Shown here: piece by piece, positions 1-64,000 of the stretch | Layout: the number at the start of each line of letters is the position of its first letter | Numbering within the stretch: the first letter of the stretch is position 1 | Assembly (NCBI RefSeq): GCF_020745735.1 | Contig: NC_083435.1 | Coordinates: 37,039,090 to 37,103,089 of the forward strand | DNA from: Hemiscyllium ocellatum | Taxonomy: Eukaryota | DNA: 64,000 nt | Direction: 5' to 3' | Notes under the pieces: model-generated | Databases searched by the model: none | The model's input: only the letters and a program-made list of their open reading frames with translations | Told to the model about the DNA's origin: nothing | Made by a program: the position numbers and the translations under genes

Positions 1-780
1 ATAGCGTAGTATAGCTGGGCAGCGCAAGGAGTATTGAATGTTTAAATCCCTTAAACACTTTTTTGCTTCATCAAACGCCTTCCTCTTTCGGACCAAAGCT
101 GGGAAAAATCCTGAAATGACATAATCGTGGATCCTTTATGAGTCATGGCTTGTGGATCATTCCCAAGATTTCTGGAGGCTTCCAAGAGAATCTGCCTCAC
201 CTAATAGCTCTGCAGCTGGAACAGGACCGGGCTGGGGCACTGGTTCAGGCCGGGCCCGTGTATTGTAACCTGGTAGGCCTATTCTACCCTAACCTGGCCT
301 GATCCAGCCTCCAGATTCAATAACTGCGGAAGCCACTATTCAAGCAACCTTATAAGCTGGCCTTATGCCTGTTCGGGAAGGCCCAGCAAACGAATATTTT
401 TTCGACGACCTCGATTCTCGAGGTCATCAACGTGATTATCTAAGGTCCGGACTCACTGCTCAAGAGTCCGGACACGATCCACAGCCGACTCTGCAATGGC
501 CTCGGAGGTCGCGGCCTTTAGCTCCGCCCCTCCGACTCGGAGCTCGATTTCTTCGATGTCACGGCCGTGCTTTTATAGCGCAGCCGAGAATGAATTCCAC
601 CGACTTCGGGACTCTTCTATGAAAGCATCCATCTTCGCATCGAGTTTGGAGATTATTTTCGCGAGGCTTGCCACCGTAGTTAAGTCCCCCGGGCAGCTGC
701 GGACGCCTCTACTGCAGCTGGGGAGGGGCTCCTTTCCCCCTAGTCATTTTTACAGGAGACTGAAGTGTATAAATTTAGTA
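1..780 (-). mobile_element. Degenerate L1-clade LINE ORF1 (Transposase_22-like) fragment
   Basis: Minus-strand translation across stops gives a coiled-coil segment, then DLENRGRRKNIRLLGLPE, and near the window start QDF...KAFDEAKKCLRDLNIQYSLRCPAILR. These are L1 ORF1p motifs. Confidence 0.65.
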
Positions 781-794
781 CTAAACCACTAATT

Positions 795-3700
795 ACTTGT
801 TTTTATTTCAAAAATATACTTTATTCATAAAATAATTTGATGGTCTGTACAGTTGGTCATGCCATACATACGTAAGCATTTACATACAGAGATCAGAATT
901 TATCATTTTTATACACAGGTCTGTACATTTATCAATCATATGCCCATATATTTAGCTGAGGCGTCAGCAGAGCCCAAATGACTGCATGGGCCCCCTGTTC
1001 TTCTGAGGCAGGCAGATGTTACACAGTGGTCTTTCCCCACCGCGCCTTGGCGGAAGCTGCCCCAGGCTTCAACGCGTCCCTCAACACGTAGTCCTGGACC
1101 TTGGAATGTGCCAGTCTGCAACACTCAGTCGGGGTCAACTCCTTCAGCTGAAAGACCAACAAGTTTGGACCACCCAGAGAGCGTCCTTCACCGAGTTGAT
1201 GATCCTCCAGGCGCAGTTGATGTTCGTCTCGGTGTGCATCCCGGGGAACAGGCCGTAGAGCACGGAGTCCCGTGTCACGGCGCTGCTCGGGACGAACCTC
1301 GACAAACACCACTGCATTCCTCTCCAGACTTCCTCTGCATAGGCACATTCCAGAAGGAGGTGTGTGACAGTCTCGTCTCCCCCACAGTCGCTTCGAGGGC
1401 AGCGTGCGGTGCGGCTGAGAGTCCGGACGTGCATAAATGATCTCACAGGCAGAGCCCTTCTCATCACCAGCCAAGCCATGTCTTGGTGCTTGTTGGAAAG
1501 TTCTGGTGATGAGGCATTCTGCCAAATGGCTTTGACAGTCTGCTCAGGGAACCACTCGATAGGATCCGTCCTCTCCTTTTCCCGAAAGATCTCAAGGACA
1601 CTACGTGCTGACCACTTCCTGATGGACTTGTGGTCAAAAGGTGTTTTTCTTCATAAACTTCTCCAGAAAGGACAGGTGGTATGAAACGGTCCAACTACTC
1701 GGAGCGTCCCGTGGCAGCGAGGCCAGGCCCATCCTTCACAACACCGGGGACAGGTAGAACCTCAGTACGTAGTGACACTTGGTGTTTGCGTACCGGGGAT
1801 CCATGCACAGCTTGATGCAGCCACACACAAAGGTGGCCATCAGGGTGAGGGTGGCATTGGGTGTATTTTTTCCCCTTTGCCCAGATCTTTGTACAGCGAG
1901 TCCCTTCGGACCCGGTCCATCTTTGAACTCCATATGAACTGGAAGATGGCCCGGGTGACTGCAGCGGCACAGGTTCTGGGAATAGGCAATGACGTGTAAC
2001 AGCAATGACAGTGCCTCACACCTGATGACCAGGTTTTTTCCCGCGATGGAGAGCGACCGTAGCTTCCATCTGCCCAGTTTCTGCCTCACTTTACTGATAC
2101 GCTCCTCCCAAGACTTGGCGCACGCCCCAGCACCCCCGAACCAAATACCCAGCACCTTCAGGTGGTCGGTCCTGACGGTGAAGGGGATCAAGGATTCGTC
2201 AGCCCAGTTCCCGAAGAGCATGGCCTCGCTCTTGCCTCGGTTTACCTTGGCCCCAGAGGCCCGTTCGAACTGGTCACATATGCACATGAGTCTGTGCACG
2301 GACAGCGGATCCGAGCAAAAACGGCGACGTCATCCATGTACAGGGAGGCCTTAACCTGCAGGCCCCTGCTGCCAGGAATAGTCACCCCTCTCAGGCTCAC
2401 ATCCTTCCTGATGGACTTGGCAAATGGCTCTATGCAGCACACAAACAAGGCAGGAGAGAGAGGGAAGCCCTGCCTGACTCCAGATCTGACTGGGAAGCTA
2501 TCTGATTCCCACCCATTGATTGAGACTGCACTGACAATGTTGGTGTAGAGCAGTCTGATCCAATTGCAGATTCCCTCCCCAAAGCCCATTTTGGAGAGAA
2601 CATCTCTCATATACCTGTGTGATATCCTGTCAAAGGCTTTCTCCTGGTCCAGGCTGATCAGGCAGGCGTCCAACCCTCTGTCCTGCACGTAGGCGATCGT
2701 ATCCCTGAGGAGTGCGAGACTCTCAGCGATCTTCCTGCCTGGCACAGCACAGGTTTGGTCAGGGTGAATCACCGACCCCAGAGCAGACCTGACCTGGTTG
2801 GCGATGACCTTTGACAGGATTTTGTCATCTGCATTCAACAGTGAGATTGGTCTCCAATTTTTGAGTTCCTCCCTCTCCCCCTTCCGCTTGTAGATGAGGG
2901 TGATGATGCCTTTCCTCATGGATTCGCTCATGGTACCCACCTGAAGCATACTGACATACACCTCCAGCAGGTCCTGGCCAATCAAGTCCCACAGAGCGGA
3001 ATACAGCTCGACCGGTAAGCCGTCGGTTCCGGGAGTTTTATTCTTTTCGAAGGACTCGAGGGCCTTGGTCAGCTCGTCCAGAGATAGCGGATGGTCCAGC
3101 CTCTCGTGTGTTCTGTCGTCTAAGACCTCCATCATAGAGGACAGGAACGAATGGAAGACAGCGCTGTCGGTCGGCTTCGCTTCATACAGACTGGCATAGA
3201 AGGATTTACTGATCCTCATGACATCAGCCTGAGATGACATTATCGAGCCGTCTTCTTCCTTCAGGCTGCTGAGCACAGAGCTCTCTTTGTGCACCTTCTG
3301 GAAGAAGAAACGTGAGCACGTCTCGTCCTGCTCCACCGAGCGGACCCTGGACCGGAAGATTATCTTGGAAGCCTCCGAGGAAAAGAGTGAGGCTTTCTGG
3401 CCCTTCACCTCCTTGAGGTCCTCCGTGACATTGACCCCCATCGTCTGCAGCAGGAGCAGGTTCTGCATACTTTCCTGGAGCTGGGACAGTTTTCCCCGCC
3501 TCTCTCTCGCCTCCTGAACATCTTTGAGGATGAAGAACCTCTTGATGTTCCCTTTAACTGTTTTCCACCAGAGGGGCTTCACGGTTCTCCAACTTGCGTA
3601 GTCCCTCTTGAGCTCCTCGATGTTTTCCGGGGACAACAGCTTAGTTTTCAGCTTCCACGTTCCCTTACCCGCCCACTGCTCGTCCTGTAGGTGACAGTCG

Positions 3701-5050
3701 GCCAGTAGGAGGCAGTGGTCAGAGAAGAACACCGGCTTGACGTTGGTGGATCTGACCGAGAGCGTTCGGGACACAAACAGGTAATCAATCCTTGAGCGGA
3801 TAGACCCGTCTGCCCGTGACCTGGTGTATCTACGCTGCGCTCCGTCTGCAGGGGTGCTGAAGACGTCGTGCAGCTTGGCATCTTTTACCGTGTCCATCAG
3901 GGCTCTGGACATGGCGTCCAGTTTACTGTCCCCCCCGCCGGATCGTCCATCTGCATCAATGATACAGTTGAAGTCTCCGGCCAGAATGACCGGCCTGGAC
4001 GTAGCCAGCAACAGTGGAAGCTGCTGCAGGACGGCCAACCGTTCACTCTTACCCACTGGGGCGTACACATTGATCAGTCTCAGGGGAGCATTCTTGTACA
4101 TAACGTCGGCGATGAGGAGGCGCCCGCTCACCACCTCCTTAACCTCGGAGATGGTGAAGTTGCCTCCTCGCAACAGGATACTCAGGCCGGAGGCGCGGCT
4201 ATCGTTGCCCCCTGACCAAACTGACGGCCCATGGGGCCACAGGCTTGACCATCTCCTGTAGCTGCTGAGGTGCGGTATCCCACACTCCTGCAGAAACAAG
4301 ACGTCGGCTTTAACCCTGGCCAGGAAGGCCATCGTAGAAACACATCGCGTAGCCGATTTAATGCTACGCACATTGATGCTGGCAATTTTAAACCCCATTT
4401 TAACAATTTACAAGGTTAACAGTGTCCATTTGCTGCTGGTCTTGCCCCTCTGGGGTAGCTGTGTGCATCCCCGTGGTGACGACAAACTGCTGGACCCTCC
4501 CAGGGCTGAGGTAGCTGTCCGGCTCCACGCTGGAGCCATGTCCCCGCTCTGGTGTCTTTGTGTCGGGCCCAGGGTCCGCACCATCCAGTTCTCCATCTGA
4601 CAGCGGGGCTGTCACAGGACCGCTGCTCCCAGTTACCTGGAGCTGTGGGCCGGTGGGTACCTCTTGGTTCTCACCGGGTCGGGGAAGGCCTTTACCCATC
4701 CCCACAGAGGGATCGTCTTTCCCTTCCTGGGCGGTGCTGCCCTCCTTTCTCCCCACGGCGCTCTGTCTCTTTCTCTGGTGGCGATCCTTCTTGCGCCCGT
4801 CCTCACCATCGGAAGAGCTGCCTGTGTCCTCATCATGTAGGTGTCGCTTCCACCTTCTCTGGGTGGCTTTGGGTCCCTTGGGAGGTTTCCTCTTCCTGCT
4901 TTTGACAGTAATCCAATACTTCAAACCCGCAGCATTCCAGCAAAACATTAAATAAAAACTATTTTGAATTGATTTGGTGAGTGTGGTGGAGGAGGGTGGC
5001 CCACTTGCCTCGGTCCTGGGAGAAGCACTATAGGCTCAGACTTGCTGAGT
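795..5050 (-). mobile_element. Tx1-clade non-LTR retrotransposon, copy 1 (ORF1 C-terminal part, near-complete ORF2, 3'UTR with AATAAA and A-rich tail)
   Basis: ORF 2242-4398 has an APE endonuclease (SINVR, FLQE, LAGDFN, SRIDY, FSDH) and RT (KTPGTDG, WRPISLLNADDKI, DQEKAFD, GVRQG, YMDD). It continues in other frames (1736-2299, 1464-1694, 1144-1479) to a C-terminal CPRSDC...HLLLEC zinc knuckle. A T-rich tail lies at about 800-830 on the + strand. Confidence 0.92.
2242..4398 (-). CDS. Tx1 ORF2 endonuclease-reverse transcriptase, frameshifted just after the YMDD motif
   Basis: 718-aa ORF with EEP and RT motifs; the RT continues in a different frame from about 2299. Confidence 0.9.
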   Translation of the reverse strand: MGFKIASINVRSIKSATRCVSTMAFLARVKADVLFLQECGIPHLSSYRRWSSLWPHGPSVWSGGNDSRASGLSILLRGGNFTISEVKEVVSGRLLIADVMYKNAPLRLINVYAPVGKSERLAVLQQLPLLLATSRPVILAGDFNCIIDADGRSGGGDSKLDAMSRALMDTVKDAKLHDVFSTPADGAQRRYTRSRADGSIRSRIDYLFVSRTLSVRSTNVKPVFFSDHCLLLADCHLQDEQWAGKGTWKLKTKLLSPENIEELKRDYASWRTVKPLWWKTVKGNIKRFFILKDVQEARERRGKLSQLQESMQNLLLLQTMGVNVTEDLKEVKGQKASLFSSEASKIIFRSRVRSVEQDETCSRFFFQKVHKESSVLSSLKEEDGSIMSSQADVMRISKSFYASLYEAKPTDSAVFHSFLSSMMEVLDDRTHERLDHPLSLDELTKALESFEKNKTPGTDGLPVELYSALWDLIGQDLLEVYVSMLQVGTMSESMRKGIITLIYKRKGEREELKNWRPISLLNADDKILSKVIANQVRSALGSVIHPDQTCAVPGRKIAESLALLRDTIAYVQDRGLDACLISLDQEKAFDRISHRYMRDVLSKMGFGEGICNWIRLLYTNIVSAVSINGWESDSFPVRSGVRQGFPLSPALFVCCIEPFAKSIRKDVSLRGVTIPGSRGLQVKASLYMDDVAVFARIRCPCTDSCAYVTSSNGPLGPR

Positions 5051-5441
5051 CCCCTCCATCAGGGATCCCTGAGCCTGGGCTGGGTTAGACATGGAGTCTC
5101 CTTCTCCTCCCCGCAGTATTTACAAGACTTTAGACCAGGAATGATGAAGCTGTTTGGCTTCTCCCAATCGATGTGAAAATTAAAATTCTCCATTGGAACC
5201 ATTTCCCATTTGCTCGGAGTTTCTCTGATCTCGGGGTTTCTACATCCTGCTGTCAGGAGACCTGGACACAAATCCCATCAGAGTCTCCCAGACTGTGCTG
5301 CCTTCAATGTGTAAAAGATCAGGCTGGCTGTATAACAGGGGGCTGATCAAACATCCCCCATTTCAAACTCTCCCCAAGAGACTCACATTCACCCCAGACA
5401 CAGAGAGAGAGAGAGAATGGAAAGCTGAATTCTGTACTTAC

Positions 5442-5493
5442 CGGGAGAGACCCGGGAAAAGCACAGGGAGAGGGAGAGAAGGATCAGCAACAT
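5442..5493 (-). CDS. MHC class I-like gene C, leader (signal peptide) exon MLLILLSLSLCFSRVSP
   Basis: ATG, 17 codons and a phase-1 donor G|GTAAGT. Nearly identical to the leader of gene B at 31953-32004. No downstream exons were recognised in 1-5441; they presumably lie beyond the window start. Confidence 0.8.
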
Positions 5494-5650
5494 TCTGGGA
5501 ATCCACTCTCCCTATTCCCATCAAAAACGGATTGGGGTAAAAGCTGCTGATAATGGACTGGATTTGACAAAGAAAAACGTCTGTAGTGAGTCCATTCTCC
5601 AAGTTGGACGGAAATTTGATCACTTCCTCCAACTCAAACAGAGAGGGGAA

Positions 5651-5719
5651 TGATTGGTTCGTATCAGAAAAAAACACCCAATTAAATGTGAAACCGTGAG
5701 AGTGTCACCAGTTACCGGG
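5651..5719 (-). promoter_or_regulatory. X1X2 - Y - CCAAT module of the gene C promoter
   Basis: X-like CCCGGTAACTGGTGAC at 5704-5719, ATTGG (Y) 21 bp downstream at 5678-5682, and a CCAAT at 5653-5657. The spacing matches the other two promoters. Confidence 0.6.
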
Positions 5720-6169
5720 AGACTGAAAGGCAGACACACAGGGGTTTGACACCAAGAGCTGCAGGTTTGAGACGCTGCCCACATCAGGAACGGGGATCGC
5801 TCCAGGAGGTGAAAGCACAGACCGTGTGCTGCAGCTGAAATGGGAGGGAAATCCTCATTCTCCATCCGACAGCCCCGCTCCCACTCTTCATTAGAAAGGA
5901 CAGTGATCCCTATCCAATTATAAAAGCTGGCCATGTGAGACCCTGAACTCTCATCTCTATCCGGGTGGATGCATCCCTCTTTGCGTCCGTTTAAACTTGT
6001 ACATTTCTCCCTGTATCCAGCGTTATGTATTAAGGTCAGTCTGTCTGGGTATGGAAGATACTGTTTATCCTGGCTGATGTAAGGCAGTACCAGGTGTCCC
6101 TGAGCTCCAGAGTGAGGTCCTGAAGGGCCCATGGTCTGAGAGTTACTTCTAGTGCAGGCCTAGAGTCAG

Positions 6170-7871
6170 TGCAGTCTCAATCAATGGGCGGGAATCAGAT
6201 AGCTTCCCAGTCAGATCTGGAGTCAGGCAGGCCTGCCCTCTCTCTCCTGCCTTGCCATTTGCCGAGTCCATCAGGAAGGATGTGAGCCTGAGAGGGGTGA
6301 CTATTCCTGGCAGCGGGGGCCTGCAGGTTAAGCCCTCCCTACACATGGATGACGTCGCCGTTTTCTGCTCGGACCCGCTGTCCATGCGCAGACTCATGTG
6401 CATTTGTGACCAGTTCGAACGGGCCTCAGGGGCCAAGGTAAACCGAGGCAAGAGCGAGGCCATGCTCTTCGGGAACGGGGCCGACCAATCCTCGATCCCC
6501 TTCACCATCAGGCCCGAACACCTGAAGGTCCTGGGTATTTGGTTAGGGGGGGCTGGGGTGTGCGCCAAGTCATGGGAGGAGTGTATTAGCAAAGTGAGGC
6601 AGAAACTGGGCAGATGGAAGCTACAGTCGCTCTCCATCGCGGGAAAAATCCTGGTCATCAGGTGTGAGGCACTATCATTGCTGTTGTACGTGGCACAGGT
6701 CCGGCCTATTCCCAGAACCTGTGCCGCTGCAGTCACCCGGGCCATCTTCCAGTTTATATGGAGGTCAAAGCTGGACCGGGTCCGAAGGGACTCGCTGTAC
6801 AAAGATCTGGGCAATGGGGGAAAAAACACACCCAATGCCACCCTCACCCTGATGGCCACCTTTGTGTGTGGCTGCATCAAGATGTGCATAGATCCCCGGT
6901 ACGCAAACACCAAGTGTCACTACGTACTGAGGTTCTACCTGTCCCCGGTGTTGTGAAGGATGGGCCTGGCCTCGCTGCAGCGGAACACTCCGAGTAGTTG
7001 GACCGTTCCGTATCACCTGTCCTTCATGGAGAAGTTTATGAAGAAAAACACCTTTGACCACAAGTCCATCAGGAAGTGGTCAGCGCGTAGTGTCCTCGAG
7101 ACCCTTCGGGAAAAGGAGAGTGCGGATCCTATCGAGCGGTTCCCTGAGCAGACTGTCAAAGCCATTTGGCAGAATGCCTCATTGCCAGAACTTTCCAACA
7201 AGCACCAAGACATGGCTTGGCTGGTGGTGAGAAGGGCTCTGCCTGTGAGATCCTTTATGCACGCCCGGACTCTCAGCCGCACCGCACGCTGCCCTCAAAG
7301 CGGCTGCGGGGGGGAAGAGACTGTCACACACCTCCTTCTGGAATGTGCCTATGCAGAAGAAGTCTGGAGAGGAATGCAGTGGTGTTTGTCGAGGTTCGTC
7401 CCGAGCAGCGCCGTGACGCGGGACTCCGTGCTCTATGGCCTGTTCTTCGGGACGCACACTGAGACGAACATCAACTGTGCCTGGAGGATCATCAACTCGG
7501 TGAAGGACGCTCTCTGGGTGGTCCGAAACCTGTTGATCTTCCAGCTGAAGGAGTTGATCCCGACTGAGTGTTGCAGACTGGCACATTCCAAGGTCCCGGA
7601 CTATATGTTGAGGGACGCGCTGAAGCTTGGGGCAGCTACTGCCAAGGCGTGGTGGGGAAAGACCACCGTGTAACATCTGCCTGTCTAAAGAAGATCAGGG
7701 GGCCCACGCCTAAATATGTGGATAGTAGTCGTACCGACCTGTATGTACGAATGATTACTGTCTCTGTATGCCAAAAATGGAAAGTTTACGTATATATGGC
7801 ATAACCAATTGTACAGATTATCAAAATATTTTATGAATAAAGTATAGTTTTGAAATAAAAAAATTTTAAAA
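6170..7871 (+). mobile_element. 5'-truncated Tx1 copy 2 with 14-bp target-site duplication
   Basis: Same family as copy 1 (RT C-terminus to KTTV stop, A-rich tail). AGGCCTAGAGTCAG is directly repeated at 6156-6169 and 7872-7885. An in-frame TGA lies at 6954-6956. Confidence 0.92.
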
Positions 7872-7885
7872 AGGCCTAGAGTCAG

Positions 7886-9300
7886 AGAGAGTTGTAGAAA
7901 CATATAGCATGGAAACAAACCCTTCAGCCCAACTCGCCCATGCCCATCACCAGATTTCCTAAACTAGATGAATCCCATTTGTCTGTGTTTGTCCTGTATT
8001 CCCCTCGACCTTTCCTGTCCATGTACCTGTCTGAATGTCTTTTGAATAATGTAATTGTACTCACCGCTATCACATCTCTGGCAGCTGGTTCCATATACCC
8101 ACCACTCCTTGTGTGAAAAACTGGCCCCTCAGCTCCCTTTAAATCTTTCCCCTCTTATCCCTCTATCCTCTAGTTTTGGACTCCCCTCCTCTGGGGAAAG
8201 GCCACCTCTCATGTTTCTATGTTCCAATGAGTACAGGCTAATCTACTCCAGCTCTCCCCATCAGACTGAACCTCCATATCTGGGAGCAGCCGAGTGAACC
8301 TTCTTCAGACTGCCCTCACTACCAGGATATCCTTCCTTAGATAAAGGGCCCAAACCTGGTCACCGTCTTCCCACTGGGTCTGACCAGTGCCATCTATAGT
8401 TTTTACAAAACCTCCTTACTTTTACACTCCATCCTTTTGAAGTCAAGGCCAACGTTCCATTTGCCTTCCGGCTGAACCTGAACACTGGCTTTTAGTGATT
8501 CAGGGCTGAAGACCCTGAAATCCCTCTTTCCTGTGGCTTTCTCCATTTGAATGATATTCAGTCCCTGTGTTTGTCCTGACAAAGTTCATAACCTACATTT
8601 TCCCACAGTACATTCCATCTGCCAAGTGTTGGCCCATTCAGTCAACCTCTTTATATCCCTCTGCAGACACTTCATGTCATCTTCATCACTTGCCATCCCA
8701 CATCTTTTTGTATCATCCTCAAACCAGACTGTATTACATTCACTTTTCTCTTCCATGTCATTAATATCTTTTGTAAATAGTTATGGCCCCAACACTGATC
8801 CCTGTGGCACTAGTTCCAGGCTGCTATTGTGAAAATGCTGCCTTTATTGGAACTCTCTCTCTCTTTAATTCCTTTGCTAATCCTCAATCAATACTAATAT
8901 ACTACCTCCACCATCATGGGCTCTTATCTTATTAAATAGCCTCATATATGGGCCATTATCAAAAATCCAGACAGTTCACCCACTGCTTCCACTGTATCTA
9001 TCTTGCTTGTTCCTTCCTCAAAGATTTCTATTTATTTTTCAGGCAGGATTTCCCCTTCACAATGCCATGCTGATTCTGCTTGGTCATGCTGTTTATTTCT
9101 AGATTCATTTTCCCAATAACAGGCATCAAACTGACCAGCCAAAAGTTATCATTTTTTGTTTCCTTTCTTTTTTAAGTAAAAGTGGCGGATTTCGAATCCT
9201 CTGGGATTTTTCCAGAATCGGATAATTTCCAGAAGATTCAATGCATCAACTATCTCTGTGGCTACTTCCTTGAATATGCTGGGATGCATCCCATCAGGCC
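7886..9300 (-). mobile_element. CR1-clade LINE 3' fragment (degenerate)
   Basis: Reverse complement of CR1 RT/3' motifs (GVPQGS-like NTDPCGT antisense) and the shark CR1 3' tail. Confidence 0.7.
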
Positions 9301-10434
9301 CAAGCTCCAGCTACAAGCTGGTCTACATTCTAGACCTCACTGGGGACAGAAACATCAGGCTGGAGACATTTTGAAAGCCTTGAAGCTATTTTTTGAGCAC
9401 TCCATTACTGATTACACAGAACGGAGCTGTGCTGGACATCAGATCCCTGAAGGAGACAAAGAATATGGATCAGTACGGTGATGGCATTGAGGTATCTGGC
9501 TGGAATCTCAGAGTCTGGATAATAGAAGCTAATCTTGTTGGAGATAAGAATGTCTTTTGAGAGGTCCCACCATGACAGCGCAGCTTCTGAGAGAGGAGAA
9601 ACTTGCTCGAGAAATCTATTGCCATGTGCAGAAGCTCTGAGGTTGTCAATCAAAGCTGGAGAGGATTAACGGACAAAGACAAGGTTTTGCATTATGCTGA
9701 GACTCTGTCCCGGTAAACAAGAACAGCATAATGGGAAAAACAAGAAGAAACATTTGCTGAAGGGCCAGCAGAAACATCAAGCCCCAGTGTACAGGATGTA
9801 AATGTTGTAGAGGACAACACAGCAAAGAAAAGGAAGGACATCAAGTGTTGGGGAATTTATGGTCAACCTGCAAGAATCGGATTCACTTTAAACACAAGTC
9901 TTCAGCTCAAAAGAGGAAAAGTAGGCCCAAACTGATTATTGCTGGAGACGTGTCAGATGGTGATTCTAAACGGGTCATTCTAAATCATATAACCTGTCAG
10001 CATCACTGGGTCTCAAGGTAACAAATGGTTTGTTATTGTTAGAATGATGACTGCAGAAGGAGGGCATCAGGTGAATGTGAACTGTCAGACAGGCGCCAGT
10101 GATTCATGCAACATCATAATCTTCACAGACACAGTGTGAAGTGGCTCTATTTGATGACCTGAAAATGAATCCATCAAAGGTAAATTTGAGACCACCTAAT
10201 GAAACCTCACTCTTCCCAAGAGGACAAATGAAGCTGAAAATCCAATGTGATTGTCACAATAAAGACCAGCAGATCCAGATCGTAGACATTGAGTAACAAT
10301 CCATTCATCCCAGCTGAAGCAAGTCTAAAGCTTAGATTGGCAACACATATCATCTCAAAGAGGATGAGAGTGTGACACCAGTGCAGCATTTGCTGAGGAG
10401 AGATCCAGCTGCCCTCCTGTCCAACCTGAAAGGA

Positions 10435-10752
10435 AAGATAGATTAGATTACTTACAATGTGGAAACAGGCCCTTCGGCCCAACAAGTCCACACCGACCCG
10501 CCACCCACCTTTTTGTCTACATTGCCCCATTTGCCCCTTACCTAACACTAAGGCCAATTTAGCATGGTCAATTCACCTTACCTGCACAACTTTGGACTAT
10601 GGAAGGAAACTGGAGCACCCGAAGGGTGCTCATGCAGACATGGGGAAAATGTGCAAACTCCACACAGTCAGTCGCCTGAGGCAGGAATTGAACCCGGGTC
10701 TCAGGCACTGTGAGGTAGCAGTGCTAACCACTGTGCCACCGTGCCACCCACC
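10435..10752 (-). mobile_element. HE1-like tRNA-derived shark SINE
   Basis: Reverse complement of GGCACGGTGGCACAGTGGTTAGCACTGCT...GGGTTCAATTCC (pol III A and B boxes), the V-SINE-type core and a CR1-like tail. Confidence 0.85.
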
Positions 10753-10918
10753 GATAGTCAAGCTGTGGAAAAAAAGGTAGTTATCAAGAAAGGGACAACT
10801 CCTACAGAATGCATTTGCAGCATCGCGGCCATGGGGAAAAAAAACACCTGGAAATCTGAGAGTCTGCATCGATCCAAAGGATTTCAATGATTGTTCCAGA
10901 ACAGCATCAAAGCAGACA

Positions 10919-11576
10919 TCTGGTTGAAGATTTGTAGCTCGGGTATCCGTTGTTGTGGTTCTGCTCGCCGAGCTGGAAGTTTTTGCTGCAAACGTTTCGT
11001 TCCCTGGCTAGGGAACATCATCAGTTTAAAATCTGATTGAAGATTTGTAGCTCGGGTATCCGTTGTTGTGGTTCTGCTCGCCGAGCTGGAAGTTTTTGCT
11101 GCAAACGTTTCGTTCCCTGGCTAGGGAACATCATCAGTTTAAAATCTGATTGAAGATTTGTAGCTCGGGTATCCGTTGTTGTGGTTCTGTTCGCCGAACT
11201 GGAAGTTTTTGCTGCAAACGTTTCGTTCCCTGGCTAGGGAACATCATCAGAGAATTCCTAGAAGCATGGCATTCATCCCCAAACTCCATCAACAGACACA
11301 TTGACCTGGACACCATATACAAACCACTACAGCTGAAACTGACACCCGGAAATGGCAAGAACATCCATCAACAGACACATCGACCTGGACCCCACATACA
11401 AATCACTGCAGCTGAAACTGACACCCGGAAGCGGCAAGAACAAACCAATATAAATACCGGAAGAAACATCAAAGCAGCGCTTCACACGAGGCTCCAACAG
11501 CACTGATAATGTTCCCTAGCCAGGGAACGAAATGTTTGCAGCAAAAACTTCCAGCTCGGCGAGCAGAACCACAACA
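10919..11576 (+). mobile_element. Penelope-like element 3' end with three tandem 113-bp terminal repeats, an inverted partial copy and a 13-bp TSD
   Basis: Units start at 10924, 11037 and 11150. A REFLEAWHS GIY-YIG tail follows, then an inverted terminal repeat at about 11505-11576. ATCAAAGCAGACA occurs at 10906-10918 and 11577-11589. Confidence 0.8.
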
Positions 11577-12859
11577 ATCAAAGCAGACAGCATGAGAACA
11601 TCAGAGATCTTCTGACAGTGGATATTATTGTGGATTAGCTGCTCATATATAGATGTGGAAAGACAGTGAAAGAAGCCATTGCACAGTTTCTGATTAAAAC
11701 GTAATGTGACTGCGGAGGGGTCCTGACAGATGAAGCGGAAGCTGAAAAAGGAAGAGGTGAAGGGAAACTGAAGTCGAGTGCACGGGAAATGTTCGATAGT
11801 GAGAGGACTTCACCCTGATCCTGACAAGGTGAGAGCTGTAACAAAGACATGGGGATGAACTGATGTGAGAAGTGTGCAGTGTTGTGTTGGTCACATAAAC
11901 CACACCGGAAAGTTCTTGTCTAATTTGTCATGAGACTGTGAACCAATGTCCAAGCTCAGTCCTGAGGAGGGCCAGTGGTACTGGGGCAGGAACAAGAAGC
12001 AGCTTTCACTCAAACAACCAAGATCACCAACTTGTGCCCACACCAGGTGGGACGGCTTCAGGGGAAAGTGGGACAGGCTGCAAGGAGCAGTTTTGTTGAG
12101 GAATATTTTTTGTGAACTGTATATAGTAATTAAGTGTTAACTGCAGATGATAGTTGATACATTTAATGTATTTTAAACAAAAAGAGATATCATTTGTGAA
12201 ATGCAAATTTTATATTATAAACACTGACTTGCCATCATCACAGGACCACTTATGTTTTTCTTAGAGTTTCGCCAATAAAACTCAAAACCCACTGCATGAC
12301 ACAAACATCACTCACTGAGGTGTGAGTATTTGTTGTCAATGTTTTTTTCTGACAGATGTTAGCATTGGATATATGGTCTCTCGGTGTATGTGTGTGTGTG
12401 TGTGTGTCGCTGAGTATGTGTCTCTGTATGTGTGTCTCGATGTGTGTATATGTGTGTGTGTGCGTCTAGGGGGGAGTGGTGGGTGTTACAGCAGCCGAGG
12501 GAGTGGACAGGGGACCTGGAGGAGGCACTGAGCCCCGGGTCACAGAGGGGAGTGAGACAGAGCCTCAGCTGCTGACACTGACTCCCCGCCCACCTCCCCC
12601 CTCCCCCTGCTAAGCCTACCCTTTCCTCCCTCCAATAGCTGCTGGGTCACCAGTCAGTGAAGTATTCCTGATTCCCAGCAGCTGCCTGGCCCTCTCTTCA
12701 CACTCATTCAGATCCTTCCGAAAGGACGCATCCCACCACCGCTCCCCCTCCCACACCTCCCCCACCTTCCCCCACCCCAGGGAATGAACACTCCCGGACA
12801 TTATCAACCATCCAACTCTGAAACACACACATTAAATAAACATCACTTTGTACATCCTG

Positions 12860-13070
12860 AACAAAAACAGAGATTGCTGGAAAAGCTCAGCAGGTCTGGC
12901 AGCATCTGTCAAGAGAAATCAAAGAAATCAGACCAGTTCTGAGGAAGGGTCACCAGACCTGAAACGGTAACTCTGATTTCTCTGCACAGATGCTGCCAGA
13001 CCTGCTGAGCTTTTCCAGCCATTTCCATTGTTGTTTCTGATTTACAGCATGTACAGTGCTGTCGGTTTTT
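12860..13070. mobile_element. Inverted-repeat (hairpin) Penelope-like terminal fragment
   Basis: GCTGGAAAAGCTCAGCAGGTCTGGCAGCATCTG ... CAGATGCTGCCAGACCTGCTGAGCTTTTCCAGC arms. Confidence 0.6.
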
Positions 13071-13249
13071 ACTGTGTACATCCTGCTTGGTTTGGGGAAG
13101 GCTTCCTGGGGAGTTACATGGTCATAACCCCCTCCCAGTTCACACTGAACTGAAGCTCAAACCCTGCTGATTCCAAGATCCACAGTCTGCAGAGTGAATG
13201 AATTAACCCTTTCCTGTGAAATCATTAATGAAGAATTCAGACAAATCAA

Positions 13250-14005
13250 TGATCAGCAATAATTTATTGATTAGCAACTGCAATGATCAGTATCTGCAGT
13301 TAATTGTTGATGATAAATAATGACAGATGTTTGCTGCAATAAATACATGATTGTGAACAAATAAAATAAAGGAAGTTTACATAAAAGTTCACATTTGATC
13401 ACGCTGTTTACGTAAAGTGCAAAACAGATCAGTTCAGCTTAAAACAGATGAGAATAAAAATAGAAGAGTAGAAGTTAAATAATGAGAGAGATATCAATCT
13501 AACAATAAGACCGTAACAAAATTCATAGAGACTATAACATAAAAGTTAAAATTTCGTTGCATGAAGTGCAGAAATGATTCACGTCCTACAAGACAAACCT
13601 CGCTCAGAGGGAGTTCAGGACATTGCTACATTTCAGCTCAACCACTGACCCACTGAAGACAGTGAAGATGAGAAAGTGTGAGGGAGGAACCATCCGTGAA
13701 GATCCCTCTGGCGGTGACACTGCTCACATTTCTGAGACGGGATGGAAACACAACTTGAGAGGGTCCCACTTGCAGAATCAGGATCCACGTGCGGATCTGG
13801 GATCCACTGTTCAACCTGTGGAAACACATTTTCAGGAAAAGTCAATCTCAATCCTGAAACAACTTGGTGTGAGCAATGAGCTGTAATTCTGTGTGTCTGC
13901 TGTGATGTGGAAGGATGGACGTTGATGACCATGTGCACACTGAACAGGAGGATCCCATTATTCCGCAATGAAGCTCCGGGAATAACATGTAGTGGAGCTC
14001 AGGAA
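13250..14005 (-). other. Probable non-coding 3' terminal exon (3'UTR) of gene B
   Basis: Homologous to about 41.7-42.4 kb in gene A, preceded by a pyrimidine tract, with AATAAA on the minus strand at 13263-13268. The exact acceptor is uncertain. Confidence 0.4.
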
Positions 14006-14049
14006 ACCCACAAGGTCAGAAATGGACAGACATGAGGCAATCTCTTCAG

Positions 14050-14790
14050 GATGGGGAGGGGAGTGAAATTAGTCTGACAGGGTTTAACAGTGTCTGGGAG
14101 GGTGGGCCAGGGCCAGGAGGGGAGGGGAATTAGTCTGACAGGGTTTAACAGTGTCTGGGAGGGTGTGACAGGGTCAGGAGGGGAGTGAAAGTGGACTGGC
14201 AGGTTGTAACATTATCGAGGGAGTGAGACAAGGGCAGGAGATGGTTGAAATTAGTCTGTCAAGTTTTAAAGTCAGTGAGACAGGGTCAGGATGGGAGTGA
14301 AATGAGACTGACAGGGTTTAACAGTGATTAGGAGGGTGGGACAGGGACAGGAGTGGAGGGAATTAGTCTGACAGGGTTTAACACTGTCTGGGAGGGTGGG
14401 ACAGGGTCAGGAGGGGAGGGGAATTAGTCTGACAGGGTTTAACAGTGTCTGGGAGGGTGGGACAGGGTCAGGAGGGGAGAGGAATTAGTCTGACAGGGTT
14501 TATCAATGTCTGGGAGTGTGGGAAAGGGTCAGGAGGGGAGGGGAATTAGTCTGACAGGGTTTAACAGTGTCTGGGAGGGTGGGACAGGGTCAGGAGGGGA
14601 GGGGAATTAGTCTGACAGGGTTTAACAGTGACTCGGAGGGTGGGACAGGGTTGGGGGGAGGGGAATTAGTCTGACAGGGTTTAACAGTGTCTGTGAGGGT
14701 GAGGCAGGGTCGGGGGAGGGGAATTAGTCTGACAGGGTTTAACAGTGTCTGGGAGGGTGAGACAGATTCAGGAGGGGAGTGAAGAATTTC
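14050..14790 (+). repeat. G-rich 61-bp minisatellite, about 12 units
   Basis: Unit GGACAGGGTCAGGAGGGGAGGGGAATTAGTCTGACAGGGTTTAACAGTGTCTGGGAGGGTG; the 61-bp period is read directly from consecutive lines. Confidence 0.95.
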
Positions 14791-14953
14791 CAAATAAGTC
14801 TACAGACAGAAATTGACCGATCATTGACTAAATTATGAAGAAGCTGGAATACAGACGTCCAAAGCTGAGAAAATAAAACAGAAAGTTTGAAATGAAATGA
14901 AATATAAAGTTACACACTCTGAAATATTCTCTCTCACTCACTGGACCCAGGAT

Positions 14954-14973
14954 TCAATCACCCTCAGCACTGA
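14954..14973 (-). CDS. Gene B last coding exon (I)SAEGD-stop
   Basis: TTAG acceptor, phase 1, stop TGA at 14954-14956 and a GTGAGT donor after 14942. Gene A has (I)NAEGD-TAA at the same position. The polypyrimidine tract is weak. Confidence 0.5.
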
Positions 14974-17900
14974 CTAACCACATTCACACAGCACAGTGCA
15001 GAAGGAATTAAGGGTGAAGGAGTGAGGGAGAGGGAGTACGGAATGGGAAAATAGGGAGTGAGGATTGGATGGAGAGGTTGTGGGGGTTGGAGTTGAGGAA
15101 GAGAAGGATGAGAGAGTCATGAAGGATAAGAGAGTCATGAAGAACTGAACCGTGAGGAAACTGATGAGTGTCCCATCCAGGAGAATGTAACTCTACACCT
15201 TCCAATCTCTCTCCCATCATTCCCAACAGTCTGTCCCCTCAGTCACTTACTGGGAGCTGTTGTGTAGGTCCCACTTGGGGAACCTGCAGAAACAAAATAA
15301 ATGTCCATTAGAATGAGGAATAATTCATTCTCAGAGAGTGAGAACACAACAACTGTGAGGGGATGGAGATTGTGTCAGAAATCCTCATTCCCACGCTCCC
15401 CTCCATCCTTACATTTTATGGAGATTCTGGAGATCTCTCCCACCCCATTGATATTCAGTCAGTGAGGATGTAAGTGTGTGTGATGGGTTTATTGATCAAT
15501 ATTAGACCTGGTCTAGGCCAAAGGATGATCTGACAGGGAACGAGACGGGTTTATACGTTGTATATCTGTGCTGGAATTCAATCAGTTCCATTCCCCACAG
15601 TGCCCTGTACTCCCAGTACTGGAGATTCCCCCGCACTCACTCTGTCCCCTCACTTCCACATTCCCCTCTCTCTGAATCTTACCTCTCCAGGGTCTTTTCC
15701 AGATGATTATTCCGAATATTGCAGCCATTGCAGCGAATAATCCAATCAAAAGTATAAGATGGGAACGTACCACACTGTTTTCTGGGATTTCTGAAACACA
15801 TTGGAATAATATCAGGATTATCTCTGTTCCTGGATCCACTCTCGGTCTGTGTTGATTGGGGACAGTTTTAGTTTAACCCACCCATTGGGAATTGATGGAC
15901 TTGGTTCAATAAATTTTGCATTCCAGATCTCATTGATGGGATCGATGTAATAACTGCACAGAGGATGGTATCCATCACCAAGTCACCCTTTATTTATACC
16001 TGAACAGTCCTTGACTTTAGGACTGACTCTTTCAGAGTCAGGTAGCAGAGTGTCATCATCTCTGACACTTCCCTTTTTATTTGTCAGCCAGGGCTCCCTG
16101 ATTGGGGCTGGATCAATCAGAGAACTCATATTCCCTAAGGTCCTGCTGGCTAGCCTCGTTACAATCACAACTTCCCTCCCACTCTGAGTCTGAGAACATA
16201 GGCCAGCCATTTTCCTTGGAGAGCATCCTGGGGCATTTTAACACTGGGACAGCTTCCTCCATGTTCAGCAGGTAATAACGGTAGCATCGAATGCACAGGA
16301 GTTCGCCTCTTGTGCCAGGAGTGCCTTGGCAGGATTTTATTTTCTTCTTCCAGTGGCAAAGGCATCGATTTGGCTCCTTCCATCATGTCCATCTCAGATT
16401 CTAATCTCACAACAATGCTTGACAGAGATAGTGAACCCCTGGGTTCTGGCAGCCTTTCTGACTGCTCAGAGGGGCAGGGTATGTTTTGCTCCTGCATTGT
16501 TTACAAATTTCCAACTTTCAAACGGACCTTGTGCTGGTTCAGGACCATCGCACCTGCCTGACCTTTCCACATCACTGGTCCCGATCTCACATGGAGAATG
16601 CCTCTTTCCCATACAGGGCCATTTCCATCATTCTTACACCAAACCTCCTCCCCTTACTGTGATGATACTGCGACTTTAAGAGGTTATTTTGTCCTGTTTC
16701 TTTTTAAAGAGACGTTGTAAGGCTGAGATGTCGAGCTGTCTGGTTGGAAAGCCAATGAAGTAACTGGCTTACAAGGCCTTGGGTTTTTTAATGCAGGAAC
16801 AATAGAAGCAGCCTGGATGGGAGTATCCAGCTCTCGGACCGAGATTTCTAGTTTGTAGTTTTTTAGCTTTGCGATTCAGCATCAGTTACTTATGGAGTCT
16901 CAACAGGCTCGGAATTACAGTAAATGTCTCCTTGCTGCTCCTCTCTCTGAGCTTTCTCTTGAAGCTTTTCCTTCTGGCTTGCTGCAGTTACCTGTGAGAC
17001 AAATCTATTTTCTGAACTTTGCCAAGGGGTGTGTTTATGGGATGTTACTACATTGAACCATTAATTAGTAATCGGTACTGTGTCTGTTGATTTCTTAATT
17101 TTTCTGATAGATTTATGGTATTCTAAATTCGTCTTTCTTTAGTTATATTTTAATTCTACCATTTCGATAAAGTGTGTTTTGCCTAAAGCTGAGTAGTGTG
17201 ACCAATCGAATTGCATCTGGAACACAGCACTTTACATTTGCCTTTAAAATAAGATAAAGTTAGGCCCCAGGCTTCCTTCTTAAAATATTTTGCAGGGGTC
17301 TGGTCTGATCCTTAATTCCCTGTATTAAACAGTTTCTTTTATTTCGCGGAGACTTGTGTCCAGCATTGGTGTTCCTGAGGCCATTACACCCCACCCCCAC
17401 AGGTCCGGGAAGATCAGATTCAACCTGGTGCAGAGTCTTCTACCCATCAGCAACTCTGCTGGTCCCAACTCTGCTGTTGCATGTGGGGTGATCCCATAAT
17501 CAAATAAGAACCATGATACCTTGGTAACTATCAAGAGGGTCGGCTGTTTTTCAAGCCAGCCTCTAAAGTTTGGACTGCTTTTTCTGCCAGGCCATTCAAT
17601 GTTGGGTGGTATGAAGCTGTCCTTACCTGAAGAATCTCAAAACATTTTAAAAACATGACAAAATTTCTGTCTTGTAAATTGTGGTCTGTTCCTTGTGCTA
17701 CCTGGGAGGCTTTATCGTGCTACTCCAGAGGCTTTAAACTAGTAAGGGGATGACTCAAATCAAAGTAACAGTGAGTAAAGAGAAAGGGCTGAGGCTGGTA
17801 CAGCTCTAAGGGGAACAGCTCAAATCGTCAAAACAGGCAAGAGCTTGGCAGTGACCAAGGTCAGAATGATAAACTGCATTTACTGCAATGTAAGAGGTCT

Positions 17901-20900
17901 GTCAGGGAAGGCAGATGAACTTAGGGCATGGTTGGGAACATGGGACTAGGGTATCACTGCTATTACAGAGGTATAGCTAAGGGACGGACTGGATTGGTAT
18001 CTCAATGTTCCAAGGTATAGATGCTATAGGAAAGATAGAAAGGGGGGATAAGAGAGGAGGACAAGATTTTCATTCAGGATAACATTACAGCTGTACTTAG
18101 GGAGGCATACATTGGGAGATTGACCAGTGAAGTTATATTGGTGGAACTGAGAAATAAGGAGCAGATGATCACCTGGTTGAGATTGTATTATAGCCCCCAG
18201 TAGGCAGCAGGAAATTGAAAACCGAATGTGTAAGGAGATCTCATATCTGTGAGAATATTCGGATGGTAACAGTAGATTTTAATTTCCAAACATAGACTAG
18301 GGCTGTCACTGTGTTAAGGGCTTGGATTGGGAGGAAGTTGTTAAGTATGTCCAAGAAAACGTTCTTCTTCAATATGTGGATGGACCGACTGGAGAAGGAG
18401 TAATACTTGAACTTCTGTTGGGAACAATTGTAGGGCAAGTGAATGAGGTGTCCAGGGGGAGCATTGTGGTGCAAGTGATCATAACTCTATTAGTTTTAAA
18501 GTAGTGATGGAAAAGGATAGAACTGATCAAAAAGGTAAAGTTCTAAATTGGAGTAAGGCTCATTTGGACAGTATCAGACAGGAACTTGCAAAAGATGATT
18601 GGAGGGAGGCTATTTGCAGGTAAAGGGATGAATGGGAAGTGGGAAGCCTTTTAGAAGAAGATAATGAGGGTCCAGAGACAGTATATTCCTGTTAGTGTGA
18701 AGTATTACAAAGTCAAAAGCCTGTCTGTTCACTTTAAAGTAGAAAGTGTTTTCTGAAGTTTGAAGTAAACTTCAAGCGCAGGCTCAGCTGCCTGAATGGA
18801 AAGACTGGGAGACGAGCTGTTCCAAAATAGATACATGCAGCAACTGGCTGTGAAATAGATACCTGCAGTTCCCCTTACACCCAGCCCCAGACCCGAAGAA
18901 GGGTTACACCTGAAGTGTTAGCTTCTCCACCTCCTGATGCTGCCTGGCCTGCTGTGTTCTTCCAGCCTCCTGCCTGTCTACCCTGAGTTTTGCTGCTGTT
19001 TTGACACCAACGCGAATTTAACTGATTGGTTTAAATTGTGCCGAGGATACTAAAAACCCAATTGAGTTTGAGTTTATTGTTTTGTCACCAGGAAACCAAT
19101 CAAATTATAAGAATTTACTGTGTCATGGAGGCTATAAAACATGGGAGTTTTGAAAATTGGTCAGAAAGCAACTGCCATTGATCCACTGAGCAACTACCCA
19201 TCTGACATCTTGCTCTCAAAGAAATTAGAAACATTCTCTATCAAAGGTACCTTTGCATGTGAAACATCCTCGCAGTAACAAAGAAAGAAAACAACCCCCA
19301 GGGAGATCTGCAGGGGGAAGATTGAAGACACCGAAGAAGATAGAGAGTATGTGGTCTTGAGATTAGGTTAATGTAATGTTTAATAAGTGTGTTATTGGAA
19401 TAGCTTTTATTTGTAGAGTTGGGGTCAGATCATAAGAAGTTAAGAGAAGTGGGGCAAGGGGGTTTGGATATGTGAATTTTTTTTGGTTTAATGTTCACTA
19501 TCAGAGTTATTCTTTTTACGTAACAGAGGGGTTTGACCACTGCATGATAATAGAAGGACAAGGCTGATCGATGTAGGAAATGCTGTAAGACTTGAGAAAT
19601 TGAAGTTCTGGTCAAGAAAAAGAAAGAGGCATTTATCAGGTATAGACAGCAGGGATTGAGTAAATCCCAAGAAGTGTATAAGGGCAGCTGGAGTATCCTT
19701 AAGAGGGAAATCAGGAGGACAAAAAGAGAACATGAGACAGCTTTAGCAAATGCAGTTAAGGAGAATCCAAAGAGACTCTAAACGTACATTTCAGCAAAAG
19801 AGTAAATAGAGAATAGGGCACCTTAAAGATCAATGTGGCTGTCTATGTGTGGAACCATAGAGATCAGTCAGATACTAATCACATATTTTGTGTCAGTACG
19901 TATCGTGGAGAAGGACATGGAAGCTCGGGAACTTGGGAAAATAAATAGTGATGGCTTGAAAACAGTGCACATTACAGAAGAGGAGGTACTGAGGATTAAA
20001 ATGCACAATGGTAGATAAATCCCCAGGACCTGATCAGGTGGTACCCAGAATTCTGTGGGAAGCTAGGGAAGAGGTTGCTGCGTACCTAGCTCAGATGTTT
20101 GGATCATCAATAACCAAGGGAGAGGTGCCAGAAGACTGGAGGGTGGCTAATGTGGTGCCACTATTTAAGAAAGGCTGTAATGAAAAGCTAGGGAACTATA
20201 GACCAATGAGCCATACGTCAGTGGTGGGTACATAGTTGGAGGAGATTCTGAGGAATAGGACTCATATACATTTGGAAAGCAAGGACTGATTAGAGATAGT
20301 CAACATGGCTTTGTGCGTGGGAAATTGTGTCTCTATAACTTGACTGAGTTTTTTGAAGAGGTAATAAAGAAGATTGGTGAAGGTAGAGGGGTAGATGTTG
20401 TCCATATGGACTTCAGCAAAGTGTTTGACCAAGTTCTGCATGTAGACTGGTTAGTAAGGTTCGATCACATGGGACCCAGAAGAAGCTAGCTAACTGAATA
20501 TAAAACTTGGCTTCAAGGTGGGAAACAAAGGTTGGTCTAAGAGGGTTGCTTTTTGGACCGAAGCCTGTGACCAGTGGTGTGCCACAAGGATCGGTGCTGG
20601 CTCCATTGCTTTTCATCATTTATATAACTCAGTTGCAGATATGGGCGGAAAAATGGTCGATGGAGTTTAATCCAGGTAATTGTGAGGTGCTGTGCTTTGG
20701 GAGATCACATGTTAAGGAAAAGGATACAGTTAATGGCAGGACTCGGAACAGCATTGATAGACAGAAGGATCTTGAGGTTCAAGTCTATAGCTCCCTGAAA
20801 GTGATCACCCAAGTAGATACGGTGGTAAAGAAGGCGTTTGGCATCTTGCCTTCATTGGTCAGGGTCAAAGAGTGTGGCACTGGAAAAGCACAGCCAGTCA

Positions 20901-21376
20901 GGCAGCATCTGAGGTGCAGGAGAACCGATGTTTCGACCGTAAGCTCTTCATCAGGAATGAGGCTTGTGGCCCAAGATAAATGGGAGGGGGGTGGGGTGGG
21001 GTTGGGTGAGGGGAAGGCAGCTGGGAATGCAATAGGTAGATGGTGGGGGTAAAGATGATAGGTCGAAGAGGAGGGTGAAGTGGATCGGTGGGAAGGAAGA
21101 TGGACAGGTGGGACAGTTCAAGAGGGCGGTGCTGAGTTGGAAGGTTTCTTCTGGGATTTAGGTGTGGGGAGGGAAAATGAGGAAACTGGTGAAATCCACA
21201 AAGATCCCGTGTGGTTGAAGGGTCCCAAGGTGGAAGATGAGACGTTCTTCCTCCAGGTATCGGGTGGTTAGGGTTTGGCGGTGGAGGAGGCCCAGGGACG
21301 TGCATGTCCTTGGTAGAGTGAGAGGGGGAGTTAAAGTGTTCACCCACAGGGTGGGGTGTGTGTGTGCGTGTGTGCG

Positions 21377-21411
<35 letters not shown>

Positions 21412-24400
21412 CAGAGATGGCTGAACACTTTAACTTGCTTGCAAATATAAGCCCGAGATTTCAATGAAGTAATGAAACAACTGTCATTGTCTCAGGATTG
21501 GCACTCTGTGATCCCAAGAAAGATCTCGTGTTGACATGCGATGTCTCCCCACACATTTCATTGTCGAGATCCCTGGTGGAGTTCAACTAGAGTTTGGTGG
21601 CAGCCTTTACTCAGGATAATCACACTTTCTCTGACAAGTTCTAACAATATTCCATCCTCTGCCGTGAGCTGGTATCTCTGGGCCCAAACATTTTTCAATT
21701 CAAAGGATTTCAAGTGCCTTTTGGTTTCCCTCATAAATACAAGTTATTTCCGGTTTGAAGGGATTGGATCTTTCTGTGTCCAAAGCCTGATAGTCAGCTC
21801 TGATTAGGAGCTTGTCCAGAAAGTTTAATACCATTACAGACCATTCCACTGGGGGGCGCTACCAGTGGTGTATTTGCTCATGGCAGGTGGCTCAATACAT
21901 CCACATTCACTACTCAGCCTCCCAGGCAGTGTTCTGGCTTGCAATTGTAAGCACTTAGTATTAGAACCCACCATTGAAGGTGGCCCAAAATTACAGGGTG
22001 GCCCTGCCTTGTCCTCTTTAAACACACCAGGTAGTCCATGATTATCACAAATTTTAATTCATAAAGGTATTGGTGGAATGTCCTGACCCCAGATATGACC
22101 ATCAATCCTTCCTTCTGTATCTGGGTGTATTTACGTGCTGCATTGGCCAAAGCCCTAGATGTATATGCTGTTGGATGTTCCTCTCCACTGAGCCATCATG
22201 AGCTAATACGACTCCAATGCTGTGCGGGAAAACATCGCATGTCAGTACTAGGTCTTTCTTGGGATCACAGAGTGCCAATTCTTAGAGGATGACAGTTGTA
22301 TCGTTCCTTCATTGAAAGCTCGGTCTTATGTTTGCAACCATTTCCCAGGCTGATCCTTTCTGTCACGAGTTGATGTAATGGTGCCAGGACGAAGGCCAGG
22401 TTATGTACAAACCTTCCAAAATAATTTACCAGCCCAAGAAAAGACGTAATTTCCTGGACAGATGTAGGAACCAGAGCACCTTTGATCTCCCTCACTTTAT
22501 CTTCCAACAGGTGTAACCCAGAGTTGTCGAATCTGTATCCCAAGTAGATCATTTGGGATACACAATTTCCCTTCTTAGGCAAATGCCTGCCTTGGAAAAC
22601 CACCTTCGGACTATATCCAGTTCTCTGACTGCTCCTTATTAGTTTTCCCTGTTATTGGCTAATTTACCATCTAAGTAAATGGCGACCTGGGGTAGACCAT
22701 GCAAGATGTTCTCTATTGTCCACTGAAAGATCGAACAGGCTGACAATACCTCAAATGGCAGTCTTGTATCTTGGTACAATCCCTGATGGATATTAATTGT
22801 AGCATACGTCTGGGAACCTGGTCTAATCACAATTACAAGTAAGTGTGGCTCATGTCCAGCTGTGTGAAGGAGAACTCCCATCCTGCACCAACGTTGGGCA
22901 CAAATCCTGAGGGTCTGGCGATCTATTCTGCTGTCAAACGCAGTTTACACTTTGTTTAAAATCCCCACAAAGGCAAACCGACCCACTGGGCTTCAGTACC
23001 ATCCCAATCACTGCTGCCTATTCCACAAACTGGACTGGTTTGATAATTCCTTCACTTTCCGACCTTCTGGTTTCTGCCTTGACTTTTGCCCATAAGGCCA
23101 ATGGCCCTGGGCAGGCCTTACAGCATCATGGGATTGATTCCTGGTCAACATGCAAGGTGGCCTGGCTCCTCTGATAACCCCTAGATCTTCCTGGATGATC
23201 TACAGGTAATTAAATTGAATTTCACTCAAGCAGCCATTTTCTAATTGAAACATATTGAGCCATTCGGGGTGAATCTCTCACAACTGATTTCTCCCCATAA
23301 GCTCGGATTTGAAGCTTTTAACACAATCATTGGTAACTGAACCTGCTGCCTTCCATGAAATAGCAGAACTGAAGTTGTACCCCTATTCTCTGAAGCTTCC
23401 TCAGTTGAGGTTCTCAGTCTGGCCAAGATCTTGTGCAAAGTTAAGGGTTGGAGTTCAGAGTGAATCTTGTTAAAGGTTGGTTCTGTGATCACTGATACAG
23501 CTGCACTCGGATCGACCTCCATCAGAACAGAATGACCAGTTAACCAGACGTTTAAATTGGTTGGTTCTGATTTTGATGTCAGGAAGCAATTTGACTGTTC
23601 CAAACCAGATATGGACTGATTTTCCAAATTACCCTCCAGGATACCAGGCTATAAGTTATCTCACTCAGTTTAAGCCCAGTGGGGCTCTTTTGCTGTCTCA
23701 ACTCCATGTCCCAACAGAAATACAATGGCTTGATGGCCAGGATCTTGTAGAAAATTCTAACCATTTGCCGAGGCTTGGTTTGGGGTTTTGCTGTGAGCCA
23801 ACCTCAAGTCCCTCTGATCGATATGTCCTGAGTGAGGCTATGCAATTGCCTGCACTCAGGCGGTGTTCCCCAAGTTCAGTCAGATTGTCGAAGGATCCAC
23901 TTCCATTCGAATACGCTGTAATTCATGAGCTCCACTTGCTGCATTTTCCAATGATAAAGCCAGTTGTAGTGCTTGCTTGAAGTCCAGTTGGGATTCAGAC
24001 AGTAGGTGTTTTTGCATAGTTACATCATTAATTGCAACATAGTGACATCATTAATAACATCACAGTTACATCAGTAATTCCACATATAATTCTCTATGCA
24101 TCTCATTAAAGGTTAAGCCAAATTCACATGCTTCTGTCAGTCTTCTTAACCTAGTCAGGAATCCTGATGTGGATATCCCTGGTTCTTGAATTACCAAATA
24201 AAAACAATTGTGTCTCAGAATTAGAGGAAGCTTTTGCTCATAATATTCCTGAATTATCTCCATTAATTCTTGAAAGGTTTTAGTATCTCGTGCCTCAGGA
24301 AAAGCTAGGATCCCAATAACACAATAAGCTGTGGCTCCACAGGCTGTCAGGAGAATTACTTGTTCCTTTTCAGCTGCCACAATGATGTTGCCCAGACAAT

Positions 24401-25058
24401 ATGCCGCATTATTTTCAGAAACTGGGCCCAGTCCTTGATCGCAGGATTGATGAGTCAAGTTTCCCAAACAAATGCTTCCCTGACTGAAAGGTGCCTGTTG
24501 TGAGCAAGTTTCTTCAGGATCGTGCTTTACCTCATTGCCCCTGAAATAACCCTACAGAAGCTAGCATTCACTCACCAAGCCACTCGTTATTTACACATGA
24601 CCTGTTCTTGGCATTAGTAGCACCCCATTCAGAGTCAGCTGCCAGACCCTCAATACCTCTGACACTCACCCTTTTTTAATGTCAGTCAGGACTCCCTGAT
24701 TGGATCAGGTTAACGGCCCAATCAGGGACCTCCTATTGACGCGGTGCAGCTGGCTGACCTTGGTATAATCACTACAGGAATAATCTGGTGTAGGAATCCA
24801 GGACAAGGGAGATCCATCTTCAAATGAGAGTGAAACCATTTAGGAGGGAAATCAAAAAGCACTACCTCAGAAATTCGCTGATGGAAATCTGGAGTTTTCT
24901 AACCAAATTGCTGTGAGCGCTGAGGATCAATTGAATATTTCCAGCCTGAGATCAGGAGGGTTTTGTTGGGGAAGAGCAGCAAAACACATGGAGCAGGAAT
25001 GGGTAAAGGGAGTGAGGGACAGATCAGAGCAACCTCAATGAATGGTGGAATAGACACA

Positions 25059-25099
<41 letters not shown>

Positions 25100-28000
25100 G
25101 TCCCTTACCCCACTGATAGAGCTGGGCCTCTGCCAGGCTGCTGTGTTCAATTTGACAGGAGTATTGATCCTCATCCCCAGCATTGATCTCAATCTCTTTC
25201 TGGATCTGATGGGTCCCATCGTGGTTCGGTCGTACCCCTGAGGAATATGTCTCAGACATGACCTCTCTGTTCCTTAGCCAGGTCACCTCGATGTCTGCAG
25301 GATAAAACCCAGTGACCAGGCAGGAGAGAGTGAGCGGCTTGTCCTGACCATTGGGCTCCCTCCTGGAGATGTACACTTCAGGCTGAACTGTGATGGGAAA
25401 GGGGGAAAACACAAACAATAGACAGACACTGAATGGAATGGGAGAACGGTTTCATAGATCAGTGAGGTTAGATCAGAACATGGAACAGAACTGAAATACA
25501 TACCTTTCCTTCCAAAATACTGCTTTCCAGCTTCCAGATATCTCTTTAAATGCTGAACAAATCTTTGCTCCAGACGTGTTTCCCAATCTTTGTTCCAGGA
25601 TTGATCAGCATTCCATTTCTCTTTAGTCTTTACTGCATTGTGATTGGTTGCGATCCATCTCATTCTATCTGGATCTAAGCTGAGGTAATCCTTTCCATCA
25701 AATCCAACTCGCATCGATCTCTTAATAGAGCCGTCATCAGTGACCTCGGCAATTGCTATCCATTGAAATGTGTGAATTCCTATCGGTGATCAAACAGGAA
25801 ATAGTATTAAATTGTTTGCATAAAATGACAATCACTCTGATCTGAGGGGAAACACAATCTAGTAATGGGTAGAATCAGGGATTACTGTCCAGTACTAAAT
25901 GATATCAGGGGTCAGTGCTGGGGGATGGACTGAGTGGAGTGACCCAGGGGTCAGTGCTGGGGGATGGACTGACTGGAGTGAACCAAAGGTCAGTGCTGGG
26001 GAATGGACTGACTGGAGTGACCCAGAGATTAGTGTTGGGAGATGGACTGAGTGGATCATTCATTCGATCATGAACCATCTCTTGATCTTCATTAGTGTGA
26101 CACAACTTTATAAATATCTCAGTCAGAATAGGGAAAAGGAATAGAGTAACACTCTGCAAATCTCCTGTTCAAATTGTACTCCATATGGAATGCTGAAATG
26201 TTACAGGAGACAGTATAACTCAGGCCAGGGCACTGCCTGTCACTCATTGGAAAGAAAAAGAATAAAATTAGACTAGTTTTTAAAAAGTAAGTTTCCAGAT
26301 CTCAGGGCATACTAAAGTGTAATACAGTTCATTGATTTTCATAATTGTTTTTAAAAGGAGGAAATGTTGGAGATATTTTGCACACAGGAAGGCTCCTACA
26401 AGCTGCAAATGATGGTCATTATAGTTTGGTACCGGCCAAAGATAACTTCCCTGCTCTTCTTCAAATGTTCATCTACATAAAGCCAACGGGGACTCTGTTC
26501 AGCATCTCATCTGACAGACAGCAACTTCAACAGCACAGCATTCTGTAAAGCCTGAACTGGCATGTTCAGTTTAATTGTTGTATTAATATCCTGGGGTAGG
26601 CTTTGTACCTACAACCTTCTGATGCAGAATCTAGAGGGGTACCATCTGCACCATATTCAACATTACTCTTCAGTGAGTGACCCTGAATGGTGATCCTGGG
26701 GAATGGAGTAGGAAGCTCGAAAGGAGACAGAGGGAGAACAGAGTCTCATTGAAAATGGTGAAAACCTGTAATAAAAATGGATTTATACAGGAAACACAGA
26801 AAGCTAGCACACAAGGGCAGCAGGTAACCAGAAGGGGCATGAACTGTTGTCCCTTGTATCAAGGGGTTAGAGTATAAGTGTAGGGAAGTCTTAATATAAT
26901 GGTACAAGATGCTGGTGAGACCACATCTGCAGTACTGAGAGCAGTTTTATTCTCTTATTTAAGGAAAAGTAATATTTCATTTCAGGCAGTTCAGAGAAGA
27001 TTCACTAGGAGGATCCCTGGTGTGGAGGGATTGTCATATGAGCAAAGGCTAAACAATACTGACCAAGTTGATAGATGAAATAAGGGCTGTTGATATCATA
27101 TACATGGACTTTAGAAAGGCATTTGATAAGGTTCCGCATGGTAGACTGATGGAGAAAGTGAAGTCACATGGTGTACAGGGTGTTCTAGCTAGGTGGATAA
27201 AGAAACTGGTTGAGCAACAGCAGACAGAGAGTAGTAGTTGAAGGGAGTTTCTCGAAATGGAGAAAGGTGACCAGTGGTGTTCCACAGGGGTCAGTGCTGG
27301 GGTCACTGTTGTTTGTGATATACATAAACGATCTGGGAGAGAGCACTGCTGGTATGATCAGCAAATTTGTAGATGACACAAAGATTGGTGGAGTAGCAGA
27401 AAGCATAAGAGACTGTCAGAGAATACAGGAGGATATAGATAGACTGGAGAGTTGGGCGGAAAAGTGGCAGATGGCTTTCAATCCAGACAATGTGAGGTGA
27501 TACATTTAGGTAAGATTAATTCTAGAGTGAATTATACAATGAAAGGAAAAGCCTTGGGAAAAGTTGATGGGCAGAGAGATATCTGGGAGTGCAGGTCCAT
27601 TGTACCCTGAAGGTTGCTGCACAGGTGGATAGTGGTCAAGGAGGCATACAGTATGCTTGCCTTCATCGGACAGCGTATTGAGTATAAGAGCTGGCAGGTC
27701 ATGTTAACATTGTACACGACATTGGTTCAGCTGCATTTAGAATACTGTGTACAGTTCTGGTCACCACATTACCAAAAGGAAGTGGACACTTTGGAGAGGG
27801 TGCAGAGAAGGTTGAAGAGGATGTTACCTGGTATGGAAGGTGCTAGCTATGAAGAGAGGCTGAGTAAGTTAGGTTTATTTTCACTAGAAAAAAGGAGCTT
27901 ATGGGGGGAACCTGATTGAGGTTTATAAAATTATGAAAGAGACAAGCTTTTTCCCAGGGAGAAGGATTCAATAACAAGAGGTCACACTCTCAGGGTGAGA

Positions 28001-31000
28001 GGTGGAAAGTTTAAGGGGGATACATGTGGCAAGTACATCACACAGAGAGTGGTGGGTGTTTGGAACGTGTTGCCAGCAGAGGTGGTAGAGGCAGGCACGG
28101 TAGATTCATTTAAGATGCGACTGGACAAATGCATGAGGAAGTGGGGAGCAGAGGGATACAGATGCTTAGGAATTGACCGACAGGTTTAGACAGTACATTT
28201 GGATCAGCTCAGGCTTAGAATGCCGAAGGGCCTGTTCCTGGGCTGTAAATTTTCTTTGTTTTTTGTTCTTCGTATGGGAGTCTATTTACTGGAGTTTCGA
28301 AGGATGAGAGGTGATCCCATTGAAACATATCAGATTCTGAAGGGGCTGGACAGGGTAAATGCTGAGAGAATGTTTTTCCTCATGGGAGAGTCTAGGCTCA
28401 GAGGGCACAGACTCAGAATAAAGGGGCGCCCATTTAAAACTGAGATGAGGAGGAGATGAGGAGGATTGATAGTCCTTGCCAGAGAGAGCTGTGGGGAACA
28501 CATCCTTTGCATGTTTAAGGCTAAGGTCAGAGGTCACATGACACCAGGTTATGGTCCAGCAGGTTTATTTGAAATCACAAGCTTTCGAAGCGTTGCTCCC
28601 TCATCAGGCAAAAATTCAAATTGTGATTCTAGATAAACCTGCTGAACTGTAGCCTGGTGCCACGTAACTTTGTCCACCCCAGTCCAATCATATTTTAAGG
28701 CTGAGACGGAGAAATTTTGGATCGATCGGGGAATCGTGAGTTTGCGGAGAAAGGAAAGTGAATGTGAGGAATGTCGGATCAGCCATGATCCCATTGAATG
28801 AGGGAGCAGGTTGGACAATTCGAATGGCCTACTCCTGTTCCTATTTCTTACACAGAGAGAGAGATCAGACAGACAGTGAGAAAATAATCCGAATTGGAGA
28901 AATGGAAGCCCAGCAGCTCAGTGGTTAGCACTGTTGATTCACAGCATCAGGGACCCAGGTTCAATCCTAGCCTCAGGTGACTGTCCATATGGAGTTTACA
29001 CGTTCTCCCTGTGTCTGCATTCTCTGGGTGCTCCAGTTTCTTCCCACAGTCCAAAGGTATGCAGGTTAGTGGATTGACCATGCTAAATTACCCATAATGT
29101 CTCAGGACGTGCAGGCTCAGTGGGTTAGCCATGAAAAATGCGGAGTTACAGGAATGGAGTGGATGGGATGTTCTTTGGGAGGGTCAATATGGACTCAAGT
29201 GGCCTGCTTCCACATTGTAGGAATTCTATGAAATTCCATGTCCTGAACTTACCAGATGTCCGATTTGTACTTTTCATCATTGTATTCAGATTCTCCTTTG
29301 CCATTCCCGATAGTGTATTTGCGATAGCTGTGAGATATTGCCAGTATTCTGCATCAAAATAATCCACCATGAACTGCTGCCTGGGGACCATCCGACCAAT
29401 ATTAGTGTCATGATAATTGAGTTGAACCCCTTTGACTATCGCAATGTTAGTTACCTCCGGAAAATCCTTAATGCCAGAGACTGCCGTGTAGATCACAGTC
29501 AGTGAGTCGGTGTCTGCAAATATCAGTTAAAGAAGGGGTTAATAAACATTTCCACAGTATTGAAGACTTATGCCCCAGAAATTCCTACACACCTAACCAA
29601 GATGTTCCAGTACAGCTCAACGTGACAATGTGAAAAATTGCTCAGGTATGACCTGTACACAAAAAGGCAGGACAAATCCAACCCAGTGAATTAACCACCC
29701 CATCAGCCTGTTCTCGATCATCAATAAATTGATGGATAGTGTCACCAACAGTGACATCAAACAGCAATAACCTGCACAGTGACGTCAGGTTTAGCTTCCC
29801 CCAGGACCACATTACAGCCTTGGTTCAAACATGGACAAAACAGCTGATTCTAGCGATGAGGTGAGAGACAACCCTTGATATCAGTATCACATTTGACCGA
29901 GTGTGGCATCAAGGAGCCCAGCAAAACTGGAATCAATGAGAACCAGTTTTCTGTTGGTTGGATTCATACTTGGCGCATGGGAAAATGGTTGCAATTGTTG
30001 GAGGTCAGGTGTAGCAGCTCCAGGACATCTTGCCAGCAGCTTCTCAGGCACTTTCCCTCCATTATAATGTCAGAAATAAGAATGTTTGCCGATGACGGCA
30101 CAACATTCAGCATTGTTCCGACTCCTCAAATATTGAAACAGTCCATTTCCAAATGGAGCAACACCTGGATAATATTCAGGCTTTGGCTGGTAAGTAGCAA
30201 GTTGTATTGGAACCAAACACAGGTCTCATGTACTGACCAACTGAAATAGGTGAGAATGCAATGCATCCCTTTAATATTCAATGGTGTTACCATCACTGAA
30301 TTGTTCAGAAACTGAAGTGGATTAACCATGTGTACTGTAAGCAAGAGCAGGTCAGATTTTAGGAATTCTGCAGTAAGTAATTCACCTCTTCATTCCCCAA
30401 AAACTAGCAATGTCATCATTCATTCTTTATTTAAACCAATGCACAGCAGTGTGTACCATCTCCAAGATTCACTGCAGAAACTTAACACAACTTCTCTGAC
30501 AGCACCTTCCAAACGTGTGACATCTACCATCTACCTTCAAGGAGGACAACAGCAAGAGATGCAAACGTACACTAACCCCTGGAAATTCCCCTCCAGGCCA
30601 CACACCATCATTTGGAAATATATCACCATTCCATAACATTTGCTGGTTCATAATCCTGGAACTCCCTGTTTAACAGCACTGGGTGTGTATCCAAACCCCA
30701 CAGCTCGCCAGCACCCTCGCAAGGGCATGTGTTCCCTTTGGAATGATCAATAGAAAGGGGGCAAAATTTTAACGAGAGAGGCAGGAAGTTTCGAAGGGAT
30801 TTGAGGAAAAGTCTTTTTCACTGAGAGGGAGTTGGGCTGGAATGCACTGCCTGGGGAGGGGAGTTGAGGTGGGAACAGTCACAACAGATCAAAATTATTT
30901 GGGTGAACCCTTGATGAGCACATTCATGGTTCCGGGCCGTTCACTTGGAAGTGGGACGAATGTAGATTTAGTGTATTGCTGGCAGTACAGACTCGATAGG

Positions 31001-32004
31001 TTGAGGAGTCGCTTCTTTACTGGATGGATATATAACTCCAACTCAGGATGAGTAATAATTGCGAGCCCAGCCAGCAACACCCACCCCAATTGCATCCATC
31101 TCTAAATTTTAATAGCAACTTGCACAGACATAGTCGATCACAAACCTTGGGTCTTTCACTAACCTGCAACAGTGACCTATGACACAACCGGTATATCATT
31201 GTCCTGGACAAGTAACCTAGAATGCATTGAAGAAAGATATTGAGGCAACCTTCCTGACCAGGGAGCATCCGGAGTGAGGAATTCAGAACAACCCAAGGGC
31301 AGTTCTGTGGTTTATCGCCAAAACCAGAAAAGATGCGGTGTGAATGAATCCGGATTGAAATGAAGAGAAACAGGAATATTTGGGAGGATGAAGTGTGAGA
31401 CCATGGGGGACAGTCACTGTGTGAACAGTCTCTCTGTCAAACAGGGGGATGGACAATCCCGAGCAGGATCCCCACTGTCCTTCACTGAGCTTTTTAATCA
31501 GCCCTTTATACACGGCCTGTAGGATGTTGGTGTCTGAGATAACCCGGCCTATTCAACCATGAGGGCATCACAGCTGGGCCTGGGCTGGGTTAAACATGGA
31601 GTCTCCTTCTCCTCCCCACAGTGTTTACAAGACTTTAGACCAGGAATGATGAAGCTGTTTGGCTTCTCCCAATCGATGTGAAAATTAAAATTCTCCATTG
31701 GAACCATTTCCCATTTGCTCGGAGCTTCTCTGATCTCGGGGTTTCTACATCCTGCTGTCAGGAGACCTGGACACAAATCCCATCAGAGTCTCCCAGACTG
31801 TGCTGCCTTCAATGTGTAAAAGATCAGGCTGGCTGTATAACAGGCGGCTGATCAAACATCCCCCATTTCAAACTCTCCCCAAGAGACTCACATTCACCCC
31901 AGACACAGAGAGAGAGAGAGAGAGAGAATGGAAAGCTGAATTCTGTACTTACCGGGAGAGACCCGGGAAAAGCACAGGGAGATGGAGAGAAGGATCAGCA
32001 ACAT
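14954..32004 (-). CDS. Gene B: complete non-classical MHC class I heavy chain, about 342 aa. join(32004-31953, 29513-29253, 25779-25504, 25387-25109, 15790-15683, 15283-15251, 14973-14954)
   Basis: All exons are open, all introns are GT-AG and phase 1, and the domain order is leader-a1-a2-a3-TM-cyt. The last exon is less certain. Confidence 0.88.
15251..15283 (-). CDS. Gene B cytoplasmic exon GSPSGTYTTAP
   Basis: 33 bp, TTTCTGCAG acceptor and GTAAGT donor, phase 1/1; identical in gene A. Confidence 0.8.
15683..15790 (-). CDS. Gene B connecting peptide / transmembrane exon EIPENSVVRSHLILLIGLFAAMAAIFGIIIWKRPWR
   Basis: 108 bp, TTTCAG acceptor and GTAAGA donor, phase 1/1; hydrophobic helix followed by a basic stop-transfer segment. 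Confidence 0.88.
16716..17315 (+). mobile_element. LTR of a second LTR family (related copies at 35307-35844 and, inverted, 44964-45597)
   Basis: TGT start; shares blocks (GTGTTTTGC...AAGCTGAGT...TGCCTTTAAAA...GGTCTGG) with the other two copies. Confidence 0.6.
17720..20865 (+). mobile_element. CR1 LINE ORF2, degenerate, with an internal insertion at about 18.7-19.55 kb
   Basis: Endonuclease start CIYCNVRGLSGKADELRAW, KSPGPDQ, GVPQGSVLAPLLF; many stops and frameshifts. Confidence 0.8.
20866..21350 (-). mobile_element. Penelope-like element 3' end (GIY-YIG C-terminus plus terminal repeat)
   Basis: EHFNSPSHS motif and GATGCTGCCTGACTGGCTGTGCTTTTCCAG terminus. Confidence 0.7.
21353..21411 (+). 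repeat. (TG)n microsatellite
   Basis: Read directly from the sequence. Confidence 0.95.
25055..25095 (+). repeat. (CA)n microsatellite just inside the intron after gene B alpha3
   Basis: Read directly from the sequence. Confidence 0.95.
25109..25387 (-). CDS. Gene B MHC class I alpha3 (IgC1) exon
   Basis: 279 bp, phase 1/1. VQPEVYISRR...LSCLVTGFYPADIEVTWLRN...RPNHDGTHQ...YSCQIEHSSL has the canonical C1-set Cys/Trp/Cys pattern. Confidence 0.97.
25504..25779 (-). CDS. Gene B MHC class I alpha2 exon (no cysteines)
   Basis: 276 bp, open, phase 1/1. GIHTFQWIAIAEVTDDGSIKRSMRVGFDGKDYLSLD...TKEKWN...LEQRFVQHLKRYLEAGK. Confidence 0.95.
25905..26065 (+). repeat. 39-bp minisatellite, about 4 units
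   Basis: GTCAGTGCTGGGGGATGGACTGA.TGGAGTGACCCAGGG units at 25911, 25950, 25989 and about 26028. Confidence 0.85.
26370..26655 (+). mobile_element. Ancient DeuSINE-like (SacSINE1/AmnSINE1-type) relic
   Basis: TGCTCTTCTTCAAA...CAGCATCTCATCTGACAGACAGCAAC...ACCTACAACCTTCTGA resembles the Deu-domain and tail as recalled; not verified by search. Confidence 0.4.
26800..28850 (+). mobile_element. CR1 LINE 3' fragments (two or more), with a Penelope-type hairpin fragment at about 28530-28690
   Basis: GVPQGSVLGSLLF...FVDDTK, LEYCVQFWSPHY and CR1 3' tails. Confidence 0.85.
28905..29220 (+). mobile_element. HE1-like SINE (diverged) next to the gene B alpha1 donor
   Basis: CAGTGGTTAGCACTG...GGTTCAATCC boxes and the HE1 core. 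Confidence 0.75.
29253..29513 (-). CDS. Gene B MHC class I alpha1 exon
   Basis: 261 bp, open, TTTGCAG acceptor and GTAAGT donor. DTDSLTVIYTAVSGIKDFPEVT...PRQQFM...EYW...NRTS, with the N86-equivalent glycosylation sequon. Confidence 0.95.
29560..30700 (+). mobile_element. Degenerate CR1/L2-like LINE RT fragment (same family as 60.8-64 kb)
   Basis: KMFQYSS and RMFADD-like motifs; recognisably similar to 63.0-64.0 kb. Confidence 0.6.
31953..32004 (-). CDS. Gene B leader exon MLLILLSISLCFSRVSP
   Basis: 52 bp ending in a phase-1 G|GTAAGT donor; joins in frame to alpha1 as D-T-D-S-L. Confidence 0.88.
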
Positions 32005-32027
32005 TCTGGGAATCCACTCTCCCTATT

Positions 32028-32279
32028 CCAATCAGTGATTGGGAATAAAACACAGAGGGGAAAACTGCTATTGAGAGTCTGGAAGAACAAAACACTTACT
32101 TTGACTCCACTTGCTGAGCTGCAGGTCATTTCCTGAACTTCAAGCTGCAGAAGCAGAGAGTCAATGATTGGTCCCAGTCTCAGTAAAATACCCACTAAAG
32201 GGATGAACAGATTTCTGTCATCAGTTACCAGGGAGATCAGACTCAGACAGGTTGTGTTACCCGCAGGGAAACAGAAACT
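32028..32279 (-). promoter_or_regulatory. Gene B class I-type promoter: ISRE, S-like box, X1X2, mutated Y box and CCAAT boxes
   Basis: AGTTTCTGTTTCCC (ISRE consensus) at 32266-32279, AACCT 15 bp upstream of X, X1X2-like CCCTGGTAACTGATGAC at 32217-32233, AGTGG in place of ATTGG about 20 bp downstream, CCAAT at 32167-32171 and a CCAAT palindrome at 32028-32042. Confidence 0.7.
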
Positions 32280-32367
32280 GTCAGAATTGCTTTTCCTCCC
32301 CAGCAGGAATCAGGGTGTGGTCTTTGTATTTAAGGACTCCTGCCCCAATGGGGAAGCCTCTCAGGTC

Positions 32368-33270
32368 TTTTTTTTATTTCAAAAATATACTTTATTCATA
32401 AATATTTTGATGATCTGTACAATCGGTCATAGCATACATATGTAAACATTCAATTTCTTTGCATACAGAGACAGTAATCATTCATATATTCAGGTCTGTA
32501 CGATTACTATCCACATATTTAGCTGAGGCGTCAGCAGAGCCCAAACGACTGCATGGGCCCCCTGATCTTCTTTAGACAGGCAGCTGTTACATGGTGGTCT
32601 TTCCCCACCGCGCCTTGGCGGCAGCTGCCCCAAGCTTCAGCGATTCCCTCAACACGTAGTCCTGGACCTTGGAATGTGCCAGTCTGCAACACTCAGTCGG
32701 GGTCAACTCCTTCAGCTGGAAGATCAACAGGTTTCAGACCACCCAGAGAGCGTCCTTCACCGAGTTGATGATCGTCAGGCACAGTTGATGTTTGTCTCAG
32801 TGTGCGTCCCGGGGAACAGGCCGTAGAGCACGGAGTCCCGCATCACGGCGCTGCTCGGGACGAACCTCGACAAATACCACTGCATTCCTCGCCAGACTTC
32901 TTCTGCGTAGGCACATTCCAGAAGGAGGTGTGTGACAGTCTCGTGCCCCCCGCAGCCGCTTCGAGGGCAGCGTGCGGTGCAGCTGAGAGTCCGGATGTGT
33001 ATAAAGGATCTCACAGGTAGAGCCCTTCTAACCACCAGCCAAGCCATGTCTTGGTGCTTGTTGGAAAGTTCTGGCGATGAGGCATTCTGCCAAATGACTT
33101 TGATAGTCTGCTCAGGGAACCGCTCGATAGGATCCGCCCTCTCCTTTTCCCGAAGGGTCTCGAGAACACTACGTGCTGACCACTTCCTGATGGACTTGTG
33201 GTCAAAGGTGTTTTTCTTCATAAACTTCCCCACGAAGGACAGGTGGTATGGAACGGTCCAACTACTAGGA
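32368..33270 (-). mobile_element. 5'-truncated Tx1 copy 3
   Basis: Same 3' ORF2 and 3'UTR as copies 1 and 2 (ORF 32775-33233), with the T-rich tail at 32368. Confidence 0.9.
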
Positions 33271-33419
33271 CCTGCTTGGGACAGGGTTTCATAGTCCCAG
33301 GGATTTACAAGGATGGTTGTATTTTTACAAAGTAAGGAATTGGATCCCTTTTTCGAACCCTGTTTGTGTAGCTGTGGGTTCTGTCAACAGTGCAGACTAA
33401 ACTTGAACTGAGGGGTTGT

Positions 33420-34389
33420 TTAATGTGATTCTGTTCGCCTAGCTGGGAGTTTTTGTTGCAAACGTTTCGTCCCCTTTCTAGGTGACATCTTCAATGCTTG
33501 GGAGCCTCCTGTGAAGCGCTTCTGTGCTGATTCCTCCGGCATTTATACTGGTTTGAATCTGCCACTTCCGGTTGTCAGTTTCTGTCCGCTGCAGTGGTCG
33601 GTATATAGGGTCTAGGTCGATGTGTCTGTTGATAGAATTTGTGGATGAGTGCCATGCCTCTAGGAATTCCCTGGCTGTTCTCTGTTTGGCCTGCCCTATA
33701 ATAGTGGTGTTGTCCCAATCAAATTCGTGTTGTTTGTCATCTGAGTGTATGGCTACTAGGGATAGCTGGTCGTGTCATTTCATGGCTAGTTGGTGTTCAT
33801 GGATGCAGGTTGTTAGCTGTCTTCCTGTTTGTCCTATGTAGTGTTTTGTGCAGTCCTTGCATGGGATTTTGTACACTACGTTGGTTTTGCTCATGCTGGG
33901 TATCGGGTCCTTTGTCCTGGTGAGTTGTTGTCTGAGGGTGGCTGTTGGTTTGTGTGCCGTTATGAGTCCTAGTGGTCGCAGCAGTCTGGCTGTCAGTTCA
34001 GAAATGCTCCTGATATATGGGAGTGTGGCCAGTCCTTTGGGTTGTGGCATGTCCTCATTTCGTTGTCTTTCCTTAAGGCATCTGTTGATGAAATTGCGCG
34101 GGTATCCGTTCTTGGTGAATAACTTGTATAGGTGCTCTTCTTCCTCTTTTTGTAGTTCAGGTGTGCTGCAGTGTGTTGTGGCCCTTCTGAATAATGTCCT
34201 GATGCAACTTCGTTTGTGTGTGTTGGGGTGGTTGCTTTCATAGTTCAGGACTTGGTCTGTGTGTGTGGCTTTTCTGTATACCTTCGTGGTGAATTCTCCG
34301 TTCGGTATTCTATGTACCATCACGTCTAGGAATGGGAGCTGGTTGTCCTTTTCTTCCTCTCTCGTGAATCGGATTCCTGTGAATGTGGC
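33420..34389 (-). mobile_element. Penelope-like retroelement (RT thumb plus GIY-YIG endonuclease), running into an assembly gap
   Basis: ORF 33775-34323 with VYRKATHTDQVLNY...NGYP...CKDCTKHYIGQTGR. Confidence 0.88.
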
Positions 34390-34518
34390 NNNNNNNNNNN
34401 NNNNNNNNNNNNNNNNNNNNNNNNNNNNNNNNNNNNNNNNNNNNNNNNNNNNNNNNNNNNNNNNNNNNNNNNNNNNNNNNNNNNNNNNNNNNNNNNNNNN
34501 NNNNNNNNNNNNNNNNNN
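34390..34518. other. Assembly gap (N run)
   Basis: Run of N bases. Confidence 1.
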
Positions 34519-35306
34519 ATCTTAACATTGCATCAATGTCTATCTGCCTTTCGCTGTAATTCCTCCTTCTTCCTATCCACCCATTGGATCCCTCTGTCTG
34601 CCTGAAATGTGGGTCAAATACTCAGGTCACATTATGATCTGGAATCACCATCCCCTGAGCTACCTGACACTGCCAATGGAGACCAGGTGGTTAAACAAGA
34701 TCCTGACACTGAAGTCCACCTAAAAGCTGAGCTACCAGCTATCGATGCTTTGATCATGAATCACGGTGACAATGTTCAGCTCATGTGGTTCCAGTGTCTG
34801 AGGATCCAATCCTGAAGATGGTCTTTTCTGTACATTTTGAGATAAGCAGTAAGATTATAAGGTTTGTTTTAAAGAGTCACTGGAGAGAGTTTCACAGAGA
34901 CAGAGTGCAGCAATGACTGAGGACACTAACTGGGAGAAAACTCACCAAGATGAATAATAAAGACAACACAGCTAAAGCTGCAAAGACCTATGGGACATTT
35001 AATTTAAATGTTGCCTGTTTTCTGTTGAGATGTTGAACTGAGATCCTGTCTGTTCTCAGGAATTTGTGTAAAATATCAAGAGAAACTGTTTTGAAGAAGA
35101 GCTGGTGATTTCTCCCGCAATCATCGAGAACACTTGTCCTTCAAATCCCACTGAAAACAGGGTGAGTGAGTGGATCTTGAAGACTGTGGGTGAAGGCAAG
35201 GATGAGAAAGTGGAGAGTGAAGGATTGGAGGGAGAGGGACTGGAGAGTATGACGATGCTGCCTCTTTGACAAGGTTATTTTGTCCTCGGCTTTTTTCAAG
35301 ACGGGT

Positions 35307-35844
35307 TGTAAAGGCAGAGGTGCCAATATGTCTGCAAATGGTTACTATAAACAATGACAGGGGAGTAGCCAGTTCTCCCAGCTCAGGTCATTTTCTAGTT
35401 TGGTTTGTTTTCAGCAGGCAGTCAGAACTTGCTGGTAGCAGAGAAGCTGCTACAATTAAAAAAAAGGTTCCATGCTTCAACAGATATTTCTTGCCTGACT
35501 CTTCTCTCTGCAATCTCTCCTGCCTGTAAGAACCTGGGTTTGAAATTCCTTTTTGCCAAGAGATATGTTTGTGGAGCATCACAGGGACTGGAACAGCTCC
35601 TTAGTTAAGTTGCTATCTCAGGTCAGATGGGTTTTCAAATCGCTGTTATTCCGAATTCTGTTTTATTTTGTTCATGTTTCAACTGTAGGGTGTAAATAAG
35701 TTGTGTTTTGCTTCAAGCTGAGTGGTTTGACCAGCTGCATCACTCCTGGAATATTCACTTCACATCTGCCTTTAAAACAGGAAAATGTTAGGGTCTGGGT
35801 GACCTTCTTAAAGTGTTTTGTGGGGCCTGGCCTGGTCCAGAACA
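35307..35844 (+). mobile_element. LTR (TGT...ACA) abutting the psi alpha1 fragment
   Basis: Homologous to 16716-17315. Confidence 0.65.
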
Positions 35845-35979
35845 CTGATTGAAAGATTGTGCCATGAATTGCTGCCTGGCAATTGTCCTTTGAATATTAC
35901 TGACATGATAATTAACTATAACTCCATTCACCATTGCAACCTTTGTTACAACAGAAAAATCTTCAGTGCCAGAAATTGC
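35845..35979 (-). pseudogene. MHC class I alpha1 exon fragment of dead paralogue psi
   Basis: Translates to AISGTEDFSVVTKVAMVNGVIVNYHVSNIQRTIARQQFMAQSFNQ, colinear with gene B AVSGIKDFPEVTNIAIVKGVQLNYHDTNIGRMVPRQQFMVDYFDA. It has no acceptor and is cut by an LTR. Confidence 0.85.
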
Positions 35980-36690
35980 TGGAACAGTAACCGGGGGGCA
36001 CCCAGTCTATCACTAACCTGGAACAGTAACCAGGGCACACCTGGTCTATCACTAACTTGGAATGGTAAACTGGGACACACCCGGTCTATCATTAACCTGT
36101 GGCAGTAACCTGGCAACACACAGTCTATCACGAAACTGGAACAGTAACCAGCGATACACCTGGTCTAACACTAACCTGGAACAGTAACCTGGGACACAAT
36201 CAGTCTATCACTAACCTGGAGCAGTAACCGAGGATACACCTGGTCTATCACTAACCTGGAAGAGTAACCTGGGAACACACAGTCTATCACTAACCTGGAG
36301 CAGTAACCTAAGACACACCTATTTTATTACTAACCTGGAATAATAATCGGGGACAGATCTGGTCTATCACTAACCTAAATAGATCTCTTCATGCTGTTAC
36401 TAATCAAGGACAATCTGCCACTTTTCACATGGACCTTACGTTATTAGAATACATCAATGAATTTTAACCCATTCACCGAATCCCTGTGATGTTTGACACA
36501 CCCAGTCTATCACTAACCTGGAACAATAACCAGGGGGAACCCGGTCAATCACTAACCTGGAACAGTAATAAGGGACACACTCAATCTATCACCAACCTGA
36601 AATAGTAACCAGGGCACACCCAGTCTATCACTAACCTGGTACAGTAACCTGGGACACACCTGGTCTATCTCTAACCTAAATCGATCTCCC
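35979..36690 (+). repeat. 39-40-bp minisatellite in two blocks (about 10 and about 5 units)
   Basis: Unit approximately GTCTATCACTAACCTGGAACAGTAACCAGGGCACACCTG. The same repeat occurs at 60655-60760. Confidence 0.92.
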
Positions 36691-37049
36691 ACAGAAGGCA
36701 GTTTAAGAAAAACAGTTGATTTAATCCAATGCATTCAGGCTGCTTGGCTCAGACATGCCAGCAGAACAAACAGGACACAAACAGAGGAGAAAAGCTTCAA
36801 ACAAATGGGCATGTCCCAGAGGCAGAGAGAAAAATCAGTCAGGACAGTGAAACACTAACACTCTCCCGGGAATGATGCTCAGCCCAGAGAAAATGACTCC
36901 TTTCCCATGGGAAACCCAGTCCTGCCAGCCTAAGACCTTCCCCAGGGGCAGTAAAGAGATAGGATGTTCCAGTCCATGAGGTTAGATGCCCCATTAAAAC
37001 AGGATTAAAGACAGAGGAGTTAGCCATCTGTTTACCTTTCCCCCAGCCC

Positions 37050-37815
37050 AGCCTATCCCACTTCCTGGGCAGTACCCTGGTGTTAACCTAGAACCTGGGT
37101 AAGTTGGTTTTTTTTTCCCCTATAAAGGCGTGCAGCTTCAAGGCCTCGGCCTCACTCTCTCAGCAGAGCAGGTAAGGGCTGTTTGGCAGTGCTGCTTGAA
37201 GGCTCGGTGACGTTTGTTTAACGGTTTAAATTTGAATTTTTTTTAAAAAAGCACGGAGTGGACCCGGAAGCTGGTGTAGCGCAAGCTTACCTGGGTAAGT
37301 TGTTTCCCTATAAAGGCGCGCAGGAGAGGAACCCGAGGTAGTGCCTCCCACCCGCTCTCCTCCTCTCACCTAATAATAAGCCCCGTTGTGGTAAGAAGGT
37401 AAGTGCTACATTTTGCTTTTTCTAGTGTTTAGACCGAGTTTTTTTTTAAAGGTTACTTTTAGAGGGATGGCAGTGAAGGCAGTGCAATGTTCCTCTTGCA
37501 ACATGTTTGAGGTGAGGGATGCCATGGTCGTCCCTGCTGATTACACTTGCAGGAAGTGCACCCATCTCCAGCTCCTCCAAGACCGTGTTAGGGATCTGGA
37601 GCTGGAGTTGGATGAACTTAGGATCATTCGGGAGGCAGAAGGGGGTCATAGGTCAGAGCTTTAGGGAAGTAGTAACTCCAAAGATTGCAGACAGATGGGT
37701 GACAGTGAGGGGGACTGGGAGGAAGCAGCCAGTGCAGGGACCCCTTGCAGCCGTTCCCCTCAAGAACAAGTACCGTTTTGGATTCTTGTGGGGGGGGATG
37801 ACTTACAAGGGGTAA
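37050..37815 (+). mobile_element. CR1 LINE 5' part (5'UTR and ORF1 zinc finger / leucine zipper), 3'-truncated
   Basis: MAVKAVQCSSCNMFEVR...YTCRKCTHLQLLQDRVRDLELELDELR. Confidence 0.8.
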
Positions 37816-37825
37816 GTTGTCTATT

Positions 37826-38150
37826 GGAACCATTTCCCATTTGCTCTGAGCTTCTCTGATCTCAGGGTTTCTGCATTTTGGAGAATGGGGTTAAGCCGCT
37901 GTCCCTGTTCCAATCAGAGACTGGGAGGAAGGGGAGTTGGCACCAACTGGTGTTGAGAGTCTGGAAGGACAAACCACCTTCTCCCCCACCAGTCCATGTC
38001 AATGCTGAGCTGCAGGTCATTTCCTGAGCTTCAAGCTGCAGAAGCAGAGAGTCAGTGATTGGTCCTAGTCTCAGTAAAATACCCAATAAAGAGATGAACA
38101 GATTTCTGTCACCAGTTCCCAGGAGGGTCACACTCAGACAGGTTGAGTTA
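37826..38150 (-). pseudogene. Orphan class I promoter of psi, with the leader exon deleted
   Basis: 37826-37876 matches gene B intron 1 (31700-31750). 37874-38150 matches the gene B 5' region (32002 to about 32260), including X-like CCTGGGAACTGGTGAC and an intact ATTGG Y box at 38083-38087. Confidence 0.8.
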
Positions 38151-38179
38151 CTCACTTTAGTGCATGGATAAGCCGAGAG

Positions 38180-39850
38180 GGAAAAGGGAGAAAGAGAGAG
38201 ATTTTGAACTTCAGAAGTTGGTACTGAAAAATGAAAGACAATTTAAAATGGTGGGTGTAGAGGTGAAAGGTGGGATTAGTGATGGGAATAGTGATGGCCA
38301 GTAAACCCAGTGTAGCCAAAGGCCTGGTGGGATCTGTTTATCTCTGTCCAAGCCTTGGCTAGGTTTGGCAAGAACTATGTGGAAGCCCTTTTTAATTCAT
38401 TTGTGAAAGTGGCTAAACAAATGGAATCTGCGAGGAGAAAGTGAGGGCTGCAGATGCTGGAGATCAGCGCTGAAAATGTGTTGCTGGTAAAGCGCAGCAG
38501 GTCAGGCAGCATCCAAGGAGAAGGAGAATCGACGTTTCAGGCATGATCCCTTCTTCAGGAAGAAGGGCTCATGCCCGAAACCTCGATTTTCCTGCTCTTT
38601 GGATGCTGGCCTGACCTGCTGCGCTTTTCCAGCAACACATTTTTCAGCTCTAAACAAATGGAATGGCTAGTGATCATTGAGGGCATTATTAATGCAAACA
38701 GAGGTAGTAGATAAAGCTGGTGAAGTGTTTGAATCACTATCAGAGGAGGTACCTGAGGAATATGAGAAGGTAAACAAAACCAAATATGCAGATGAACTAG
38801 TGCCAGAGGTCAACAGCTAATGTTTTGAAATCTAAAGAAGGTACCTCATCAGGCTACTTTGAGTTTGAAAGAATCAAACAAGGTAACTTTAAGAGGTGAA
38901 TAGGGGCATTAAAATAGATCAGACATATGACACTTCTAGGGGGAACTGTTATTTTGGAGGATTTGAAAATTAATTCCCTGATTTAGCGTGAACACATATG
39001 GAAGAGCTCAGAGATTAGCAGCAGAATTGGCTGATGATTATTTCAATCTGTGAGGGACAGAATTTGGGCAGAGCTATCCTCAGGTGGTAAAGGAAAGGGT
39101 TGAAGACAATAAAGACAGTTTACCACAAATTAAAAAGGAAACCCAAGAAGGGGGAAGAGAAATTTTCAAAACTCAGACATTTTCACTGTCATAAGGAAGG
39201 AGACATGAGTTGCAATGTTGGCAGTTGAGGAAAAGCACTGGGAAGAAGGATATGGTAAAACAGGAGAAGCCAGTGGGGTTTGTTAAAGCAGTGAAGGAGA
39301 TTGATCACAGTAGAAGCTAAAAAGCTGCAGGAGGAATGTACAGCCTGGTCAGGGGTTGGTTGAGAAGAAAGAGCCAGATCTCTTTAAGGAACGTTCCTGT
39401 GCAGGAGGAAGCGCATGGAAACAGGAAACATCAATCTTTGATGCTGAGGAATGAGGGAATATGTCATTCAAAAGGAGGACAGGGGCGACCCCAGTATCCA
39501 TGGAATTGTTTTCTGTGGTTTCAGTTACTGCCGCCCGAACACATGAAAGGGAATGTTCCGGAACCAGGGACCAGGAGGCTGCCGGGAAGGTACATTTCCC
39601 ATGTAAATGAATGGGCTCGCTCCTATCCACCATTTCAAGTTTCCGCAGATAGGTCCTGGAACGTATCCCCCCTGGGTACGGGGGAGACTACTGTATTGAC
39701 AGAAATTTGGGAATATGTTGCATTCAAATTCAAAGTGAGGTTGGAGAGTCCGGTGAAAAGTGGTGGAAGGTCAATAGGAATATGAGAGAAATTCCCTGTT
39801 CAGGAAATACAGTTTATCCTTGGAAAGGAGGCAGCTGGATTACGGGTGGG
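38180..39850 (+). mobile_element. Degenerate Gypsy (Gmr1-like) gag region
   Basis: KVAKQMEW...QTEVVDKAGEVFESLSEEVPEEYEKV across frameshifts resembles the SCAN-related capsid of Gmr1-like elements. Confidence 0.5.
38428..38649. mobile_element. 222-bp hairpin insertion (Penelope-type terminal repeat, tail-to-tail) with a 15-bp TSD
   Basis: CTAAACAAATGGAAT occurs at 38413-38427 and 38650-38664; the long inverted arms are centred near 38557. Confidence 0.85.
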
Positions 39851-42474
39851 AGTGATACCTACTGTGTTTGGAAAACCAGTTGAAAACCCAACAATTGAGG
39901 TGTCACAGGAAATATATCCTGGGATTTTTCCTGATTGTGTGGGTAGATGCCAGTGTTGTAACTGTACTGGAACAGTTTGGATATAGCACAAGCCTGCACC
40001 ACCTGCTGCAGACCCAGTCTAGCAGCTATATCCTTTAGTACAAGTCTGATGTTGGTCATCAAATCCATCTCACACACTCACATCCTCAGGGAATATCGAT
40101 GAAATGGAAGCGATGTCCAGAATCTCCATCAGGTTCTGACACAATCTCCATTCCCTCACATTTGTGTGTTCCCATCTCTGGGAATGGACTTTCCCTGATT
40201 GTGTTGACAGGTACGGAATTATCATTTGGATTTTACAATAGAGGCAGATGGATATTGGTCAGTTTGTAAAGGTGATCATATTAAAGAGGTCAGAAAGTCA
40301 TTTAAAACAGGTGATCATTGTGCATCAATTCTCATATAGCAAACAAACAGAATCCCTTGGGTGTGAATGAATTAAGACTTGTCACTGCTGAGTTCATGCC
40401 AAACTGGGAAAAGAGAGAAAGGTCAATAGTTTCGTTTTGACTTCAGGACAGAAGGTTAAAGGTCTCAGTTCAGGGGTGAGAACAGTTTTCTCCTTGTAAG
40501 AAAATGACATTTTCAGTTCAATCCAGGAAAACCAGAGACCCGAGCCAGAGGGCTGCAGTTTCTGGAACTTCTCAACTGGGAGAGTTTGGATCAAAGTCAG
40601 TTGTTGGAACTGGAAAGATTGAAACAATCCGAATTGTGAAAGGTTCATTCCAGCAGATTTGGGAAGGAGTCATGAATCTGTCTCAGCGTTCCAAGGATAA
40701 GGAACTAGGGAAAGCCAGTAAAATAAATACTGACAGAATTGACCTTTTAGTGAATATCTGTAACCGTGTTGTGGAACAGATTGAACCCGTTTTCTTATTT
40801 GCACAAAGATCTTTCTGACTGCGGATATATACTGTATATAAAATACACAGCTTTGGTTGTTTCTTTTCCTTTCTTGTGTCAACATAGACTCCCTTGTAAA
40901 AGAACATCAGCAGCTTCATGTGAATATGTTTCAGTGACTAACCTGCATGGTAACCCCATCTACAAATATTCCACCTCGAACCCAGGTTTCATTCCAGGAT
41001 TGGACTGTCCCTGGTGACCGAATATCATTCAAACTGACGGGAATTTTGTTCCTGCAGATGGAACGAGTGTGACACAGACTTGCAGCAAGTGACTGAGGGA
41101 ACAGAGAGTCAGGAATAAAATCCATTTTCATTTTATTCACATTTCTTACATTCTCATTATTCAAGCACTGTATCATTTTTCAAACCGGAATTACATTGTA
41201 CCAAAAGATAGCTGACATCGTTTAAAAGATTCTGACAGGATTGATCAGGAGCAATGACTTTTTTTTTATCAAGAGTTATCACCTCAGTATAATCATTAAC
41301 ATGTCCAATTGGAGGATAGACTTGAAGCTGAAATCTTATTCCTGGAGAGTGGACAGGACAGGGGCCACTTTACAATTCTTTCCTGATAACGTCTCAAGGA
41401 TTGTATGGGTCATTCAGCTGGTGAGCCTGCCCTTTCCTCCCTCCAATAGCTGCTGGGTCACCAGTCAGTGAAGTATTCCTGATTCTCAGCAGCTGCCTGG
41501 CCCTCTCTTCACACTCCCCTCCACACCCCCTCTCCCTCTGGGGAATGAACACTCCCAGACATGATCAACCATCCAGCTCTGAAACACACATATGAAATAA
41601 ACCTCAGTCTGTGCTTCCTGGTTAGTTTGGGGAAGGCTTGTTGGGGAGTTGGATGGTCTTAACTCCCCCAGTTCACATTGAAGTGAAGCTCAACATCTGC
41701 TGATTCCAAGAGCCACAAGCTGCTGCTGTGTAAATGAATATAATCGTTCTTGTGGAATCATTAATAAAAACATCAAAATCAATAAGACAATAAATAACTT
41801 CTAGCGATTACAAATGACACATATTGGTGATTGTAGTTAAACAATGGTGATAAATAGTGACAGATTTAAGTATTCAACAATAAATCAGATTTAGAGTATT
41901 TATATAGACATTTATCTAAGAATTAGAATGTGTAAAACTGATATGTATGTACAGAGCTTACATAACATGTGAAGTTTGTTAATGTCAGATACAAAACCAA
42001 TTTCCTTCAATATAAAAACTGTCCCTGAGTTCCCTCAGGACATTGCTTCATTTCAGGTCAATCAGTGACACATTGAAGACAGTGAGGATGAGAAAGTGTG
42101 AGGGAGGAACCATCCGTGAGGATCCCTCTGATGGTGACACTGCACACATTTCTGGGACGGGATGGAAACACGACTTGAGAAGGTCTCACTTGAAGAACCA
42201 GGATTCAAACTTGTGGATCTGGGATTCACTGCTCAATCTGTGGAAACACATTCTCTGAAAAATTGATCTCAGTCCTGAAGGAATTGAGTGTGAGCAATGA
42301 GCTGTAATTCTGTGTGTCTGCTGTGATATGGAAGGATGGACAATGGTGTCCATGTTCACACTGGAACTGGAGAATCCCGTTATTCCGCAATGAGGCTCCA
42401 GGAATGTCCTGTAGCGGGGCCCAGGAAACCCCAAGGTGAGGAATGGAGAGACACAAGGCAATCACTTCAGGGTG

Positions 42475-42785
42475 GGGAAGGGAGGGGAATTAGTCTGACA
42501 GGATTAACAGTGACTGGGAGGGTGGGACAGGGTCAGGAGGGGAGAGGAGTTAGTCTGACAGGGTTTATCAGTGTCTGAGAGGGTGGGACAGGGTCAGGAG
42601 GGGAGGGGAATTAGTCTGACAGGGTATAACAGTGTCTGAGAGGGTGGGACAGGGTCAGGAGGGGAGGGGAATTAGTCTGACAGGGTATAACAGTGTCTGG
42701 GAGGGTGGGACAGGGTCAGGAGGGGAGGGGAATTAGTCTGACAGGGTTTCACAGTGTCTGAGAGGGTGGGACAGGGTCAGGAGGG
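42475..42785 (+). repeat. 61-bp G-rich minisatellite, about 5 units (paralogue of 14050-14790)
   Basis: Same repeat unit as at 14050-14790. Confidence 0.92.
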
Positions 42786-42991
42786 ATGTGAAAATGTTAC
42801 AAATAAATCTAGAGAATCTAAATCTAAATAAATTGAAGTCAGAGAAAAGTTGACATGTCACTTACTGAATCATGAAGAAGCTGCACCAGAGACTTCAAAA
42901 GCTGAGAAAATAAAAACAGAACATGAGAAATTATATCAAATATAAAATAAGACAGTGTGAGATATTCTCTATCACTCACTGGACCCAGGAT

Positions 42992-43011
42992 TTAATCGCC
43001 CTCAGCATTAA
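42992..43011 (-). CDS. Gene A last coding exon (I)NAEGD-stop
   Basis: Homologous to 14954-14973, with the stop position conserved (TAA versus TGA). Confidence 0.45.
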
Positions 43012-43230
43012 CTAACCAGACTCTCCGAGCCCCCCCCAGTGGGAATTAAGGGTGAGTGAGTGGAGGGAGGGGCTGTGGGGGAAGGGAATGGAGGGTGACA
43101 ATTCGAAGGAGAGACACTGGGGACATGGAGTAGAGAAACAGGACGATAAGAGAGTGTTGGCTGAGAAACAGGATTGTGAGGAGACGGACCCGTCACCCTG
43201 AGCAACACCCTGGCAAATATAACTCTACAC

Positions 43231-43547
43231 TCTAATAGGGGCAGCACAGTGGCTTAGTGGTTAGCACTGTTGCCTCACAGCACCAGGGACCCGGGTACAA
43301 TTCCCACCTCGGGTATCTGTCTGTGTGGAGTTTGCACATTCTCCCCGTGTCTGTGTGGGTTTCCTCCGGGTGCTCCGGTTTTCCACAATCCAAAGATGTG
43401 CAGGTCAGGTGAATTGGCCATGTTACATTGCCCATGGTGTTAGGTGTGTTAGTCAGGGGTAAATATAGGGTAGGGGAACGGGTCTGGGTGGGTTACTCTT
43501 CAGAGAGTTGGACTGAAAGGCCTGTTTCCATTCTGCAGGTGATTTGA
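43231..43547 (+). mobile_element. HE1-like SINE with a 7-bp TSD, present only in gene A
   Basis: TCTACAC at 43224-43230 and 43548-43554. The paralogous gene B intron (about 15190) has the empty site. Confidence 0.88.
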
Positions 43548-43606
43548 TCTACACCTCCCATTACCTTATCCATCTTTCCCAACACTCTGTCCCCTCAGTC
43601 ACTTAC

Positions 43607-43639
43607 TGGGAGCTGTTGTGTAGGTCCCACTTGGGGAAC
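43607..43639 (-). CDS. Gene A cytoplasmic exon GSPSGTYTTAP
   Basis: 33/33 nt identical to gene B. Confidence 0.78.
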
Positions 43640-44069
43640 CTGCAGAAACAAAATAACCATCCATTAGGATGGGGAATAACCCATTCTCAGAGAGTGAGAA
43701 CAGATGTTCAAAATTTATCAAGGTGATGGCACACAGACAAGGCAGTAAGGAAGGTTTTACAGAGATTGTGTCAGAAATCCTCATTCCCATACTCCCCTCC
43801 CCTGCATCCCCACCAGATGCAGAAAACCCCTTCCATTCCATTAATATTCACTCAGTGAGGATCTGATTGGGTGCAGTGGGTTTAATGATAAATATTAGAC
43901 CTGGTCTGGGCTGATCAGATAGTGAATGAGACGTGTTTATACGTGTGTATCTGTGTGTGGGGATTCAATCAGTTCCACTCCCCACAGTGCCCTGTACTCC
44001 CAGTACTGGAGATTCCCCCACACTCACTCTGTCCCCTCAGTTTCACATTCCCCTCTCTCTGATTCTTAC

Positions 44070-44186
44070 CTCTCCGTGGCCATTTCCAGATGATTATTCC
44101 GACTATCCCGAAAATAACAGCCAATGGAATGACTATTTTAATGAGACTTCCAAGATGGGAATGCGGCCAATTGCTTTTCTGATTTT
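44070..44186 (-). CDS. Gene A TM exon ENQKSNWPHSHLGSLIKIVIPLAVIFGIVGIIIWKWPRR
   Basis: 117 bp, AG/GT boundaries, phase 1/1. Confidence 0.85.
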
Positions 44187-44963
44187 CTGAAACACATTGG
44201 AAATATATCAGGATTCTCTCTGTTCCTGGATTTATTTCTAGCTCTGTGTTGATTGGGAACAATTTTAACTGCTCCAGGCTGTTGGGAATTGTTGGGATTG
44301 GTTGAAATGCTGGTTTGACCCTCACCCGATTTCACTCTCCAGTGAAGTCACCAAGGATCCCATCGATAGGGGTATAAACATCGTGTTGTACCTGTCCTGG
44401 GGGTTACCTCCCCAGACAGTTCAGTTCCCATTCTCCCCGATATCTCTGTGTCCTGTCCTTACTCATGCTGGTGGGGTAGATCGGCCTTGGTTGAGGTGAA
44501 GGAGTGAGTGAATGGTTGGAGGGGTGTAGTTAGGTGTCCCAGAAAGGCACTTCCTCAGTGGTTGGGCAAGGGGCAGTTTTGGGAACTCACTGGTGAGTGT
44601 CAGGGATGTTGAGTACCAATGGAATGGTGTTTGGGTGCCACAGTGGGCTGGGTGATGGGGCCTTGTTAGGCGTCCAGTTGTGGAGTTCTGTGTTGTGTCC
44701 CAGTTGTCTGTCCAGGGTGACGCACTGCGAGTCTGACAGACGTCAGGAGGCGGTGAGCTGGTGTTGGTGCTGGGGAGAGGTCAATTGTTGGTTGCAGAAT
44801 GTCCGGTCATGGGTTTGAGGGGATGGGGTCAAAGAGTTAAAGAGTCACACAACAAGTGTGCGTGTTCAGTCCAACTAGCCCACGTTGACCAGATATCCTC
44901 ATCAGTGGGTGAATGGAGGGATCAGCAGTACGTTTGGCGATATTCGGTTTTCTAGTTCTCTGG

Positions 44964-45597
44964 TGTCAGGGACCAGACCAGGCCCCCTCAAAATATTTGA
45001 ATAAGGTAGCCTCGATCTGAACTGCTTTTTATTTTAAAGCTAGATGGGAAATGCTGTGTTCCAGATACAATGCAAGTGGTCAAACAACTCGATGTTAAGC
45101 AAAACACAATTTACATAAATGCTGTAATTATAATACAAACAAAAGAAACAGAAATTTAGAATAACTTAATTGAAAAATGCAACCGAATACAGTACCTATT
45201 ACTAATTAACTGCTGTAATATTGTAACATCCTATAAACACCTTGGCAAAAAGGTAAATTCAGACACAGATTCTTCCATGCAGTTCTCCAATCCATGAGGA
45301 AATAATATCAAGAAAAAAATGCAAACAGTAGTAGGCAGGTGACACTCACTGAAGCTGCCAACTTGTTTGAGACCCCAAAGGCTTCTGATGTAACTGAAAA
45401 AACCAAACTGAGAAATCTGGATCTGTGAGAGCTGGCCATGCCCATTCAGACTGCTTCTATTGTTCCAACTTAAAAAAACACCCAGAGGCCTCACAACTGG
45501 TTTAGCTCAGTCATCATCACCAGGGAGTTTGGTGCCTCTGCCTTACAACCTCTCTTCAAAACAAAAACTAAGACACAAACAACCTTTTAAAGTGACA
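44964..45597 (-). mobile_element. Solo LTR, same family as 16716 and 35307, inverted
   Basis: TGTCA...TGACA termini and shared internal blocks. Confidence 0.6.
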
Positions 45598-46112
45598 GCA
45601 TCATCACATTAGGAGTTAATGAAGCTTCCAATCCCTAACTTCAGAACTTGAGGTCTTTCCAGAGGATTCTAGATGCGAGGTAATTGTCCATCGGAAGTTG
45701 AAACTTCCCGGACAAATCCCATTCAGTGAGTCAGGAATTCTGAGGGGTCCAGACCCTCCTCTCTCAGGGTGTGGTGTCCAGTCTCTGACTGTCTGGCTAC
45801 TGGACAATCTGGGCCCATGCCTGGTGCTGAAGCCTGGAATACAAGGGAATCTTCTTGTAATTCTGGTGAGATTATTCTGGAGTGAAATCGATGAGTACTT
45901 CACCAATAACAGGGCTTTGGGAATCTGCAATCCCCAGAAGGCTTTGGAAGCTTGGGATTCAGAGACTCTTTCAAACTTAGAATTGAAATCTTTAACTCAG
46001 TGAGACCAACATTGACAGATCAACACAGGGAACAAGGTGGGTAGTTGCAAACAAGGAAGTGAAAAAGTGTCCTCGAAATGGTTTCATCTGTCACATGTAT
46101 ATATACACGGAG

Positions 46113-46414
46113 NNNNNNNNNNNNNNNNNNNNNNNNNNNNNNNNNNNNNNNNNNNNNNNNNNNNNNNNNNNNNNNNNNNNNNNNNNNNNNNNNNNNNNNN
46201 NNNNNNNNNNNNNNNNNNNNNNNNNNNNNNNNNNNNNNNNNNNNNNNNNNNNNNNNNNNNNNNNNNNNNNNNNNNNNNNNNNNNNNNNNNNNNNNNNNNN
46301 NNNNNNNNNNNNNNNNNNNNNNNNNNNNNNNNNNNNNNNNNNNNNNNNNNNNNNNNNNNNNNNNNNNNNNNNNNNNNNNNNNNNNNNNNNNNNNNNNNNN
46401 NNNNNNNNNNNNNN
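46113..46414. other. Assembly gap covering the gene A alpha3 donor
   Basis: Run of N bases. Confidence 1.
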
Positions 46415-46687
46415 GATAGAGCTTGCCCTCTGCCAGGCTGCTGTGTTCAATTTGACAGGAGTATTGATCCTCATCCCCAGCATTGATCTCAATCTCTTTC
46501 TGGATCTGATGGGTCCCATCGTGGTTCGGTCGAACCCCCGAGGATTGGGTCTCAGACATGACCTCTCCATTCCTTAGCCAGGTCACCTCGATGTCTACAG
46601 GATAAAACCCAGTGACCAGGCAGGAGAGAGTGAGCGGCTTGTCCTGACCATTGGGCTCCCTCCTGGAGATGAACACTTCAGGCTGAA
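46415..46687 (-). CDS. Gene A alpha3 exon (last few bases lie in the gap)
   Basis: VQPEVFISRR...SCLVTGFYPVDIEVTW...YSCQIEHSSLAEGKLY. Confidence 0.93.
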
Positions 46688-46803
46688 CTGTGATGGGAAA
46701 GGGGGAAAACACAAACAACAGACAGACACTGAATGGAATGGGAGAACGGTTTCATAGATCAGTGAGGTTAGATCAGAACATGGAACAAAACTGAAATACA
46801 CAC

Positions 46804-47079
46804 CTTTCCTTGTGAAATATTCCTTTCCAGCTTTTAGATAGCTCTTTAAAGATTTAACATATCCTTTTTCCAGATGTATTTTCCAGTAGTTGTTCCAGGA
46901 ATTATCAGAATCCCATTTCTCTTTAGTCATCACTGCAATAGGATTGGATGCGATCCATCTCATTCTGTCTTGTTCTAAACTGATAAAGTCCTTTCCATCA
47001 AATCAAAATCTCATCGATCTCTTAATGCTGCCGTCATCACTGACCTCAACAGCAATTATCTGTTGAAAAATGTGAACTC
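46804..47079 (-). pseudogene. Gene A alpha2 exon with an in-frame TGA (Gly in gene B) and no cysteines
   Basis: ...AGA TCG ATG AGA TTT TGA TTT GAT GGA AAG..., with intact splice sites. Confidence 0.9.
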
Positions 47080-47559
47080 CTGTTGGTGATCAAACAGTCA
47101 TAGATAATTAATAATAAATTTTACCAGAGGAACAATCTGATCAAAGGGGAATGGGGATCCTCTATCAGGCACCAGGGAGAGGGGGTTACACACGGTGCTA
47201 ATCCCCAGGGCCTGTGCTCTCAGAGGGTCTCAGACTCAGGCAGTACTGCCCCTTTCTCCAGTGGCTGCCTCACACCTCAACCTGAAGCAGGTAAGGACGG
47301 GTTTTCTGATCCAGGTCAGAATTCCAGCGCTCACATCCCCACTGTCTGGGAATGACAGGCCCATTCCTTGTGGTCATGTGTTTTTATCACAGGCTGCATT
47401 CTGGGGGATATAGTCTGTGATTGTCCGTGACCACTCTGTCAGCCTCCCACAGGCACTGGCCCACGATCGGACTCGGTATCATATTTACAAGGACACTTTC
47501 CCTGTATGGGGCTGTGAAATCTAGGTGTGGTGGAACTGAGATGAAGGTAGAATATAGAA

Positions 47560-50500
47560 TATAAATATTACTGCGCAGTACAGTCCCTTCAGCCCTCAAT
47601 GTTATGCCAAGCTGTGAAACCAATCTGAAGCCCACCTAACCAACACAATTCCGTTCTCGTACATATGTCTCTCCCCTGACCATTTAAATGCGCTTAAAGT
47701 TGGCGAGTCTACTACTATTCCACGTCCCTACTACTCTCTGAGTAAAGAAACTACGTATGATATCCATCCTATATTTGTCACCCCTTCTGTTAGCCATCAC
47801 CAACTGAGGAAAAAGGCTCTCATTGTCCAGTCTATTTAACTCTCTGATTACTTGGATATCTCAATTAAGTCGCCTGTCAATCCTCTTCTCTCCAATGAAA
47901 ACAGCCTCAGTTCCCTCAGCCTTTCCTTGTAAGACCTTCCCTCCATAACAAGCAACATCCTCGTAAATTTCCTCTGAAACCTTTCCAAGTTTCCACATCC
48001 TTCCTATAATGCGGTGACCAGAACTGTACACAATCCTCCAACTGCAGCCACACCAGAGTTTTGTACAGCTGCAGCATGACTTCATGGTTCTAAAACTCAA
48101 TCCCACTACTAATAAAAGCTAACACACCGTATGCTTTCTTAACAACCTTATCCAACCTGGGTGACAACTTTCAGGGACCTATGCACATGGATACCGAGAT
48201 CTGGCTGCTCGTCTATATTACCAAGAAGCCTTCCATTTGCCCAGAACTCTGCATTCCTGCTGCTCCTTCCAAAGTGAATCACCTCACACTTTTCCGCATT
48301 AAACTCCATTTGCCACCTCTCAGCCCAGCCCTGCATCTTATCTATAGTCCCTCTGTAACCTGCAACATCCTTCTGCACTATCCACACCTCTACCGGTGAG
48401 CGTACTCCACATATTTACTAACCCATCCTTCTATTTATTAAAATGACAAACAGCAGTGGACCCAAAACAAATCCTTGCTGTATACCACTAGTAACTGAAC
48501 TCTAGGGTGAACGTTTCCCATCAACCACCACCCTCTGTCTTCTTTAGCTAGCCAATTTCAGTTCCAAATTGCTAAATCACCCTCAATTCTATGCCACCAG
48601 ATTTTGTGCAATACCATACTGTGGGGAACCGTATCAAACCCCTTACTGAAATCCATATACTCCACATCAACCACTTTACCCTCATCCACCTGTTTGGTCA
48701 CTTTCTCAAAGAACCCAAAAAGGTTTGTGAGGCACGAACTACCCTTCACAAAACCGTGTTGAATATCCCTAATCAACTTATTCCTTTCAAGATAATTATC
48801 TCTTATAACACTTTCCAACACTTTACCCACAACAGAAGTAAGGCTCACTGGTCTATAATTACCAGGGCTGTCTCTGTTCCCCTTCTTGAATAAGGGGGAC
48901 AACATTTGCAATTCTTCAGTCTTCTGGCACTATTCCTGTAGACAATGATGACATAAAGATCAAAGCCAAAGACTCGGCAATCTCCTCCCTGGCTTCCCAG
49001 AGAATCCTATGATAAATCCTATCTCACCCATGAAGCTTATAGAGTTTTACACTTCCCAGAATTACAACACCTCCTCCTTGTGAACCTCAATCCCATCTAG
49101 TCTAGTAGCCTTTATCTCAGTATTCTCCACGACAACATTGTCTTTTTCTTGTGTGAATACTGACAAAAAATATTCATTTAGCACTTTCCCTATCTCTTCT
49201 GACTCCACGCACAACTTCCCATTACTCTCCTTGACTGGTCCTGATCTTACTTGAGTGTCATTCTTTTATTCCTGATATACTGATTGAAAACTTTAGGGTT
49301 TCCGGGATCCTATCTGCCAATGACTTCTCATGTTCCCTCCTGGCTTTTCTTAACTCTTTCTGTATGTCTTTCCTGGCTAACTTGTAATTCTCAAGTGTCT
49401 TAACGGAGCCTTCAAGTCTCATCCTAACATAAGCCTTCTTCTTCCTCTTGCCAAGAGATTCAACTTCTTCTGTAAACCACAGCTCCTACGTTCAACAAGT
49501 TCCTCCCTGCCTGGCAGGTACATACTTACCAAGGACCTGCAGTAGCTGTTCCTTGAATATTTCAATTGTGCCCAACCCCTGCAGTTTCCTTCCTTATCTT
49601 TTGCATCCAAAATCTTGCCCAATTGCATTATAATTGCCCTTTCCCCAGCTATAACTCTTGCTCTTCGGTGTGTACCTATCTCGTTCCATCAATAAAGTAA
49701 ACATAACTGAATTGTGGTCACTATCATCTGGTTGGGTTCATTACCCAGTACCAAATCTAATGTGGCCATGCCCCTTGTTGCCCTGTCGACATAATGTGTC
49801 AGGAAGCCCTCTTGCACACATTGGACACAAAATGACCCATTTAACGTGCTTATTGTTGTATTCCAAGCCAATATTTGGAAAGTTAAATGTCCCCATAACA
49901 ACTACACTCGCTCCTATTGAGAATCATTATCCTTTCCTCTACATCTCTGGAACTATTCAGAGGCCTATAGAAAACAGCGTGACCACTCCTCAGTACTACC
50001 TCAGTAGACGGGTCTTCAAACATCCTTTCTGCTGCCACAATACTGTCCTTGACTAACAATGCCACACTTGCCCCTCTTTACCATCTTCACTGTTCTTACT
50101 GAAACATCAAAATCCCAGAACTGTAACACCCATTCCTCTCCCTGCTTTAGCCATGTCTCTGAAATGGCCACGACATCGAAGTTCCAGGTACCAACCCATG
50201 CTGCAAGGTCACCCACCATATTCCGTATGATGCTGGTGTTGAAGTAGTCACACTTCAAACCAACTTCTTGTTTGCTGATGCCCTCTTCAAACCTTAGTTC
50301 AGATCTCACGACTCTCAAACTCCTGTATACTCGAACTACAATTTGAGTTCACATCCCCCTCCTGAATTAGTTTAAACCCTCCCAAAGAGCATTAGCAAAT
50401 TTTCACCCCCCCCCCCCCCACCATGATACTGGTACCCCTCTGGTTCAGGTGAAGAGAATCCTGTTTGTAGAGGTCGCACTACCCCAGAAAGAACCCCAAT

Positions 50501-51000
50501 TATCCAGGTGTAGGAAACGCTCCCTCCTGTGCACCATCCCTATAGCCATGTGTTCAACCCCTGTCTCTCTCCCTATTTCTCACCTCGCTAGTACGTGGCA
50601 CAGGCAACTAACCAGAGATAACAACTCTGTCCAATCTCTAAGCTTGCACCCTAACTCCCTGAATTTCTTCCTTAAATTCCCATCTCTCTTCCTACCTATG
50701 TCATTTGGTGCCTATGTGGACCACAACTTGGGGATGCTCCACCTCATCCTCAAGGATCCTGAAAACACAATCTGAGACGGCATGAACCCTGGCACCTGGG
50801 AGGCAATATACCAACTGCGAGTCTCTCTCACTCCCACAAAACCTCCTGTTTGTCCCCCTAACTACAGAGTGTCCAATGACTAATGGTCTGCTCCTTGTCC
50901 CCCTTCCCTTTCTGAGCAATAGGGACAGACTCTTTGCCAGAGATCTGTGCCCCATTGCTTACCCCTGGTATGATTTGGATGTGCAAATAGGTGGGAATGG
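47560..51000 (-). mobile_element. Near full-length degenerate CR1 LINE (ORF1 SGNH esterase plus ORF2)
   Basis: VIGHSVVRG...CLPGARV...VHIGT esterase motifs (50701-50955), endonuclease FDVVAISETW, RT GNYRPVSLTSVVGK and DFSKGFD. Confidence 0.85.
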
Positions 51001-52400
51001 TTAGTAATGTTTCGTTTGCAGATGACACCAAAACAGGAAATGTAGTGGGCAGTGAAGAAGGTTGTCTCAGAGTACAAGGACCTTGATCAGATGGGCTGAG
51101 GAGTGGCAGATGGAGATTAATTTAGATAAAAGTGAGGTGTTGCATTTTGGGTAAATCATAGCAGCATTTATACAGTTAATGGTAGGGTGCTGGGGAGTGT
51201 TACCAAACAAACAGACCTTGGAGTGTAGAGTCATAGTTCCTGAAGGTGGAGTTACAGATTGACAGGATAGTGAAGAAGGTGTTTGGTCTACTTGCCTTTA
51301 TTGGTCAGTGGATTGAGAACAGGAGTTGGGCTATCATGTTGCAGCTGTACAGGACATTAATTCAGTCATTTTCCGAATGCTATGTTAAATTCTGAACTTA
51401 CTGCTGTAGGAATCATGAAAGGGTTCAGAAAAGATTTACAAGGTTTGGAGCTATAGGGAGAGACTGAATAGGCTGGGGCTATTTTTCCTGAAGTGTTGAA
51501 GGCTGAGGGATGACCTTTTAGAAGTTTATAAAACCATCCTATCTGTTGTGAACCTTGAAAGGGTTCAGAAAAGATTTACATGGATGTTGCCAGGCTTGGA
51601 GGATCTGAGCTACAGGGAGAGGCTGAACAGGCTGGGGCTGTTTTCCCTGGAGCGTCGGAGGCTGAGAGGTAACCTTATAGATGTTTACAAAATTATGAGG
51701 GGCATGGATAGGATAAATAGGCAAAATCTGTTCCCTGGGGTAGGGGAGTCCAGAACTAGAGGGCATAGGTTGAGGGTGAGAGGGGAAAGATATAAAAGAG
51801 ACCTAAGGGGCAACTTTTTCGTGCAGAGGATAGTGCACGTATGGAATGAGCTGCCAGAGGAAGTGACAGAGGCTGGTACAATTGCAACATTTAAGAGGCA
51901 TTTGGATGGGTATATGAATAGGAAGGATTTGGAGGGATATGGGCCGGGTGCTGTCAAGTGGAACTAGACTGGGTTGGGATTAGTGGTCGGCATGGAACGA
52001 TTGGACCGAAGGATCTGTTTCTGTGCTGTACCTCTCTATGACTCTATGAGGGGCATAGATAAAGTGAATAGCCAAGTTCTTTTTCCCAGAGTAGGGGAGT
52101 CTGAAACTAAAGGGCAGAGATTGAATGTGAGAGGGAAAAGATTTAAAAGGGAACTAAGAGGCAACTTTTTCGTGCAGAGGATAGTGCATGTATGGAATGA
52201 GCTGCCACAGGAAGTGACAGAGGCTGGTACAATTACAGCATTTAAAAGGCATCAGGATGGGCTTATAATAGGATGGGTTAAGAAGGATGTGGGCTCAATG
52301 CTGGCAAATGGGACTTCGATCAGTTTAGGGTTTCTGGTCTTCGTAGACAAGTTGGACTAAGGGTCTGTTTCTCCACTGTACAACTCTATGAATCTACCTT
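51000..52400 (+). mobile_element. Stacked CR1 3' fragments
   Basis: Repeated LERVQKRF...GLFSLERRRLRG C-termini; 51560-52030 is near-identical to 59140-59610. Confidence 0.85.
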
Positions 52401-52599
52401 CTGTCCAATTTCCTCTAATTATTGTAATGTTTTTAACATTGATCTAATTGTTTAATTGATTCCTCACAAATTAAGCAGAATGAGTTGCCCTCTTTTGAGG
52501 CAGTTGTGGTTTTAATGACAACAAGTAATATATTCCAGTGCTACACTTGGTAAGCTGCTTTCAAACACATTCCCAGTTAATTCTAGTCACATGGGAGTT

Positions 52600-54090
52600 C
52601 AGAGGGAGAGTGGGCAAGTCAGCCCTTTGAGTCCACTCCACCATTTAACATGATCATGACTGATTTTATCCTGGTCTCACCTCCACCTTCCTGCCTGCTC
52701 CCATCCCCCTTTATCCTGCTTTCCATCAGAAACATAGCCATTTCTTTCCTGAATTTGTTGATTGGTTCTGCCCCACTCTGGGTCAGTGAGTTCCACAGAT
52801 TCACAACCCTCTGAAAGAGGGAGTTTCTTCTCATCTCAGTATTGAACCGGCCTCCTCTCTCTACATCTATGACCTCTTGTTCGAGACTGTCCCACAAGGG
52901 GAATGTCCAATAAACATCAATCTTATCAATCCCCTTTAGCATTTTATATTCCTCAATTAGATCCTCCTTCATTCCTCTGATCTCCAGTGAGTCCAGGCCC
53001 AAGCTATTCAATTGTTTCTCGTACAATAACCCTTTCATCCCTGGAACCAGCCTGGTGAACCTCCTCTGAACTGCCTGCAATGTCACCACATCCTCCCTTA
53101 GGTAAGGAGACCACAACTGGACATCATTCTTCAGGTGTGGACTCACCAATGCCTTATATAACTGTAACAACACTTCTTTGCAATAAATGCCAGTATTCCA
53201 TTTGCCTTTCTTATTATATGCTGCACTTGCTTATCCACTTTCTGCAATTCATGTCCCAAGACACCCAGATCCCTCTGCACTGAAACACTGTGAATCTGCT
53301 TCCCACTGAAATAACAATTTGTCTTTTCAGTATCCAGCCAAATGAACAACCCCACACTTATTCACATTAAACTCCACCTGTCAGAGTCTAGCCCATTCTC
53401 CTAGCCAATATCCATCTGGAAACTTATTATCTCCTCATCATAGCCTGGTTTCCCACCAATATTAGTATTATCCATGAGTTTGACTATGATACACTCTATC
53501 CCTGCTTGCTGATCATTTATACAGATTGTAATTAATTGAAGTCTGAGAACTGAACCATGCAGCACAAGATTAGTTACAGTTCATCACCCAGAGAAGGACC
53601 CATTTTTCCTGATCCCCTGTTTTCTGTAAGTTGGCCAATCCTTTATCTAAATCAATCCGCTCCCTTATAACTCCCATAGGACCTGACCATCAGGATTAGT
53701 CTTTTATTTGGCACCTTGTCAAATGTCTTCTGGAAGTCTAGATAAACCACATCCACTGGGCATCGGTGAATCGAGCTTCATTTATCTCAATGTTCAGTTA
53801 TCTCCTCCCTTATGATTGGCTTCAGCAGCTTCCCCACGACAAAGTTCAAACTAACTGGTCTACAGTTTCCCACTTTGTGCCTATCTCCTATTTGAATAAG
53901 GGTATCACGTTAACATATTTCCAAGTCACTGGTATCTTTCCAGAATTCCAGGGATTTTTGGAATATCTCAACTAATGCATCCGTTATCTCTGTTGACAAA
54001 TCCTTTTATACCTCTGGGTGCAGGCCATCAGACCCTGGGGAATTATCTGCCTTTAATCCCATCAGTTTATGTAATACCTTCTCCCCAGTT
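52600..54090 (-). mobile_element. CR1 LINE 3' fragment
   Basis: ORF 52619-53173 with QLWSPYLRED...LQAVQRRFTRL. Confidence 0.8.
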
Positions 54091-54189
54091 ACAGCAATTG
54101 CACCAAGTTCCTTGATAGTAACTGCAGTTTTTGGGAGGACAGTGCTACCTTACACTGTGACAACAGAGACATTTCTGTTATTCCTGAAT

Positions 54190-56735
54190 ACCTGTCGCAA
54201 AGTTTTTACTACAGTTGTTATGGGGGATTTCAACATGCAGGTAGACTGGGAGAATCAGAATCATCCTGGACCCCAAGAAAGAGAGTTTGTGGAGTACCTC
54301 CGAGATGGATTCTTAGAACAGCTTGTACTGGAACCTACAAGGGAAAAGGCAATTCTGGATCTGGTTTTGTGAAATGAACCGGATTTGATCAGGGACCTCG
54401 AAGTGAAGGAATTATAAGGAAGTAGTGACCATAATATGATAAGTTTTAATCTGCAATTTGAGAGGGAGAAGGGAGAATTGGACGTTTCAGTATTACAGTT
54501 GAACAAAGGGAACTATGGAGCTCTGAGGGAGGAGCTGGCCAAAGTTCAATGGCTCAATACTCTAGCAGGGATAGCAGTGGAACAACAATGGCAGGTACTT
54601 CTTGCAGAAAGTGCAGGATCAGTTCATTCCAAAAAGGAAGGAAGATCCTAAGGGGAGGCAGAGAGGGCCATGGCTGACGAGGGAAGTTAAGGGAAGATAA
54701 AAGAGAAGAAGTATAACATAGCAAAGATGAACAGGAAGCTGGAGGACTGGGAAATGTTTAAAAAGCAACTGAGGATAACTAAAAACGCAATACGCGGAGA
54801 AAAAAATGAGGGATGAAGGCAAACTGGCCAAAAATATAAAGGAGGATAGTAAAAGCTTTTTTAGGTATGTGGAAGAAAAAAAATGGTTAAGATTAACATT
54901 TGGCCCTTAAAGACAGAAATGGGTGAATTCATTATGGGGAACAAGGAAATGGCAGAAGAGTTGAATGGTACTTTGGATCTGTCCTCACTGGGGAAGACAC
55001 AAGCAATGTCCCAGATGTAATAGTGGCTGAAGGACCGAGGGTAATGGATGAACTGAAGGGAATTTATATTGGGCAGGAAATTGTGTTGGAGAGACTGTTA
55101 GGTCTGAAGGCTGATAAGTCCCCGGGACCTGATGGTCTGCATCCCAGGGTACTTAAGGAGGTGGCTCTAGAAATCATGGACGCATTGGTAATCATTTTCC
55201 AATGTTCTATAGATTTAGGATCAGTTCCTGCAGATTGGAGGGTGGCTAATGTCGTCCCACTTTTCAAGAAAGGAGGGAGAGAGAAAACAGGGAATTATAG
55301 ACTGGTTAGCCTGATGTCAGTGGTAGGAAAGATGCTGGAGTCAATTATAAAAGATGAAATTATGACTCATTTGGATAGCAGTGACAGGATAGGTCAGAGA
55401 CAGCATGGATTTACGAAGGGGAAATTGTGCTTGACTAATTTTCTGGAATTTTTTGAGGATGTAACCATGAAGATGGACAAGGGAGAGCCAGTGGATGTAG
55501 TGTACCTGAACTTTCAGAAAGCCTTTGATAAAGTCCCACATAGGAGATTAATGAGCAAAATTAGGGCACATGATACTGGGGGCAAAATACTGACTTGGAT
55601 TGAAAATTGGCTGGCTGACAAGAAGCAAAGAGTAATGATAAACGGGTCCCTTTCGGAATGGCAGGCGATGACCAGTGGGGTACCACAAGGTTCAGTGCTG
55701 AGACTGCTGCTGTTTACGATATACATTAATAATATAGATGAAGGCACTAATATTAGCAATTTTGCTGATGACACAAAGCTGGGTGGCAGGGTGAAATGTG
55801 AGGAGGATGTTAGGAGAATACAGGGTGACTTGGACAGGCTAGGTGAGTGGACAGATGCATGGCAGATGCAGTTTAATGTGGATAAATGTGTGGTTATCCA
55901 CCTTGGTGGCAAGAACAGGAAGGCAGATTACTATCTAAATGGAGTCAAGTTAGGTAAAGGGGCAGTACAATGAGATCTGGGAGTTCTTGTGTATCAGTCA
56001 ATGAAATCAAGCATGCAGGTACAGCCGGCAACAATGAAGAAAGCTACTGGCATGCTGGCCTTCATAACAAGAGGAATTGAGTACAGGAGCAGAGAGGTCC
56101 TTCTGCAGCTGTACAAGGCCCTGGTGAGACTAAACCTGGAGAATTGCGTGCAGTTTTGGTCTCCAAATTTGAGCAAGAACATTCTGGCTATTGAGGGAGT
56201 GCAGCGTAGGTTCACGAGGTCAATTCCCAGAATGGCTGGACTATCTCATGTTGAAAGATTGGAGTGACTGGGCTTGTATACACTTGATGGTGAGAGAAGG
56301 TATACAAGAAGGATGAGAGGGGATCTGATTGAGATGTGTAAGATTATTAAAGGATTGGTCACTCTGGAGGCAGGAAGCATCTTTCAGCTGATAGGTGAGT
56401 CCAGAGCCAGAGGGCAAAGTTTAAAAATAAGGGGTAGGTCATTTAGAACAGAGTTGAGGAGAAACTTCTTCACCCAGAGAGTGGTGGGTGTATGGAATGC
56501 CCTCCCCCAGAGGGCAGTGGAGGCCAAGTCTCTGGATACTTTCAAGAAAGAGATGGATAGAGAGATAGACAGTGGAATCAAGGGATATGGGGATAAGGCA
56601 GGAACAGGATACTGATTGTGGATGATCAGCCATGATCACAATGAATGGTGGTGCTGGCCTGAAGAATAAAATGCCCTACTCCAGCACTCATGTCTATTGA
56701 TTATTGTCTATTGTCTATTGATTATTGTCTATTGA
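54190..56735 (+). mobile_element. CR1 LINE ORF2 (endonuclease end plus RT) with a tandem CTATTG-type tail
   Basis: ORF 55023-55973 with KSPGPDGLHPRVLKE, FQKAFDKVPH, GVPQGS and FADDTK. Confidence 0.9.
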
Positions 56736-56769
56736 CCCTGCTTCAGAACGTGCAGATCTTGAACCTGAA

Positions 56770-58990
56770 GCATTAACTCTCTTAACCAGTCTCTTTGTGG
56801 TTATGGGTCTGCTCGCTGAGCTGGGAAGTTGATTTGCAGACGGTTTGTCCCCTGTCTAGGTGACATCTTCAATGGTCTGGAGACTCTTGTGAAGTGTTGC
56901 TGTACTGTGCCTTCTGGAATTTATTTGGTTCCTTTCCTGTTGCTTCTGGTTGCCAGTTCCGGTTGTTCATTATAGTGACCGGTATATTGGGTCTGGGTCA
57001 ATGTCTAGTCTCTGGCTGTCCCCTGTTTAGCTTGTCCTATGATCTCAGTGTTAATTCAGTCGAATTTGTGGTCCCTGTCATCAGTGAGTGTGGTTATCAT
57101 GGACAGTTGATCGTGGTGTTTAGTGGTTAGTTGGTGTTTATGGATGCTGATTGCTAGTTGTCTGCCTGTTTGTCCAATATAGTGTTTTGTACAGCCTTTG
57201 CATGGAATCCTGTAAATTACCTTAGTCTAGCACATGATGGGCGTGGGGTCTTTTGTCCTGATGAGTGATGTCTGAGTGTGCCTGTCAGTTTATGGACAGT
57301 AATGGATCCCAGTGGGTGGGGAAATCTGGCTGTCAGTCTGAGACGTTTTTTATATCAGGTAGGGCAGTTAGTGTGTTGGGTTGTGGCATGTCCTGGTCAC
57401 ATGGTTTGTCTGTTAGGCATCTGCGGATGAAGTTGCGGGGATATTCATTCTTGGTGAAGACTCTGCAGAGATGTTCTTCTTCTTCTTCCCTTCGTAGGCC
57501 GGGAGAGCTGCAGTGTCTTGTAGTTCTTTTGAACAGGGTCCTCATGCAACTTCTCTTGTGTGTGTTTGGGTGGTTGCTGTTGTAGTTCAGGACCTGGTCC
57601 ATGTGTGAGGCTTTTCTGTACACTGTTGTGGTACATTCACCGCTCTGTATTCCTTCTACCGTCACATCCAGGAATGGGAGTTGGCTGTTGGTTTCCTCCT
57701 CTCCAGTACATTTGATCCCTATAACTCGGAGGTGCCGGTTTTGGACTGGGGTAGATAAAGTTAAAAAGCACACCACAACATGTTAGAGCCGAACAAATTC
57801 ATTGGGAAGCACTAGCTTTCGAAAAGCTGCTTCTTCATCAGGTGGTTGAAGGAGCCCGATAAAGGAGCAGCGTTTCGAAAGCTCGTGCTTCCAAATAAAC
57901 CTGTTGGACGATAACCTGGTGTTGTGTGATTTTTACCTTAATCCCTATGACCAGAGTCAATAATATAGTATGTGTTCTCTATATCTGTTCTCTTAATAAC
58001 TACAAAAATGTTGTCAATGTATCTGATTCAGAGTTTGGGTTGAATTTATAGGAGAGCTGTTTGTTCCAGTTTTTGCATCACAGCTTGTGCTCTGAGCCCG
58101 GAGATGGGTGAGCCCATAGGTGTCCCATTGACCTGTTCATGTATTTGTTGTTGAATGGGAAGTGTGTCCTCAAGCACAGGTCTAGTAGTGTGACCCTGCA
58201 GTCCTTGTTGGGAGGTTCCCTGTCGTGTTGCCTGTTCTGTTTGTCCTGGAGGTTAGCTATTATCTCTCTGGCTAGGGTTTTGTCAATTACATTGAACCAT
58301 GTTGTTCCATTGAATGAGACCATTGCTTCATCCTTATCCATGTTTATGTTCTTAATGTTGTCTAGGAATCCCTGTGATGATTGTATGGAGTGTTTGGATC
58401 TGCTGAGAAGATGTTTCTGTTTTTGTTGGAGTTCTTTGGTGACACACAGAAAGGGAAAGGCGCTCCAAAACAAAATGACTAACCAACAGCAGAGAAGACA
58501 ACATGACAGTTACCTGGGTGAGATTCATACGAAGACTGTATGAAACACTATATCAGACAAACAGGCAGACAGCTAGCAATCCACATCCATGAACACCAAC
58601 TAACCACTCAACACCACAACCAGCTGTCCCTGGTAGCCACACACACCAATGACAGGGACCACAAATTCAACTGGGACAACAACGATCATAGGACAAGCTA
58701 AACAGAGGACAGCCAGAGAAATTCTGGAAGCTTGGCACTCATTCACAGACTCAATCAACAAACACCTAGACCCTATACCGATCACGACAACGAACAACCG
58801 GAACCAGCAGGAATGGAATCAAAAAAATTCCAGAGGACACAGTACAGCAGCGCTTCACAGGAGGCTCCAAAACACTGAAGATGTCAATGAGACAGGGGAC
58901 AAAACATCTGCACATCAACGTCCCAGCTCGGCGAACATACCCATAACCACAGCAACCTGCACCCGAGCTATAAATCTTTACACAACCCTT
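56770..58990. mobile_element. Penelope-like element cluster (minus RT/EN 56790-57730, hairpin 57740-57940, minus RT 58078-58480, plus EN tail 58520-58990)
   Basis: YNSNHPNTHKRSC, MVSFN...DLCL...MG, REILEAWHS motifs. Confidence 0.8.
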
Positions 58991-59139
58991 GATTGACTCT
59001 CTTTCTCTCTCTTGATGGATGCTTCCTGGCCAGCTTTGAATTTCCAGCATTTTCAGTTTAAATTTCAGATTTCCAGCATCTGCGATACTTTCCTACCCTG
59101 TGATATGCTGAAGTGACATGTCTACTTTCGGGGTGCCTT

Positions 59140-59610
59140 AAGATTTACAAGGATGTTGCCAGGGTTGGAGGATCTGAGCTACAGGGAGAGGCTGAACAGG
59201 CTGGGGCTGTTTTCCCTGGAGCGTCGGAGGCTGAGGGGTAACCTAATAGAGGTTTACAAAATTATGAGGGGCATGGATAGGATAAAGAGACAAAGTCTGG
59301 GGTCGGGGAGTCTAGAACTAGAGGGCATAGGTTGAGGGTGAGAGGGGAAAGATATAAAAGAGACTTAAGGGGCAACTTTTGCAACAGAGGGTGGTACAGG
59401 TATGGAGTGAGTTGCCAGAGGATGTGGTGGAGGCTGGTACAATTGCAACATTTAAGAGGCATTTGGATGGGTATTTGAATAGGAAGGGTTTGGAGGGATA
59501 TGGGCCGGGTGCTGGCAGGTGGGACTAGATTGGATTGGGGTATCTGGTCGGCATGGACGGATTGGACCAAAGGGTCTGTTTCTGTGTTGTACATCTCTAA
59601 GACTCTATGA
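59140..59610 (+). mobile_element. CR1 3' fragment
   Basis: MLPGLEDLSYRERLNRLGLFSLERRRLRG. Confidence 0.85.
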
Positions 59611-59979
59611 CTCTATGTTACTGCATAGGGCCAGGTTTGAAGAAACAGCGATACTTAGATAATAGGAAGAACCAAGTTGCGTGACATTGTCTGGTGTTAG
59701 GGCTCCCATGACTGAGTGGCACAAAATGGCTGCTGGCTGCCCATGGTTAATACAGGAGAACATGGCTGACAGTAGTTACAGCACTTTGGACAATGTTTGC
59801 TTCACGTAGCCTTCACATGTAGGACAATAGTAACTCTGTATAATCAAGGTTACTGACTGAGAGAGAATGAGCAGCTGCAGTTGCTTTCTTAGATAAGAAC
59901 ATTTCACACTAATTAGTTGTCTCTCTTGAATCATTTAATCAATCTGTTACAACAGAAACATCAATCAGCCAGATCTTAC

Positions 59980-60240
59980 CAGACGTCTGGTTTGACCTCT
60001 TCATTATTGTACTCAGAATTTCCTTCACCTTGTTTGCATGTATGTTCACCCGCTCTGTGATATAATCCCAGAAATTCACATCGAAGAATTCTGCCATGAA
60101 CTGCTGCCTGGGGATGCACCGTTGGGTTTTACTGTCACATGAACCGATTATAACTCCATTGACTGTTGCACTGTTTGTAACCTCAGGAAAACCCTTCAAT
60201 CCAGCAACAATTGTGTAAATCACAGTGAATGCGTTAGTCT
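59980..60240 (-). CDS. Gene A alpha1 exon (open, with two extra cysteines)
   Basis: 261 bp, TTTTATAG acceptor and GTAAGA donor. ETNAFTVIYTIVAGLKGFPEVT...SCDSKTQRCIPRQQFM...NFW...RSNQTS. Confidence 0.93.
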
Positions 60241-60654
60241 CTATAAAACAAACAATAAAAGCAGGGAGTTACTCAACACCAACATAAACATCAAATTAAT
60301 GTACCTGGGCTACAAAACTAGAGTCGCATCACAGACATCAGGGACATCACTAATGTGAGAGACTGCCCGCAAAATCACTTTCAACGTATTATATCTGTAA
60401 AGATCAGGCTGAAAACAATTGCACAGACTTCCAGCTGGTCAAAGTGAGGCCCATCCACACAGTGACAATCTCCAATAATCCACCAAATTATAACACTGTC
60501 AGAATCTTGTCTGATATAATCAACAGAATAAGATTCAACTGGGACAGAATTAGCTGCTGCACCCTCTCAGAACAGGGAGTAAACACAGAACAGACTCACT
60601 CAGATACTCGATGGTGTCAGTGTGGGACACAATCCAAGGATTGGAATATTAAAC

Positions 60655-60760
60655 AGAAGATCACTAACCTGGAACAGTAACCTGGGACACACCCGGTCTA
60701 TTACTAACCTGGTACAGTAACCTGGGACACACCGGGTCTATTACTAACCTGGAACACATG
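60655..60760 (+). repeat. 40-bp minisatellite, about 3 units, in gene A intron 1
   Basis: Same unit as 35979-36690. Confidence 0.85.
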
Positions 60761-60809
60761 CAGTTTGTCAGCAGCCTGGAATAGTGATGTGGGATACACC
60801 TAGTGCATT

Positions 60810-63800
60810 CCTAAGGGAAGGTGATGGAAGTGGTAATATTGCTAATCCAGAAACTCAGCTAGTCTGAGAACCCTGTTTCAAATTCTGCAATGGCAGTTGA
60901 TAAAACTTGAATTTAAAAAAACTGGAATTAACTGGAATCGACTGATGACCATGAAACCATTTTTGGTTGTTTGGAACAATCCATCTGGTTCATTAATGCC
61001 CTTCAAGAAAGGAACTCTGCCATCCTCACCTGGTCTAAAGTACACACACCTCCAGACTCCCTCTGAAATGTCCTAGCAAGCCATTTAGTCATTTCAATCA
61101 CGACAAATTCTCAACAAAGAAATGAAACTGGACAGACCACAAGGCATTGTCCTCAGCACTATAAATGGCAATGGCAAACACAGCAATGATGACCCTACAA
61201 ATTCCTCCTCACTAACATCTGGGAGCTACTGCCAAAATTGAGAGAGCTGTCTCAGAGACTAGTCAAACAACAGCCAGACAGAGTCATTCTTATGGAATCA
61301 TACTTTAGAGACAATGTCCCAGACACTATCATTACCATCACTGGATATGTCGTGTCTCACTGACTGGAGAGATTCAACAGAGGTTTACAGTTGTAGAGTC
61401 ATAGAGATGTACAGCACAGAAACAGACCATTCAGTCAACTCGTTCATGCTGACAAGATATCCTAAATTACATCAGTCCCATTTGCCAGCATTTAGCCATT
61501 ATCCCTCTAAACCCTCCCTATTCCTATACCCAACCAGATGCCTTTAAATGTTGCCATTGTACAAACCTCCACCACTTCCTCTGGCAGCTCATTCCATACA
61601 CGTACCACCCTCTGAGTGAAAAAGATACCTGTTAGGGGCCTTTTAAAATCTTTCTCCTCTCACCCTAAACTAATGTCCTCTAGCTCTTCACTCAATCACC
61701 CCAGGGAAAAGACCTTGCCTATCTACCCTATCAAGCCCCTCATGATTTTATAAACCTCCATAATGTCACGTCTCAGCCTCCAACACTCCAGGGATACAGC
61801 CCCAGCCTATTCAACCTCTCGCTATAGCCCAAATCCTCCAAACCTGGTAACATGCTTCTAAATTGTTTCTGAACCCTTTCAAATTTCATAACATCCTTCC
61901 TATTGGAGGGGCTAGGATTGCCCACAATATTCCAAGATTGGCCTAACCAATGTCCTATATAGCAGCAACGTGACCTCCCAACCCATATGCTCAATGTTCT
62001 GACCAATAAAGGAAAGCGTACGTGACAGGGAGTTGCATGGGAGTCCTCAATATTGACTCTGGATCCTATGAAGTTTCATGGTTTAAAGTTAAATACAGGA
62101 AAGGAAACCTCCTGCTGATTAACACCATCCCTACCTCCCTCATCTGATGAATCCATACTCCTTCACATTGAACAATGTAGAATAAACACTGAGATGTACA
62201 TAATTTCTTCTGGGTGGGGGATTTCAATGACCATCACCAAGTGTAGCTGATTGAGCTGGTTAAGGTCCCAAAGGAGATAGCTAATAGGCAGGTGATAAGG
62301 AAACAAACAAGAGGGAAAAACATACTTGACCTTAATCTGCCAGCCGTACATGCACCTGTCCTTGAATGTATTGGTAAGGGTGACCACTGCAGAGTCCTTG
62401 TGGAGACGTCATGTTGAGAATAACCTCCATCATGTTGTGTGGCAATATCCCCACGCTAAATGGGACAGAGTTCAAACTGGGCATCCAGGGGACACTGAGC
62501 CATCAACAGCAGCAGAATCGTATTCCACACCTGCTCAGAATTTGCAGCCTCTTTGGTCTGTCACACCACCATCAAGCTAGGGCATCAACCCTAGTTCAAT
62601 GGAGAGTGCAGTAGGGTATGCCAGGAGCAGCACCAGACATTTCTAAAAATAAAGGTGTCAACCTGGTGAAGCTACCAAACAGGTCTCCTTGCATGTCAAA
62701 TAGCATGAGCAGCAAGTGATCAGCAGAGCTAAGTGATCCACAATGAACAGTCACAATGCATTCATGCCACATCCAGTTGTGAATGATGGTGGACAATTAT
62801 ACAACTCACCGGAGGAGGACGCTGCACAAATATCCCTATCCTCAATGATGGAAGAGCCCAGCACATCAGTGCGAAAGGTAAGGCTGAAGCTCTCACAGCA
62901 ATCTTCAGCAATAAATACCAAGTGGATGTTCCATCTCGCCACCTCCAGTCGTCCCCAGCATTGCAGACTTTAACCAATTTGATTTACTTCATGTGATAAT
63001 AAGAAATGATCGGAGGCACTGGATACTGCAAAGGCTATGACAACATGCCAGCAATAGTAATGAAGTCGTGTGCTCCCCTAGCCAAGTTGTTCCAGTACAT
63101 CAACAATACAGGCACCTATCGACAATATGAAAAACTGCCAAGGTATGTCCGACACCCAAAAATCAGAGTGAACACAAATCCAACCTGGCCAATAACCGTT
63201 CCATCAGCCTACTCTCAATCATCAGTAAAGTGAAGGAAGGGGTCATCAACAGTGCTATCAAGCAGCACCTACTCAGCAATAACCTGCTCAGTGACACCCA
63301 GTTTGGGTTCCGTCAGGGTCACTCAGCTCCTGACATCTTTCAGCCTTGGATCAAACATGAACTAAAGAGCTGAATTCCAGAGGAGAGGTGAGAGTGACAA
63401 ACCTGTCACTAAACTGAGTGTGGGATCAAGGAGCCCTAGCAAAACTGGAATCAATGTGTATCAGGCGGCATTGAGTGGGTTGGATCAGACCTGGCACACA
63501 GGAATATTGCTATGGTTGTTGATGGTCAGTCATCTCAGATCCAGGACATCTCTGCAGGAGTTCCTCAGGGTCGTGTCCCAGGGGCAACCATCTTCAGCTG
63601 CTTCATCAACGGCCTGCCCCCCATCATAAGGTCATAAGTGGGGATGTTCACAGCTAATTACGCTTTTGTTCATCAGTCAGTGTTCAAGTGCCACAAGATC
63701 TAGACAATATCCAGGCTTGAGCTGACAAGTGGCAAGTAACATTCACACCACACATATGCCAGGCAATGACCATCTCCAATAAGATACAAATCTAAACACG

Positions 63801-64000
63801 ATTCTTTGAGATTCAATAATGTTAGCATCACCTGAATATTCCACATCAACATCCTGGGACTTTTCATTGACCAGAACCACATAAACACAGTGGCTACAAG
63901 TTCAGGTCAAAGGCAAGGTATACTTCAGTGACTCCCCTAAGCCGGTCCATCATCTATAGGGCACAAGCCAGGAATATGATGGAATACTCCCCACTTGTTT
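60810..64000 (+). mobile_element. CR1/L2-like LINE (5' head, endonuclease, RT), interrupted by a minus-strand CR1 3' fragment at about 61375-62015
   Basis: LTNIWELLPKLRELSQRLVKQQPDRVILMES endonuclease start, DNMPAIVMKSC..PLAKLFQY and GVPQG-like segments. Confidence 0.7.

Follow-up and report, generated by a model that had tools for sequence, protein, structure and literature searches.

Few features of MHC class I molecules are as strongly conserved as the disulfide bond joining C101 and C164 (HLA numbering) in the alpha2 domain, which is tied to assembly in the peptide-loading complex. A 64,000-nucleotide stretch of the Hemiscyllium ocellatum genome (the window) carries two shark non-classical class I genes in tandem (A and B), as the initial annotation had described, and in-frame translation confirmed that no cysteine is present in alpha2 of either gene. 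This raises the question of whether the missing bond marks a special sub-lineage confined to this array, or is a property of a larger group to which the array belongs. The reading that we regard as very probable is that the window comes from a presumably MHC-linked cluster of the UEA type, in which gene B is intact, gene A is disabled and Cys101 was lost before the family radiated.

Structure of genes A and B

The alpha2 exons of both genes were located on the minus strand, exactly at the coordinates annotated initially (Table 1); frames in the plus-strand reading of the same coordinates were full of stops. The span of the array needed a small adjustment, the coding end of gene B (14833) lying slightly beyond the start given originally (14954). 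Gene B was found to be complete and open, as claimed, with seven exons encoding 346 amino acids, canonical splice sites, and introns with AG/GT borders and in phase 1 throughout. Q96, the FDGKD motif, the N86 sequon (NRT) and both alpha3 cysteines were likewise recovered. Pfam MHC_I matched the alpha2 domain of gene B with E=1.4e-17 and alpha1, which is 88% identical to that of P0029, only weakly (E=3e-4). The predicted product would comprise a signal peptide, alpha1, alpha2, an Ig-like alpha3, a transmembrane (TM) segment and a short tail.

No protein identical to gene B was found among the retrieved public proteins and cluster members; P0080 and P0099, which have a similar TM exon, were rejected as gene B products, being derived from a paralogue. 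Gene B seems to be an intact family member that the retrieved public protein models lack. It is probably functional, and it is presumably expressed. The intron preceding its TM exon is 9.3 kb long and contains degenerate repeat-like ORFs and repeat insertions, and retroelements fill introns of the array genes.

Table 1 Class I gene features and associated motif located in the window
Feature	Position	Strand	Remarks
Gene B leader exon	31953..32004	-	MLLILLSISLCFSRVSP + 1 base; ATG at 32004, GT donor; matches leaders of P0018 and P0136
Gene B alpha1 exon	29253..29513	-	261 nt; NRT sequon N86; AG/GT borders, phase 1
Gene B alpha2 exon	25504..25779	-	276 nt; no cysteine; A101, F164
Gene B alpha3 exon	25109..25387	-	279 nt; C1-set Ig domain, both cysteines; Pfam E=8.8e-18
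Gene B connecting-peptide/transmembrane exon	15683..15790	-	AG/GT borders; matches TM of P0018/P0029
Gene B cytoplasmic exon 1	15251..15283	-	GSPSGTYTTAP
Gene B last exon	14833..14864	-	TLDVCIPASS, TAA stop
ISRE-like motif AGTTTCTGTTTC	32268..32279	-	About 270 bp upstream of gene B ATG; consensus match only
Gene A alpha1 exon	59980..60240	-	261 nt
Gene A alpha2 exon	46804..47079	-	No cysteine; V101, Y164; in-frame TGA 47005..47003
Gene A alpha3 exon, readable part	46415..46687	-	Ends at N-run 46113-46414
Gene A transmembrane exon	44070..44186	-	Identical to TM of RefSeq H. ocellatum model P0126
Gene A cytoplasmic exon 1	43607..43639	-	
Gene A last exon	42870..42901	-	FEVSGAASS, TGA stop
Orphan degenerate alpha1-like exon relic	35800..36006	-	Between genes A and B; 12-residue deletion
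Leader exon of third family gene	5442..5493	-	99% identical to gene B leader region

The in-frame TGA in alpha2 of gene A had not been recorded in the initial annotation; the corresponding codon in gene B is GGA. No leader exon of gene A was found upstream within the window (60241-64000). The RefSeq H. ocellatum models P0126 and P0093 correspond to gene A exactly, from the first Met after the TGA, and the gene is represented in RefSeq by an N-truncated H. ocellatum protein only. Its alpha3 is 96% identical to that of gene B at the nucleotide level and readable as far as base 46415, the N-run hiding the end of the exon (two codons and the split base), the donor site and part of the intron that follows. 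In the tree, gene A was sister to P0015, and it is 96% identical to the intact paralogue P0015/P0127, which also carries V101 and Y164. Gene A is probably a pseudogene, a recently disabled member of the family, and is best handled as one.

Loss of the alpha2 cysteines across the family

Positions 101 and 164 were identified by aligning P0018, a close homologue, with chicken BF2, and genes A and B with Cys-bearing shark and ray class I lineages. The residues at 101 and 164 were those annotated initially, A/F for gene B and V/Y for gene A. The family to which the two genes belong comprised more than 75 distinct proteins from 13 shark species (more than 100 RefSeq class I family proteins overall). 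When these were checked for retention of C101, as the initial annotation had suggested, the cysteine was present in none of approximately 75 members, about 85% of which have V. This makes the loss of the disulfide ancient and family-wide, at the sequence level an old trait of the family that is not peculiar to the array, and speaks against a Cys-less sub-lineage particular to it. Outgroup class I lineages retain both alpha2 cysteines. Among about 150 full alpha2 domains, sampled as the nearest representatives within a library of 1.84 billion proteins, both cysteines were kept in 137, and loss of both was seen only in the shark family.

The suggestion that the absence of the bond has been maintained held up: it has persisted over very long times in the intact genes of the 13 species, which include Hexanchiformes and Pristiophoriformes, and this argues for function and against decay. 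That genes A and B are both decaying pseudogenes, their cysteines missing through relaxed constraint, is hardly credible. The premature stop in gene A and the lack of its leader exon in the window would fit such decay, as would the retroelement-filled introns and the failure to find an identical public protein for gene B, but the shark orders diverged only after the cysteine loss, which is common to dozens of intact genes, and gene B has an intact ORF, correct splice junctions and a dN/dS of 0.45-0.48 relative to gene A in each domain. A replacement disulfide elsewhere in alpha1/alpha2 was ruled out by the 22 of 75 members that have no cysteine in these domains and the 18 that have a single one.

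The initial annotation had further taken the array for a sub-lineage of its own without the cysteines, where hydrophobic packing of a small aliphatic side chain at 101 against a large aromatic one at 164 was selected in place of the disulfide. A fixed packing pair of this kind is only partly supported. The combinations A/F in gene B and V/Y in gene A agree with it, and L, F, Y, W, I, V or M occupied position 164 in 55 of 75 members (approximately 73%). Residue 164 was also conserved within orthologue groups, for example as F throughout the old group of gene B (with Stegostoma, Pristiophorus, Cetorhinus and Carcharodon) and as L in a clade of 21 members. Across the family, however, L, F, Y, S, G, D, T, H, W and sometimes a lone C were all observed at this position, with S, G, D, T or H in 15 of 75 members (20%) and a lone Cys in five, and it ranked 30th in variability among the 178 alpha1/alpha2 columns, that is, within the most variable sixth. 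On the tree, 19 to 20 changes were counted at position 164, against four to five at position 101, where V is conserved. Agreement between the two paralogues carries less weight than it first seems to, gene A probably being a pseudogene, although the intact paralogue P0015/P0127 is also V/Y. With the disulfide loss common to the whole family, we consider a packing-pair sub-lineage unlikely.

In the scenario suggested by the tree, Cys101 would have given way to other residues, usually Val, ahead of the radiation of the family in sharks, and the alpha1/alpha2 platform would since have functioned with no conserved disulfide. Val101, on the floor of the sheet, would have remained fixed, and residue 164, untethered on the alpha2 helix, would have become a variable groove-lining position that differs between orthologue groups and is conserved inside each.

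Class I features and predicted fold

Genes A and B are class I genes in which one canonical feature has been lost and the other class I features are present. The MHC_I alpha1/alpha2 domains are followed by a C1-set alpha3, with one exon per domain and phase-1 introns; the alpha3 disulfide (C203-C259) is present, and invariant in the family, and the alpha2 disulfide (C101-C164) is absent. The N86 sequon is NRT in gene B and NQT in gene A, and Q96, G120 and D122, which are beta2-microglobulin (beta2m) contacts, were invariant over 73 aligned sequences. The residues at the peptide-terminus positions were V7, Y59, S84, T143, K146, W147, R159 and Y171 in gene B, and V7, F59, R84, T143, K146, W147, H159 and Y171 in gene A. 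The invariant residues of classical class I molecules are therefore incomplete (Y7 and Y159 lost), the genes are non-classical, and a classical identity was rejected.

An AlphaFold2 model of P0029, a paralogue 91% identical to gene B with the same A101/F164 and modelled instead of gene B itself, gave a confident, ordinary class I fold (pLDDT 93; TM 0.85-0.89 to classical class I structures). Retention of Q96, G120, D122, the N86 sequon and a nearly invariant alpha3 would preserve a beta2m-associated fold, and the family proteins are likely to pair with beta2m. Ligand anchors at the C-terminal end (T143, K146, W147, Y171) were kept, and those at the N-terminal end lost (Y7 to V, Y159 to R or H). 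Because beta2m-type features and C-terminal anchors were kept and N-terminal anchors lost, we infer that the proteins are surface molecules that present ligands or act as receptor ligands, with lineage-specific grooves. The missing bond may affect ligand choice or helix mobility, the initial annotation having proposed a loosened alpha2 helix.

A large and long-lived family without C101-C164 implies that the bond is dispensable for the class I fold, and the natural variants in this family, in which V101 stays the same while 164 differs, are useful for work on groove dynamics and ligand choice. It is conceivable, if rather doubtful, that the whole UEA-type family, a membrane-bound class I lineage of the beta2m type, has folded and worked with an entirely disulfide-free alpha1/alpha2 for hundreds of millions of years and that the freed position 164 became specificity-determining in the groove. 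If this is true, and has not yet been analysed explicitly, the family would constitute a natural experiment on the purpose of the C101-C164 bond, with respect to dependence on chaperones and oxidoreductases, to helix dynamics and to the exchange of ligands.

Assignment to the UEA lineage

UEA, named as the first candidate in the initial annotation, remained the best lineage assignment, and the family is almost certainly the published shark UEA lineage; the name rests on elimination and published descriptions, no protein named UEA having been returned by the searches. UEA has been described as a multicopy, ancient, MHC-linked class Ib family of sharks, and UBA as the other expanded shark class Ib family, derived from UAA and located in its own cluster, with C4 and RXRB as flanking genes (PMC10751288; PMC12562908). 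The genes in the supplement of PMC10751288 are labelled only 'MHC-Ib'.

At least 14 distinct clusters at 90% identity were counted in H. ocellatum, with a similar count in C. punctatum, and genes A and B, the exon relic and the leader of a third gene all lie in the window itself. Family matches in the protein databases came from 13 shark species in six orders and none from rays, the best ray matches (Pristis, Leucoraja) having 32-34% identity and both cysteines, and being placed in the outgroup. Within each species all members lay on one chromosome-size contig, together with other class I lineages. The family formed one clade with a support of 99, apart from the other class I lineages, and was approximately 31% identical to 6lup, a shark class I structure, chicken BF2 scoring higher than 6lup; the low identity and the separate clade agree with an ancient lineage not derived from UAA. 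Whale shark and bamboo shark members occur in the family, and the multicopy, shark-restricted, ancient state, the distance from UAA and the remodelled ligand groove, and presumably also the MHC linkage, are shared with UEA as published (PMC10751288; PMC12562908). No difference from UEA was demonstrated in this comparison by description.

A UBA identity was rejected: UBA is likewise multicopy and, as presumed for the family, MHC-linked in sharks (PMC10751288), but it is described as UAA-derived, whereas the family is too distant from UAA and, unlike UBA-type matches, absent from rays. A UFA or UGA identity was rejected too. These lineages, which are CD1-like, share with the family a non-classical nature and presumably MHC linkage in the same large class Ib cluster (PMC10751288; PMC12562908), but are single or low copy and occur in rays too, and the Cys-bearing outgroup proteins P0113-P0116 are better candidates for these lineages.

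The family could instead be a separate, as yet unnamed shark class Ib lineage, to which the comparison with UEA by published description alone leaves some room. The abstract of Almeida et al. 2021 reportedly describes UEA as lacking conservation of the invariant peptide-terminus residues. T143, K146, W147 and Y171 were kept at approximately 90% in the family, a better conservation of F-pocket residues than that description suggests, which fits it only if 'lacks conservation' means 'not all nine'. Such a lineage is nevertheless distinctly improbable, given that the literature consulted names just two expanded shark class Ib families and UBA, the other one, comes from UAA, yet the family is so far from 6lup; that the family resembles UEA in being multicopy, shark-restricted and on the same chromosome as other class I lineages; and that a RefSeq family of this size is unlikely to have been missed by the surveys of 2021-2023. 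With the family taken as UEA, the missing disulfide characterizes a shark lineage that has already been published. A literature search combining UEA with disulfide or cysteine returned nothing relevant, the defining UEA paper (Almeida et al., J Immunol 2021;207:824) lying outside that search.

Compared with UAA (6lup), the family has the same exon plan, a similar predicted fold (TM 0.83), the N86 sequon, Q96/G120/D122, the alpha3 disulfide and T143/K146/W147/Y171, but differs in its low sequence identity, the absence of the C101-C164 bond, the loss of Y7 and Y159, and its multicopy state with birth-and-death turnover. Xenopus XNC molecules are not known to have lost the alpha2 disulfide, and a functional analogy between UEA and XNC is reportedly drawn in the Almeida et al. 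2021 abstract. XNC/mhc1-uba similarly comprises many divergent non-classical class I genes arranged in tandem, whose grooves differ from member to member (PMC12562908), but its origin is independent of that of the shark family.

Other class I remnants and upstream motifs

The degenerate alpha1-like relic matched alpha1 of gene B with 38% identity (tblastn E=6.6e-13), and the remainder of the third gene lies beyond the window start. Together with genes A and B, the relic and the third leader would complete a birth-and-death tandem array rich in retroelements. A second N-run (34390-34518) lies within a repeat in the intergenic stretch that separates genes A and B, and leaves all class I exons untouched. 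The ISRE-like motif upstream of gene B was the single match in the window, where 0.27 matches are expected by chance (about one per four windows), and is followed by X-box-like and then CCAAT/Y-box-like sequences.

Gene structures in the array

On the plus strand, the frames of both alpha2 exons were stop-ridden and this reading was rejected; on the minus strand both translated as class I alpha2 domains, with zero cysteines as the initial annotation had reported. Gene B exons (see table) were set by reading of the DNA and mapping of close homologues. With AG...GT at all internal borders, phase 1 introns throughout and a stop-free spliced coding sequence of 1041 nt (346 residues), gene B was confirmed as complete and open. 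Its alpha1 and alpha2 domains matched Pfam MHC_I (E=3e-4 and E=1.4e-17, respectively), and alpha3 matched C1-set (E=8.8e-18). No protein identical to gene B was found among those retrieved, so that a public protein model for this gene seems to be missing. An exact match to the ISRE consensus AGTTTCTGTTTC, the sole one in the window, lies at 32268-32279, some 270 bp before the ATG; X-box-like and CCAAT motifs come after it. Since 0.27 ISRE matches are expected by chance, these motifs are no more than a clue to a class I promoter. Right after the alpha3 donor site comes a long (GT)n microsatellite (25040-25105, minus strand), and the 9.3-kb intron between the alpha3 and transmembrane (TM) exons contains repeat ORFs without Pfam matches (17300-24600).

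Gene A is probably a pseudogene. Its alpha2 exon carries an in-frame TGA (47005..47003; GGA in gene B), and a search of the 3.8 kb between alpha1 and the window end gave no leader, whereas those of gene B and of a third gene were readily detected. An N-run (46113-46414) hides the last two codons of alpha3 along with the split base and the donor site. Gene A matches two RefSeq proteins of H. ocellatum, P0126 and P0093 (XP_060706360-64), exactly from the first post-stop methionine through alpha3, TM and tail, which identifies the species; the RefSeq models splice alpha3 to the TM exon across this N-run, which suggests that both flanks belong to the same gene. RefSeq thus annotates an N-truncated product, which cannot be a working class I chain because it has neither signal peptide nor alpha1. 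The two genes had been taken as independent paralogous examples of cysteine loss; both are Cys-less, but only gene B is an intact gene. A further alpha1-like stretch just upstream of gene A alpha1 (60316-60429, minus strand; weak tblastn E of about 0.05-0.3) may be a partial-duplication relic, or chance. Another N-run (34390-34518) falls in an intergenic repeat, clear of every class I exon, and leaves the distance between genes A and B uncertain.

Features of the class I array (window coordinates)
Feature	Position	Strand	Remark
Gene B leader	32004..31953	minus	
Gene B alpha1	29513..29253	minus	
Gene B alpha2	25779..25504	minus	
Gene B alpha3	25387..25109	minus	
Gene B transmembrane	15790..15683	minus	
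Gene B cytoplasmic (two exons)	15283..15251 + 14864..14833	minus	
Gene A alpha1	60240..59980	minus	
Gene A alpha2	47079..46804	minus	
Gene A alpha3, readable part	46687..46415	minus	abuts N-run
Gene A transmembrane	44186..44070	minus	
Gene A cytoplasmic	43639..43607 + 42901..42870	minus	
Orphan alpha1-like exon, degenerate	36006..35800	minus	E=6.6e-13; 12-residue deletion; between genes A and B
Third-gene leader	5493..5442	minus	rest of gene runs off window start
LINE-type ORF, 721 aa	2245-4407	minus	endonuclease + reverse transcriptase
Second RT ORF, LINE-type	54927-55970	plus	
zf-RVT fragment	6957-7670	plus	

Loss of the alpha2 cysteines across the family

The gene B alpha2 query retrieved shark class I proteins at 60-77% identity, and a full-length relative retrieved more than 100 family proteins, from Chiloscyllium and Scyliorhinus (two species each), Hemiscyllium, Rhincodon, Stegostoma, Mustelus, Carcharodon, Cetorhinus, Heterodontus, Heptranchias and Pristiophorus. 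In any one species, a single contig of chromosome size held all members; identity of the best ray proteins was no higher than 32-34%. In a maximum-likelihood tree of 76 family rows and six Cys-bearing class I proteins from other lineages, the family formed one clade (support 99). Gene B grouped with P0029 (H. ocellatum, 91%), P0018 (C. punctatum) and P0136, nested in an old orthologue group including zebra shark, sawshark, basking shark and white shark genes, while gene A was sister to P0015/P0127 (96%) within an expansion limited to Orectolobiformes (carpet sharks).

Alignments to chicken BF2 and to Cys-bearing shark and ray lineages upheld the assignment of positions 101 and 164. Cys101 was absent from all of the approximately 75 family members, other sharks included; V stood at position 101 in about 85%; gene B, P0029 and another family member (P0077) had A, and I or L occurred occasionally. 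Residue 164 was L (about 25 members), F (about 25) or Y (about 10), more rarely S, G, D, T, H or W, with a lone C in a few. No substitute disulfide was found in alpha1/alpha2 of these members, 22 of 75 being wholly Cys-free there (gene B among them) and 18 of 75 having a lone cysteine at mature position 42 as their only one. Gene B alpha2 was also searched against 1.84 billion representative proteins; among the nearest representatives, 137 of approximately 150 complete domains kept both alpha2 cysteines, a handful had lost one, and only members of this shark family had lost both. The reported loss is real and beyond chance, but it is an ancient trait of the entire family, very probably a known shark lineage, and does not mark the array-specific sub-lineage envisaged initially. 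Its proposed maintenance in functional genes is well supported, since the state has persisted across shark orders in dozens of genes that are intact.

An aromatic residue 164 packing against residue 101 had been suggested as a replacement for the disulfide. Position 101 changed 4-5 times on the tree and position 164 19-20 times, the latter ranking 30th in variability among 178 alpha1/alpha2 columns (median column, 10 changes). Inside orthologue groups residue 164 was stable: the group of gene B had F, a clade of 21 members L, one of five members G and a further clade S. Its behaviour is that of a variable position in the groove rather than of an invariant aromatic counterpart to 101.

Four class I-like library matches (P0141, P0147, P0149 and P0213) with the motif LTQI[Y/F/S]P.WL kept Cys101 and had lost Cys164.

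Conserved features and predicted fold

As initially described, gene B has Q96, the N86 sequon and a normal alpha3 with its Cys pair; G120 and D122 are present as well. Apart from the sequon, these residues, together with W60 and W133, were invariant in 73 aligned sequences, and alpha3 was near-invariant throughout the family. Of the classical peptide-terminus residues, T143, K146, W147 and Y171 showed about 90% retention, while Y7 was replaced by V and Y159 by R or H; position 59 was Y or F, and position 84 S in gene B and R in most members. P0029 (residues 19-291), which shares A101/F164 with gene B and is 91% identical to it, was modelled with AlphaFold2 (mean pLDDT 93, pTM 0.81), giving standard class I secondary structure. 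The model is confident and overlays class I structures from chicken, duck, fish, lizard and shark as well as MR1 at TM 0.81-0.89 (31% identity to shark structure 6lup); an ordinary class I fold is therefore predicted without the alpha2 bond.

Lineage assignment

From the 2021 work of Almeida et al., UEA is reportedly shark-restricted, linked to the MHC in both whale shark and bamboo shark, and divided into several sublineages with distinct grooves; these traits all agree with the family.

Two class Ib families are expanded in sharks: UBA, derived from classical UAA and clustered separately near C4 and RXRB, and the more ancient, multicopy UEA, which is found alongside single-copy UDA in the large class Ib cluster adjoining the adaptive MHC; UFA/UGA are CD1-like, single or low copy and also present in rays (PMC10751288; PMC12562908). 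The present family is multicopy, shark-restricted and distant from 6lup, and shares its chromosome with other class I lineages; on these traits UBA, UDA, UFA and UGA were rejected. The family is therefore very probably UEA, matched through published descriptions rather than named UEA sequences. On this assignment the genes and their lineage have already been described, and the missing cysteines would be visible in any published UEA alignment; what a class I platform free of disulfides means biochemically may not have been addressed so far.

Evolution of the array

Array introns and spacers are packed with LINE-type reverse transcriptase/endonuclease ORFs and other repeat ORFs, and no alpha2 or alpha3 remnants were seen near the orphan alpha1-like exon. 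The leader region of the third gene is 97% identical to that of gene B over 461 bp downstream from the exon. Its similarity to gene B ends approximately 30 bp upstream of the ATG (feature span 5442-5523), where LINE-derived sequence begins, and the third gene may for this reason have lost its promoter through insertion.

Nucleotide identity between genes A and B was 66% in alpha1, 78% in alpha2 and 96% in alpha3, and 97% in the alpha2-alpha3 intron (46688-46803 and 25388-25503, respectively), with dN/dS of 0.45-0.48 in each domain. This pattern fits a family with birth-and-death turnover whose alpha3 end has been homogenised; the far greater similarity of intron and alpha3 than of alpha1/alpha2 suggests that the 3' half arose by gene conversion or as a mosaic. 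P0131, an H. ocellatum RefSeq 'uncharacterized protein' of 684 aa, consists of two family class I genes fused head-to-tail and is probably a read-through gene model from the same cluster.
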